Positions 1 through 47,418 of a stretch of DNA of 47,418 nucleotides are shown one piece after another. Within the stretch, counting starts at the first letter, position 1; each line of letters begins with the position of its first letter. The notes beneath the pieces are model-generated. The model ran no database searches, was not told where the DNA came from, and worked only from the letters and a program-made list of their open reading frames with translations. The translations under genes and the position numbers were made by a program. The DNA is from a virus (Duplodnaviria > Caudoviricetes), in IMG/VR virus record IMGVR_UViG_3300037307_000217, positions 1-47,418 of that record, one strand, 5' to 3'.

Positions 1-313
1 TACTAACTTCCAGTTTTTGATAAACTTCCACGGCAACGATGGCTCGGTAGAAGCAACCGTTGATTGGGCCGTCACGGGTACTGGAAACAATCCAGCCGAT
101 GCAGATGACTTCGGTGGAACATTCCCAAGTGGCACACTAACGTTTGGTGTGAATGAGTTCTTCAAATTCTTTAACGTACCCGTATCCGGAGACGCTGCTG
201 TTGAGTTAAATGAGAACTTTAAAGTCACTCTAAGCAATGCTCAAGGTGCAGCCATCTTCCCCAATGCTACAGAAGCCGTAGCCATCATCACTAATGACGA
301 CACGGGTGAGTAA
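1..313 (+). CDS. C-terminal part of a Calx-beta domain virion/adhesin protein (likely starts before the window)
   Basis: Calx-beta-like motifs ADADDF..SGTLTF..V.V.GD..VE.NENFKVTLSNA..A..II.NDD. Confidence 0.75.
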   Translation, partial: TNFQFLINFHGNDGSVEATVDWAVTGTGNNPADADDFGGTFPSGTLTFGVNEFFKFFNVPVSGDAAVELNENFKVTLSNAQGAAIFPNATEAVAIITNDDTGE

Positions 314-792
314 TGGCAAACCAGGTCTATCTCTACACCGCGGGGACTGGTCTTACAGCAGTAGACTTTCTATTCTTTGATAGTACTGGGAATCTACAAG
401 ACACAGAAGCTGGAACACTCAATATCGACAATGTCTGGGAAGTGACTGTTCCTGCTTTGCCTGCGGGTGACTACACGGTTGTCGGTAAGAGTGGGATCAG
501 AACTCTCGGTAAAGAAGAGATTCGCTGGGATGGTACTAGCATCATTCCTCCAGCTACAGTGATTGCGAAAGCAGTCAGAGCCGAACTGTCGCCAGAACTC
601 ATCCACCTAGTGAGTCTTCAAAACGGATTGACTGCGGGTCAGTCGACTATGCTCCTCGAGCTGTACCGATTGATGGGATTGGATCCGACTCGACCACTCT
701 ATGTCGATAAGGGCATTCGTACTGTCCTGCCTGAGATAAGACAGACACTAGATGATGACACACTAAGAACCATTGTAACGAGAATTCCATGA
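313..792 (+). CDS. hypothetical virion-associated protein
   Basis: 159 aa ORF coupled to the upstream gene (TAATG) within the tail-fibre block. Confidence 0.6.
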   Translation: MANQVYLYTAGTGLTAVDFLFFDSTGNLQDTEAGTLNIDNVWEVTVPALPAGDYTVVGKSGIRTLGKEEIRWDGTSIIPPATVIAKAVRAELSPELIHLVSLQNGLTAGQSTMLLELYRLMGLDPTRPLYVDKGIRTVLPEIRQTLDDDTLRTIVTRIP

Positions 793-3700
793 TCCTATAC
801 AAGAACAACGCAGCATCGACACTCGCAGCAGGCATTTCAGATGTAGACACATCATTGACTATAGCCACTCGGTGATGGTAGTCTGTACCCCACTATTTCT
901 GGATCCGATATCTTCTTTGTGACTCTCAAGAGCAGTTTAGGCACTGAGATGGAGATCGTCAAGGTTACAGCAAGAACTGGTGATGTATTCACTATCGAGC
1001 GTGCTCAAGAGAGTACTACAGCTCATGAGTTTATCGCTAATGACAAGGTAGAGTTACTCATCACTGCGGGCATCATGGAAGACCTCAGAGACAAAAGCGT
1101 TCGCATAGACAACGTTCCAACTGACCTTTTGACAGGATTGAATGCAGACAAACTCGATGGAGCGCACTCTTCCGAGTTCTACCTGAACACGGCTGATCTT
1201 AGAATTGCTGATCCAAGAGTGATCGACTTCGGTACCGCTTATAGAGAAGACATCAAACTCTATACGAGTTACACTGAGATTGATCCGTATTGGGCCAACG
1301 TAGTTCTGTTGATGCCGATGAATGGAGATATGAGTTCTTCTGTCTTTCGTGATGTCTCTTCTAATCCTAAGACCATCACACCGCATGGTAACGCTCAACA
1401 TTCGATCAATCAGTACAAGTTCGGCAGCTCTTCAGCTTACTTCGATGAGTCAGGCGATTACTTGACATTCCCATCTCTGACTTTTGATGGCGACTTCACT
1501 ATCGAAATGTGGGTGTATGTCACTGGAACTTCAAATGCAGCGTATGTGCCTCTGTATGATACGAGAACAGGAGCACTCTTTCAGAATGTCGCTTTCGGAT
1601 TCAACTACATATCATCGGTGTATAGACCCGATGTAGTGTTTAGTAATGGAAGACTTACAGGCACTACAACATCTCTGTCATTCAACTCTTGGACACACGT
1701 TGCCATAACTAGACTCGGATCTACGGTATCTGCGTTTATCAACGGAGTTAAAGACGCAACCACTTACACATACAGTGGAACAGTATCTCCTGCAGGAGCG
1801 ACTTGCTACATTGGTGCAGTTGTTGATCCGATATACACTCAAGGCTACATTGATGACCTTAGAATCACTAATGGTGTTGCTCGCTATACGGCTAGCTTTA
1901 CTCCACCAGATGTGCCGCACACCACCATCGGCTGGACAGATCAGCTCTACGATCCTTACTACCTGAACACTGTCTTGCTCTTGCATTGCAATGGAACTGC
2001 TGGATCGACTGTCTTTACTGACTCTTCATTCGTACCTAAGACCGTTACCGCATACGGCAATGCTGCACTCTCATCTACACAATACAAGTTCGGTGGAGTA
2101 AGCGCATACTTCGATGGTTCAGAAGATTACCTAGAAACTACGGATCCCATTTTGGCAGAAAACTATACGATAGAGTGCTGGCTGTATCCGACAGAGCGAG
2201 CGCCCGATGCGAATTGGGGAAGATACGCCTATTCGCAATATGATAACAGAACAGATTTCGGTAATAGATTTGGGTTCGGTCTACCCGAAACGGGTAGCTA
2301 TACCAATAAACTGACCTGGTTCCATGCATCTGGTGGCGGGACTCTATTCTCAACCAACGATATACCACTCAACGCCTGGACGCATGTCGCATTGACATAC
2401 GATGGTTCGACCAGAAGAATGTTTTTGAATGGCGTGCTGGAAGCGTCTGTAGCAACATCAGGAGCATCGCTGAGCAATGTGACACCGAGAATAGGTGCTC
2501 TGTATTATAGTGGTATCTTAGGTTTTTATAAAGGTTACATCGACGAGTTTAGAGTCACTAAAGGTGTGGCACGTTATACCGCAGCATTCATTCCACCTAC
2601 TCTTCCATTCGCCGATACAAGAAACCTGACCATCGACAACGATCTATCTAAAGTCGGTCTCTTGATGCACTTCAATGGAACGCCTGGTTCTACCAATTTC
2701 GTCGATAGCAGTCTTACTCCTAAAATCGTGACATCCTACGGCAATGCTCAACACTCAATCAACCAATACAAGTTCGGTGGTTCAAGTTCTTATTTCAATG
2801 GTAGTAGCGGGTATCTTTCTGTCAACGCTTCATCAGATTTTACCTTTGGTACAGGGGATTTCACGGTTGAGTGCTGGGCGTATATGTCTGCTTATGGCAG
2901 TAGAATAACTAACAGGACATATGGCGCATACTCTGGAACCTGGTCGTTAGGCTTAAATCAATATCCATCATTCACGGAAGTGGTTTATGGTGAACCCGGT
3001 GTAGTATCGACTACAGCCGTTTCCTTGAATACGTGGACTCATATAGCCGCCTGCCGTTCGAGTGGAACATTGCGAATCTATATCAATGGTGTATTGGGTG
3101 GATCTGCTGCTAACTCAACCAACTTCTCGACTTCAGATTTCAACTTGCTCATAGGAAGATCATCACCTTCCGAGACCATCTATTTCTCCGGCTATTTGGA
3201 CGAACTACGAATAACCAAAGGATTAGCACGCTATACAACAGCGTTTACCCCACCGACTAAGCCGTTCGTTGATCGCAATCAAATCGCGAGCATAGGCAGT
3301 CAAGCCGACACGATCTATCAAAGAAGCAGCAAGAACTTCGCCTGGTACAAAGACGGCATCCACAGCGATGCAGCACTGGATCCTGGCTTCGGTGGAACGG
3401 CTCAGATGGTGCTGAATGAGTACGGTCATCTTCTGATCGGCACGACTGCTGATGACTCTTCCGGATCACTCATTCAAGTCAATGGTAACTTGGCGTTCAT
3501 TGGATCATCAAGAAGAATCGTTGGTGATTTCAATAATGTCACGCACGCCAATAGAACGCTATTCCAATCGACATCAGCCGGACAGACTAATGTGGGAGTC
3601 GTTCCTAATAGTACAAACAATGCTGCAATAACTTGTTTTGATAACTCCACTCCCGAGAATTGTAGTTTTGCTCAAATGGTGATGGTAAACGCATCAGATT

Positions 3701-4356
3701 GTCGATTTATAAGTGGCGCTATTGGTTCGGGTACATATCGTCCTATGACGTTCTATACTAACAACGCGGAAGTGATGAGAATCGGAACAGACTTCAAAGT
3801 TGGAATCGGTACGACTTCAGCCCAATCAAATCTCCATGTCGCCAATGTATCTACAGACTCAGTGCGTGGATTTATTTCAGAGCAAACCAATAACGACATT
3901 CATGGTGCTCAAATCCGAATGCTCAAATCGCGTGGCACTCAGACTACGAGAACAGCGGTTCAATCAGGAGACACTATAGGCAACTTGTCTTATACCGGTT
4001 ATGTCGACTCAACGGTGGCATCTGAGTGCGCGGCAATCAAAGCACAGGCAGAAGGTAACTTTACTGCCTCATCAAGCCCAACATTTTTACAGTTTTTCAC
4101 TTGTCCTAGCGGTTCTCTTACCGCACCAGAAAGAATGAGAATCACCGGTGCAGGAAGATTGTTGATTGGTACATCAATCGATGACACAATCAACAAGCTC
4201 CAAGTCAGCGGTAGCATCGTGCAGTCACCTCTAGCATCGGTCACCCCAGCCAACAACGGCGAACTCGTGTTCGAGGCAACAAGCAATACCACGATCACCG
4301 TCAAGTACAAAGGGTCCGACGGCACCGTCCGTTCAGGCACCATCACCCTCACTTAA
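789..4356 (+). CDS. long tail fibre / receptor-binding protein with three LamG (concanavalin-like) repeats; frameshift near 870
   Basis: Three repeats of DPY..V.LL.H.NG..GST.F.D.S..PK..T.YGNA..S..QYKFG...FT.E.W.Y...W.H.A.....GYIDE.R.TKG.ARYT..F.PPT.PF; fibre-type ERMRI..G.LLIGT motifs; natural N-terminus MILYKNNAASTLAAGIS at ATG 789 joins the 919 frame if one base near 870 is removed. Confidence 0.85.
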
Positions 4357-4401
4357 TAAATACATACGTTATCATTTACACTTATGAAGGAGAGCCCTAT
4401 G

Positions 4402-4764
4402 TCTATGAATGTTACGCTTCGCCAGATCGTTGACGCCCGCGACGCACTTATGAGTTTGAGCACGCAAAAGCTGCCGATCAAGATAGCTTACAACGTGAGC
4501 AAGATCATTCGCAAAGCCAACGCCGACCTCGAAGTACTGACGCAAGTTCGTCAAGAAGTCATCTCTCGTTACATGCCGGAAGGCACTGAAATGACTCCGG
4601 AGATCAATCAATCCATCATGGCTGAACTGAATGATGCATTGAATGTCGAAGTAGAGATCCCTGTCAACAAAGTTGACTTGAGCAACGTGAACATCGAGAT
4701 CACCGTAAGAGATGTCAGTCTGCTTGAGCCTTTCTGCATCTTTGAGACCGTAACCTTGGATTGA
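4402..4764 (+). CDS. small protein after the tail fibre, possible fibre assembly chaperone
   Basis: AAGGAG SD before ATG 4402; position directly after fibre gene; function inferred from context. Confidence 0.55.
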   Translation, partial: SMNVTLRQIVDARDALMSLSTQKLPIKIAYNVSKIIRKANADLEVLTQVRQEVISRYMPEGTEMTPEINQSIMAELNDALNVEVEIPVNKVDLSNVNIEITVRDVSLLEPFCIFETVTLD

Positions 4765-4812
4765 TTCGATAGCCGATGACCATAAATACAGCACAAATCG
4801 CCACACTACGGA

Positions 4813-5124
4813 TTGTACCCTGGCTGGAATACGTTCCATTGTGCTACTTTGGGCTATCAGTTTCGAGCTGAGATCACATTAGGTCCAGGAGGCGGTGCTC
4901 TCGAAGTCTACGATATCAGTGATTCTCGTCGATTGGTTACTGTCACTATCTTCTACAAAGATAAGTCATGGAAGCAAACGATGCTCATTGAAAGCATATC
5001 CATCGATCGAGTTCTCAAAGTTATCGGATCCGTAAAGAGTGCAGTGAAGAAGTCTATCCAAGTGATAGCCAAAGTGACGGCAACAATCACCCGTGTGACT
5101 GCTTTCGCTCGAAACAAACCATAA
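4813..5124 (+). CDS. hypothetical protein (start uncertain)
   Basis: ORF downstream of a CATAAATA late-promoter-like box at 4781. Confidence 0.45.
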   Translation: MYPGWNTFHCATLGYQFRAEITLGPGGGALEVYDISDSRRLVTVTIFYKDKSWKQTMLIESISIDRVLKVIGSVKSAVKKSIQVIAKVTATITRVTAFARNKP

Positions 5125-5144
5125 ACTACAAACAGGGACTTCAG

Positions 5145-5687
5145 ATGATTATAGCAAAGATCGATCCGTCACAATCACAAGAGCTCACATTTGACATCAA
5201 AGTTGAAGGCACAAAGGAAGAGCCAAGTGACATTCGCTTTGTGATTGAATCACAGACTGTTGATGGGCAAGAGGTGCAGGACACATTCAGCATCATCTGT
5301 CGTGCCATTAGAACAGCCGATAGCATCAAAGTCGTCGTCCCTCGTTTGTTGAATCTATTCAAAGCTGGAACGTATCGTGCTCGCCTCGAGGTTGTTCTCG
5401 AGAATCGACTCTTCGTTCCTGTCAACGAAGAGATCTTGATTGAGGAAGCAATCTCTGTTAGTGCTCCGATCAACAAGCCAGTCGAAGTTGTAGAGCATCG
5501 TCCACCTGAAGTAACCGCTACTTTGACCAGTGTGATCAACAGTCTACTCGATGCAGCCAAACCCGTTGAAGAAGAGATCCAAGAACCTGTCAAACCCGCT
5601 TTCGACTTCAAGCTTCCTGAGAGAGATTCATCTTGGAAGGAAAAAGGCTTTGGTGGCATACGCAATCCATTCAAATCAAAGAGCTGA
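5145..5687 (+). CDS. hypothetical protein, probably late/structural
   Basis: 180 aa ORF co-oriented with the late block. Confidence 0.6.
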   Translation: MIIAKIDPSQSQELTFDIKVEGTKEEPSDIRFVIESQTVDGQEVQDTFSIICRAIRTADSIKVVVPRLLNLFKAGTYRARLEVVLENRLFVPVNEEILIEEAISVSAPINKPVEVVEHRPPEVTATLTSVINSLLDAAKPVEEEIQEPVKPAFDFKLPERDSSWKEKGFGGIRNPFKSKS

Positions 5688-5896
5688 GAATCTTGGCAAC
5701 GTCTTGTTTTCTATAAATCTTTTGTCTTATGAGTATCATCGTCGGGATTTTCTAACCACTTGATTGCATTGTTGTGTTTTCAAAGTTCTCAGATACGCTA
5801 AACACATCCCACCTTGGATACCCCTCGAGTATTTTTCTCGCAAAATCTCATCTTCATCATTCTAAACCTCTTAGTTCTCAATAGCAAAGTGAAAGG

Positions 5897-5925
5897 TTGA
5901 CTTTAGCCTGTCAACCCACTATACT
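5897..5925 (+). promoter_or_regulatory. sigma70-like early promoter
   Basis: TTGACT-17 bp-TATACT; GGTTGAC/GTCAACC inverted repeat overlaps it. Confidence 0.7.
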
Positions 5926-5994
5926 TCGTATCGTTGAGTAGAAGGGTGAAGAATACTCATGTAAAGTAAAGACACGTCGTAGGAATGCCAAGCC

Positions 5995-6189
5995 ATGACC
6001 ATAGAATTCTCAATCGAAACTCTCTATCACTTTCGCTGTACAAACTGTCTACGTTGGTGGAGTGTAGGTGATTTTCAAGTTCAACAACAACTAACTTGCC
6101 CATTCTGTTCCATGAGAAGTGTGCTAGTTCAATCTGAAGAGATGAAAAATGATCAAAACCGTACAGAACATCAGCCAATCCAAGTTTAA
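5995..6189 (+). CDS. small Zn-ribbon protein
   Basis: CTNC...CPFC pair. Confidence 0.55.
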   Translation: MTIEFSIETLYHFRCTNCLRWWSVGDFQVQQQLTCPFCSMRSVLVQSEEMKNDQNRTEHQPIQV

Positions 6190-6634
6190 GCGTTTGAACT
6201 TCTATCCTTCATCGAACTCTCCTTCAAAAGATACCCACGCTTACATCAGCATCTACGATAACGAGCAACAGGTTGCTCCGAGGATCAATCATCCACTTTG
6301 GTACGCAGGTATCCAGCTTCAGTTCGATGATGTCGATTTTGATCATCCTGAGATGAAGTTACAGGTGATCAGGCCTGATCACGCGAAGCAGATCGTCGAG
6401 TTCGTGGTCGACCTTCATCAGATCGAGAGATCAATTGATCTGATCATCCATTGCTACGCTGGCATCAGCCGAAGCGCCGGGGTCGGAAAATGGATCAACG
6501 ATACCTTCAAGCTCGAGCTGCCCAACTACGGGCCTAACCTGTTCCACAACCCCACCGTGTACTCTGCGTTGAATCGCCACTGGTTTCAGATGAACGGCTG
6601 GACATACGAACACGCGTACGTAGGCCTCCAGTAG
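6149..6634 (+). CDS. protein-tyrosine/dual-specificity phosphatase family protein
   Basis: HCYAGISRS = HCX5R P-loop; upstream FDD general-acid motif. Confidence 0.85.
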   Translation: MIKTVQNISQSKFKRLNFYPSSNSPSKDTHAYISIYDNEQQVAPRINHPLWYAGIQLQFDDVDFDHPEMKLQVIRPDHAKQIVEFVVDLHQIERSIDLIIHCYAGISRSAGVGKWINDTFKLELPNYGPNLFHNPTVYSALNRHWFQMNGWTYEHAYVGLQ

Positions 6635-6638
6635 GGTC

Positions 6639-6688
6639 AAAAATATTTTTGATACCCGGTTGACTTTTCGGATTTCGGATGCTATACT
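6639..6688 (+). promoter_or_regulatory. repeated early promoter, copy 1
   Basis: AAAAATATTTT UP-like tract, TTGACT 6660, 17 bp, TG-extended TATACT 6683. Confidence 0.8.
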
Positions 6689-6726
6689 ATGTCCACATCC
6701 TGTCAAAACAACCGCTGGAGCAGAAC

Positions 6727-6918
6727 ATGGCCACTCGAATCGATGTTCAGAACTTCACCCAAACCCGAGGCAACCCCAATTCGTTCTTCTCAGGGATCCG
6801 GTGGTTCAACATCGATGGCCAGATGGTTCAGGTTTTCGGTAGGTCGTGGCCGGAGGTAGAGAAGTTTGTTCTTGAGAGCTACCCTACCGCCAAATCGATC
6901 GAACTTTTGACCAAATAA
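6727..6918 (+). CDS. small early hypothetical protein
   Basis: GGAG SD before ATG 6727, downstream of promoter. Confidence 0.6.
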   Translation: MATRIDVQNFTQTRGNPNSFFSGIRWFNIDGQMVQVFGRSWPEVEKFVLESYPTAKSIELLTK

Positions 6919-6932
6919 TTCTGGAGTACATC

Positions 6933-7226
6933 ATGAGCACTCTCGTCAACATCGATGGCCGGACCCTCAACATCACGCACATCTCCACGGTTTGCACGAG
7001 GCCGGATCACATCTTCGGCGCCAGCCATCCGCTGATGGTCGTCGAGCCCAAGGACGGCGGATCCAACGTCATCATCATCCGGCCCCGCTACGCTTCCGGT
7101 GAGTTGAAGATCTCCTCTGAAGCTTTCATCCCTGACCAGTTCATGGACATGGTGATGAAGAACGTCGTTGCCTTCAACTCGGCTGAAGGCAAGCGGGTCT
7201 ACCGGTTGGACGCCTCCCGGTGCTAA
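6933..7226 (+). CDS. early hypothetical protein
   Basis: GGAG SD; GC-rich third positions. Confidence 0.65.
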   Translation: MSTLVNIDGRTLNITHISTVCTRPDHIFGASHPLMVVEPKDGGSNVIIIRPRYASGELKISSEAFIPDQFMDMVMKNVVAFNSAEGKRVYRLDASRC

Positions 7227-7273
7227 AATAATTTGGCATCCTGGTTGACTTTTCGGATCCAGGATGCTACATT
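7225..7273 (+). promoter_or_regulatory. repeated early promoter, copy 2
   Basis: TTGACT 7245, TACATT 7268; perfect GCATCCTGG/CCAGGATGC inverted repeat around the -35 box. Confidence 0.8.
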
Positions 7274-7304
7274 AAAATCTCAACGTCAATCTTGGAGTTC
7301 TCAA

Positions 7305-7628
7305 ATGTCTACGTCAACCGCCAACCTGTCCGCCCTCAGCCTCGCCGAAATTCATGATCTCGAGAGCCGCTACCATCGGCAGGTCAAAGTCAACGTCAAA
7401 CGCAACCTGAGGGGTTACCCCGCTGCTGCCGTCACCATCAACCCTGCCACCGTCAGATCTGATGTTCTCGTCAGAGTCAACGCTCAAGAAATTGAAAACC
7501 GAATCTACTTCTTCGTCCTGCCTGCCTACCACGTCCAGAGCTACTCCGCTGGTCTGAAGATCTGGTTCGGTGAAAACCGCAACCCCAACGAAATCGAACA
7601 TTGGAAGTTCTGCAAAGGCTATCGCTAA
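7305..7628 (+). CDS. early hypothetical protein
   Basis: GGAG SD before ATG 7305 (ORF track start lies inside the promoter). Confidence 0.6.
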   Translation: MSTSTANLSALSLAEIHDLESRYHRQVKVNVKRNLRGYPAAAVTINPATVRSDVLVRVNAQEIENRIYFFVLPAYHVQSYSAGLKIWFGENRNPNEIEHWKFCKGYR

Positions 7629-7819
7629 ACTTCAACCCCGGGGGTCGTCATCGGCCCCCTCACAAAGGTGCCGAACATGTACAAAGTCTTCTTCCAAGTT
7701 CACGGAGCTCCGATGATCAACGAGAAGTTCTTCAGTTCTCGAGTTGAAGCAGACCGCTGGATGCTTGAGAACCTCGAGATCATCTCGCTCGGGTACGTCG
7801 TGGAGGTGCTCCACTAACC

Positions 7820-7870
7820 AAAAAATATTTTGGCAACCCGGTTGACTTTTAGGATCCGGGATGCTATAAT
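7820..7870 (+). promoter_or_regulatory. repeated early promoter, copy 3
   Basis: TTGACT 7842, TATAAT 7865; GCAACCCGG/CCGGGATGC inverted repeat. Confidence 0.85.
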
Positions 7871-7922
7871 AAAGTCACAAAGTCAGTCATCGTCAACGTC
7901 AACGTCAAAACCGGAGTACATC

Positions 7923-8765
7923 ATGAAAACCGAAAATCAGCTCAAAGCCTTCGCCCGGAACCTGATCGCCAAAGGCCACACCGAAGCCGAAGCCCTTCAA
8001 ATCCTCGCCGACAAGTACCCCGATTGCGAAGGCACCATCTTCGCCATGGATGTGTCGGTTCGCGAGACCAAGCCTCGCCGTCGCGTCACCAAGTCGGAAG
8101 TCCAGGAACTGGTCGCCGTCACGGATGATGCGGATGAGGACTCGTTTGGTCAGACCGAAATCGACACCCCGATCGTCGAAGAGGTCGAGCCGGTGCAGGA
8201 AGAAGTCAGCGTCCACGTGAACGGGTCTTTCGAGCAGATCGACACGGATCCCGTCGAAGTCGTCGAGCCTGTCGAAGTCGTCGAGCCTGTCGAAGTCGTC
8301 GAGCCTGTCGAAGTCGTCGAGCCTGTCGAAGTCGTCGAGCCTGTCGAAGTCGTCACCACTGCGCCCGTCGAAGCGTCCACTCAGATGAACGGCACCATCG
8401 TCCGCATCGCGGCCGACTACGCGGCGATCACCTGGGACAATGAATCGTCCGAGGGGGTGGTTGATCAACTGAAGAGTCATCTCACCAGCATGAACATGAC
8501 CGAAGACCAGATCGAATTCGCCCTGAAGGTGTTCAAGACCTCCTGCTACAATGTGCCCAAGGGCCCGGTGATGATCAAGACCGCCAAGGCTCCTAACGAC
8601 AAGACCAAGATGGGCCGCGCTCGCCGCCTCTTCCTGGAAGCGTCGGACCGCAGTCTGAAGGCCCTGTCGGATCTGTTCATGGCTGAGATCGGCTGGATCC
8701 GCGGCGACGCCAACTACTTCGCCAAGCAGATCATCGCCGAACACGCCGCTGGCAAACTCATCTGA
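7923..8765 (+). CDS. acidic early protein with VEVVEP repeats
   Basis: GGAG SD before ATG 7923; internal tandem repeat. Confidence 0.75.
   Translation: MKTENQLKAFARNLIAKGHTEAEALQILADKYPDCEGTIFAMDVSVRETKPRRRVTKSEVQELVAVTDDADEDSFGQTEIDTPIVEEVEPVQEEVSVHVNGSFEQIDTDPVEVVEPVEVVEPVEVVEPVEVVEPVEVVEPVEVVTTAPVEASTQMNGTIVRIAADYAAITWDNESSEGVVDQLKSHLTSMNMTEDQIEFALKVFKTSCYNVPKGPVMIKTAKAPNDKTKMGRARRLFLEASDRSLKALSDLFMAEIGWIRGDANYFAKQIIAEHAAGKLI
8253..8354 (+). repeat. 18-bp perfect tandem repeat GTCGAAGTCGTCGAGCCT, 5 copies plus a partial one
   Basis: Read directly; encodes (VEVVEP)n. Confidence 0.95.
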
Positions 8766-8833
8766 GAACTCAGGCATCCGGGTCAGAGATGATCCGATCC
8801 GGATGCTTCACTCCCAACCTAGAGGTGATCTTC

Positions 8834-9043
8834 ATGTACACTCATCGGAACTTCAAAACGAAGAAGGCGTTGAAAGAAGCGGTCGCTGCTGGTGATCAAG
8901 TCACGTACTACCAGCCCGGCCCGTTCGGTGGATCGGAACCCAAGAATGGTACGATTTCTGTAGAGGGGCCCCACTATCCGGAGCCCCATAAGTGGTATGC
9001 TAATTGTGAAGTGAAGGACGGCGTGATCATCAAGGTCAAATGA
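8834..9043 (+). CDS. small early hypothetical protein
   Basis: GAGGTG SD before ATG 8834. Confidence 0.7.
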   Translation: MYTHRNFKTKKALKEAVAAGDQVTYYQPGPFGGSEPKNGTISVEGPHYPEPHKWYANCEVKDGVIIKVK

Positions 9044-9047
9044 TCCG

Positions 9048-9097
9048 AAAAATATTTTGGCAACCCGGTTGACAATCGTTGGCCAGGTTGCTATAAT
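9048..9097 (+). promoter_or_regulatory. repeated early promoter, copy 4
   Basis: TTGACA 9069, TATAAT 9092; GCAACC.GG/CC.GGTTGC inverted repeat. Confidence 0.85.
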
Positions 9098-9139
9098 AGG
9101 TACACAAAGTCAGTCAACATCAACCTCAGAGAAACGAAG

Positions 9140-9334
9140 ATGGCCAAGAAAGCGTACTGGATCAAGCAGCGGACCAACCCCCAGCTCGGCAAAACCTACT
9201 ACGTCGCTTGCGGGCAGCTAACCGCTAAAGAGGCTCAGGCCAAGGCGAACACCCTGTACGGGTCGAACGTGATGATCAAGTACAACACTGAGGCTGAGTA
9301 CAACGCCGCCCTGGGCCAGCTAGGCCTTAGCTGA
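9140..9334 (+). CDS. small early hypothetical protein
   Basis: ORF directly after promoter. Confidence 0.65.
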   Translation: MAKKAYWIKQRTNPQLGKTYYVACGQLTAKEAQAKANTLYGSNVMIKYNTEAEYNAALGQLGLS

Positions 9335-9338
9335 ACGG

Positions 9339-9367
9339 TTGACAGGCAGCAAGGACGCTGCTATAAT
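9339..9367 (+). promoter_or_regulatory. sigma70 consensus promoter
   Basis: TTGACA-17-TATAAT. Confidence 0.85.
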
Positions 9368-9589
9368 ATGCCCATAATGTAATTCAACTTGAGGTGAACA
9401 CGATGTACGGATTCGTCTACGCCACGCTAGTCGCCAACACTCGTGAAGAGCTGGAAAAGCAGATTGATCAGTACCGCAAGTATCCCTTCTTCGAAGGTGG
9501 CAAGATTCGCGAGACGGTGGGCAAGTTCGTCCACCAGGGTAAGTACATGACCGTCGTCAACTACTTCAACAACAACTGAGGAAAATGAG

Positions 9590-10057
9590 ATGAGCAATTT
9601 CAGCGTCACGCTACCTGCTGGTAAGTACTGGATTGGCGATCCGTGCTATCCGTTTCCGAACGATGGCCCCAAGTCGGATGAATGGGATCGAGTTCTTGAA
9701 GCCACAGACTTCTTCGAGAGACCGCATTGTGATCTCGGCGAGATCCAGGTCTGGGCTGGCAGCACGACGTACGGTGATGGCACCTACCTCGGAACGGATG
9801 GGAACTCATATCCTGTCGATGCTGGAATGCTCGGAATCATGCCTGTCAGCACTGTCGACTACCTCGGCAACGACAAGGCCTGGCTCTCACAATGTGGTAA
9901 GTTCAAGACCTTCGATGCACCGTTTAAGGTTGTGTTCGATAACGGCTACTTCAGATTCGGCGATATCTACATCAACACTGATGACGACGAGGATGACGAC
10001 GAGGATGAGGATGCAGACAGTCGTTACTACGATTACAATGATGATGACGGTTGCTAA
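9590..10057 (+). CDS. phage hypothetical protein with acidic tail
   Basis: YWIGDPCY..T.YGDG.Y..VDAG.LGI motifs; GAGG SD. Confidence 0.7.
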   Translation: MSNFSVTLPAGKYWIGDPCYPFPNDGPKSDEWDRVLEATDFFERPHCDLGEIQVWAGSTTYGDGTYLGTDGNSYPVDAGMLGIMPVSTVDYLGNDKAWLSQCGKFKTFDAPFKVVFDNGYFRFGDIYINTDDDEDDDEDEDADSRYYDYNDDDGC

Positions 10058-10065
10058 ATAACAAC

Positions 10066-10132
10066 ATGCCGAATGCCATCGGGACTACATCTACTTCCAA
10101 TTGACTGATGTCTCGAAAATTTTTGTCGGCAT
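10066..10132 (+). ncRNA. Y-RNA-like element 1 (cargo: Gly-TCC-type loop CTTCCAA)
   Basis: Outer stem ATGCCGA/TCGGCAT, GCCGAATGC, inner stem TCGGGAC/GTCTCGA, TACAT, TTGTC. Confidence 0.7.
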
Positions 10133-10135
10133 TAT

Positions 10136-10209
10136 GCCTCGGTAGCTTAATGGTAGAGCTACTCCCTTACAAGGAGAAGACGATGGTTCGATTCCATAAC
10201 GAGGTACCA
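10136..10209 (+). tRNA. tRNA-Val(TAC)
   Basis: Cloverleaf, loop CTTACAA, TTCGA T-loop, CCA. Confidence 0.85.
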
Positions 10210-10215
10210 ATTTAT

Positions 10216-10290
10216 TGCGGGTTGTGAAGGTTCGCCGCTCGGTCTCATAAGCCGATGTCGAAGAGGGATCGTTCCCCTCGCCCGCTACCG
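10216..10290 (+). tRNA. tRNA-Met(CAT), initiator-like, atypical
   Basis: TCGGT-CTCATAA-GCCGA; 1:72 mismatch; T-loop ATCGTTC; ends ACCG rather than ACCA. Confidence 0.65.
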
Positions 10291-10310
10291 AAAACAAGTC
10301 GAGGTATGTA

Positions 10311-10911
10311 ATGGCTCATCTCTATAAGATAACCCATTTACCGACCAGTAAAGTATACTACGGTTCTACATGGGGAATGAAACGGTTCGAAAGAAAAGAC
10401 ATATCTGGATCGTTTTGATGATCATATGAATGGAAAAGGTGGGAAGTATATCTCTCTTCTAATTGAAGATGGAGCAACTCAAGATGAATTTGGTATTGAA
10501 TTGTTGATGATATCAACCCCGGAGTTCTGTCGAGAGATTGAATCGATATTATGTAGGACTTCTATATTTCCTGTCGGGTTGAATGGTAACTACGGGATGA
10601 ACATCATACATTCAGATCTGACTCGAGAAAAGATACGAAAGTTTAGAACTGGAAAGAAGCATTCTGAAGAGTCAATAGAATTGATGAGATTAAAGCATAA
10701 GGGGAAGGTGATAAGTCCGCATACCAACATCCATAAAGAGAAGATTAGTGAATCGATGATGGGCAAGAATACAGGACCGCATCCTTGGGTTACTCCAAAT
10801 CATAAAACTCTTGTCTTTGACGTTCAAGAACAAGTCAGAAAAATGGTAACATCTGATGAATATGGTAGTGATCGTGAAAGGTATATATCTTGCCGGATCA
10901 CGAGAATATAA
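10311..10911 (+). CDS. GIY-YIG (Seg-like) homing endonuclease with NUMOD3 repeats; frameshift near 10380
   Basis: ATG 10311 gives MAHLYKITHLPTSKVYYGST (GIY-YIG-like); 10426 frame has GKKHSEESIELMRLKHKGK; free-standing in a tRNA cluster like T4 segB. Confidence 0.7.
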
Positions 10912-10926
10912 ACAAAGAAAACTTAC

Positions 10927-11002
10927 GGGGCTTTAGCTCATCTGGGAGAGCGTCTGCTTTGCACGCAGAAGGTAGTCGGTTCGATCCCGACAAGCTCCAC
11001 CA
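10927..11002 (+). tRNA. tRNA-Ala(TGC)
   Basis: GGGGCT acceptor with G3:U70, loop TTTGCAC, CCA. Confidence 0.95.
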
Positions 11003-11020
11003 ATTTAAATGCGGTTGTAT

Positions 11021-11095
11021 GCCCTCATAGCTCAATGAACAGAGTTCAGGACTACGAATCCTGCGATAGAGGTTTAACTCCTCTTGAGGGTACCA
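11021..11095 (+). tRNA. tRNA-Arg(ACG)
   Basis: CAGGA-CTACGAA-TCCTG, CCA. Confidence 0.85.
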
Positions 11096-11101
11096 GTAAC
11101 A

Positions 11102-11240
11102 TGGTTGAATGCAAATAGGACTACATTATTCAAAACTTTTGGTCGTGAGTTCGAATCCCATTCTCGGCTCCACTCAATGCCGAGGTAGCTCAGTTTGGCA
11201 GAGCGAAAGTCAAAAATGTCTTATACCCACTTGTCAACCA
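11102..11240 (+). ncRNA. Y-RNA-like element 2 with circularly permuted tRNA body (YrlA-like)
   Basis: Outer stem TGGTTGA/TCAACCA; inside, T-arm GTGAGTTCGAATCCCAT, acceptor TCTCGGC-TCCA-CTCAAT-GCCGAGG, D-arm GCTCAGTTTGGCAGAGC, closed by ACTTT/AAAGT. Confidence 0.8.
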
Positions 11241-11250
11241 CAACGAATGA

Positions 11251-11389
11251 AGAGTGAATGCAGCTCAGGACTACATTGGAAACTCCTGTACGCAAGTACT
11301 TGATGGTTCGAGTCCATCCTTCGGCTAACCCCCGAAGTGGCGAAATGGCAACCGCGGGAGTGTGCTGTCTTAGCGACACTTGTCACTCT
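11251..11389 (+). ncRNA. Y-RNA-like element 3 with permuted type-II (Leu-like) tRNA body
   Basis: Outer stem AGAGTGA/TCACTCT; variable arm GTAC-GCAA-GTAC, T-arm GATGGTTCGAGTCCATC, acceptor CTTCGG/CCGAAG, D-arm GCGAAATGGCAACCGC, closed by ACTCC/GGAGT. Confidence 0.8.
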
Positions 11390-11397
11390 ACTTACAT

Positions 11398-11506
11398 TGA
11401 CTCAAATGCTGATCGGGATTACATCTACCATTGTCGAGGTTAGCTTCGGGCTAGCCATAGGGGTCAGGTGAGAGCCTCCCCGAATCTCGTCGAACTTGTT
11501 GAGTCA
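11398..11506 (+). ncRNA. Y-RNA-like element 4 (two-hairpin cargo)
   Basis: TGACTCAA/TTGAGTCA, CGGGATT/AATCTCG, TACAT; hairpins GGTTAGC/GCTAGCC and GGGG..CCCC. Confidence 0.7.
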
Positions 11507-11515
11507 TCAGTTTAT

Positions 11516-11582
11516 TCCTCGAATGCTGTGGGGTCTACATCTAACGACATAGCGGTGACTCCACCAAACCTGTTGTCGAGGA
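11516..11582 (+). ncRNA. Y-RNA-like element 5 (minimal)
   Basis: TCCTCGA/TCGAGGA, GTGGGGTC/GACTCCAC, TACAT, TTGTC. Confidence 0.7.
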
Positions 11583-11593
11583 TCCTAAATAAC

Positions 11594-11671
11594 GATCGAA
11601 TGCTTGTTGGGACTACATTCATCAGCCTCATAAGCCGACGCGAAGCAACGTCTCAGCATCTCTTGTCGATC
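11594..11671 (+). ncRNA. Y-RNA-like element 6 (cargo: CAT anticodon stem-loop)
   Basis: GATCGA/TCGATC, TGTTGGGAC/GTCTCAGCA; TCAGC-CTCATAA-GCCGA. Confidence 0.72.
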
Positions 11672-11681
11672 ACCTTACAAT

Positions 11682-11783
11682 AGGTTGAATGCCACTCAGG
11701 ACTACATTGGAGAATAGGCTTCTGTAACAGGTTGCCTTACGAGGATTCGATACCTCGGTTGTCTTGAACAGACTTGTCAACCT
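11682..11783 (+). ncRNA. Y-RNA-like element 7 (cargo: GTA loop plus T-arm-like hairpin)
   Basis: AGGTTGA/TCAACCT, TCAGGAC/GTCTTGA; CTGTAAC loop; CGAGG-ATTCGATA-CCTCG. Confidence 0.7.
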
Positions 11784-11794
11784 TCTTTTACAAT

Positions 11795-11866
11795 GACTCG
11801 AATGGTAATGGGATTACATCATCTGCAAACCGCTGACGCTAACATCTCATTACAGCTTGTCGAGTC
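11795..11866 (+). ncRNA. Y-RNA-like element 8 (cargo: Cys-type loop CTGCAAA)
   Basis: GACTCGA/TCGAGTC, GTAATGGGAT/ATCTCATTAC, TACAT, CTTGTC. Confidence 0.72.
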
Positions 11867-11899
11867 TTCTCATTCACATAGTACTACAGGGAAGAAGTT

Positions 11900-12322
11900 A
11901 TGATCAAGAAAAAACCAACATACTCCGAATTAGCACTCCAGTCGGCGTCATCATCTTGGTGGTACTTCGTCCCAGTAGCACTCAAAGAACTTGGAAACAC
12001 AATCTCGATCATCAAGGGAAAGTTGATCAACGATCAACAGTTCAACCAGGAAGATCTGCCTAAACTCAGAAAGCTGTATGCACAGTTGAGAGACTTGAGC
12101 GCTAAGAACAAAGAGCTATCCAACTTCAACGGCGTGGCTGAAGAGAAAGATTTGTTGAAACAGATGTTCACTGTCGTCAATAGCTACTTTGATAAGACGA
12201 ATATCACAGCTGGAGTTCAGAAGAGGGTTACAAGAGCGATGATGGGTTCTCCTGTAGCCACCGTCGATAGCTACTACTACAAGGTAGGCAACGACAAAGG
12301 GTTTGCACTTCTAGTATTTTGA
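11900..12322 (+). CDS. hypothetical protein
   Basis: 140 aa ORF filling the gap between RNA genes. Confidence 0.6.
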   Translation: MIKKKPTYSELALQSASSSWWYFVPVALKELGNTISIIKGKLINDQQFNQEDLPKLRKLYAQLRDLSAKNKELSNFNGVAEEKDLLKQMFTVVNSYFDKTNITAGVQKRVTRAMMGSPVATVDSYYYKVGNDKGFALLVF

Positions 12323-12327
12323 TCTTT

Positions 12328-12402
12328 TTCGAGTTCGTCTAACGGAAGGACGCACCGCCTCTGAAGTGGTGTATCGAGGTTCGAATCCTTGACTCGAAGC
12401 CA
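12328..12402 (+). tRNA. tRNA-Gln(CTG)
   Basis: ACCGC-CTCTGAA-GTGGT, GCCA end. Confidence 0.9.
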
Positions 12403-12408
12403 AACAGA

Positions 12409-12482
12409 TCACTCTTCGTCTAATGGCAGGACAAGGGACTTTGAATCCCTGAATTGGGGTTCGAGTCCCTGAGAGTGAACCA
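12409..12482 (+). tRNA. tRNA-Gln(TTG)
   Basis: AGGGA-CTTTGAA-TCCCT, CCA. Confidence 0.9.
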
Positions 12483-12486
12483 GAAC

Positions 12487-12595
12487 ATGCTTGAATGCCT
12501 GTAGGGACTACATTTCTCCATTAAAGAAACGGTGCGGTTCGATTCCGCCTCGGGCTTGGTAGCCGGTAAAACGTCTCTACTCTTTTGTCAAGCAT
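12487..12595 (+). ncRNA. Y-RNA-like element 9 (cargo: 7-nt-loop hairpin, T-arm, D-like hairpin)
   Basis: ATGCTTGA/TCAAGCAT, GTAGGGAC/GTCTCTAC; TTTCT-CCATTAA-AGAAA; GCGG-TTCGATT-CCGC; GGCT-TGGT-AGCC. Confidence 0.75.
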
Positions 12596-12616
12596 TTTTA
12601 CATTGAGGAGGTTGTT

Positions 12617-13027
12617 ATGGTCAGCTACATTGACATCTATCGTGACGCCCGTAGGAAATTTGGCCCAATCGAGAGTTTGCACTATGTTCTGAATGACGCC
12701 AAGGCGACTCATCCATCTCTCAAGCAGTATCTGAATGACGACATCAACCTGCTGTTCGGTCAGATCATGCAGTCTGCTCGAGTCCTAGTGACATGCGTCA
12801 GAGACATCGATGACTTTACCGCGGCTGGCATCAATGAAGCGACGGTGTCATTCGTTAGGCAGAACTTCATTCGAGCAAGAGCCCATCTATCCTACTACAT
12901 CGGAGAAGACACCCTGTCGTTGTTCTTGAGTGAGATCACTCAAACACCTCTAATACAACTCGAGTATGGGACACTTCCGAGTAAAGAGGAGATGATCAAG
13001 ATGATCGAATCCTACGGAAAAGACTAA
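12617..13027 (+). CDS. hypothetical protein
   Basis: GAGGAGG SD, 136 aa. Confidence 0.7.
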   Translation: MVSYIDIYRDARRKFGPIESLHYVLNDAKATHPSLKQYLNDDINLLFGQIMQSARVLVTCVRDIDDFTAAGINEATVSFVRQNFIRARAHLSYYIGEDTLSLFLSEITQTPLIQLEYGTLPSKEEMIKMIESYGKD

Positions 13028-13032
13028 CACAT

Positions 13033-13106
13033 GGCGATGGGGAGGACGGCTCCTCACACGGTTCATAACCCGAAGATAGCTTGATCGACACAAGCCATCG
13101 CTACCA
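13033..13106 (+). tRNA. tRNA-Met(CAT), atypical
   Basis: GGCGATG/CATCGCT acceptor, loop TTCATAA, T-arm GCTTG-ATCGACA-CAAGC, CCA. Confidence 0.7.
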
Positions 13107-13127
13107 TTGTCTCCCCATAAATAACAA

Positions 13128-13209
13128 AAAGATGAATGCTTCTGGGACTACATTTACTTGACCTAAATCTCGCTTCAGGCGAGCTTGTCTCAGATATCTT
13201 GTCATCTTT
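13128..13209 (+). ncRNA. Y-RNA-like element 10 (cargo: TGA anticodon stem-loop plus extra hairpin)
   Basis: AAAGATGA/TCATCTTT, TCTGGGAC/GTCTCAGA; ATTTA-CTTGACC-TAAAT then CTCGC/GCGAG; CATAAATA box at 13116. Confidence 0.75.
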
Positions 13210-13238
13210 CCTTTCTATCATCTTGGGGGATACACACT

Positions 13239-13538
13239 ATGGACAACATACCAATCCAATTCCGTTTTGAAGAGATGCTCGAGAAGATCAGAACTGATCC
13301 TGTCGTCGCTGTCCTCGCCATAGCATTGAATGAAGTGGTGACAAAGCAAGAAGAGCATGATAAGGTTAACGCGCTTGTCCACAAGGTACTCCAAGAACAT
13401 GCCGATCAGATCCAACGATTGGCTGAGTCTATGAATGCGCTGTCTCAAGGAATGATCGCCATCACGGCAGCAATGCAAAGAACTCAGATGAATCATCAAA
13501 CCGCTCCTATGGGATTCAGAGGAATCACGATAAAATGA
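13239..13538 (+). CDS. coiled-coil hypothetical protein
   Basis: ATG 13239 after GGGGGA; helical composition. Confidence 0.6.
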   Translation: MDNIPIQFRFEEMLEKIRTDPVVAVLAIALNEVVTKQEEHDKVNALVHKVLQEHADQIQRLAESMNALSQGMIAITAAMQRTQMNHQTAPMGFRGITIK

Positions 13539-13825
13539 CCATCGTTGACTTAGATGCATTCAGAAAGAAGAAGAAAGATCAAGAAGCTGAACTCCAGGCG
13601 TTAGAGGACAAGTTGGTTGACTCATTGGAAGATCTCGCTTCTCGCAAGTATGGAGCCAGTTCTATGAAAATTGGCGAGGCATCTGACCTAGACTTGTTCA
13701 CTCGTGAAGCCATGAGATTCAGATTCCAAAACATGAAACCTCCAGGGGTATTCGCAACCATCCACACGGAGAAGTTGCCGCCCCCATTCCCTCCCTACGA
13801 CGATCTACCTCCATTGGTGGCTTAG
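13535..13825 (+). CDS. hypothetical protein
   Basis: Overlaps upstream stop; N-terminal IVDLDAFRKKK motif. Confidence 0.6.
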   Translation: MTIVDLDAFRKKKKDQEAELQALEDKLVDSLEDLASRKYGASSMKIGEASDLDLFTREAMRFRFQNMKPPGVFATIHTEKLPPPFPPYDDLPPLVA

Positions 13826-14476
13826 ATGAAAAAGAGATTCGGTGAATTGAGTGTTGGTGATGACTTCGAGTTCGCAGGTAAGACACTGACCAAACTCGAC
13901 GGGTATAACGCAGTGACTAAGGTTGCTCGCGGCAAACAGAATTTCATGTTCTTCAAGCACAACTTGGTCACCGTTGAGGATCCAGAGTTAGGACAAGAGT
14001 CACCCTTTACAGGAGTCTCAGGAGAAACCAACTTCATCGATCCCATTATCAAGTGCATGTACAGCCCTGAATACAATGATCAGAAGTTCCAAGATCTGGT
14101 CGAGAGTATCAGCGACATTCAGCCGATAACAGCACCAACAGGTCAAGTCTTCCGATTGTTAGATACAACCTATCCAGTGACCACAGTCTTACGCTTCAAC
14201 ATGGTTCCGATTACGGATAGAGCCTATAGTCTCAACATGGAAACTGATGGCCAGCCCGCCGTGAGCCTGATTCAAATGGATAAGAGTGATACCAGTCAAT
14301 GGGCTGTTGATCTTCCACCCACCAATGTCGGTGGAATGGTGTTCAGGGGTCTTGCGGTTAGCCAGAATGATGGCTATGTATCGCTGTCGAGATATGGAGA
14401 GATCATAGTTCAGAGGATGATGAGCAAAGAGGATTGGGTAGGTGGAGACACACTTACAGTCGTATTCAACAACTGA
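13826..14476 (+). CDS. hypothetical protein with a gp23-like peptide
   Basis: Contains IQPITAPTGQVF; N-terminus resembles ORF 30782. Confidence 0.6.
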   Translation: MKKRFGELSVGDDFEFAGKTLTKLDGYNAVTKVARGKQNFMFFKHNLVTVEDPELGQESPFTGVSGETNFIDPIIKCMYSPEYNDQKFQDLVESISDIQPITAPTGQVFRLLDTTYPVTTVLRFNMVPITDRAYSLNMETDGQPAVSLIQMDKSDTSQWAVDLPPTNVGGMVFRGLAVSQNDGYVSLSRYGEIIVQRMMSKEDWVGGDTLTVVFNN

Positions 14477-14489
14477 GTAGGAGATCATT

Positions 14490-14741
14490 ATGAGAATCGT
14501 TATGGTTTACCGTGATACTGAGTACAGCAGCAAGAGCCAGCCTATGCCTCTTGAAGAAATCAAACAACTTGCGGATGAGATCTACAACACTGCTGGTAAA
14601 CTCGACAAGCTCCAATTCGAGACTGAGGATGGGTATGTGATCCTGCCAGAGAGTGTTCTGAAAGACACCGTCATCTTCGTAGAAGTTGAAGAGTGTGATC
14701 GCAATCATCCTGACAATCCCGAAGCGCCGGCGGCAGCCTAA
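14490..14741 (+). CDS. hypothetical protein
   Basis: AGGAG SD, 83 aa. Confidence 0.6.
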   Translation: MRIVMVYRDTEYSSKSQPMPLEEIKQLADEIYNTAGKLDKLQFETEDGYVILPESVLKDTVIFVEVEECDRNHPDNPEAPAAA

Positions 14742-14759
14742 CGCCCGCATCCTATTAAG

Positions 14760-14837
14760 ACCGCGATAGCCCAAAGGTAGAGGCAGGTGGCGCACCAGCC
14801 CCGCCAGTGATTGGTTCGATTCCATCTCGCGGCACCA
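14760..14837 (+). ncRNA. tRNA-like RNA without a canonical anticodon loop
   Basis: Acceptor CCGCGA/TCGCGG, D-arm, GGTTCGATTCC, ACCA; anticodon arm GGTGG-CGCACCAGCC-CCGCC has a 10-nt loop with no U33. Confidence 0.7.
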
Positions 14838-14865
14838 ACTAGCAGTCCTAGAAATGAGGTACTCA

Positions 14866-16275
14866 ATGAGTCAAGTTCAGTCAGTTCGTTATGGATTTGC
14901 AACCAACAGCTCGTCAACCCACTCTATCATCATCACTAAAGATAAGAGTAGAGCCAAAGACAAGCTCAGTGATTATTTTGGGTGGGACTTCTTCACTGCC
15001 TGTAGTGATCAAGCCAAGCGTCAGTATCTCGCTTCTATCGTGATGCACCATCTCGAACCTATCGTGGGCAAACATATCACTCGTGACTTGGTCATATCTT
15101 GGTTGAATATCGACATCAATGATGAGCATCTGTGCCTCGGTATTGACCATCAGAGCATGCCTGTTATGCCCAGAACTTGGGAAGGTGTGGGACTAGATGT
15201 TGACTTCTTCAATGAGTATGCAGAGTTCTTGATGCAAAAGCATCTGGTCATCATCGGTGGCAATGACAACACTAATCAAAAGCACAGTCTCGTTCGCAGA
15301 TATGACCCGTTCATTCTTCCGCTGCTGTATGATAACTCTCGCACACGACTAGTAGCTCGCAAGGATCCGATAAACGGCTACTGGACTTTATTCAATCGTG
15401 AAAACGGAAACAAGGTACGCTTGTTCTTAAGTCAGAAACAGAGAAAAGTCACTAAGGCTTACTCACCTGAACTAGTTGATCTCAAGATCACTGATTACTG
15501 CGACAAGCGTTGTGCGTTCTGCTATCAGGGTAGCACTAAAGAAGGTCAGCACGGTGACGTCAACTACATCAACTCCGTTATCTACATGCTGAAGAAGTAT
15601 CAGGTGTTTGAAGTTGCTCTCGGTGGCGGAGAGCCAACAGCACATCCAGATTTTGAAAGGATCTTGAGAACGTGTAGTTGGTGCAATATCGTCCCCAACT
15701 TCACTACCAAGACTTTGGATTGGTTGAAGAATGATACACGCCGCAATGTGATACTATCGTATGCGGGCGGGTTTGCATACTCAGTGAGCAACAATCGTGA
15801 GGTTCGAGAGTTAGGATTCCTTCTTGACAAGTACAACATTGACAAGAGTAGGGTTCAGGTTCAAGTGATCGATGGAGTCGCTAGTGACTGGGCATTCCCA
15901 GAGATCCTCAAAGAATGTGCTTACCACAACCTCACTCTCACCATCTTAGGATTCAAGTCTACAGGTCGAGGAGAGAAGTTTGCAGAGACTCGCCAGCCAT
16001 ACAAGTTTGACTGGATCGGAATGGTCAAGAAGGCTCGTGATAACGGCGACTACGTAACAATCGGTGTAGATACACTCATGGTGCAGAAGTATCAAGATGT
16101 CTTCAAAGAAGAAGGCATTGATGAGATCTTCTTCACTCCTGAAGAGGGTAAGTTCTCGTGTTACATCGATGGGGTGGCTGAGAAGATTGGTCCGTCATCA
16201 TACTCTCCTGATGATATGACAGCATTCCCCTACGACAGTTTCAATCAGTTTCTCCAGAAGTTCACAACATTCTGA
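14866..16275 (+). CDS. radical SAM enzyme with N-terminal TNSSS domain
   Basis: CDKRCAFC (CxxxCxxC), GGGEP motif; GFATNSSSTHS at N-terminus; GAGG SD before ATG 14866. Confidence 0.85.
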   Translation: MSQVQSVRYGFATNSSSTHSIIITKDKSRAKDKLSDYFGWDFFTACSDQAKRQYLASIVMHHLEPIVGKHITRDLVISWLNIDINDEHLCLGIDHQSMPVMPRTWEGVGLDVDFFNEYAEFLMQKHLVIIGGNDNTNQKHSLVRRYDPFILPLLYDNSRTRLVARKDPINGYWTLFNRENGNKVRLFLSQKQRKVTKAYSPELVDLKITDYCDKRCAFCYQGSTKEGQHGDVNYINSVIYMLKKYQVFEVALGGGEPTAHPDFERILRTCSWCNIVPNFTTKTLDWLKNDTRRNVILSYAGGFAYSVSNNREVRELGFLLDKYNIDKSRVQVQVIDGVASDWAFPEILKECAYHNLTLTILGFKSTGRGEKFAETRQPYKFDWIGMVKKARDNGDYVTIGVDTLMVQKYQDVFKEEGIDEIFFTPEEGKFSCYIDGVAEKIGPSSYSPDDMTAFPYDSFNQFLQKFTTF

Positions 16276-16283
16276 GGTCAAGT

Positions 16284-16562
16284 ATGTACTTAGATGTCCA
16301 TCAAATTCGAGAGATTCTGTTTGTCAAACACAACTGTACTCTTCAAGACTTCTTGTATCATATCCAAACTCTTCGAGAGCATTTCAATTTTGAGAACACG
16401 CGTGAAGATGAAATCCTAGCCTTACTAAAGGAGGTTGAGCAGGATGGTGAATATCGAGTCGTTAATGGAACAGTCACACAAGAGCGTCCGACAGAGCCCA
16501 TCATTCTCAAGAGAGATCCCACTTCGGAGTATCTAAGGAGACTGATGTTGTCAGTAGCCTGA
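16284..16562 (+). CDS. hypothetical protein
   Basis: GAGG SD, 92 aa. Confidence 0.55.
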   Translation: MYLDVHQIREILFVKHNCTLQDFLYHIQTLREHFNFENTREDEILALLKEVEQDGEYRVVNGTVTQERPTEPIILKRDPTSEYLRRLMLSVA

Positions 16563-16679
16563 TTGAGAAGGTTGATGAGATTTTACGATGGGGATGCTCA
16601 GTTTATGACATCCCCATTCTTATTGTTAGCACTCAATGGTCGTTTTCAGGCAGATACACGACAAGTAGTGTGAGGGGCA

Positions 16680-17108
16680 GTGTGCTCAAATTTGATGCCT
16701 TCTTTGCACTCCATGACATGCTTGCTGATTGGGATTCTGGACGGAGTCTTTTACGAGAGATTCAAAAGAGTCAAAGACGATCCAATCATCGGCACCTTCT
16801 CAGGAACGGGTTATGAACTGCTAGTCGCTCTCATATGCCATGAACTGGCACACATCTTTGAATCAATCTCTCGCCAGGAGATTTGGATCCCATCAGGCGT
16901 TCTAAGTTACTACAACAGAACAGCTGATGAATCAAAAATGCGCCATCACCACAACGAATTCTGGAGAATCATCTATCGAGAGTTGAAGCTCAAGTTCATG
17001 CCAGGATCTCCTAAGATTGAAGTTGATCCTTCTGTTGATATGATTCGAATCAAAACCCAATCAGGTGTTGACTTCTACGCAAAGAGACTACTTGACAACT
17101 CTGTCTAA
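16680..17108 (+). CDS. putative HExxH zinc metallopeptidase (SprT-like); start uncertain
   Basis: LICHELAHI plus downstream HHHNEFW. Confidence 0.55.
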   Translation: MCSNLMPSLHSMTCLLIGILDGVFYERFKRVKDDPIIGTFSGTGYELLVALICHELAHIFESISRQEIWIPSGVLSYYNRTADESKMRHHHNEFWRIIYRELKLKFMPGSPKIEVDPSVDMIRIKTQSGVDFYAKRLLDNSV

Positions 17109-17120
17109 CCCACCTATAAT
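17092..17120 (+). promoter_or_regulatory. sigma70 consensus promoter upstream of the glycosyltransferase operon
   Basis: TTGACA-17-TATAAT. Confidence 0.8.
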
Positions 17121-17149
17121 TGGCACGTATAGGTATAAAGGAGGTTAAC

Positions 17150-17620
17150 ATGAAATTCAAACTACTCAAGAGCATTCCGCTCTGTCTACTTCTCTCAAGT
17201 GCTCATTCAGATCCATCTTGGACGTTCAGGCTGCCAGAGCAGCATCTTGATGCCCAGTATACTGTTGACGTCAAAGCTGGTCCGTACATCACTATCACCA
17301 AGATCCCAGTAAAAGGCTCACTTGAGTCATGGGAGGGAGTGGTATCCAATGCGCGCCCCTGCTGCTACAAGATAGCGGTTCTGTCATTCACTGATGGGTG
17401 GTACACGAAGCCTTGGTTCTCGGCACCCGATACACAGTTTGATCAAACAGGCGCGTTCAAATTCGATATCATCACTGGAGACGGCAATCCAGGAGAAGCG
17501 ACGCAAGTGTCGATCAATCTTGTCCCTAAAGCCCTTGAGACTCCTGTTGCAACAGGAACTCGAGATATCCCCAAATCCATTACAGCCCAATCCGTATTCT
17601 CAATCATCCTAACTCGTTAA
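17150..17620 (+). CDS. secreted hypothetical protein
   Basis: AGGAGG SD; signal-peptide-like MKFKLLKSIPLCLLLSSAHS. Confidence 0.65.
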   Translation: MKFKLLKSIPLCLLLSSAHSDPSWTFRLPEQHLDAQYTVDVKAGPYITITKIPVKGSLESWEGVVSNARPCCYKIAVLSFTDGWYTKPWFSAPDTQFDQTGAFKFDIITGDGNPGEATQVSINLVPKALETPVATGTRDIPKSITAQSVFSIILTR

Positions 17621-17630
17621 GGAGATAGCA

Positions 17631-18881
17631 GTGAGTAACCTTAAAAGGTTTCCCAAGAATGACTGTGCATTGAAGACTTCGTCATACTTACAAGAGCAAG
17701 CGGGGACGGATCTTGCAATTCCAGAACTCGTACCAATCTCATCGTTGAACTATACAGCGCCAGGGCAGATCCCTCCCAGGAAAGGCAAGAAGCTAGTGAT
17801 TGCTGCTGTCCTTGCAGCAGTGTGCTATGGATCATACAATGTATGGAACACTTACTTCCGTTATGAGTCCTTCGGAGTAGTCTCTGCGAATGTCGTTGGT
17901 GTCTACTCTCCTATCGAAGGCAAGGTTCAAAGGTTGGAAGTGACTGAAGGTATGCCTGTTGAGGCAGGAAGCTATGTCGCCAAGGTTACTAACTCTAATG
18001 ACTATCGTGAACTTCTCAAGATTGAAGATGAGATCCAAGTTACTCAATCCGAGATAACTGCTAAGGAAAGCGAGAACCGTTGGAACCGTGGTCGCAACAA
18101 TGACACGTTCTACGAAGCAACTGGGCAGCTAACCACTGAAGAAGGACAACTGGCAGAGATCAAAGCAAAGCTGATTCTTCAGAAGACTAACCTGTCTCGT
18201 ATCAGGCTGCTCAAAGGTCAGGGAGCTGTGAGCCAACTCGATCTAGACAAAGCAGAGGCAGACGTTGCTCAGTCACAAGCGTTGATCTCTGGAAAGACGA
18301 ATACGATTGCAGCAATGAAGTCTCGCATCGAAAGATCCCGCCCTACTGTGGATGACGACGGATCTTCACAGATCATTCCATTGACGAAGAAGCTCGAGTA
18401 CCTCAAGAACGAGAAGAAGCGTCTAGAGGAGAAGATCGCTGAAGGGGAAATCACCAGTCCAGTGACAGGCATTGTTTCATCGATTACTCATCACGCTGGT
18501 GAAAGAATCACTGGAGACGAGATCTTCAACATCGTCGAAGACAACTCTACGAAGCTGGTACTGTACTACAACCCAGCGGCGCGAGTCCCACAGATTGGTG
18601 AAGAAGTAGATGTGTGGGGTCCGTCTCTCAATAAGACGGTCAAAACTAGGGTTGTTGCTCTATCCCGAGACACAGCAGCCCCACCAGACCAGATCAAGCG
18701 CAACTACTCTGCGGATGACAAGTTGATCAAAGTATACTTGCAACCCAAGGATGCTGACATCAACACGTTTATCGTAGGGAGCACTATCAAGCGCCCAAAT
18801 GTGATCGAATCAATCACTGGCTTGACTCAAGTCGCTAGTTTCTTAACTGGTGAAACTGCCAGCGCAAGCGAGAAGAAGTGA
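17631..18881 (+). CDS. HlyD-family membrane fusion (periplasmic adaptor) protein
   Basis: N-terminal TM, lipoyl halves SPIEGKVQRLEVTEG and ITSPVTGIV..GE, coiled-coil with GAVSQLDLD. Confidence 0.85.
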   Translation: MSNLKRFPKNDCALKTSSYLQEQAGTDLAIPELVPISSLNYTAPGQIPPRKGKKLVIAAVLAAVCYGSYNVWNTYFRYESFGVVSANVVGVYSPIEGKVQRLEVTEGMPVEAGSYVAKVTNSNDYRELLKIEDEIQVTQSEITAKESENRWNRGRNNDTFYEATGQLTTEEGQLAEIKAKLILQKTNLSRIRLLKGQGAVSQLDLDKAEADVAQSQALISGKTNTIAAMKSRIERSRPTVDDDGSSQIIPLTKKLEYLKNEKKRLEEKIAEGEITSPVTGIVSSITHHAGERITGDEIFNIVEDNSTKLVLYYNPAARVPQIGEEVDVWGPSLNKTVKTRVVALSRDTAAPPDQIKRNYSADDKLIKVYLQPKDADINTFIVGSTIKRPNVIESITGLTQVASFLTGETASASEKK

Positions 18882-18887
18882 GGTACT

Positions 18888-19589
18888 ATGATCAGTGCTA
18901 AACTAGCCACCTCAAAAGGTGAGTGGACTGGGGATTGTGAGATCACGGAAGATAAGTTCTCACTCTCAATAGAGACGTCTATCCCTATCGCATTCAGCTA
19001 TGGAGTTCTTCACTTCAGCAACACAACGGTTCCTGTGCCTGTGATGGCTGGGACATCTAGGTTCAAAGATGGTGTAATGACTGTGAAATGCCATCGTTTT
19101 GTTGATCCAACTGGATGCGTTGTTTATACCTCCTTCATAGAGGGCAACGATTATCAGTACCGCATTGATAAACAGTCTCTCGATCTATTTGTAAAGCATG
19201 GAGTTGCAACATCCAAAGTTGTCGATAGAGTGTTGATATGCCCGGAATGCGAGTGTGTAGCTTTCACTATTCGTCCTGGGTGTCCATCCTGCGGTTCTCA
19301 TGCTACTCGACCTGATCAACTGGTGCACCATTACGCTTGCGGGAACGTCGATCTCCTTGAGACATTCACAATCAATCGCCAGCAGGGCTCTCTCGCTTGC
19401 GGTAAGTGTCATAAGGATGGTCTAATCATCAACGTGGACTACGATGTCTCTGCCGGATTGCAGCGCTGCATGGATTGCGGTTGGACAGGTAACAACGCTA
19501 AGCTCATTGGCCGATGCTTGTGCTGTGAAACGACTTTCCTGGTCACAGAAGCGAAAGAAATCAACCTGATGGAGTACACAATGCTATGA
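18888..19589 (+). CDS. multi-Zn-ribbon protein (TackOD1-like output domain)
   Basis: CPEC, CPSC, HYAC, CGKC, CMDC, CLCC knuckles; family name is from recall of the Cys spacing. Confidence 0.6.
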   Translation: MISAKLATSKGEWTGDCEITEDKFSLSIETSIPIAFSYGVLHFSNTTVPVPVMAGTSRFKDGVMTVKCHRFVDPTGCVVYTSFIEGNDYQYRIDKQSLDLFVKHGVATSKVVDRVLICPECECVAFTIRPGCPSCGSHATRPDQLVHHYACGNVDLLETFTINRQQGSLACGKCHKDGLIINVDYDVSAGLQRCMDCGWTGNNAKLIGRCLCCETTFLVTEAKEINLMEYTML

Positions 19590-20875
19590 TTTACGATGCT
19601 CTGTACTGGTTCTCAGGATTCAGTACAGAGCAGTATCTCATGACTTTCAGTGGGATGCTGCTCTTAGATGGTCCTAGATACCTATTCGCAAACCTAGTCT
19701 TGCTGATGTGGACTTTCTTTTCGGATCTATGGCATGGAAAGCAAACCCCAAAGGGAGCCTATCTGCCTACAGTGTGTGCGCTCATTCCTGGCTTGAACGA
19801 GTCTGCAACAATGAGACAGTGCCTGGAGACAATCCACGGCAGTTATCCGTTTCTCCAGATCATAGTCATCGACGACGGATCTACAGATGGTACATTCGAG
19901 ATTGCGTCTAAGTTTGCAGAGACACATAGTGATGTCTTGGTTCTGAGACGTCCTCATGGTGGTGGCAAGAGCACTGCACAGAACTTCGCATACCCTTACA
20001 TCACTGCAGAGATCATTGTCGTCATCGACTCAGACAGCACCTTCGGACCTGATGCTATCTACCGATTGGTGCAGCCGTTTAGAGATCCTGAAGTGGGCGG
20101 AACATCGGGCTGTATCCTCGTCAGGAATCCTACAGACAGCCTATGCACGCTATTCCAAGCCTATGAGTATCTGATCTCGATCATGGTGGGTAGAGTGCTC
20201 TCAGCTAAAATGGGGATGCTATCCATTATCAGTGGTGCCTTTGGTGCATTCAGAACAGACATCTTCCGTCGTGGATACGGTATGGATGTTGGACCTAGTG
20301 AAGATTCAGATATCACCATCCGCATTCGCAAGATGGGTTACAAGGTGGTGTTCGTACCTGAGTCAGAGTGCTATACGGATGTTCCGATCAAATGGAAGCA
20401 ACTATGGAATCAAAGACTCCGTTGGGATATGGGAATCGTCAGAATCCATCTTCGCAAGCATATCGAAGGCGCCAGTCTGGTGAGCAACAACTTCCGATTC
20501 ACGAACTTCTTGTACTGGTACGACACCATGTTCTTTTCAGTGTGGTGTACCTTCTCGTTCTGGTTCATGTTAGGCGCTCTGTTTTTGAATCTGGATTGGC
20601 AGACTATCAAGAACTTATCCGTTTGCGTTGCACTCGGGTATGGGATCTTTGGATTCTTCCAAGTCCTCACTGTTATGTTCTACAGTGTGAATCTTAAGCG
20701 TGACTTGCTACCTTGTATCGTGTTCCCGCTCTATTCACTCTATGGAGGATTCTTCATGCGAGCAGTGAGGACAGTAGCTTGCATTGATGAGCTCATCAAT
20801 AGATCTTCTTACCGTGACAACTATGTGCCCAACTATGTCCAAAGGCACGCCTACCTGTGGAAGACGAAGTACTAA
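19586..20875 (+). CDS. processive GT2 glycosyltransferase (PgaC/IcaA/hyaluronan-synthase-like)
   Basis: DDGSTD, DSD, SGAFGAFR, SED, QRLRW motifs; several TM helices. Confidence 0.9.
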   Translation: MIYDALYWFSGFSTEQYLMTFSGMLLLDGPRYLFANLVLLMWTFFSDLWHGKQTPKGAYLPTVCALIPGLNESATMRQCLETIHGSYPFLQIIVIDDGSTDGTFEIASKFAETHSDVLVLRRPHGGGKSTAQNFAYPYITAEIIVVIDSDSTFGPDAIYRLVQPFRDPEVGGTSGCILVRNPTDSLCTLFQAYEYLISIMVGRVLSAKMGMLSIISGAFGAFRTDIFRRGYGMDVGPSEDSDITIRIRKMGYKVVFVPESECYTDVPIKWKQLWNQRLRWDMGIVRIHLRKHIEGASLVSNNFRFTNFLYWYDTMFFSVWCTFSFWFMLGALFLNLDWQTIKNLSVCVALGYGIFGFFQVLTVMFYSVNLKRDLLPCIVFPLYSLYGGFFMRAVRTVACIDELINRSSYRDNYVPNYVQRHAYLWKTKY

Positions 20876-21780
20876 TGAAATGTATAAATACTTATCTCGG
20901 AGCATGTCTCATGCTCATTTCATCTATCGTTTCTGCAAATCCATCAGGAGGTAGCACTATGAGAGGATTGCTAGTTGGAGAACTCTACTCCATCGTAACT
21001 GACACAACCAAAACCCAACAGTTCCTTGATTTCATCAAGAAGTATGGGTTCACTGAATTGACCTTCTACACTGGTGGCCCTGTCGCGACTAGAGTCATTC
21101 CATTGAAGCAGCCAGAGCTTAAGTCTCTGATCGAGAAAGTGAGGGCACAAGGAGTGAAGTTTGTATCTATCGCTGTCGGCGGAACTGCAGAGATGGATAG
21201 AGTCAACAAGTTCTTAGAGACTCAATCGGTCAAGATCGATGGATTGTGGCTTGAATACGAATGGTGGAACAACTCACCAAGAGACTTCACCACCAACGCA
21301 ACGACGATTCTTAAGTACATGCGATCTAAAGCAGCGCCTGGTACGGTTATCGGAGCCTACATCGGATGGACTACCCAGAGTGAGATGACTGCTCTAATCA
21401 AACTCGTTGATCGTGTGTACATGCACTCGTATGTCGACAAAGGATCAAAGTTGTACCCGAAGGTTCAGTCTCGTCTTGATCAAATCAAGAGAGCAGCTCC
21501 CACTACCAAGGTCAAGGTACTTCCAATCATCAGTGCTGAATGGCTGCCCCCAGCAATCTGCAACTTGGGCCCGTCAGCCCCAGGATACTACGACAACATG
21601 TGCTTCTTGGGTCCTTGGTTGAAGGCCAATGGTGCATTTGATGGCGCAGAGGCGGCATTCAACTTGGCAGAGAAAGCAGATAGGCCAATACTGTCTACGA
21701 CTAAGACCTGGCGTGACTATGCGGAGATCACTGGATTCTACTTCTACTCATACACACATTGCGTAGATGCACTGAAATGA
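20875..21780 (+). CDS. secreted protein, possible TIM-barrel glycoside hydrolase
   Basis: Signal peptide; IDGLWLEYE resembles the GH18 DGxxxDxE motif; operon context. Confidence 0.5.
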   Translation: MKCINTYLGACLMLISSIVSANPSGGSTMRGLLVGELYSIVTDTTKTQQFLDFIKKYGFTELTFYTGGPVATRVIPLKQPELKSLIEKVRAQGVKFVSIAVGGTAEMDRVNKFLETQSVKIDGLWLEYEWWNNSPRDFTTNATTILKYMRSKAAPGTVIGAYIGWTTQSEMTALIKLVDRVYMHSYVDKGSKLYPKVQSRLDQIKRAAPTTKVKVLPIISAEWLPPAICNLGPSAPGYYDNMCFLGPWLKANGAFDGAEAAFNLAEKADRPILSTTKTWRDYAEITGFYFYSYTHCVDALK

Positions 21781-21972
21781 CAGATTGGGATAGATTGTCG
21801 AGAACTCCTAACTTGCCCATAGAGATCCTTCGGAACGAAAGAGACAATCTGAACTGGCGATTAGTGCAACGCAACACTCATTTGACACAAGAGATGCTAG
21901 TCGAGTTCTCTGATAAGATCGACTGGCATCTCTACTTTATAATGCAACCGTACTACATCTCGGAGAGGGCAC

Positions 21973-22707
21973 GTGAGAGTATTCAGCAAGTTTCGTGACT
22001 ACTATGATTCTGTACAGAACACTCAGTACGATGAACAGGGAGTGGTGTGGGTCAGGAACTCTTTCCAAGCTAGTAAAGACGAAGTCCAGAAAGTCTTGAC
22101 ACTACTGCGAATTGAATACGAGTATCTTCATACTGTATTCAAACCCAGAGACGCGATTGTCCTCAAGAATGGATATCATGTCAGTCGAGTGCGCGGAATC
22201 AATCATTCTTGCATAGCCTGTCTGATATGCGTTGCAGGCAAGGTGTATCCGATGATAGAAGCTCAGTTTCGATACTATCGTGGAGATGAATGGAACACTT
22301 TCGTTAAGCAGTACTATGATTTCGACTCATTCTTCACGGGACATGGAATCATGGGAGATGATTGCAGGTTCTATGATAAGCCAGCCTACCCGCAATGGTT
22401 CTTCGCAATCAATAGAGAAGTGCAGACCAGTAAGCCTTGGGAGATGCTTAACACTCCAGTGTTTATCATCCGCCCCCTAGTCAGCGATTGGAGATCCAAA
22501 GAGTACTCGATCGAAGGTAGTCCAGAATTGAAGCCGTTAGGATTCATGAAAGTGTTGGATCCTTTCACGATCTGGCAGGAGATAGATGTGTTTCTCAACA
22601 ACCAGCTCGTACACGAATTGGATCCAGGCAATGTTCCTGAGAAGTATCGCTACATCCAGTACGGATTTGATCCTAAGTGGTCTTTCCGTACACAACCTAG
22701 TTCTTAA
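21973..22707 (+). CDS. phage hypothetical protein
   Basis: 244 aa; SKFRDYYD start and GFD..WSFR end. Confidence 0.65.
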   Translation: MRVFSKFRDYYDSVQNTQYDEQGVVWVRNSFQASKDEVQKVLTLLRIEYEYLHTVFKPRDAIVLKNGYHVSRVRGINHSCIACLICVAGKVYPMIEAQFRYYRGDEWNTFVKQYYDFDSFFTGHGIMGDDCRFYDKPAYPQWFFAINREVQTSKPWEMLNTPVFIIRPLVSDWRSKEYSIEGSPELKPLGFMKVLDPFTIWQEIDVFLNNQLVHELDPGNVPEKYRYIQYGFDPKWSFRTQPSS

Positions 22708-22726
22708 CAACACACTGGAGATTGTA

Positions 22727-23518
22727 ATGCTCATCGATATCGTAAGTGACATGCACCTTAGGGATCTAACTGATCTGGGCGATCAGTTCTACACTGCGAA
22801 CGCTCCTGTTCTAGCGGTGTTAGGTGATATGTGTGAAGTCAGACAGATCAGAAAGATGCTGCCGATATTCAAGAGGATGAGCGATAGCTGGGAAAGAGTG
22901 CTCTTCATCTTAGGCAATCATGAGTTCTACTATGGTTGTCTGGATTCAACTCCAGACTACATAAGAGAAGAGCTGTCTCGTTACCACAACATTCACGTCT
23001 TGGATAACGACGCAACGACTATTGGAGATGTTACGTTCATCGGAACAACACTATGGAGTGATATGCACAGGAACGATCCGATGACTAAACTCGAGTGTAA
23101 GAAAGGGATCTCTGATTACTTTTACATCTTTCCTTCACTGAAGGGAGTGTCATCTCGTGGAAGAGCAATCAGCCCTGATGACACAGTCTCACTCTTCAAC
23201 ATCAATACGACCTTCATTGATGAGATGCTTTGGTTGTTCACTCAAGCTAAGAAGATCGCTGTACTTACACACCATGCCCCATCGTATCAGAGTATCGCTC
23301 CATACTACAAGACCAGCATGTTCAACGGGGCTTTTGCAAGCAATCTAGAGCACATCATGGTAGATAACACCAAGATCAAGCTCTGGGCGCATGGGCACTG
23401 CCACAGTGATTTTGATTACAATGTTGAACAGTGTCGAGTAGTCTGTCACCCAATGGGATATATTGGTGAGCTGTATGGTCGCTCTCATGATTACGTCCCA
23501 CTAACTGTAGACATCTAG
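22727..23518 (+). CDS. calcineurin-like metallophosphoesterase
   Basis: SDMH, LGD, GNHE, THH, HGHCH motifs; GGAG SD before ATG 22727. Confidence 0.9.
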   Translation: MLIDIVSDMHLRDLTDLGDQFYTANAPVLAVLGDMCEVRQIRKMLPIFKRMSDSWERVLFILGNHEFYYGCLDSTPDYIREELSRYHNIHVLDNDATTIGDVTFIGTTLWSDMHRNDPMTKLECKKGISDYFYIFPSLKGVSSRGRAISPDDTVSLFNINTTFIDEMLWLFTQAKKIAVLTHHAPSYQSIAPYYKTSMFNGAFASNLEHIMVDNTKIKLWAHGHCHSDFDYNVEQCRVVCHPMGYIGELYGRSHDYVPLTVDI

Positions 23519-24136
23519 AGATCATATGCGATGGTATCACTTGAAACACGTTCGAAGTACATTTCTACAATCATAGATGATATCATCAGTAAGACTACGG
23601 TTAGGGTGAAAGAGGTTGAAGTGAAGGGAGACCGAGTAACAATCACGATGTTTCAATGCCCAGGCAAGAAAGTGTTCAAAGCAGTGAAGCGAACAGCTAA
23701 CGCAAAACTCAAGACAGATATCCATCACGATTGCGATGGAACCTGTGAAATATCATTTTCAATGAAGGAGGACGATAATGAATAGTAGGGCATTCTACCG
23801 CATACTCTACGGATGGGATGTTGAGCTTTGGGAGACTATGCGGCATTCGTTACTGTGCCATCTTCGTCAAACTAACCGAGAGCTTGACAGATAGGCTGGT
23901 TGTCCAATACACTAATGGGACTAGACGATCGGTGGCAGGCATGTTCCTGTTCACCGATCAGGCGCTCGCTCTAGCCTGGCTTGAAGACCAAAAGCAAAAG
24001 GAGCTATCAGCGTTGAACATCAAAATCACTGAGATCAATGCTCAGATTGAAGATGTCTACAAACGCTATCTCAACGTACCAATGGAATCGGCACCGAAAG
24101 TTGCTGTCGTTGGTTAACCCTAAAGAGGACTACATA

Positions 24137-24565
24137 ATGTGTGAAAAAACAAGTGCGCAACGCTTTCGACATCACTTCTTGATCAATGGAGCTATTCTGA
24201 CGGTTTGTACTGAACTTCAGTACGAGACTCGTCAAGTCAGAGTTGGGTGGAGTGTCTTCAATCCTAATGACTCGAGATGGATTCGCAAGATGGGCAATCA
24301 GATAGCTCGCAATCGACTCCACAACAACTCGATCTACTTCGTCCTTTCAGAAGCTGAGCCTGTTCTATGTGACTACATCAGTCTCAAGGCCCTCATGGTC
24401 ATTCTAGGAAACAGTTTGGAGCCACCAGAAGATTGCCCTAACCCCGCTGATCATCCGAGTGCTATCTCTGCTCCTACTCGCCAGGCCATCCAAGTTGAAA
24501 TGATTTCTATGATTGATCTGCTTGGCCAACGTGTTGGTCTGTCCAGTCTGAGAGCTTTCCTATGA
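24137..24565 (+). CDS. hypothetical protein
   Basis: GAGG SD before ATG 24137. Confidence 0.55.
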   Translation: MCEKTSAQRFRHHFLINGAILTVCTELQYETRQVRVGWSVFNPNDSRWIRKMGNQIARNRLHNNSIYFVLSEAEPVLCDYISLKALMVILGNSLEPPEDCPNPADHPSAISAPTRQAIQVEMISMIDLLGQRVGLSSLRAFL

Positions 24566-24954
24566 TTGACTACATTCTCGGATACTGGGCCAACCCCTGG
24601 ATTGCGCTATTTCTATACTGGTTGCCGTTGGGCATCTGTGCTGTCGGCTACACCTTGAGGACATTTGAGAACTATCAGAAAGATCTCAAAGCCAGGAGCG
24701 AATACGTCACTGCAAGGGCTGCCGCCAAGGCAGTGGAAGGAACTGACAATGGGCGAGCAATGATGGCTGTCGGCTACTACCGCCCAACTGATAAGATTGG
24801 TACTCTCATTGGAAGGGCAGTAGTCTCTATCTGCCCTATTGCTAATGTATGGTCAGCCATGTTCGATGTGAGCCCTCGCTTGTTCCATCGTCTGATCCAA
24901 CAGATCGAGAGATTCTTCGACCAGCCACTAGTACCTTCTCCCGACCGCGATTAG
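24562..24954 (+). CDS. membrane hypothetical protein
   Basis: Two hydrophobic segments; ATGA coupling. Confidence 0.6.
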   Translation: MIDYILGYWANPWIALFLYWLPLGICAVGYTLRTFENYQKDLKARSEYVTARAAAKAVEGTDNGRAMMAVGYYRPTDKIGTLIGRAVVSICPIANVWSAMFDVSPRLFHRLIQQIERFFDQPLVPSPDRD

Positions 24955-24964
24955 CAGAATCTGG

Positions 24965-24993
24965 TTGACTTTACGGTACGAAGATGCTATAAT
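24965..24993 (+). promoter_or_regulatory. sigma70-like early promoter
   Basis: TTGACT-17-TATAAT with TG extension. Confidence 0.8.
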
Positions 24994-25293
24994 ATACCTG
25001 TAAGTCAACCAACCTTCCAGCAGGCAACACAAATGATCGAGTTCGAAGTCGTCGGTTATACACTCACCGGAATGTACTGTCAGCCGGTTATGGCCACTTC
25101 TAAGGAAGAGGCTCTCGAGATCGGTAAACCGAAGTTGATCAAAGAGTTGCGCCCAGTAGGGAAAATTCAACGCTGGGAGGTTCGTAAGGCCTGACTTTCT
25201 ATTGATTCATAACTCAAACAGAGGAGTACGTGTCATGTAGCCTAAACGCAGTCTCGTTCTTGCTTGTGGAAAATTGAACTAGAGGATAATGAA

Positions 25294-25917
25294 ATGAAGG
25301 TCAAGCACTCCCGTACGTATCACTTGCCCTGGAGTCCCGGGGTAGGTAGCGATGATCGCGTTCTTAGATCAACAGATCAGTTTGAAGGGCGTCGAGTCAT
25401 CGTAACTGAGAAACGCGACGGCGAGTGTACATCGTTGTATCGTGATGGAACGGTGCACGCTCGCAGCATTGATGGAACTAACCATCCTTGGCAGGATGCA
25501 GTGAAAGCAATGTGGCGCGAGCGTTGCATCGATCTCCCTGAAGAGTGGCGCATAGTTGGTGAGAATCTCTACGCTGAACACAGCATCCGCTACGACAACC
25601 TCACCGATTGGATTGAAGTATTCGCCATCTTTGATGAGACCAATACAGCCCTATCTTGGGATGAAACGGTTGAATGGAGTTCACTACTCGGCCTCTGGAC
25701 GGTTCCTGTCTTGTGGAAGGGCTTGTGGGATGAAGATCAGATCCGTCATTTGCAGTACAATCTAGATTCAGAAAAACAAGAAGGGTTTGTAGTTCGAGTC
25801 GACGGTCCTATCGCATTTGAAGATTGGGACTGGGTAGTAGCTAAATGGGTACGCAAAGGTCATGTTCAAACTGATCAACATTGGACCAAGACCTGGAGGC
25901 CAAACTCAAAAGGATAA
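25294..25917 (+). CDS. ATP-dependent RNA ligase family protein
   Basis: Motif I TEKRDGE, GENL, EGFVVR, AKWVR. Confidence 0.85.
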   Translation: MKVKHSRTYHLPWSPGVGSDDRVLRSTDQFEGRRVIVTEKRDGECTSLYRDGTVHARSIDGTNHPWQDAVKAMWRERCIDLPEEWRIVGENLYAEHSIRYDNLTDWIEVFAIFDETNTALSWDETVEWSSLLGLWTVPVLWKGLWDEDQIRHLQYNLDSEKQEGFVVRVDGPIAFEDWDWVVAKWVRKGHVQTDQHWTKTWRPNSKG

Positions 25918-26132
25918 GAAGGATGAACATGATCTTTCGTTACATCGTCACCCTGTACCTTGCAGGGGATTGGTTTATGGTGATTGGTTACTCTCTCGCA
26001 GGAGCAAGTATGTCCACCATTCTCATGGCTCATCTTGCAGCATCTGCTGTTGCGTTAGTAGCTCGGGGTGGCGTTGACTCGTTGACTTCTGCCTCAGCTC
26101 TTGCCACAATGATAGGCAGGTGTTAATACATT

Positions 26133-26787
26133 ATGAAATCCTACATTAGGAGGTGAAAGATGCGGAACTATATGCTTTGATAAACTTTATGATTCTTACC
26201 AGCTTGGACGTTTCGACAAGCTAACTCACAACTTCAATGTCTACCCGACTGAGTCGTTTCGAGCGATAGCAACACTGCTCTGTACGGAGACAGGAGTTCC
26301 TCACGTCGACTCATTCATCGCAGGCGTTGCAATGTGTAATGGGTACTCTACAATCATGGAAAGATATTCCTCGTTAGTGTTGATGATGGCAGATAACAAC
26401 ATCTACACATACAATGGGGTGCCTGCGAAGAGCATTGGATGGGATATCTCAGGCTATCCGTTGTTAGATAGGGGGGTGGGTCGCAAACGCCTCAACGTCA
26501 AAGCTTCGACGGTTAGTTATCGAGATGGCCTTGACTCGGTTGCTAATTTGAGATTCAATCGCACATCAAAAGTTGATTGTCTCTTGTTTGGCATCAACTG
26601 GATGAATGATTCCACTTATGTTGGGCTCTGGACCGATTATCATCCTAGGTACACCATCAAGAGACCTCTCCACGACGTACGTGAGGGAGCGGAATGGGGC
26701 TATGGCACATCAGTACAGCGTGTTGATCATAGCGTCACATCATGTGTTTCAAAGATGAGAGATTTCTTTTCTCGCTGGAAGTGGTAG
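26133..26787 (+). CDS. hypothetical protein; probable frameshift near 26148
   Basis: The 26332 frame is open back to about 26149; ATG 26133 is one base out of frame. Confidence 0.45.
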
Positions 26788-26792
26788 GCCTC

Positions 26793-26821
26793 TTGACTTC
26801 CAGGCAGGAGTATGCTATTAT
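26793..26821 (+). promoter_or_regulatory. sigma70-like promoter
   Basis: TTGACT-17-TATTAT with TG extension. Confidence 0.7.
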
Positions 26822-26855
26822 ACGCTTTCACAGTTAACACACAGAGGTATAACTC

Positions 26856-27071
26856 ATGACCCAAGCCTCAGATGCATCTCAGAAACTGTCAAAAGCTGAT
26901 CAGCGCATCATGCGTCCGAAGAACGGCACTCCTGTCTGGAATCAGAAGTATCTTGCAGCTAAAGGCATCGACCACAAAGCATTCGTAGAAGAGCACGGAT
27001 TGCATCAAGTCTACGATGATCTAGAGACGATGAATGTCTATGAGTTTGAGACGAAGTACAATCTTCGATAA
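26856..27071 (+). CDS. small hypothetical protein
   Basis: GAGG SD after promoter. Confidence 0.6.
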   Translation: MTQASDASQKLSKADQRIMRPKNGTPVWNQKYLAAKGIDHKAFVEEHGLHQVYDDLETMNVYEFETKYNLR

Positions 27072-27085
27072 CACAAGGTAAAATC

Positions 27086-27991
27086 ATGAAAAAGTGTATC
27101 TTAACTGTTGGAATCAGCGCTAGCGGCAAGACGACTTGGGCTGAGGAGTTCGTTCAAAATCAAGTGAAGTGTGGAGAGAACTGGCACAACATCAACAGAG
27201 ATCAGATCCGAGAAGAGGTCTTTGAGATCAAAACCGGATTTCCTCGATTCCGTTGGAGTGACTGGAGCCGCACTTGGGAGAAAGAAACATCTGAACGCTG
27301 GAAGTTGCTGATCCAACAAGTACTCGCCAATCCTGATCTGGATGGTGTTGTCATCAGTGACACCAATCTCAATCCTAAGACGCGCAATTGGCTCACGCGA
27401 GTCTTTGAAGAAGCAGGGTGGGATGTGGATTTGAAGTTCTTCCCAATCGACTACGAAGTGGCCGTTAAGAGAGACCTCTCGCGAATCAACCCTGTCGGTA
27501 GCCACGCTATCGCAGAACAGATCGAGAAGTACTGGGATCAGTTCTGTGAGAGGTATGTAGGTGATGAGACTCTACCCAGAGCAGTGATCGTCGACATCGA
27601 CGGAACGGTGGCTCATACAACCACGCGTAACATCTATGATTGGACGGCTGTACACACTGACCGCTCTGATACTGTGGTGTGTGATGTAGTGCGAGGATTG
27701 AAAGCTCAAGGGTACAAGATTGTAGTGACCAGTGGTCGAGATGAGATATCCAGAGAGTTCACTTGGAACTGGTTGGTCAGTCACCTCGGATTCGAGCCCG
27801 ATGATCTATTCATGCGCCCATTCAAAGATATGAGAAGGGACGCCATCGTCAAGCGTGAGTTGTTTGACGCTTACATCAGGAATAAATACAATGTGGTGCT
27901 GGCCATCGATGATCGTCCAGTGATCGTAAGATTGTGGCGTAGCCTCGGTATTCAGACACTGGCTTGCGGATTACAGCACAAGGAGTTCTAG
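27086..27991 (+). CDS. pseT: polynucleotide 5'-kinase / 3'-phosphatase (T4 PseT-like)
   Basis: P-loop GISASGKT and INRD; HAD domain DIDGT, SGR, DDR. Confidence 0.9.
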   Translation: MKKCILTVGISASGKTTWAEEFVQNQVKCGENWHNINRDQIREEVFEIKTGFPRFRWSDWSRTWEKETSERWKLLIQQVLANPDLDGVVISDTNLNPKTRNWLTRVFEEAGWDVDLKFFPIDYEVAVKRDLSRINPVGSHAIAEQIEKYWDQFCERYVGDETLPRAVIVDIDGTVAHTTTRNIYDWTAVHTDRSDTVVCDVVRGLKAQGYKIVVTSGRDEISREFTWNWLVSHLGFEPDDLFMRPFKDMRRDAIVKRELFDAYIRNKYNVVLAIDDRPVIVRLWRSLGIQTLACGLQHKEF

Positions 27992-28239
27992 ATGAAAAGC
28001 TTTGAAGACATGGTAACTCAAATCTTTGGAGAACGATTGACATCATGGAGACAGGAGACTGATCGAGGATTGCTGTTCGATTACGTGGTCATCAACCTCA
28101 ATGATGAGCCTACTGGACAAGATAAGGCGTCAATCATCGAGTATCTGAAGAGTCGTTACCCTGAAGTGTTTGTCATTGAAAACCATCATACCCGCGAATC
28201 AGATTTCCAATTGAGGGTGTACACCCGTTAACCGAATGC

Positions 28240-28312
28240 GCGGGTATAGCTCAAAGGTAGAGCGTGATGGCTTCCGACCCTCAAGATGCGCGTTCGAATC
28301 GCGTTGCCCGCT
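28240..28312 (+). tRNA. tRNA-Gly(TCC), no encoded CCA
   Basis: GCGGGTA/TGCCCGC, loop CTTCCGA, T-arm GCGCGTTCGAATCGCGT. Confidence 0.7.
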
Positions 28313-28575
28313 CGATATTACGAGGAGATGATTATGAGTAACTGTGATGATTTGATGGAGCAACTCAGCGATTGTTGTGAGTTACTTCGGGGCCCAAAAC
28401 AATCACCATGCAGACTAGATCCACAGGTTGTAAGCTAAACTTTGATCTAGATCATGTTCCGCAATTCAATCCTGTCGATGTTGAAGATGGTGTGAAAACA
28501 GTTGCAATCTACAAATGCCATGACGTTCCTGGCTATTCAGAAGTTCACATCGTTGTGGTAGCACGCAAAAACAAT

Positions 28576-28649
28576 GTCCTGGTGGCAGAGTGACTATGCC
28601 GACGGCTGCAACCCGTCTCAGGGGAGTTAAAATCTCTCCCAGGACTCCA
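28576..28649 (+). tRNA. tRNA-Cys(GCA)
   Basis: GACGG-CTGCAAC-CCGTC; U73 then CCA. Confidence 0.85.
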
Positions 28650-28671
28650 AACTATAACAAGGAGCAGTACC

Positions 28672-29028
28672 ATGTTGTTATTCGAAGAATTCATAGCTGA
28701 AAGCAAAGAGACGGATGAGAGGAACAAAGCCATCGACCTTGAAGGCATTATCAAAACAGTACTCTCTAAGAAAGGGATAACTGATCCTAAGGCATTCGAG
28801 GACATCTACGGATACATGGCCGATAAGAAGTCATTCAGCCTCGGTAAGATGACCGATATGTTCCCGTATTCTGTTGGAACGATGAAAGCAGTGATTGAAG
28901 CTGTCAAAGCGGCTATCGATGCACAAGGCTATGGCAAGAAAGGTTCTGATACTACTGCGCCCCTGTCCCAGGCTGGTCGAATCGACCGATATCTGAAAGA
29001 CGTTAACAGGAGTAATAGACTGAGATGA
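28672..29028 (+). CDS. candidate internal head protein
   Basis: N-terminus MLLFEEFIAE resembles the T4 capsid-targeting sequence; AAGGAG SD. Confidence 0.5.
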   Translation: MLLFEEFIAESKETDERNKAIDLEGIIKTVLSKKGITDPKAFEDIYGYMADKKSFSLGKMTDMFPYSVGTMKAVIEAVKAAIDAQGYGKKGSDTTAPLSQAGRIDRYLKDVNRSNRLR

Positions 29029-29112
29029 TCCCTCAAATGACTGAAGGCGAGAAGCGTCTGTTCAAACTTCTAGAGGACACTCGATTGTGTAATCAACTCG
29101 AGGTGTCCTACA

Positions 29113-29427
29113 ATGTCAAGAACTTACCGAAGGAAACACAAGAAGTCGCACATCGCAGAGTCATGGAACTCATACAGCGAGTGTGTTCGTAACTGGTACA
29201 GAAATCGCAATCCTGGAAAGACGGATGAAGAGATCATCCACTTGCAAGATGTGGAGTATCATTGTGACAATCATCCAGGAGAGTGGAATCCTCCTAGTGG
29301 ATACGGCAAGTGGCTGAACAAGAAGGTAAAGAACAAGAATCGTCTCAATCTCATTCGTTGCCTCAGAACTGGCGACGAGTTCGTAGAGATTCCGATGAAG
29401 AGAGATTCAGGCTATCAGTATTTCTAA
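29113..29427 (+). CDS. basic hypothetical protein (MSRTYRR type)
   Basis: GAGGTG SD, 104 aa. Confidence 0.6.
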   Translation: MSRTYRRKHKKSHIAESWNSYSECVRNWYRNRNPGKTDEEIIHLQDVEYHCDNHPGEWNPPSGYGKWLNKKVKNKNRLNLIRCLRTGDEFVEIPMKRDSGYQYF

Positions 29428-29594
29428 ATGAGGTGATGATGGAAACCAATAAGATCTGTTTGGAATGTCTCCGGTGGGAGGGGCGGTGTCAGAATCCTCC
29501 ACTGTGGAAAGCAAGATGTTCTCAAATCGATATGATTACCGAACAGACTGCTTACTGTATCTTTTGGGTCGAAAAGAACCCCATCACTTATCCA

Positions 29595-29668
29595 GTCCCG
29601 TCTGGCGGAATCCAGCCACGAGTCTTCTAAACTTGTAGGGAGAGGTTCGACTCCTCTACGGGGCGCCA
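29595..29668 (+). tRNA. tRNA-Arg(TCT)
   Basis: CGAGT-CTTCTAA-ACTTG, GCCA. Confidence 0.8.
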
Positions 29669-29683
29669 AACAATGAGCATATC

Positions 29684-29983
29684 ATGAAAAAAGAAGAGAT
29701 ATTCATGGGTGTGGGAGTAGATGGTTCGACACCTGTTATCAGCGGGGCGTTTATCTTTAGATTGGTTGATTCGATAGGCATGCCGTTAGATCTTCTCATC
29801 CAAGAACTTAAAGACAAGCACCTAGCCTTCGATATGCTAGGTTTTATTCAGGCTGCCAAAAAGAGCAAAAATTATACACCTAAAAGATTGAAGGCTCTTT
29901 TCAATGAGAATCGTCCGATTGACGATGATGGTTTCGATGAATTGGTCGATTGTGCCATCAGAAGAGCTTACATCGACACTTAG
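29684..29983 (+). CDS. small protein resembling a segment of alanyl-tRNA synthetase
   Basis: ISGAFIFRLVDSIGMPLDL resembles the AlaRS motif G..AF.LYDTYGFP.DL. Confidence 0.55.
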   Translation: MKKEEIFMGVGVDGSTPVISGAFIFRLVDSIGMPLDLLIQELKDKHLAFDMLGFIQAAKKSKNYTPKRLKALFNENRPIDDDGFDELVDCAIRRAYIDT

Positions 29984-30059
29984 GCCCTAGTAACTCAGAG
30001 GTCAGAGTACGCCACTCCTAAGGGCGCGGTCACTGGTTCGAATCCAGTCTAGGGTACCA
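29984..30059 (+). tRNA. tRNA-Arg(CCT)
   Basis: Loop CTCCTAA, GGTTCGAATCC, CCA. Confidence 0.85.
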
Positions 30060-30286
30060 CTAATGGACACACTATGAAGAGAGTTTATAGCGAGGTGTTA
30101 TGAACGAAAGCACGATTGTTAGTGACTATCAGCTAATAGCAGCTACTTCTGCAGCGATGAGGAAAGCATACAACAGAGAGAGAGTCAAGACCTTCCCCAG
30201 GTGTATCAATGAGATTCAGCAATCATTGGTCGGATGTATCTTCAAGGCTGATGCGATTGAAGTGATGCAGGAGTATGTCAAGAAAC

Positions 30287-30544
30287 ATGGATGAGTCAGT
30301 AGAAGTACCCAAAATCACATCCATGCTAGGTGTGCTTCAAGATAAGGCTAACAGGCAAAGAGACAGGATTCGAAAGATCTTGGAGAAGCCTAGAGCAGAC
30401 CGCAACAAACAGATGCTGAAGAAGTTACTAAAAGAGAACAAAGCCATTCGAAAGGTCTTGAAGCAATCGAAGAAGCAAGACTCCAAAACTGTTTGCCCAC
30501 ACTGCGGTCAAGAGATCCACATTCCAAATGATTTGCCTAAATAG
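30287..30544 (+). CDS. small basic protein with C-terminal CPHCG
   Basis: Helical basic body and Zn knuckle. Confidence 0.55.
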   Translation: MDESVEVPKITSMLGVLQDKANRQRDRIRKILEKPRADRNKQMLKKLLKENKAIRKVLKQSKKQDSKTVCPHCGQEIHIPNDLPK

Positions 30545-30781
30545 GTAACATTTCAATGTCATACAATGTCGAAACATCTAAGGTCCTCTTGTGGGACAAT
30601 CAAACCCAAGAGATGGTGCAAAGGGTCGAAGTGACAGTTCAACTGATAGGCAACAAAGGAACTGTGTACATTGAAGAAGGCCCGCTATACTGCACCACAT
30701 CTCAAGAAATTCACGAAGCTGTGGGTATTCTGAAAGAACGAATCACACAACATCTACTCAAAGAGTACAGAGGAGACGAAG

Positions 30782-31093
30782 ATGGCGTCAAAACGAGTTA
30801 GGTTTGGAGAGATCACCCTCGGCCAAGACTTTGAGTGGGGCGGCAGGATGCTTCGTAAAGAATCTGATCTCAGAGCGACAACATTGGTGCCCAGGCAGGA
30901 GTTCTTCTTCAAGAAGTCAGATATAGTCACTGTACAAGTTCCTGATGTCTCCGATGACGACGAAGACCTCTACCCGATGTACGGGCTAGGTGGGATGGGA
31001 TCGGCTAACCCCAGCGTTCCGCATCCTCTCACATCAGATGACCTTTCCGACATGTACGGCATACCCTTCGACGGCGCCGACCGCTGCAACTAA
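30782..31093 (+). CDS. hypothetical protein, N-terminus paralogous to ORF 13826
   Basis: RFGEITLGQDFEWGG versus RFGELSVGDDFEFAG. Confidence 0.6.
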   Translation: MASKRVRFGEITLGQDFEWGGRMLRKESDLRATTLVPRQEFFFKKSDIVTVQVPDVSDDDEDLYPMYGLGGMGSANPSVPHPLTSDDLSDMYGIPFDGADRCN

Positions 31094-31140
31094 AATATTT
31101 TGGCAACCCGGTTGACTTTGTGGTACGAGGATGCTACAAT
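31092..31140 (+). promoter_or_regulatory. repeated early promoter, copy 5
   Basis: AAAATATTTTGGCAACCCGGTTGAC identical to copies 3 and 4; TACAAT at 31135. Confidence 0.85.
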
Positions 31141-31179
31141 ATGATTACAAAGTCGTCAATCAACCTCGGAGCTTCAAAA

Positions 31180-31512
31180 ATGAACCTGAACGAACTCTAC
31201 ACCTGGATCGAAGACGCCACTGGTGAAATCACTGTCCCTGACATCGCGGATGCTTATCGCAAGGCCGTCTGGATGCAAGGTCGTGACACCGGAATGAAGC
31301 GCGCCCGGGACCACATCCGCCACAACATCGGCGAGAAGCTGCCTCGTCTGACCCAGGCCCCCAAGCGCCTCCGCCAGGAGATGGGTGATCTGATCGCCGA
31401 CTACTGGCTGTCCGGGCATGAGGCTGCGATGGATCTGGTCGAGCAGAAGATCAACGTCTTCATCTTTCACGCCACCGACGGCCAAGCCTTGGTTGCTCGA
31501 TTCTCCCGCTAA
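31180..31512 (+). CDS. early hypothetical protein
   Basis: GGAG SD before ATG 31180; GC-rich codons. Confidence 0.7.
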   Translation: MNLNELYTWIEDATGEITVPDIADAYRKAVWMQGRDTGMKRARDHIRHNIGEKLPRLTQAPKRLRQEMGDLIADYWLSGHEAAMDLVEQKINVFIFHATDGQALVARFSR

Positions 31513-31517
31513 GAAGG

Positions 31518-31796
31518 ATTCGGAACTAACGCCGAATTAAAAGGGTGCTGGGCCACCCTTGAGGATAGAGTCGGTCGCCTTGACCACAATGCTGGCGAAC
31601 TGACTCTATCCTGACTAACAAGTTAGCGTTTTCGATGAAGTGACTTACTCTCCGTGGAGGGTGATGAAGTAAGCGGCAGAGCCTAGACGACGATACGGAG
31701 CCCGCGGGCTACACGATCGAGACGAGGTAACTAGCATCGCCGCAAGTCACTTAGCGTCTACTACGAGAAGGTAGAGAGGGATAACCGTCACCCTCA
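31518..31796 (+). ncRNA. unidentified multi-stem structured RNA (about 280 nt)
   Basis: No ORF in the track; stems AAGGGTG/CACCCTT, AGGATAGAGTC/GACTCTATCCT, AAGTGACTT/AAGTCACTT and nested hairpins. Confidence 0.6.
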
Positions 31797-31824
31797 ACTA
31801 ACTTCCACACTAAGGGCAATAGAG

Positions 31825-32088
31825 ATGACCGAAACGACTGTCGAGTTTTATGCTATGTTCAGCTACATCAACGGACATGGACGGCGCGGCGGAGACAACA
31901 CAGAATGGCATTGGTGTGGTCCCTTCGATTCCCGTAAGGAAGCATTAGCTACTGCAAAGAGCATTCAGAAGAACGGGCAGTCGAGAAACTGGTACGAGTA
32001 TTGCGACGGGCAGGTTAAGACCTTCCAAGGCAAAGAGAATTTCGTAAAGAAAGCCAACGCTGTGGGGTTGCACCCGAGAGTTGACTAA
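31825..32088 (+). CDS. hypothetical protein
   Basis: 87 aa ORF with a GPFDSRKEA motif. Confidence 0.6.
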   Translation: MTETTVEFYAMFSYINGHGRRGGDNTEWHWCGPFDSRKEALATAKSIQKNGQSRNWYEYCDGQVKTFQGKENFVKKANAVGLHPRVD

Positions 32089-32096
32089 AGAACATT

Positions 32097-32174
32097 GGCA
32101 CCTGAGTCTGCTAGGTGTGGACGCCTGCCTGTCACGCAGGATATAGAGGGGTTCGAATCCCCTAGGTGTCGCCA
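32097..32174 (+). tRNA. tRNA-Asp(GTC)
   Basis: CCTGC-CTGTCAC-GCAGG, GCCA. Confidence 0.9.
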
Positions 32175-32390
32175 ATCACCCGACGAGGAGATCTTGATGG
32201 TAACTGAAAGTGAGTTGAGAACTGATGTGAACTATGAGTACTATCGACTGTCGATCGGCGTATGGGTCCCGGCTCAGTTCAAAGAGAAGATCTATCAAGG
32301 TAGGACTCCGAAGTTCGTCTTTGATCTGGGGAACAACGTCGTTATCGAATGCTCAAATCTGAGGTACGTACGCGAAGTGAAGTAGATAAC

Positions 32391-32465
32391 GAACCGTGGG
32401 GCGGCTGGTGTGGCCAGTAGTCTTTCAAACTACTCAGATGGGATCGAAACCCATACGGTTCACCA
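32391..32465 (+). tRNA. tRNA-Glu(TTC)
   Basis: GTAGT-CTTTCAA-ACTAC, CCA. Confidence 0.85.
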
Positions 32466-32473
32466 GATTCAAT

Positions 32474-32548
32474 GGGAGTGAAGCTTTGGCGGCGAAGCAG
32501 CGGGCTCTTAATCCGCAGAGGAGGGTTCGATCCCCTACGCTCCTACCA
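32474..32548 (+). tRNA. tRNA-Lys(CTT)
   Basis: GCGGG-CTCTTAA-TCCGC, CCA. Confidence 0.9.
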
Positions 32549-32554
32549 ATCAAC

Positions 32555-32631
32555 GCACCGTTCTGCTAATGGCCCAGGCGACTAGCTTCTCAGGCTGGGA
32601 AATAAGGGTTCGACTCCCTTACGGTGTACCA
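32555..32631 (+). tRNA. tRNA-Glu(CTC)
   Basis: CTAGC-TTCTCAG-GCTGG, CCA. Confidence 0.85.
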
Positions 32632-32638
32632 AGTTAAC

Positions 32639-32712
32639 GGGTGTCTAGTTCAATGGTAGAACATGGCCCTTTTAAGGCCTCAATCTAGGTTCGATTCCTA
32701 GGACACCTACCA
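32639..32712 (+). tRNA. tRNA-Lys(TTT)
   Basis: GGCC-CTTTTAA-GGCC, CCA. Confidence 0.9.
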
Positions 32713-32718
32713 CATACT

Positions 32719-32794
32719 GGGCCCATAGCTCAACAGGTGGAGCAAAGAACTCATAATTCTGAGGATGCAGGTTCGAGTCCTGCGGGGCCCACCA
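32719..32794 (+). tRNA. tRNA-CAT, probably Ile2 (lysidine type) rather than Met
   Basis: AGAA-CTCATAA-TTCT; GGGCCC acceptor resembles ileX-type tRNAs. Confidence 0.8.
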
Positions 32795-32796
32795 GC

Positions 32797-32804
32797 TATA
32801 AATA
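32797..32804 (+). promoter_or_regulatory. T4-type late promoter
   Basis: TATAAATA immediately upstream of an ORF. Confidence 0.65.
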
Positions 32805-33072
32805 CAAGAAGGATGAATATGAATGCCTATGAGAAGATCATCGCCTACGGCAGTGAGTTCGGAGTAGACAATCTCAGTGTTGATGCACTCATCTCGAGTC
32901 ATCGATCCATGCGAGAAGCCATTAGATCAGATCAGAAGATCTGGCTAGAAATGTTGGAACAGGCTAGACAACGCGCCTATCAACAAGTGCTAGACACATC
33001 TTGGATCCGAATTGAAGATCTCAAGAAGATGAGTGTGCAGGAGTTAGCGAATCTCCTGAGTGAAGATTAACT

Positions 33073-33146
33073 GCGGGTAAGCTCGAGGTGGGCCGCCAGC
33101 CTTCCAAGCTGTGCAGAGTAGGGTTCGATTCCCTCTATCCGCTCCA
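33073..33146 (+). tRNA. tRNA-Gly(TCC)
   Basis: CAGC-CTTCCAA-GCTG, TCCA. Confidence 0.85.
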
Positions 33147-33415
33147 AACTGAGGACTATGAATGAAGAATGTAATCCAGTGTTACCGTGTTCTTGATCCT
33201 GATCTCATTGCCAAGCCTGAAGATCAGCAGAGTCAATCAATCGAAGATGCGTTTGCTGCACCAGTAAACATCCACATACACGATGCAGATGAAGGTCTCT
33301 ACTATGTCGTTAGGGTGCTTTCATTTGATGACATAGTCTTAGAGAAGTTGGATCCTGAATCTGATGTGTATAAAGAACTGATTAAGATGTTAGAGGATTC
33401 GCCTTTACCTGGCAC

Positions 33416-33444
33416 TTGACTTTCACTTGAAACTGCGCTATACT
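33416..33444 (+). promoter_or_regulatory. sigma70-like promoter
   Basis: TTGACT-17-TATACT. Confidence 0.7.
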
Positions 33445-33625
33445 ATTCCAATGAAATCAACCTAGAGGGCATTCTAATGATGAGACCGTGGACTCAGATA
33501 CTGCCATTCTTCATCGTGCGGTACATTGCGCTCAAGAGTTCAGAGCGATTCGTCATGGATAAGAAGGTGTGGGTGCAAGTGTATGCAGACACCTTCATCC
33601 GAGTGAAAGACAAACCATAAACAAC

Positions 33626-33709
33626 GGGCGGGTAGACCGCTAAGGAGACGGGGCAGACTGTAAATCTGCTGCTTCGGCCCGCCAGGATCGTTACCTGGAC
33701 CGCCCACCA
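33626..33709 (+). tRNA. tRNA-Tyr(GTA)
   Basis: GCAGA-CTGTAAA-TCTGC, long variable arm, CCA. Confidence 0.9.
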
Positions 33710-34006
33710 ATTCAACTTGATAATGAGATAGTTATGATCAACAGCATCCTTGTTGAACCGAAGCTGACAAGTGATTTCGTTAAGTTCACAGTCACTCGTA
33801 ACAATGATTTGAGAATAAAGGTGCCCATTGATACGACACAGGCTGATATCGAAGTCTGGACTACAGTAGGCATCAACCTGTTTAACTCCATAGCTCCGGT
33901 TGATCGTTCCTATAGAGGCAAAGTTCGCATAGGCGAGTCTCATGTATCAATGTACAACGATGCCAAAACTCATTCTATTGCTGTGGAGTTAAAATTTGAA
34001 GATAAC

Positions 34007-34082
34007 GCCTCTCAAGCTAACCAGGTGGAAGCAGCGGACTGAAAATCCGCAGGGCTTGGATCGATACCAAGGGGAGGCACCA
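34007..34082 (+). tRNA. tRNA-Phe(GAA)
   Basis: GCGGA-CTGAAAA-TCCGC, CCA. Confidence 0.9.
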
Positions 34083-34089
34083 AAACAAT

Positions 34090-34165
34090 CTCTGTGTAGC
34101 TGAGCTTGGTTTAGCACCGCGTTTGGGGCGCGGGGACGCAGGTTCGAGTCCTGCCACGGAGACCA
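34090..34165 (+). tRNA. tRNA-Pro(TGG)
   Basis: CCGCG-TTTGGGG-CGCGG, ACCA. Confidence 0.9.
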
Positions 34166-34171
34166 ATTCAT

Positions 34172-34248
34172 TGAGGGGTAGCACTCAGGGCGAGTGCACC
34201 TGACTGTTAATCAGGATGGAGGTGGGTTCGATCCCCACCCCCTCAGCC
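34172..34248 (+). tRNA. tRNA-Asn(GTT)
   Basis: CCTGA-CTGTTAA-TCAGG, GCCA. Confidence 0.9.
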
Positions 34249-34255
34249 AAACAAC

Positions 34256-34330
34256 ATCTCAGTGGTCTAGCGGTACGATGCTGGTCTCCAAAACCATGCG
34301 ACGAGGGTTCGAATCCTTCCTGGGATGCCA
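34256..34330 (+). tRNA. tRNA-Trp(CCA)
   Basis: TGGT-CTCCAAA-ACCA, GCCA. Confidence 0.9.
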
Positions 34331-34349
34331 AACAATGTATGAGGTGAGA

Positions 34350-34937
34350 ATGAAACGATTGATCGGATTGACTGGTACGACAGGATCCAATACGATTGCG
34401 GGCTGTGGGAAAGACACAGTCGCCGCAATGATCGCATTGAGAACTGGATATACGATCTACGGCTTTGCTGATCCCCTCTACCAGATGGTGAAAGCTGGAT
34501 TTGGGATAGATGGAAAGAGCGAAGAGTATCAAGATAGACTGGCGAAAGCGAACCCAATCCCCTGGCTGTCAACATCAGATCAACCTATATCTCTTCGCTA
34601 TCTGTTAGAGACTCTAGGAACGGAGTGGGGTAGGGATCTGATTCAACCCGATGTGTGGTTGCGTTTAGCATCCAAGTTCATAAGAGAGTGCCCAACTGGG
34701 GTCATAATCAAAGATGTTAGGTTCCCAAATGAGGCGGAGTGGCTAGAGTCAGAGGGAGGTGTTCTAATACATATCTTGAGACCCGACTACTTCGCACCTG
34801 ATGCAACGAAAGGGCATCCATCAAACATACCGCTTCCAATCAGAAGCCAGAACAAAATGATCATGAATGACTGCGATATCAACACTTTGAGTTCTCGAGT
34901 AGAATCATTGTGCTACATGGAAAAGTTCTGCACTTAA
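34350..34937 (+). CDS. deoxynucleoside monophosphate kinase
   Basis: LIGLTG..AGCGKDT, FADPL, R.LLETLGTEWGR, DVRFPNE; GAGGTG SD. Confidence 0.9.
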   Translation: MKRLIGLTGTTGSNTIAGCGKDTVAAMIALRTGYTIYGFADPLYQMVKAGFGIDGKSEEYQDRLAKANPIPWLSTSDQPISLRYLLETLGTEWGRDLIQPDVWLRLASKFIRECPTGVIIKDVRFPNEAEWLESEGGVLIHILRPDYFAPDATKGHPSNIPLPIRSQNKMIMNDCDINTLSSRVESLCYMEKFCT

Positions 34938-34940
34938 GAC

Positions 34941-35016
34941 GCCGCTATAGCTCAGACGGTAGAGCAACTCACTTGTAATGAGAAGGTCGGGGGTTCGATT
35001 CCTCCTGGCGGCACCA
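34941..35016 (+). tRNA. tRNA-Thr(TGT)
   Basis: CTCA-CTTGTAA-TGAG, CCA. Confidence 0.92.
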
Positions 35017-35021
35017 GAACA

Positions 35022-35095
35022 TGCCTGAATGCTCGATGGGATTACATTTGACTGCTAATCAAAACCGTAAAAATCTCATCACTTCTTGTCAGGCA
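35022..35095 (+). ncRNA. Y-RNA-like element 11 (cargo: perfect GCT anticodon stem-loop)
   Basis: TGCCTGA/TCAGGCA, GATGGGAT/ATCTCATC; TTTGA-CTGCTAA-TCAAA. Confidence 0.75.
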
Positions 35096-35606
35096 CCTAT
35101 TCAATCCTCTCTATACCTTCAGATCTATTCGCGAACGTGATGAAGGGAATGTGGAATGGTAAGGGCCATAGATCTAGACACGACCTTACAGAGAGGATCA
35201 CCAACACAAGGAGCATTAGACGATGCCATCACTCACACCAACCGAATTCACAGTGCTCAAATTTGCCCGCTCTGTTGTCGAGTGCACAGAGATTGCTTGG
35301 TGCAAGCATTGGTTGTATGGAAAGATGGAGAATGATGCTCGAGCTAGATCCACTACTATCATGAATCAGAAAGCCTATGATAAGGCATTGCGAGGTCTCG
35401 TTGAGAAGAAGTTCTTTCTCTTGATGTGGGAGGACAACTACAAACTTGTTTCATTCAACTGACGAGGAGGTGCGACAATGTTTCGTTTGAACGGGTTCAC
35501 TGTTACAATCTACGCGGATTCAGTTGTGGTTTCTCAGGGAACATTGAAACTCTACTTCACCACTCTTGAAGAAGCTCTTGATATGCTTGAGAGCATTCAA
35601 TAGAGG

Positions 35607-35635
35607 TTGACTTTTGCACTGCACGGCATTACAAT
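35607..35635 (+). promoter_or_regulatory. sigma70-like promoter
   Basis: TTGACT-17-TACAAT. Confidence 0.65.
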
Positions 35636-36130
35636 AATTCACACAGTCGTCAACTAACCCTGGAGATCAAAATGGCAGAACATACTGAGAAAGGCGGAGT
35701 TGAAACGGCCGCAGGATTCATTCCACATCTCAAGATCGGCAAGTTCCAAGCTCCCGTTAAGCTCGACTTCTCAACTCGTTACGAAGAAGGCTACAAGCCG
35801 TTGACTCGAGATGGAAATCTGGTCTATGCTCTTCCTGGTGGCGGTGAGATTGCCGTTAGCAGTGATCATGTCGCGAACTAAGCACGCTCTTCCAAGTCAC
35901 TACTTGCATCGCATGCGAGTGCAGAATCGTCGCAAGGCTGAGGAAGCTGCACTCGATGAGTTGAAAGAAGAGGGCGTAGATCCTATTCGACACATCAATC
36001 GTTTACATAGTTTCTGGACTCAGATCCCAGAACCTTGGAACGACAAGCCTAATGCATCGGGTAGAGAGTATCACAACAAAGCCTACTGGGTCAAGTGGCG
36101 CAAAGCTGCCAACAACCCACACTGGACGAA

Positions 36131-36206
36131 GGGTCGTTAGCTCACTTGGTAGAGCGCTTCCGTGACATGGAAGAGGTAGTTGGTTCGATTCCAACACGAC
36201 CCACCA
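36131..36206 (+). tRNA. tRNA-Val(GAC)
   Basis: CTTCC-GTGACAT-GGAAG, CCA. Confidence 0.9.
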
Positions 36207-36315
36207 ATAAATAAAGGATGCCGGCGGCTAGGTAGGGACAGTAAACGGAGAATGGGATGCGATGGTCGAGCTGAAGACCTAGTTGATACCTCACCGCGCC
36301 TAGCCAACTTATTTC

Positions 36316-36390
36316 GCGGGTGTAGTTCAGTGGTAGAACGCAACCTTGCCAAGGTTGATGTCAGGGGTTCGAATCCCCTCACCCGCTCCA
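36316..36390 (+). tRNA. tRNA-Gly(GCC)
   Basis: CAACC-TTGCCAA-GGTTG, TCCA. Confidence 0.95.
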
Positions 36391-36408
36391 ATTCATATAG
36401 GAGAACTT

Positions 36409-37180
36409 ATGCCAATTACTTTCAAAGGTCGGATGGATTCCTGATGTACCTGATATGCGAGACTTCAAGTTCTCGCCAAGACCCACAACGTTAGCTCAAC
36501 TGCCACCTGCATTTGATCTGAGCAATGATCCAAGTATGCCGCCCATCTATGATCAGGGTGAGTTAGGGAGTTGTACTGCTCAAGCTATTGCCGCAGCTAT
36601 CCAGTTCGAGCGTAGAGACGCGATTACGAGAGAAGACTTCATTCCATCCCGCTTGTTCATCTACTACAATGAAAGAGCTATGGAAGGGACTATCAAAGTA
36701 GACGCTGGGGCACAGATCAGAGATGGCATCAAGTCGGTTGCTGTGTTGGGCGCTTGCCAAGAGAAGCATTGGCCTTATGACATCAACAAGTTCACTAAAA
36801 AGCCAGTGAAGGCTTGTTACAAAGATGGTGTAAAGCATGCTGCTGTTCAGTATCATAGAGCGACCAGGAACCTTGAATCATTCAAAGCAGCTATCTTTGA
36901 TCGTAATCTTGTTGTGATCGGCATTGCAGTTTACGAATCATTCATGTCGGAAGAAACTGCTAGAACAGGTATCGTCAAGATGCCAGCAAGCAATGAGAAG
37001 ATGCTCGGTGGTCACGCTGTCGCCGTTGTTGGATACAATGATGCTACACAGTGCTTTGTAGTTCGCAACTCCTGGGGTGAGAACTGGGGCAACAATGGAT
37101 TCTTCCATCTACCGTATGAGTTTATCGTCGATAGCGATCTATCAGATGACTTCTGGGTAATCACAAGGATTCGATCATAA
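36409..37180 (+). CDS. papain-like C1 cysteine peptidase; frameshift near 36427
   Basis: DQGELGSCTA, GGHAV, RNSWG; AGGAG SD with ATG 36409 one base out of frame from GWIPDVPDMRD. Confidence 0.9.
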
Positions 37181-37185
37181 CAAAG

Positions 37186-37261
37186 GCCCGAGTAGCACAG
37201 AGGTAGTCGCACCCCCTTGGTAAGGGGGAGGTCGTTGGTTCAATTCCAACCTTGGGCACCA
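37186..37261 (+). tRNA. tRNA-Thr(GGT)
   Basis: CCCCC-TTGGTAA-GGGGG, CCA. Confidence 0.9.
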
Positions 37262-37279
37262 CATTCAAAGGAGTAAGCA

Positions 37280-37480
37280 ATGAAAACATTTGATGAGTTT
37301 TTAGACGAAGGCGTCAAAGTTGAGATCAAGAAGAAGTCAAGTAATGAAGCCAATGTGAGTGCTCGTCATGTAACGTATGACCTGCACGTGAATGGCAAGT
37401 ATCATACCACGCATAAAGATGTCAATGACGCTCTTGATCACAAAGAGAGAATCGAGAAAGCAGGTAAGATCGTAGACTAA
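37280..37480 (+). CDS. candidate internal head protein
   Basis: MKTFDEFLDE N-terminus; AAGGAG SD. Confidence 0.55.
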   Translation: MKTFDEFLDEGVKVEIKKKSSNEANVSARHVTYDLHVNGKYHTTHKDVNDALDHKERIEKAGKIVD

Positions 37481-37501
37481 CAACCTGGATGAGGAGATGA
37501 A

Positions 37502-37645
37502 ATGGCTAAGGTGAAGACACAAGTTGCCAATGTGAAGAAGGAAGCAGTTCCCAAGAAGACCAGTGACGGTGCAAGCAAGAACACTCGATACAAGTCGAAG
37601 AATGACAAACGTACCAAGAAACCATATAGGGGGCAAGGTCGATGA
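37502..37645 (+). CDS. small very basic protein ending YRGQGR (not in ORF track)
   Basis: 47 aa MAKVKTQVANVKKEAVPKKT...KKPYRGQGR; GAGGAG SD. Confidence 0.65.
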   Translation: MAKVKTQVANVKKEAVPKKTSDGASKNTRYKSKNDKRTKKPYRGQGR

Positions 37646-37956
37646 GCATTGAATTTGAAAGAGATAAGATCAATCGTTCTATTCTCATCCTGCAACTCGC
37701 TGTGAACCTTATGGAGAGTACCGACCTCAATGATGAGGATGCGTCATTGCTTGCGGAACTGGTTGAGCACTCAGTAGTCCAATCGGCGTTGAGTAAGAAG
37801 GCGAAGCCTGCTATTCCTGTTCTTTCAGATACTGAGATATGGAATGCTGTATCGGAAGAACTAAATCAGCCTCCGTACCCGAAAGACATCAAATCATCTT
37901 ATGTTCTCACTGAAGAAGATATGAACACCCGTTGCTTTCAACCTAACGGCGATTAA
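37642..37956 (+). CDS. hypothetical protein
   Basis: ATGA-coupled to the upstream small ORF. Confidence 0.55.
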   Translation: MSIEFERDKINRSILILQLAVNLMESTDLNDEDASLLAELVEHSVVQSALSKKAKPAIPVLSDTEIWNAVSEELNQPPYPKDIKSSYVLTEEDMNTRCFQPNGD

Positions 37957-37958
37957 GT

Positions 37959-38033
37959 GCCCTCAAAGCATTGATGGTGATGCGGCGGTTTCGTAAGCCG
38001 CATAACCTAGTTCGAATCTAGGTGAGGGCTCCA
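37959..38033 (+). tRNA. tRNA-Thr(CGT)
   Basis: GCGGT-TTCGTAA-GCCGC, TCCA. Confidence 0.85.
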
Positions 38034-38047
38034 CTAAGGAGACTGCT

Positions 38048-38447
38048 ATGAAAGAGTTACATTTGACGAAGAAGGACTTCAAGTTGGAGTGGTTCTCTGG
38101 AACTGGTGCTGGAGGGCAGTATCGCAATAAGCATCAGAACTGCTGTCGCATCACTCACATTGAAAGCGGGCTGATGTGTACAGGGCAGTCTCAAAGAGAT
38201 CGTCTTTAGCAACCAGAGAGAAGCTTTCACTAATCTCGCTAAGAAGCTGATTGCACTGTACTGCACAGAATCTGAAGAGAGACGCGAGTCATCTGATGTT
38301 GTCAGGACTTATCATTTCGAGAGGAACATTGCTACTGATGGTAGCATCTCGATGCCAGTGGAAGTTGCGATGGATGGAAACATCGACCCATTCATCATCA
38401 ATACACTTCAGTACGGCAGAGAGAAACGTAGTACAGGTAGATCATAA
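38048..38447 (+). CDS. GGQ-motif peptide-release-factor-like protein, split by a +1 frameshift at CTT TAG C (missed by ORF track)
   Basis: MKELHLTKKDFKLEWFSGTGAGGQYRNKHQNCCRITHIESG...QSQRDRL then +1 frame SNQREAF...VVRTYHFERN...MDGNIDPFI; AAGGAG SD. Confidence 0.85.
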
Positions 38448-38525
38448 GCCGCTCTAGCTCATTTGGTTTAGAGCACTCGACCGATAATCGAGAGGTGCCT
38501 GGTTCGAATCCAGGGAGCGGCACCA
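38448..38525 (+). tRNA. tRNA-Ile(GAT)
   Basis: CTCGA-CCGATAA-TCGAG (C at position 33), CCA. Confidence 0.85.
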
Positions 38526-38791
38526 ACCATAAGAGACTAACATGACTATGGAAACACTAGATACCATTCTCGAAGAGATCGCAGATCGTAGTGGAATCTG
38601 TAGCCATCACATAGAAGGAGAACAGACAGAATGTCGCAGTTGTTTTATTGAATCTCTGAGACAGCGACTTATCAAAGCCGTTAAGTTCGAGATTGCTTTT
38701 AGAGAGTATCTCAAAAAAGCTGAACAACGCTACTGAAGGACAACTACACCCCACTGCTTACAGTTGAAGCGAAGAGGTGACATCTTAAAAC

Positions 38792-38897
38792 TGCTCTAAT
38801 CCGTATTCCAAACTCCTGTATCGGATAGAGTAAACATAGGAGTGGTCAATGACTACAGTACATCGAGCTAGGCACCTCCTATGGAAAGGAGGGGCTA
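38792..38897 (+). promoter_or_regulatory. structured 5' leader with SD-sequestering hairpin
   Basis: CCTCCT(38875)/AGGAGG(38887) hairpin just before ATG 38898; alternative pairings upstream. Confidence 0.55.
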
Positions 38898-39269
38898 ATG
38901 CTAATCAAATCTGCTATACTCTGCCTCGCGCTCAACATTTACTTCGAAGCAAGAGGTGAGCCGCCACAGGGCCAATACGCTGTCGCGCATGTTACACTCA
39001 ACCGAGTCAAACAGAACCACAGTAACATCTGCACTGAAGTATTCAAACAAGGCCAATTCAGTTGGACTAGACACAAGTTTAAGATCCCAAGCGATAAGGA
39101 TGAAAGCTGGAAAGTAGCACAAGAGGTGGCTCGAAGAGCAATCGCTTCAAAAGACAACACGGGTGGAGCAACAAACTTTCATTCGAAGAACTGTCGAAAC
39201 ACCAGTGACTTCAAGAACAAAAGAGTAACAACAAGGATCGGGGGTCATATCTTTTACGCGACTAAATAA
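38898..39269 (+). CDS. SleB/Hydrolase_2-family cell-wall hydrolase
   Basis: CLALNIYFEARGE, VAHVTLNRV, QFSW, IGGHIFY. Confidence 0.9.
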   Translation: MLIKSAILCLALNIYFEARGEPPQGQYAVAHVTLNRVKQNHSNICTEVFKQGQFSWTRHKFKIPSDKDESWKVAQEVARRAIASKDNTGGATNFHSKNCRNTSDFKNKRVTTRIGGHIFYATK

Positions 39270-39304
39270 GTAATGCGATAACTACCCCAACAAGGAGCAC
39301 TCTT

Positions 39305-39640
39305 ATGAAAACATTCAACGAATTCGTCGCAGCAATCGACATTGATGAAGAAACTTACAAGCGTAGTGTACTGGATGAAGCTAACTACACGTCCACTCAT
39401 TACCGCTCTGCTTCACAAATGGCTATGCTGCACAAGAACGTACTCAAAGCAAACAACCACACGATTGTATCTCATGAAACAGATGGGCAAGGTGCTCATC
39501 ATATCGTGCATATCACTCCTAATAAGAAAGTGAGAAAGACAACTATCACACCTGTACACTCATCTGGACGTAAGCAATCTACGATACATGATCGCCCAGG
39601 TACTGCAGAAGAACATGCTAAGTACGGCCCCAAGAAATGA
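39305..39640 (+). CDS. candidate internal head protein
   Basis: MKTFNEFV N-terminus; CTAAATA box at 39262; AAGGAG SD. Confidence 0.55.
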   Translation: MKTFNEFVAAIDIDEETYKRSVLDEANYTSTHYRSASQMAMLHKNVLKANNHTIVSHETDGQGAHHIVHITPNKKVRKTTITPVHSSGRKQSTIHDRPGTAEEHAKYGPKK

Positions 39641-39666
39641 AGTGAAATCAACTCTGTGAGGATTAT

Positions 39667-40122
39667 ATGAATCAACAGAAAAGATGTAAGCCGATTGTCG
39701 CTGCACTAGCAGCAGCCGCAATCCTGGCAGGATGTGCGACAGCAGATAGGGGACAGAGTGCTGATGTGTTGAGCACCTACGCGGCATTCCAACAGGGGTT
39801 CAGTGAGGGTAACCCACTAATGGCACACCTGACGATTCCGGAGATGTTTGCTGTCAAGTTAGGAGTAACGCAAGCCGTCAAGTTCTTACCCGACCCGTAT
39901 TGCACGAGTGGGTTGTGGGCACTAACTGGAGTGGGGTATAGTGCCGCACTCTGGAACGTAGGCGTTATACTCGGTAGTGGCCCTGCCGCCATTCCTGTAG
40001 TAGTGGGGCTGTGGTGGTGGCAATGGGATGATTGGAGAGACTCATCCTATAGAACGTGTCAGGATCCGTGGCACTTTGAGCCACCGACGTTCTTACCAGA
40101 CTCTCACAATGACATGAATTAG
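39667..40122 (+). CDS. putative lipoprotein / membrane protein
   Basis: Lipobox ILAGC; EGNPLM motif; hydrophobic helices. Confidence 0.65.
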   Translation: MNQQKRCKPIVAALAAAAILAGCATADRGQSADVLSTYAAFQQGFSEGNPLMAHLTIPEMFAVKLGVTQAVKFLPDPYCTSGLWALTGVGYSAALWNVGVILGSGPAAIPVVVGLWWWQWDDWRDSSYRTCQDPWHFEPPTFLPDSHNDMN

Positions 40123-40123
40123 G

Positions 40124-40624
40124 ATGGCAAAGAAAGGATCAACACCTTGGAACAAAGGAATGAAAGGGACACCTTCTCCTTGGTTCAAAGGAATGCCAGG
40201 AACGTTTCAAGGACGACACCATTCAGAAGAAACAAAACTTCGTTTGTCTGTCGTTGCTCGAGAGCGCAAGTTTGGAGGATATACACAGGGGTCAGGTGTA
40301 GGAAAGAAGGGGTGGTATCAAGGGTTCTTTTGTGATAGTAGTTGGGAACTTGCTTTTGTGATCTATTGCTTAGATCATAACATATCTATCAGAAGAAACA
40401 CTGAGAAACGCCAATACACTTGGCAAGGCAAGAGGCGAAATTACATTCCAGATTTTGTTGTCAACGGCGTCATTACAGAGATCAAAGGGTTTGATTCAGA
40501 ACAATGGCAAGAAAAGATAAGAGAGAATCCTGATGTCGTAGTGATGTATGAGACTGATATGCTGCCCATACTTGAATATGTCAAATCTAAGTATGGAAAG
40601 AATTTTGTGGAACTCTATGAATAG
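40124..40624 (+). CDS. putative homing endonuclease (NUMOD3 plus PD-(D/E)xK)
   Basis: PWNKG, GRHHSEETKLRLS, DSSWELAF, YIPDF..EIKG; sits next to a tRNA. Confidence 0.75.
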   Translation: MAKKGSTPWNKGMKGTPSPWFKGMPGTFQGRHHSEETKLRLSVVARERKFGGYTQGSGVGKKGWYQGFFCDSSWELAFVIYCLDHNISIRRNTEKRQYTWQGKRRNYIPDFVVNGVITEIKGFDSEQWQEKIRENPDVVVMYETDMLPILEYVKSKYGKNFVELYE

Positions 40625-40714
40625 GTGAGGCTACCGTATTGGTGAACGGCACAGTCTTGAAAACTGTTTGATCCAGTAATGGGTTTGTGAGTTCGAATCT
40701 CACCCTCACCGCCA
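40624..40714 (+). tRNA. tRNA-Ser(TGA)
   Basis: ACAGT-CTTGAAA-ACTGT, long variable arm, GCCA. Confidence 0.9.
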
Positions 40715-40904
40715 ATTCCAACTCAATGAGGTGACTTATGTTCGAAGTTATTTGGGGTAAATCAGTTATCTTTGGTGATCCCGAACGAAAGCTGTACATG
40801 ACCTATTACGGCGTCTTTGTGTTATCTACATTCATCGGCGTGGGCCAGATCAGTAAGCGTCCGCCTGCTCCTAAAGAAACATTCAAACCACGAATGGCGT
40901 AACT

Positions 40905-41330
40905 ATGGACATACTTCTTGAGATAGTGACAGTGTCGTTCGTTTTACTCGGGATGGGAATGCTGATAGTGTGGTTGCTGATCAAATTCACGCTATTCATG
41001 ATGAAACTGACAGAAGAGATGACTCATCAAGCGACGATGCTCAAGCACCGACCCCGTCTCTGGTGGCAGTTTCACAAGAGGTATCGCTCTTGTGCTGACC
41101 CTATGCTTGAGCTAGATTCAGCAGCCATGCTCGATATGACCGAAGAGGAGTTCAATCAGTACTACAGAAAGCTACACAATCTCAGAGAACAGGTCTGTCG
41201 CTCTCGTTCTAACGATTCAGGAGTTCGTGTAACCAAAGGATTCGCACGATACAAGCAAATGATTGTCCCGCCGGAACCTCGATACGATGATGTATACAAA
41301 GAAGGGGTAGATTGGCTCAACAAGCAATGA
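40905..41330 (+). CDS. membrane-anchored hypothetical protein
   Basis: N-terminal TM segment. Confidence 0.55.
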   Translation: MDILLEIVTVSFVLLGMGMLIVWLLIKFTLFMMKLTEEMTHQATMLKHRPRLWWQFHKRYRSCADPMLELDSAAMLDMTEEEFNQYYRKLHNLREQVCRSRSNDSGVRVTKGFARYKQMIVPPEPRYDDVYKEGVDWLNKQ

Positions 41331-41517
41331 TGAGGTGATATGATGGAAACTCTAAACAAAGCGGTTGTTTTTGACAGACGTGATCACATACCTCCTGTTG
41401 TGGAGGATGAAAAAGATCGAAAGATCAAAGAGCTTGAAAAGAACATCAGAACTCTCGAGAATCAAATAGCCCATTTGAAATGGGTAACAGGTGCGCATTC
41501 ATTCTTATGATACATAT

Positions 41518-41611
41518 GGAGGGGTGGGTGAGTTGGCTGAAACCGGCACCCTGCTAAGGTGTTAGTCCTCGTCAAGAGGGCTCGAGGGTTCGAATCCCTC
41601 CCCCTTCGCCA
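41518..41611 (+). tRNA. tRNA-Ser(GCT)
   Basis: GCACC-CTGCTAA-GGTGT, long variable arm, GCCA. Confidence 0.92.
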
Positions 41612-42058
41612 ACTTCAGGAGGTATGGTGAACAGCATTGTTCTCAAACCGCAAGTGACAGTGAATGGTAGAGTTTGGAATCTCTACAGCTTTGATTTCCA
41701 AACCGCCGATGGACTCTTCTCCAGTTATCTCTACGCCATCTCATTCGAGCATGCTGCAGCGATTCTGGAGGAACTCAAAGAGACTGCTAAACTCAGCGGT
41801 CAAATCATCCATGCAGTATCAAATGAGAGGTAGAGATATGTCTAAAACAGCATACAGGTTTTATTGGGATAATGGATCAGGCAAGTCTGGCAATACCGAA
41901 TTGACAGCCATCGTCATTGCATCAGAATTCGCTGAGGCACTCAAGGCGTTCACCACAGCTTACCCAGATCACCCAGTCAAGAACGTCAGGAATGTTGAGG
42001 TCCTAATGGACCAAGTAGTGGTCGCGTGATAACTGTAACATAATGATGAGGTAGACAT

Positions 42059-42403
42059 ATGAAACTCAAGACACTTTTGATTGGTGCGGTTCTAGGGCTA
42101 GTTCTATTACCAGCAGCGGTGAATGTCGGCTTCTATGAGATGACAAAGCAGACGGTGGATGTGACGATCAATCGAATCGACAAGACATCAGACGGCAACT
42201 ACGTCTACCTCTTGAAGGATCCCTACGAGTGGGGCATGATCAGGAACGACGATAACTGGTGGATCCTCAAGCGCAATAGCGGCGTCCTCATGGGCAAGCT
42301 ACTAGAGGGTGGTAACTGTAATCTCACAGTGTACGGGTGGCGCTTCACCTGGCTCTCTTGGGCTCCTAATCTCGTGTCGGTCAACAGCTGTAGTAGAGGT
42401 TGA
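42059..42403 (+). CDS. membrane-anchored phage protein
   Basis: N-terminal TM; C-terminal VYGWR...S..PN. Confidence 0.6.
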   Translation: MKLKTLLIGAVLGLVLLPAAVNVGFYEMTKQTVDVTINRIDKTSDGNYVYLLKDPYEWGMIRNDDNWWILKRNSGVLMGKLLEGGNCNLTVYGWRFTWLSWAPNLVSVNSCSRG

Positions 42404-42428
42404 CATTCTGCCGTAATCTGTCTATAAT
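42400..42428 (+). promoter_or_regulatory. sigma70 consensus promoter
   Basis: TTGACA-17-TATAAT. Confidence 0.85.
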
Positions 42429-42458
42429 AAGCAGAAATATTATCAACCTGGAGGCACA

Positions 42459-43471
42459 ATGACCTTTCACTACGAGACACTCACAGCAGAAGAGATACTC
42501 AAAATCAAAAGCCCTTACATGCTATTCGGATCGAAATTCCATGCAGCGGCTTCCAGAAAGCTCAGGCAGATGTGGCACCCGGACAGGAATGATGATCCAT
42601 TGGCGGTGAAGTACTCCGCCATATCAATGAGTTGGTCGATCGAGCCGACAAGGGTGATTGGGGCAATGTACTCACTGTTTCTGATCTGACATCCAGCAAA
42701 AGACAATTCAATTTCAAGTACAGAAAAAAGCTAGAGATTGATGTCGGAGCGATGTATATCGGCAAGCAGACTGTCCTCTTCGATGTTCCTACTGAGAATG
42801 AAGATCTCTATCGAGCCGGCGTAGCCTCCATTCAGGGTGTGAAGTATCCTTCTAACATGATCGAACAGAACTTCAAACGCTTCATACCTAGAGACTTGCT
42901 GCAATACAGATCAGATGCTGGATTGGCTATGACGGTGTACAAAAACCAAGACCAGCTGTGCTTGGCTGATCTGATTGAAGCGGGGTATGAATTCAAACCA
43001 GGGCATCTGTCATGGATCATCACAGGGCTCTACAACTTCGCTCTATTCATGGAACAAGCCCAACACAAGATGTTCGGTGGGCTGTCACTTGATGGCATTT
43101 TCGTCAATCCACAGTTCCGCACTGTCCACATTCTAGGTGGATGGTGGTTCTCTCAAAGGATTGATACCCCTATGGTCGGATTGCCAAACTGGATAGTTTC
43201 ACACGTTCCGGCATCTGTCCTCACTGCCAAGAAAGCAACAACTGTTATTGATCAAATCGCAATCCGCTGTCTGGCTATGCGCCTACTCGGAGATATGACA
43301 ATGGTCGGTAGTAGCTTGTTACACGACAAGCAAAACAAGCCGATTGTTCAATTCCTTCGCTCTAGTCCGCGAGAAACTCTGATCAAAGACTATGGCGATT
43401 GGATGAAGATTGAAAAGGATCTTCCTCGCCTAGATGTTTTAACGACGTTCAACGATCTGTATCAACAATGA
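42459..43471 (+). CDS. J-domain-like N-terminus fused to a degenerate kinase-like domain; frameshift near 42610
   Basis: WHPDRN J-domain motif in the 42459 frame; 42632 frame open from VLRHINELVDRA; GGLSLDGIFVNP..H.LGGWW resembles a divergent kinase catalytic loop. Confidence 0.6.
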
Positions 43472-43483
43472 GAGGTGTTCCCA

Positions 43484-44422
43484 ATGGGTTATTCGACATG
43501 GTCTACTCGTGAATGGACTTCGTATGCTGCTACGACCAGCACGAAATCTACTGAAGAGATCTTCACCAGCAGATCTCTTGACAAGGATCTCAATCCCTTC
43601 GGTGTCCTGATTCGCGAAAGCCGCGATAGCGATGCCAATCCTAACAGCACTGCAGTAATCGTCGGTGTCGATGTCACTGGCAGCATGGGCGTTATCGCAG
43701 ACTATCTGGTTCGCACTGGCATCGGTGTCTTCTTCGAAGAGCTGTTGAACCGCAAGCCGGTTACTGATCCGCACATGATGATTATGGGCATCGGTGATGC
43801 GAAGTACGACACTGCGCCACTCCAGGTCAGTCAGTTCGAAGCCGACCTCACTATCGCCAAATGGCTCGAGAAGATCTTCGTCGAGCACGGCGGTGGCGGC
43901 AACGCTATCGAGTCGTACGAACTGCCTTACTACTTCGCCTACAACCACACCTCTATCGACTGCTTCGAAAAGCGCGGCAAGAAGGGTTACATCTTCACTA
44001 TCGGCGACGAAGAGTGCCCAGAGAAGGTCTATGCCGCAGAAGTGAAGAAGGTGATGGGCGATGATATGCTGCAGGATATGACCTTCGAAGACATCCTCCA
44101 GAAGGCTCAGCAGATGTACAACTGCTACCACATCATGATCGCCCAGGGCAATCACGCTCGTCATCGCGCGGATCGAGTCAAGACCAGTTGGCGTAACTTG
44201 TTCGGCCAACGTGCGATCTGGTTGGAAGACTACACCAAGTTGTCAGAGACTATGGTCAGCATCATCCAGTTGAATGAGGGTGAGAAGAAGGAAGACGTCA
44301 TCAAGACCTGGTCGGGCGACACGGCTATGGTCGTGACCCGCGCCTTGGCTAACGCCGAGAACGATATGGTTGTCGTGCCTGGGTTCGATGGTAAGGCTCG
44401 TCGAGGAGTCGCTAGGTTCTAA
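43484..44422 (+). CDS. vWA (MIDAS) domain protein
   Basis: DVTGSM MIDAS motif, GGGGN..ESY, FTIGDE. Confidence 0.85.
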   Translation: MGYSTWSTREWTSYAATTSTKSTEEIFTSRSLDKDLNPFGVLIRESRDSDANPNSTAVIVGVDVTGSMGVIADYLVRTGIGVFFEELLNRKPVTDPHMMIMGIGDAKYDTAPLQVSQFEADLTIAKWLEKIFVEHGGGGNAIESYELPYYFAYNHTSIDCFEKRGKKGYIFTIGDEECPEKVYAAEVKKVMGDDMLQDMTFEDILQKAQQMYNCYHIMIAQGNHARHRADRVKTSWRNLFGQRAIWLEDYTKLSETMVSIIQLNEGEKKEDVIKTWSGDTAMVVTRALANAENDMVVVPGFDGKARRGVARF

Positions 44423-44450
44423 CGGCAATCTCAATTGGTGGGTGTTGAGG

Positions 44451-44458
44451 TATAAATA
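44451..44458 (+). promoter_or_regulatory. T4-type late promoter
   Basis: TATAAATA upstream of the neck gene. Confidence 0.75.
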
Positions 44459-44492
44459 ACAGATACTAAGATATCCACCAATTGAGGCTCTA

Positions 44493-45162
44493 ATGAAATA
44501 CGGCACACTAAACCCCTGGTTCGATTTTTACAACTGCGTAGAAGAGCAAGATTTCTACTCAGATTTTGTTGATGAGAACATTCGTATCGCAGGAACCGAG
44601 GCGCTTTTCATTCCCAAGGACTACGTCAGCGTAGATAGTATCCTAGGAGAACCGTTTCAGACTCTGTACACGCGCTTCTTTCCGATGCCAGTCGTTCTTA
44701 CTACGCCTCAAGGCTATGGCGGAGATGGCGATATGATGACTCAATTCGGGCTACGTTTTATGAATTCTAGTGAGTGGGTCATCAGTAAAAAGATGTTCAG
44801 AGAGCTTAAGATACCGGGCAGAGATATACGCCCTCTTGAAGGAGACCTTCTTCTCATCCGGACCCACAGAAGGGCAAACGACTTACGTTGATCCGCAGTT
44901 CACTTACAGCATGATGGAGATAACATACGTCAAGCATGAATCCCCTAACTGGCCACTAGGTCGTTATTACGTCTTTCAAGTGATGTGTCAGTTGTATGTT
45001 GCATCCTATGAGAAGTTTCAAACTGGTCAACCAGACATCGATCTGGAGAACACACAATACGATAACCAATCCAATCTTGACATTGCGGCAAACAAAGACC
45101 TAGACAATAAGATAGCTGAATTGGTTGACTTCACTGAAAACAACCCGTTTGGACGATTCTAA
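44493..45162 (+). CDS. neck protein (T4 gp14-like); frameshift near 44858
   Basis: EQD....VDE.I..G....PK...D.ILGE, GYGG.GD..QFG, RPLEGDL; second frame MEITYVKHE.P...LG..YV, DFTENNPFG. Confidence 0.85.
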
Positions 45163-45173
45163 AGGATAGGCAC

Positions 45174-46115
45174 ATGAGCGGAAGATCAAACTACTTTTAC
45201 TATCAGACTATCAAGAACCTGATTGCTTCTTTTGGGATCATATTCAGTGATGTAGTGTATGTCAACGACTTTGGTGACACTATAAAGGTTCCGCTTCACT
45301 ATTCACCGAGAGAGAAGTTCATAGAGTTCATTCAAGTCAAGACTGACTATGACAGCGCTCTTGATACTGACACGACACTCCCTAGAATGGGATTTGAGTT
45401 GTCAACCATCGACTATGACAGCTCGAGAATGCTCAATCCGATGAGCAAGATCAGGGACGTCGCAGACGCAAGTGGGAACTACATGTACAACAGAGTGCCG
45501 TATATGTTCTCTTTTACACTGTACCTAGGCACTCGTAAGTTTGAAGACAGCCTGAAGATCATTGAGCAGATAGTTCCGTTTTTCACTCCTGATTTCAACA
45601 TCACAATCAAAGATAAGGGTGACTTTGGGATCTCAACAGATGTGCCGATAGTCCTCAACAACGTGTCATACACGATGGACTGGCAGGGGTCATTTGAAAC
45701 TCGTCGAACTATCTTGTGGCAACTTGACTTTTCAGCCAAAGCGTATCTCTACAGTAATATTAGAGAACAGAAGCGCATCAAAGAAACCATCATTGGTATG
45801 GAAGACAAAGATTTCAATCTTGTCTACGAGAGCTTGATCAGTACTGTCAATCCACGCGAAGCAGAGAAGAGTGATCCGCACACAATCATTGATCAATTGA
45901 TTGGCGGTAAGCCTCCGATCAAGCTATCGTTCAACGCTTACACTGGAAGCATCTTGAGTCTAGGATCACCTGGAAATGACGATCCGGCTTCGGTGATACA
46001 TTTGAGACCTGCGTACACTGGAGCAGACATGCAGATTATCGAAGGACTGCAACACGGTGGGGTTGCATTGCCCCTATCATCAGTAAGTGGAGAAACACTC
46101 AACTCAACGCTATGA
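45174..46115 (+). CDS. tail terminator / sheath stabiliser (T4 gp15-like)
   Basis: YFY..TIK....FG..F, IKVPL.Y.PREKF, LPRMGFE....YD..R, IIEQIVPFFTP. Confidence 0.9.
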   Translation: MSGRSNYFYYQTIKNLIASFGIIFSDVVYVNDFGDTIKVPLHYSPREKFIEFIQVKTDYDSALDTDTTLPRMGFELSTIDYDSSRMLNPMSKIRDVADASGNYMYNRVPYMFSFTLYLGTRKFEDSLKIIEQIVPFFTPDFNITIKDKGDFGISTDVPIVLNNVSYTMDWQGSFETRRTILWQLDFSAKAYLYSNIREQKRIKETIIGMEDKDFNLVYESLISTVNPREAEKSDPHTIIDQLIGGKPPIKLSFNAYTGSILSLGSPGNDDPASVIHLRPAYTGADMQIIEGLQHGGVALPLSSVSGETLNSTL

Positions 46116-46122
46116 GGGTCCT

Positions 46123-47340
46123 ATGAAAGTATACTGTGTTATCGGAGCAGGATACGGTGATGAAGGAAAGGGAATGTGGGTAGACTATCGCGCAAGAACA
46201 AGCGAGAAGCCACTCGTCATTCGAGCTAATAGTGGAGCCCAAGTCGGGCACACTGTCATCCGAGATGGTAAGCGTCACATCTTCAGCCATCTTGGTTCTG
46301 GCACACTCACAGGTGCACCTACTCTGTTTACTCGCTACTCTGTAGTCAACCCGATGCTGTTTATCAAGGAGATTTCAGGTAGGAACGCGCATATCCCGTT
46401 CCAGTTGTTTGTCGAATTGGACACTCCGGTGTCTACTCCCTACGATATGCTACTGAATCAAGTGTTGGAGATTCGTAGAGGTGCATCGAGGCACGGGTCT
46501 TGCGGCGCTGGCTTTGGAGTGACTTTGGAGAGAGAAGAGCAAAGAGTGCCGCTCCACTTCAGCGATCTTACTTCGATGACTCTAATGGATAGAATCAAGA
46601 GAGTGAGGAACTGGTGCCGAAATCAGTTAGGCGACCCGCAAGAAACTGACACTAAGTTCGTTAAGCAAGTCTACGAGTACTTCAGTGAGAATGAGATGCT
46701 AGAACGCTTCACTATGGACTGCAAGGTGTTTGCTGCACGAGCAACTACATGGCACCCCAATAGATTGAGTTGGGATGACTACGACACTCTGATCTTTGAA
46801 AACGGACAGGGGCTGTTGCTCGACCAAGAGTATGGGTCTTTCCCACACGTCACAAGAAGCAATACCGGATTCCGAAACATCGGAAAGGTGCTCAAACGCT
46901 TCAATCTATTCAATGAAGTGCCTGTAACTGTAGACTACATGACACGCTGTTACACTACTCGACATGGAGCAGGCCCACTGCCTTATGAAAGAAACAAGCC
47001 AGCGGGCATCGATGTTGATGATCCAACAAACATCTTCAACGAGTATCAACAGAATCTTCGATTTGCTCCACTCAATCTCTATGCTATCAATGAAGCTATA
47101 GAGTGGGATAAGAAGAGCCACCCTCCTAACACAACTATCAACCGAGTTGTCACTTGCTGTGATCAGATTGTGGGCGATGTCTGGAACAATCCAACTAGCA
47201 AAGAAGGAGAAGCTCATGTTGTAGAGTATGTGACAGGCAGCGGTGCACCTAGATTCTTAACAGCGCCTGTCTTTATGGGATTCATTCGTTCTGAATTCAA
47301 TGTTACCGTCGGGAGCCCAGAAGGCCCCTTATCATCCTAG
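46123..47340 (+). CDS. adenylosuccinate synthetase-like protein (PurA family)
   Basis: GAGYGDEGKG, GAQVGHT, HGSCGAG, FENGQGLLLD, TRHGAGP. Confidence 0.85.
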   Translation: MKVYCVIGAGYGDEGKGMWVDYRARTSEKPLVIRANSGAQVGHTVIRDGKRHIFSHLGSGTLTGAPTLFTRYSVVNPMLFIKEISGRNAHIPFQLFVELDTPVSTPYDMLLNQVLEIRRGASRHGSCGAGFGVTLEREEQRVPLHFSDLTSMTLMDRIKRVRNWCRNQLGDPQETDTKFVKQVYEYFSENEMLERFTMDCKVFAARATTWHPNRLSWDDYDTLIFENGQGLLLDQEYGSFPHVTRSNTGFRNIGKVLKRFNLFNEVPVTVDYMTRCYTTRHGAGPLPYERNKPAGIDVDDPTNIFNEYQQNLRFAPLNLYAINEAIEWDKKSHPPNTTINRVVTCCDQIVGDVWNNPTSKEGEAHVVEYVTGSGAPRFLTAPVFMGFIRSEFNVTVGSPEGPLSS

Positions 47341-47418
47341 AGGAGATTATCATGAAACTTCACGAACTACTTTCAATCGAGAAACAACAGGCTAGTCAAG
47401 TCAGTGTTCTGATCCAAG

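Follow-up and report, generated by a model that had tools for sequence, protein, structure and literature searches.

Anticodon-type stem-loops on Y RNAs of a tailed phage and their homologues, a possible bait for tRNA-targeting toxins

The window analysed here, the 47,418-nt record IMGVR_UViG_3300037307_000217 (Caudoviricetes) at its full length, carries eleven small Y-RNA-type genes of the YrlA/YrlB type, about four of which display an anticodon-type loop. In elements 6 and 11, and family-wide in homologues, this is a 7-nt Y32-U33-NNN-R37 loop on a covarying stem; across the family, a scaffold with covarying helices bears a loop that follows tRNA rules at the tRNA distance from the T arm. We propose, with a probability of roughly 0.4, that Y RNAs with such an arm may serve as unchargeable bait for host toxins that cut or modify tRNAs. 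The features discussed below are the following.

9069-9097 and 9339-9367, + strand: two sigma-70 consensus promoters (12/12 matches each)
10065..10133, + strand: element 1, short YrlB-like Y RNA (Rfam YrlA 31.8 bits, YrlB 18 bits; closing helices)
10216..10289, + strand: tRNA-Met(CAU), anticodon arm resembling that of element 6
11101..11241, + strand: element 2, full YrlA (Rfam YrlA 43.5 bits, gathering score 69)
11250..11390, + strand: element 3, long Y RNA; T arm plus hairpins resembling acceptor and D arms
11398..11506, + strand: element 4, Y RNA carrying a pair of GC-rich hairpins
11515..11583, + strand: element 5, short Y RNA with a 3-bp hairpin and 6-nt loop
11592..11673, + strand: element 6, Y RNA bearing a Met(CAU) anticodon arm (11622-11638)
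11681..11784, + strand: element 7, Y RNA containing a hairpin like a T arm; loop sequence CTGTAAC (11722-11728)
11794..11867, + strand: element 8, short Y RNA; CTGCAAA at 11823-11829 without a stem
12487..12595, + strand: element 9, Y RNA with 5-bp/7-nt hairpin (12513-12529), then T arm
13128..13209, + strand: element 10, Y RNA with stem-loop (13152-13168) and second hairpin (13169-13183)
25264..25917, + strand: RNA ligase family gene (Pfam PF09414, E=2e-25; context of tRNA repair)
27086..27991, + strand: polynucleotide kinase/phosphatase gene (Pfam PF25109, PHROG 505; context of tRNA repair)
33073..33145, + strand: tRNA-Gly(UCC), loop CTTCCAA (weak Rfam tRNA-clan match plus sequence; missed by ARAGORN)
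35021..35096, + strand: element 11, Y RNA bearing a Ser(GCU) anticodon arm (35047-35063)

Both helices of the scaffold, the closing helix formed by the 5' and 3' ends and the inner stem, are found in 11/11 elements, and YGAATG, corresponding to the GNCGAAN0-1G-type motif of YrlA and YrlB, occurs in 10/11 (CAAATG in element 4). Element 2, which has a T arm, a D arm and a 7-bp acceptor stem with encoded CCA, aligns across the entire YrlA model. As all scores stay below the Rfam gathering scores (YrlA at best 43.5 and 31.8 bits versus 69; YrlB 17-18 bits in the window versus 97), we class the elements as divergent YrlA/YrlB relatives and not as curated-threshold members. The window holds 29 called tRNAs, and the two perfect promoters sit upstream of the tRNA/Y RNA cluster. 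A Pfam profile search of the fragment returned neither RtcR nor RtcB, and no Ro60 gene lies within these 47 kb, which make up the whole record, or in four close relatives, all of them fragmentary. Ro60 is present in 25/50 of the related viral records listed (10/17 of the near-complete ones) and in 116/255 of the element-bearing loci listed. Recurrent neighbouring ORFs without Pfam matches turned out to be mostly shadow frames of Ro60 or RtcB.

A sequence-only reading of the window had described a panel of seven anticodon loops. Every sequence it quoted is present where it was placed, and of the panel elements 11 and 6 hold, 10 and 9 are plausible, while 1, 7 and 8 are unsupported. Element 11 (TTTGA-CTGCTAA-TCAAA), located immediately downstream of a tRNA-Thr, forms 5/5 pairs in its predicted fold (z=-4.4) and has, as claimed, a loop identical to that of the phage tRNA-Ser(GCU); its stem is kept in four orthologues with the triplets GCU, GCU, GCA and CUC, among which helices 1 and 2 covary. 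Element 6 (TCAGC-CTCATAA-GCCGA) forms 4/5 pairs and indeed matches the tRNA-Met arm at 15/17 letters, and a homologue (locus L326) combines the identical loop with a perfect stem. In element 10 the 5-bp A-U-rich stem (5/5 pairs) and the UGA triplet of the loop CTTGACC are there, but the stem is absent from the predicted fold and position 37 is C, which also contradicts the statement that all elements except 9 have A37. An orthologue (genome G040) keeps stem and UGA, the loop recurs in two other loci (L174, L272), and the second hairpin is conserved in G040 with a compensatory change; this hairpin had been likened to a Ser variable arm, and is not Ser-specific because hairpins of this kind come after Asn and Thr loops too. 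The 5-bp/7-nt hairpin of element 9 (loop CCATTAA, with C33) was recovered in the predicted fold; its stem is shared with a Bas63 RNA whose loop likewise has C33, and loop position 32 lies 20 nt from T54.

The remaining assignments fare less well. CTGTAAC of element 7, taken for Tyr, has 5/5 pairs, but three are G-U and the stem is missing from the predicted fold; in a close strain, read from contigs of run X2 that are probably DNA and served only for strain differences, loop positions 32 and 34 differ. CTTCCAA of element 1 (10094-10100), assigned to Gly, has just 3/5 stem pairs, and relatives keep a pyrimidine run (CTTCCTA, CTTTCCT) resembling the 6-nt loop of an enterobacterial YrlB, which leaves the anticodon reading doubtful. 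The supposed Cys loop of element 8 has fewer than 3/5 pairs. Stem and Y32-U33-NNN-R37 loop are thus not combined in elements 10 (C37), 9 (C33), 1 and 8 (no stem). The sequence TTGTCGA in element 4 (11431-11437), the loop 7-mer of 7 phage tRNA-Asp, is a doubtful Asp-like loop. Elements 2, 3 and 5 are without a CU-NNN-A-type loop, element 2 lacking any anticodon-type stem-loop and the first hairpin of element 3 being capped by a GCAA tetraloop, and no element in the window combines a clean anticodon loop with a T arm at 21-22 nt. Against a null in which the 34 nt downstream of TACAT were shuffled 5000 times, CU-NNN-A with 4/5 pairs or more is in excess (3/11 elements, namely 6, 7 and 11, versus 0.21; P=0.0014). 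The loop pattern alone occurs in 6/11 versus 3.1 (P=0.06), and stemless loops therefore do not exceed chance.

The enrichment test suggested by the sequence-only reading was run on homologues and revealed a strong bias to anticodon-type 7-nt loops at this position. The homologue sets are samples: three scans covered 8, 19 and 47 of 64 parts, and a first viral pattern scan, of 15/64 parts, gave mostly chance matches. Elements were retained only where both helices close, and T loops, which confound the Y-U-NNN-R test on T-arm elements, were excluded. Among the matches listed, the loop is carried by 11/87 viral, 23/88 metagenome and 23/74 bacterial T-arm-free homologues, versus about 1 in shuffles, and hence only by a minority of TACAT-type elements (57/249). 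Bacterial genomes and phages carry the anticodon-type loop equally often. For 86 listed viral Y RNAs chosen on their flanks only and read at the 7-mer lying 22 nt upstream of the T loop, stem plus loop occurs at this distance in 47/86 versus a null of 0.38, and in 0-1 at each of eight other distances; U33 is found in 70/86, a purine at position 37 in 83/86, A38 in 81/86 and A34 in just 4/86. TACAT-type RNAs peak at the same distance (15/71 listed versus 0.23); the tRNA spacing of 21-22 nt from position 32 to T54 is realised in homologues. In loops picked without a stem criterion, positions 30:40 form Watson-Crick pairs, of all four types, in 65/77 versus 21 with shuffled partners, and G37 follows G36 as in tRNAs (23/26 versus 2/77). 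Cultured and harmless systems with such loops are M. smegmatis YrlA, mycobacteriophage Cali, Streptomyces phage TunaTartare, Xanthomonas phage Sopo and coliphage Bas63. The TACAT pattern has no match in five cultured-phage loci, whose scaffolds diverge and were read via Rfam and folding; Rfam reports no YrlA in the Bas63 tRNA region, and when 151 genomes from one enterobacterial family were searched for YrlB, the centre genome alone was recovered.

While the loop rules are kept, the triplet changes and acceptor identity and CCA are not kept in homologues. In pairs at 70-80% likeness the triplet differs in 37/40 and U33 in 7%; in this comparison the conservation of position 38 is partly by construction, since A or C was required, and the tRNA control is uninformative. 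The discriminator base is unrelated to the triplet (28/89 matches to a table of identity rules versus 25.3 by permutation) and CCA is encoded in 7/89, and charging is therefore not the selected function; an open acceptor end with CCA and a matching identity, as in a functional tRNA, are lacking. Against permutation of whole triplets among loops, matches to real tRNA 7-mers are only weakly in excess (68/116 versus 60.6; 59/5000). Ser triplets make up 21/120 versus 19/601 in tRNAs, on a phage-heavy baseline and with related sequences; an apparent enrichment of GUN (queuosine) triplets disappeared against tRNA genes (25/120 versus 106/601).

In the bait model, the YrlA/YrlB stem common to the eleven elements is predicted to bind a Ro60 that would be encoded outside the 47-kb fragment, and the Y RNA genes would be co-transcribed with the tRNA cluster. 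About four elements present a tRNA-type anticodon stem-loop directly after TACAT; host tRNA enzymes may modify these arms, which could then occupy or trap anticodon-reading toxins by competition, and the phage kinase and ligase may rejoin cut RNA. Full-length members are modelled as a circularly permuted whole tRNA, open between D arm and anticodon arm with the Ro stem joined at this opening, and short members retain the anticodon arm alone. Competition of YrlA with an anticodon nuclease has been put forward as a speculation by Hughes et al. 2020. Two triplets that rank in the top three of 70 in the flank-selected viral set, Asn-GUU (12) and Thr-UGU (8), are reported AriB/OLD targets, a post hoc observation.

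Several observations argue against bait. AriB seems to need contacts beyond the anticodon arm, which a bare arm does not offer. The prime toxin targets Lys-UUU (PrrC), Glu-UUC (the prime target of RloC) and initiator Met (VapC) are unenriched (Lys-UUU 2, Glu-UUC 0 and Met-CAU 3 of 120 listed loops), and a plain decoy faces competition from the abundant tRNA pool. Bas63 gp130, expressed by itself in the absence of phage RNAs, countered Ppl, and the partner documented for Y RNAs of phages and bacteria is PNPase. The equal frequency of the loop in bacteria and phages, its restriction to a minority of TACAT-type elements, the absence of Ro60 from the window and four fragmentary relatives, and the frequency of A34 in another listed loop set (15/120, above 23/601 in tRNAs) weigh in the same direction. 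More tentatively still, Ro60-Y RNA particles of phages and bacteria might constitute an unrecognised anti-tRNase system, a swappable library of anticodon arms whose triplets take part in an arms race with toxins; this library would be protein-stabilised and range up to whole permuted unchargeable tRNAs.

The arm could instead be an address that takes Ro60, with or without PNPase, to host tRNA-reading machinery, such as codon-stalled ribosomes, synthetases or modification enzymes, and steers RNA decay or translation. We regard this as somewhat unlikely. It would explain why real anticodons and the 36-37 rule are kept, as decoding or modification would require, and accords with Y RNAs being established PNPase tethers, with the attenuation of PNPase by phiLo Ro60-Yrl complexes and with the loop being no commoner in phages than in bacteria. 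The quick triplet turnover among close relatives fits a housekeeping address poorly, however, closed acceptor stems without CCA rule out normal EF-Tu delivery, and a Ro60 ring sitting where the D and anticodon arms hinge may clash with a ribosomal site.

That the triplet is irrelevant, the arm being kept merely as a piece of a stable tRNA-like fold that can be modified, or as a relic of tRNA-gene capture, is unlikely. Triplets do vary widely (41 distinct in one listed homologue set), most elements are without the loop, Salmonella YrlA functions without it, and the element 6 arm is nearly a copy of the phage tRNA-Met arm. Yet the avoidance of A34 in the flank-selected set and the G36-G37 coupling persist on stereotyped, non-tRNA stems, short RNAs that have lost T, D and acceptor arms still carry the loop, the loop rules are intact where acceptor identity has decayed, and the Ser tRNAs of this phage have no stem sequence in common with elements 10 and 11.

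It is rather improbable that the Y RNAs act as sacrificial sensors or repair substrates, the cyclic-phosphate end of a cut loop signalling to RtcR or being rejoined by RtcB on Ro60. RtcB adjoins elements in 46/255 loci listed, tRNAs cleaved within the anticodon loop, mainly after A36, induce the Salmonella operon, and A36 loops are enriched (43/120 listed versus 110/601), but the other class is rich in U36 (49/86), loops are not commoner near RtcB (19/43 loci with Ro60 and RtcB versus 23/41 with Ro60 only, on short flanks), and the phage fragment has neither RtcR nor RtcB. Maturation of full-length members into chargeable two-piece tRNAs held by Ro60, which would resupply decoding, is very improbable: all four arms stand at tRNA spacing, RNase P cleaves M. 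smegmatis YrlA, which also gains CCA, and element 2 encodes CCA, but discriminator and triplet mismatch, CCA is rare, and in the window the loop-bearing elements have no acceptor stem while element 2 has no anticodon loop.

YrlA is described as a mimic of D, T and acceptor arms that lacks an anticodon loop (PMC4201824; 10.1101/312249). Counted by eye, 5/7 of the YrlA seeds in Chen et al. 2014 have an anticodon-type loop in their 'V' arm, 22 nt upstream of the T loop; the crystallised Salmonella YrlA has none. Because of these published seeds, we read the anticodon arm as an apparently overlooked feature of a known Y RNA family and not as a phage-only design; the notion that anticodon display departs from YrlA is thereby corrected. 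Reading 'V' as an anticodon arm turns the modelled partial mimic into a whole permuted tRNA, bears on the binding partner of the tRNA-like domain of bacterial Y RNAs, a question since 2014, and offers a small mutable handle for the partner search (three letters, U33 and base 37). If true, the bait model would describe a non-coding counter to a fast-growing class of tRNA-targeting defences.

The elements resemble YrlA (RF02553) in the Ro module (GNCGAA-type motif, YUAY, closing helix), in T arm, closed acceptor stem and D arm, and in the Ro60 and RtcB adjoining relatives; YrlA is also known from phages, and this fragment differs by its eleven copies with varied payloads. With YrlB (RF02565) they share the short hairpin format, the Ro module and a loop that follows GGAUUACAU and is closed by CAU/AUG, but the one enterobacterial YrlB compared has a 6-nt pyrimidine loop whereas many homologues here have 7-nt CU-NNN-A. 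Deinococcus Yrn1 has likewise been modelled with a 5-bp anticodon-like arm, though with a 6-nt loop, its arms in another order and a Ro helix of metazoan type. Thermus phage phiLo encodes Ro60 with Yrl1/Yrl2, for which a counter-defence role was proposed, working in that case via host PNPase; the term 'anticodon' is absent throughout that paper (PMC12135203). Phage tRNAs neutralise PARIS, retron-Eco7, PrrC and OLD (PMC12409363, PMC11555353, PMC12445682) and are likewise tRNA-shaped phage RNAs set against tRNA-targeting immunity. Those tRNAs are chargeable and replace the cut host tRNA, whereas the Y RNAs described here would be unchargeable mimics built on a predicted Ro60-binding stem.

The window, which comprises the entire 47,418-base virus record (G000), carries genes for neck and tail-sheath-stabiliser proteins of T4-like type, for an RNA ligase and for a polynucleotide kinase, together with 29 tRNA genes called by ARAGORN. 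Its 11 plus-strand Y RNA elements, numbered by position, have in common the sequence YGAATG-N-GGNYTACAT and two helices closed by a 3' YTTGTC strand. Rfam YrlA scores are 43.5 bits for element 2 and 31.8 bits for element 1 (gathering score 69), and three elements match YrlB at 17-18 bits. tRNA genes lie immediately 5' of several elements, and two perfect sigma-70 consensus promoters are located upstream of these Y RNAs. Neither Pfam searches of 78 ORFs nor a 39-protein Ro60 profile run on all six frames detected the Y RNA-binding protein Ro60 in the window. The following further features were observed:

6640-9115, 24958, 26786 and 31092: family of strong, almost identical promoters, GGTTGAC...GCTATAAT, preceded by a conserved AT-rich box
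8229-8372: tandem repeat with an 18-nt unit, within a 311-aa ORF (7830-8765)
10426-10911: NUMOD3 homing-endonuclease-like ORF between tRNA-Met and tRNA-Ala, absent from the stretch that contigs of sequencing runs X1 and X2 cover
14803-14839: T arm and CCA resembling a tRNA 3' end, called by neither ARAGORN nor Rfam
17120-21780: operon-like block, unusual in a phage, with an HlyD-family adaptor, a TackOD1-domain protein, a PgaC/IcaA-like family 2 glycosyltransferase and a secreted-looking protein
28240-28313: phage tRNA-Gly with atypical anticodon loop CTTCCGA (G37)
36131-36206: phage tRNA-Val with atypical anticodon loop GTGACAT (G32)
38448-38525: phage tRNA-Ile with atypical anticodon loop CCGATAA (C33)
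46087-47340: adenylosuccinate-synthetase-like gene, possibly of a modified-base pathway; the best PHROG annotation is 2-aminooxy adenylosuccinate synthetase, and in NCBIfam PurA outscores PurZ, both far under cut-off

The sequence-only reading had proposed that seven elements display a panel of tRNA anticodon loops. Element 11 bears this out: its stem is fully paired (5 bp), its loop CTGCTAA is that of the phage's own tRNA-Ser(GCU), and the arm forms in the predicted fold; its orthologues (n=4) keep the stem throughout and present the triplets GCU (one with C33), GCU, GCA and CUC, the C33 variant being seen in contigs of all four sequencing runs examined. In element 6 the loop CTCATAA is present, but the stem is imperfect, with only 4/5 pairs; a metagenome homologue has the identical loop on a perfect stem. 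The claim that all loops except that of element 9 carry A37 fails for element 10, which has C37 and whose orthologue in genome G040 keeps the stem and UGA with positions 32, 37 and 38 changed. Element 9 forms a stable 5-bp hairpin with C33. The Tyr-type arm of element 7 is unsupported, as three of the pairs in its stem are G-U and loop positions 32 and 34 are altered in a close strain, and elements 1 and 8 have no stem. When element payloads were shuffled, CU-NNN-A loops with at least 4/5 pairs (3/11 elements) exceeded chance (P=0.0014), while the bare loop pattern without a stem requirement (6/11) did not (P=0.06). On the per-element pairing and loop evidence and the shuffle test, the panel was cut to two loops that are firm and two that are plausible variants, with three readings left unsupported. 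The window bears out the display of anticodon loops in part.

Viral, metagenome and genome collections, scanned by pattern, gave 400 distinct two-helix elements of the TACAT class among the matches listed, their kinship lowered by identity filters with some relatedness remaining. The homologues show a strong bias for anticodon-type loops at the post-TACAT position relative to shuffles. A 7-nt CU-NNN-A loop on a stem of 3 bp or more is present in 11/87 viral, 23/88 metagenome and 23/74 bacterial T-arm-free non-redundant elements listed, compared with about 1 (maximum 6) in mono- or dinucleotide shuffles; in T-arm-free elements hairpins with 7-nt loops are enriched, and those with loops of 5, 6 or 8 nt lie inside the null range. 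YU-led 7-nt loops with a stem were found in 116 of the 355 TACAT-class elements listed (null 28), with a purine at 37 in 97, A or C at 38 in 101, and 41 distinct triplets. For 77 elements selected on the loop only (offsets 1-7), the pair 30:40 is Watson-Crick in 65, versus 21 with shuffled partners, and takes four pair types. The 150 T-arm elements show a loop peak 22 nt before T54 (15/71, null 0.23), and also at 21 nt (6/77), which is the tRNA spacing. Anticodon-type loops occur in a minority of TACAT-class elements.

An independent scan selected solely on flanking features (GTTAY, variable loop, T loop and D arm) and yielded 124 matches in 121 loci among those listed; 22 within ARAGORN tRNAs were removed, and the filtered set comprised 90 non-redundant elements, 86 of sufficient length. 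At 22 nt before T54 the 7-mer, taken without selection, carries U33 in 70/86, a purine at 37 in 83/86, A38 in 81/86 and A34 in 4/86. A Y-U-NNN-R loop with a stem is found there in 47/86 (59 with A32 permitted; null 0.38); the remaining distances between 18 and 26 nt give 0-1 each. Across both classes, 103 of the 191 permuted elements listed have an anticodon-type loop. G37 is present in 23/26 loops with G36, but in 2/77 with another base at 36; G37 accompanying G36 is the m1G37 pattern of real tRNAs. Of the loop-bearing elements, 89 have an acceptor stem of 7 bp; 7 of these 89 encode CCA, and agreement between discriminator base and triplet, in 28/89 by a general rule table, is no better than chance (25.3). 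In pairs at 70-80% likeness the triplet differs in 37/40, the corresponding differences being 7% for U33, 31% for the stem and 29% for the acceptor; triplet turnover is thus faster than stem turnover, and one 99%-alike pair carries Arg-UCU versus Thr-UGU. The anticodon-arm feature is strongly confirmed across the Y RNA family.

With Ro60 in 116/255 and RtcB in 46/255 element-bearing loci listed, TROVE matches in 25/50 viral records, and the ligase and kinase of the window, the Y RNA genes sit amid tRNA-damage and repair functions. Phage TROVE proteins have been described as RNA-repair platforms in the accessible text of PMC7824862. A search of the window gave no homologue of a phage protein family (L162:3983-4588; no Pfam match) that is encoded close to Y RNA arrays at 15 loci.

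Selection preserves a loop resembling a real, modifiable anticodon loop, whose triplet shifts from one real anticodon to another; charging identity is not preserved. Since the loop rules are kept and charging identity is not, the partner would read the anticodon arm rather than the acceptor end. Judged from sequence, the most likely role (probability about 0.4) is that the arm acts as a bait for anticodon-reading toxins, a reading favoured by the triplet turnover and by the expansion to eleven copies in the phage. Also in its favour, Asn-GUU and Thr-UGU, reported targets of AriB and OLD (accessible parts of PMC12409363; PMC12445682), make up 20/70 triplets in the flank-selected class, a match noted post hoc. 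Counting against the bait role, Lys-UUU, Glu-UUC and Met-CAU loops are rare and, as far as the available text of the sources goes, AriB seemingly requires contacts outside the anticodon arm (PMC12409363), the Ro60-like gp130 of phage Bas63, which counters the Ppl defence, is effective without its RNAs (PMC11482910), the shown partner of the phiLo Y RNAs is PNPase (PMC12135203), and the phage counters already known are chargeable replacement tRNAs (PMC11555353). The arm might instead be an address directing the RNA to ribosomes or tRNA enzymes, which we consider possible but unlikely. An arm that is a structural part or a relic is improbable. A Y RNA acting as sensor for RtcR/RtcB is slightly less probable again: RtcB neighbours are present, but loops and RtcB showed no association. 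A chargeable split tRNA, beside the near-chance discriminator match, is very improbable.

According to the accessible text of Chen et al. 2014 (PMC4201824), YrlA is a mimic of the D, T and acceptor arms and has in addition a less conserved 'V' stem-loop, an account restated in the available parts of PMC10424219 and PMC8394870; Salmonella YrlA lacks an anticodon loop according to the accessible part of Wang et al. (10.1101/312249). The word 'anticodon' is absent from 5/6 supplementary files searched, and no description of anticodon arms on YrlA-type RNAs was found among the papers within reach of the searches aimed at this feature. In the published seed alignment (Chen et al. 2014), with arms and distances counted by eye in the part available, M. 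smegmatis and Streptosporangium carry the loop CTTCTAA, Gordonia CTCATAA, phage ET08 ATTGAAA and Rhizobium TCGTTAA (C33), each a 7-nt loop on a 3-4-bp stem whose distance to the T loop is exactly 22 nt; by the same count the Salmonella and P. fulva seeds have no such arm. Anticodon display is therefore not a design different from described YrlA RNAs, as had been supposed, since these five seed members carry it. The same arm occurs in the cultured phages Sopo, Cali and TunaTartare, the Cali triplet being UGC versus UGA in ET08. In Bas63 (L655:14069-14911), four unannotated RNAs lie among tRNA genes downstream of gp130, with the scaffold AGAAGACC...ACAGCAA...GGTCTGG; among them is a permuted tRNA whose arm is Thr-GGU-like. 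This permuted tRNA-like RNA, on a scaffold unlike the YrlA type, has a perfect 5-bp arm, its loop CCGGTAA precedes the T loop by 21 nt, and the whole-RNA fold z is only -1.4. A short Y RNA in another genome (L515, G024) is present in three identical tandem copies and one variant copy. At two further loci, L080 (minus strand, element at 674 of the reverse complement) and L059, the payload runs D arm, anticodon arm, T arm, and the Ro stem replaces the acceptor stem; these Y RNAs have a Yrn1-like arm arrangement, but their scaffold is that of YrlA.
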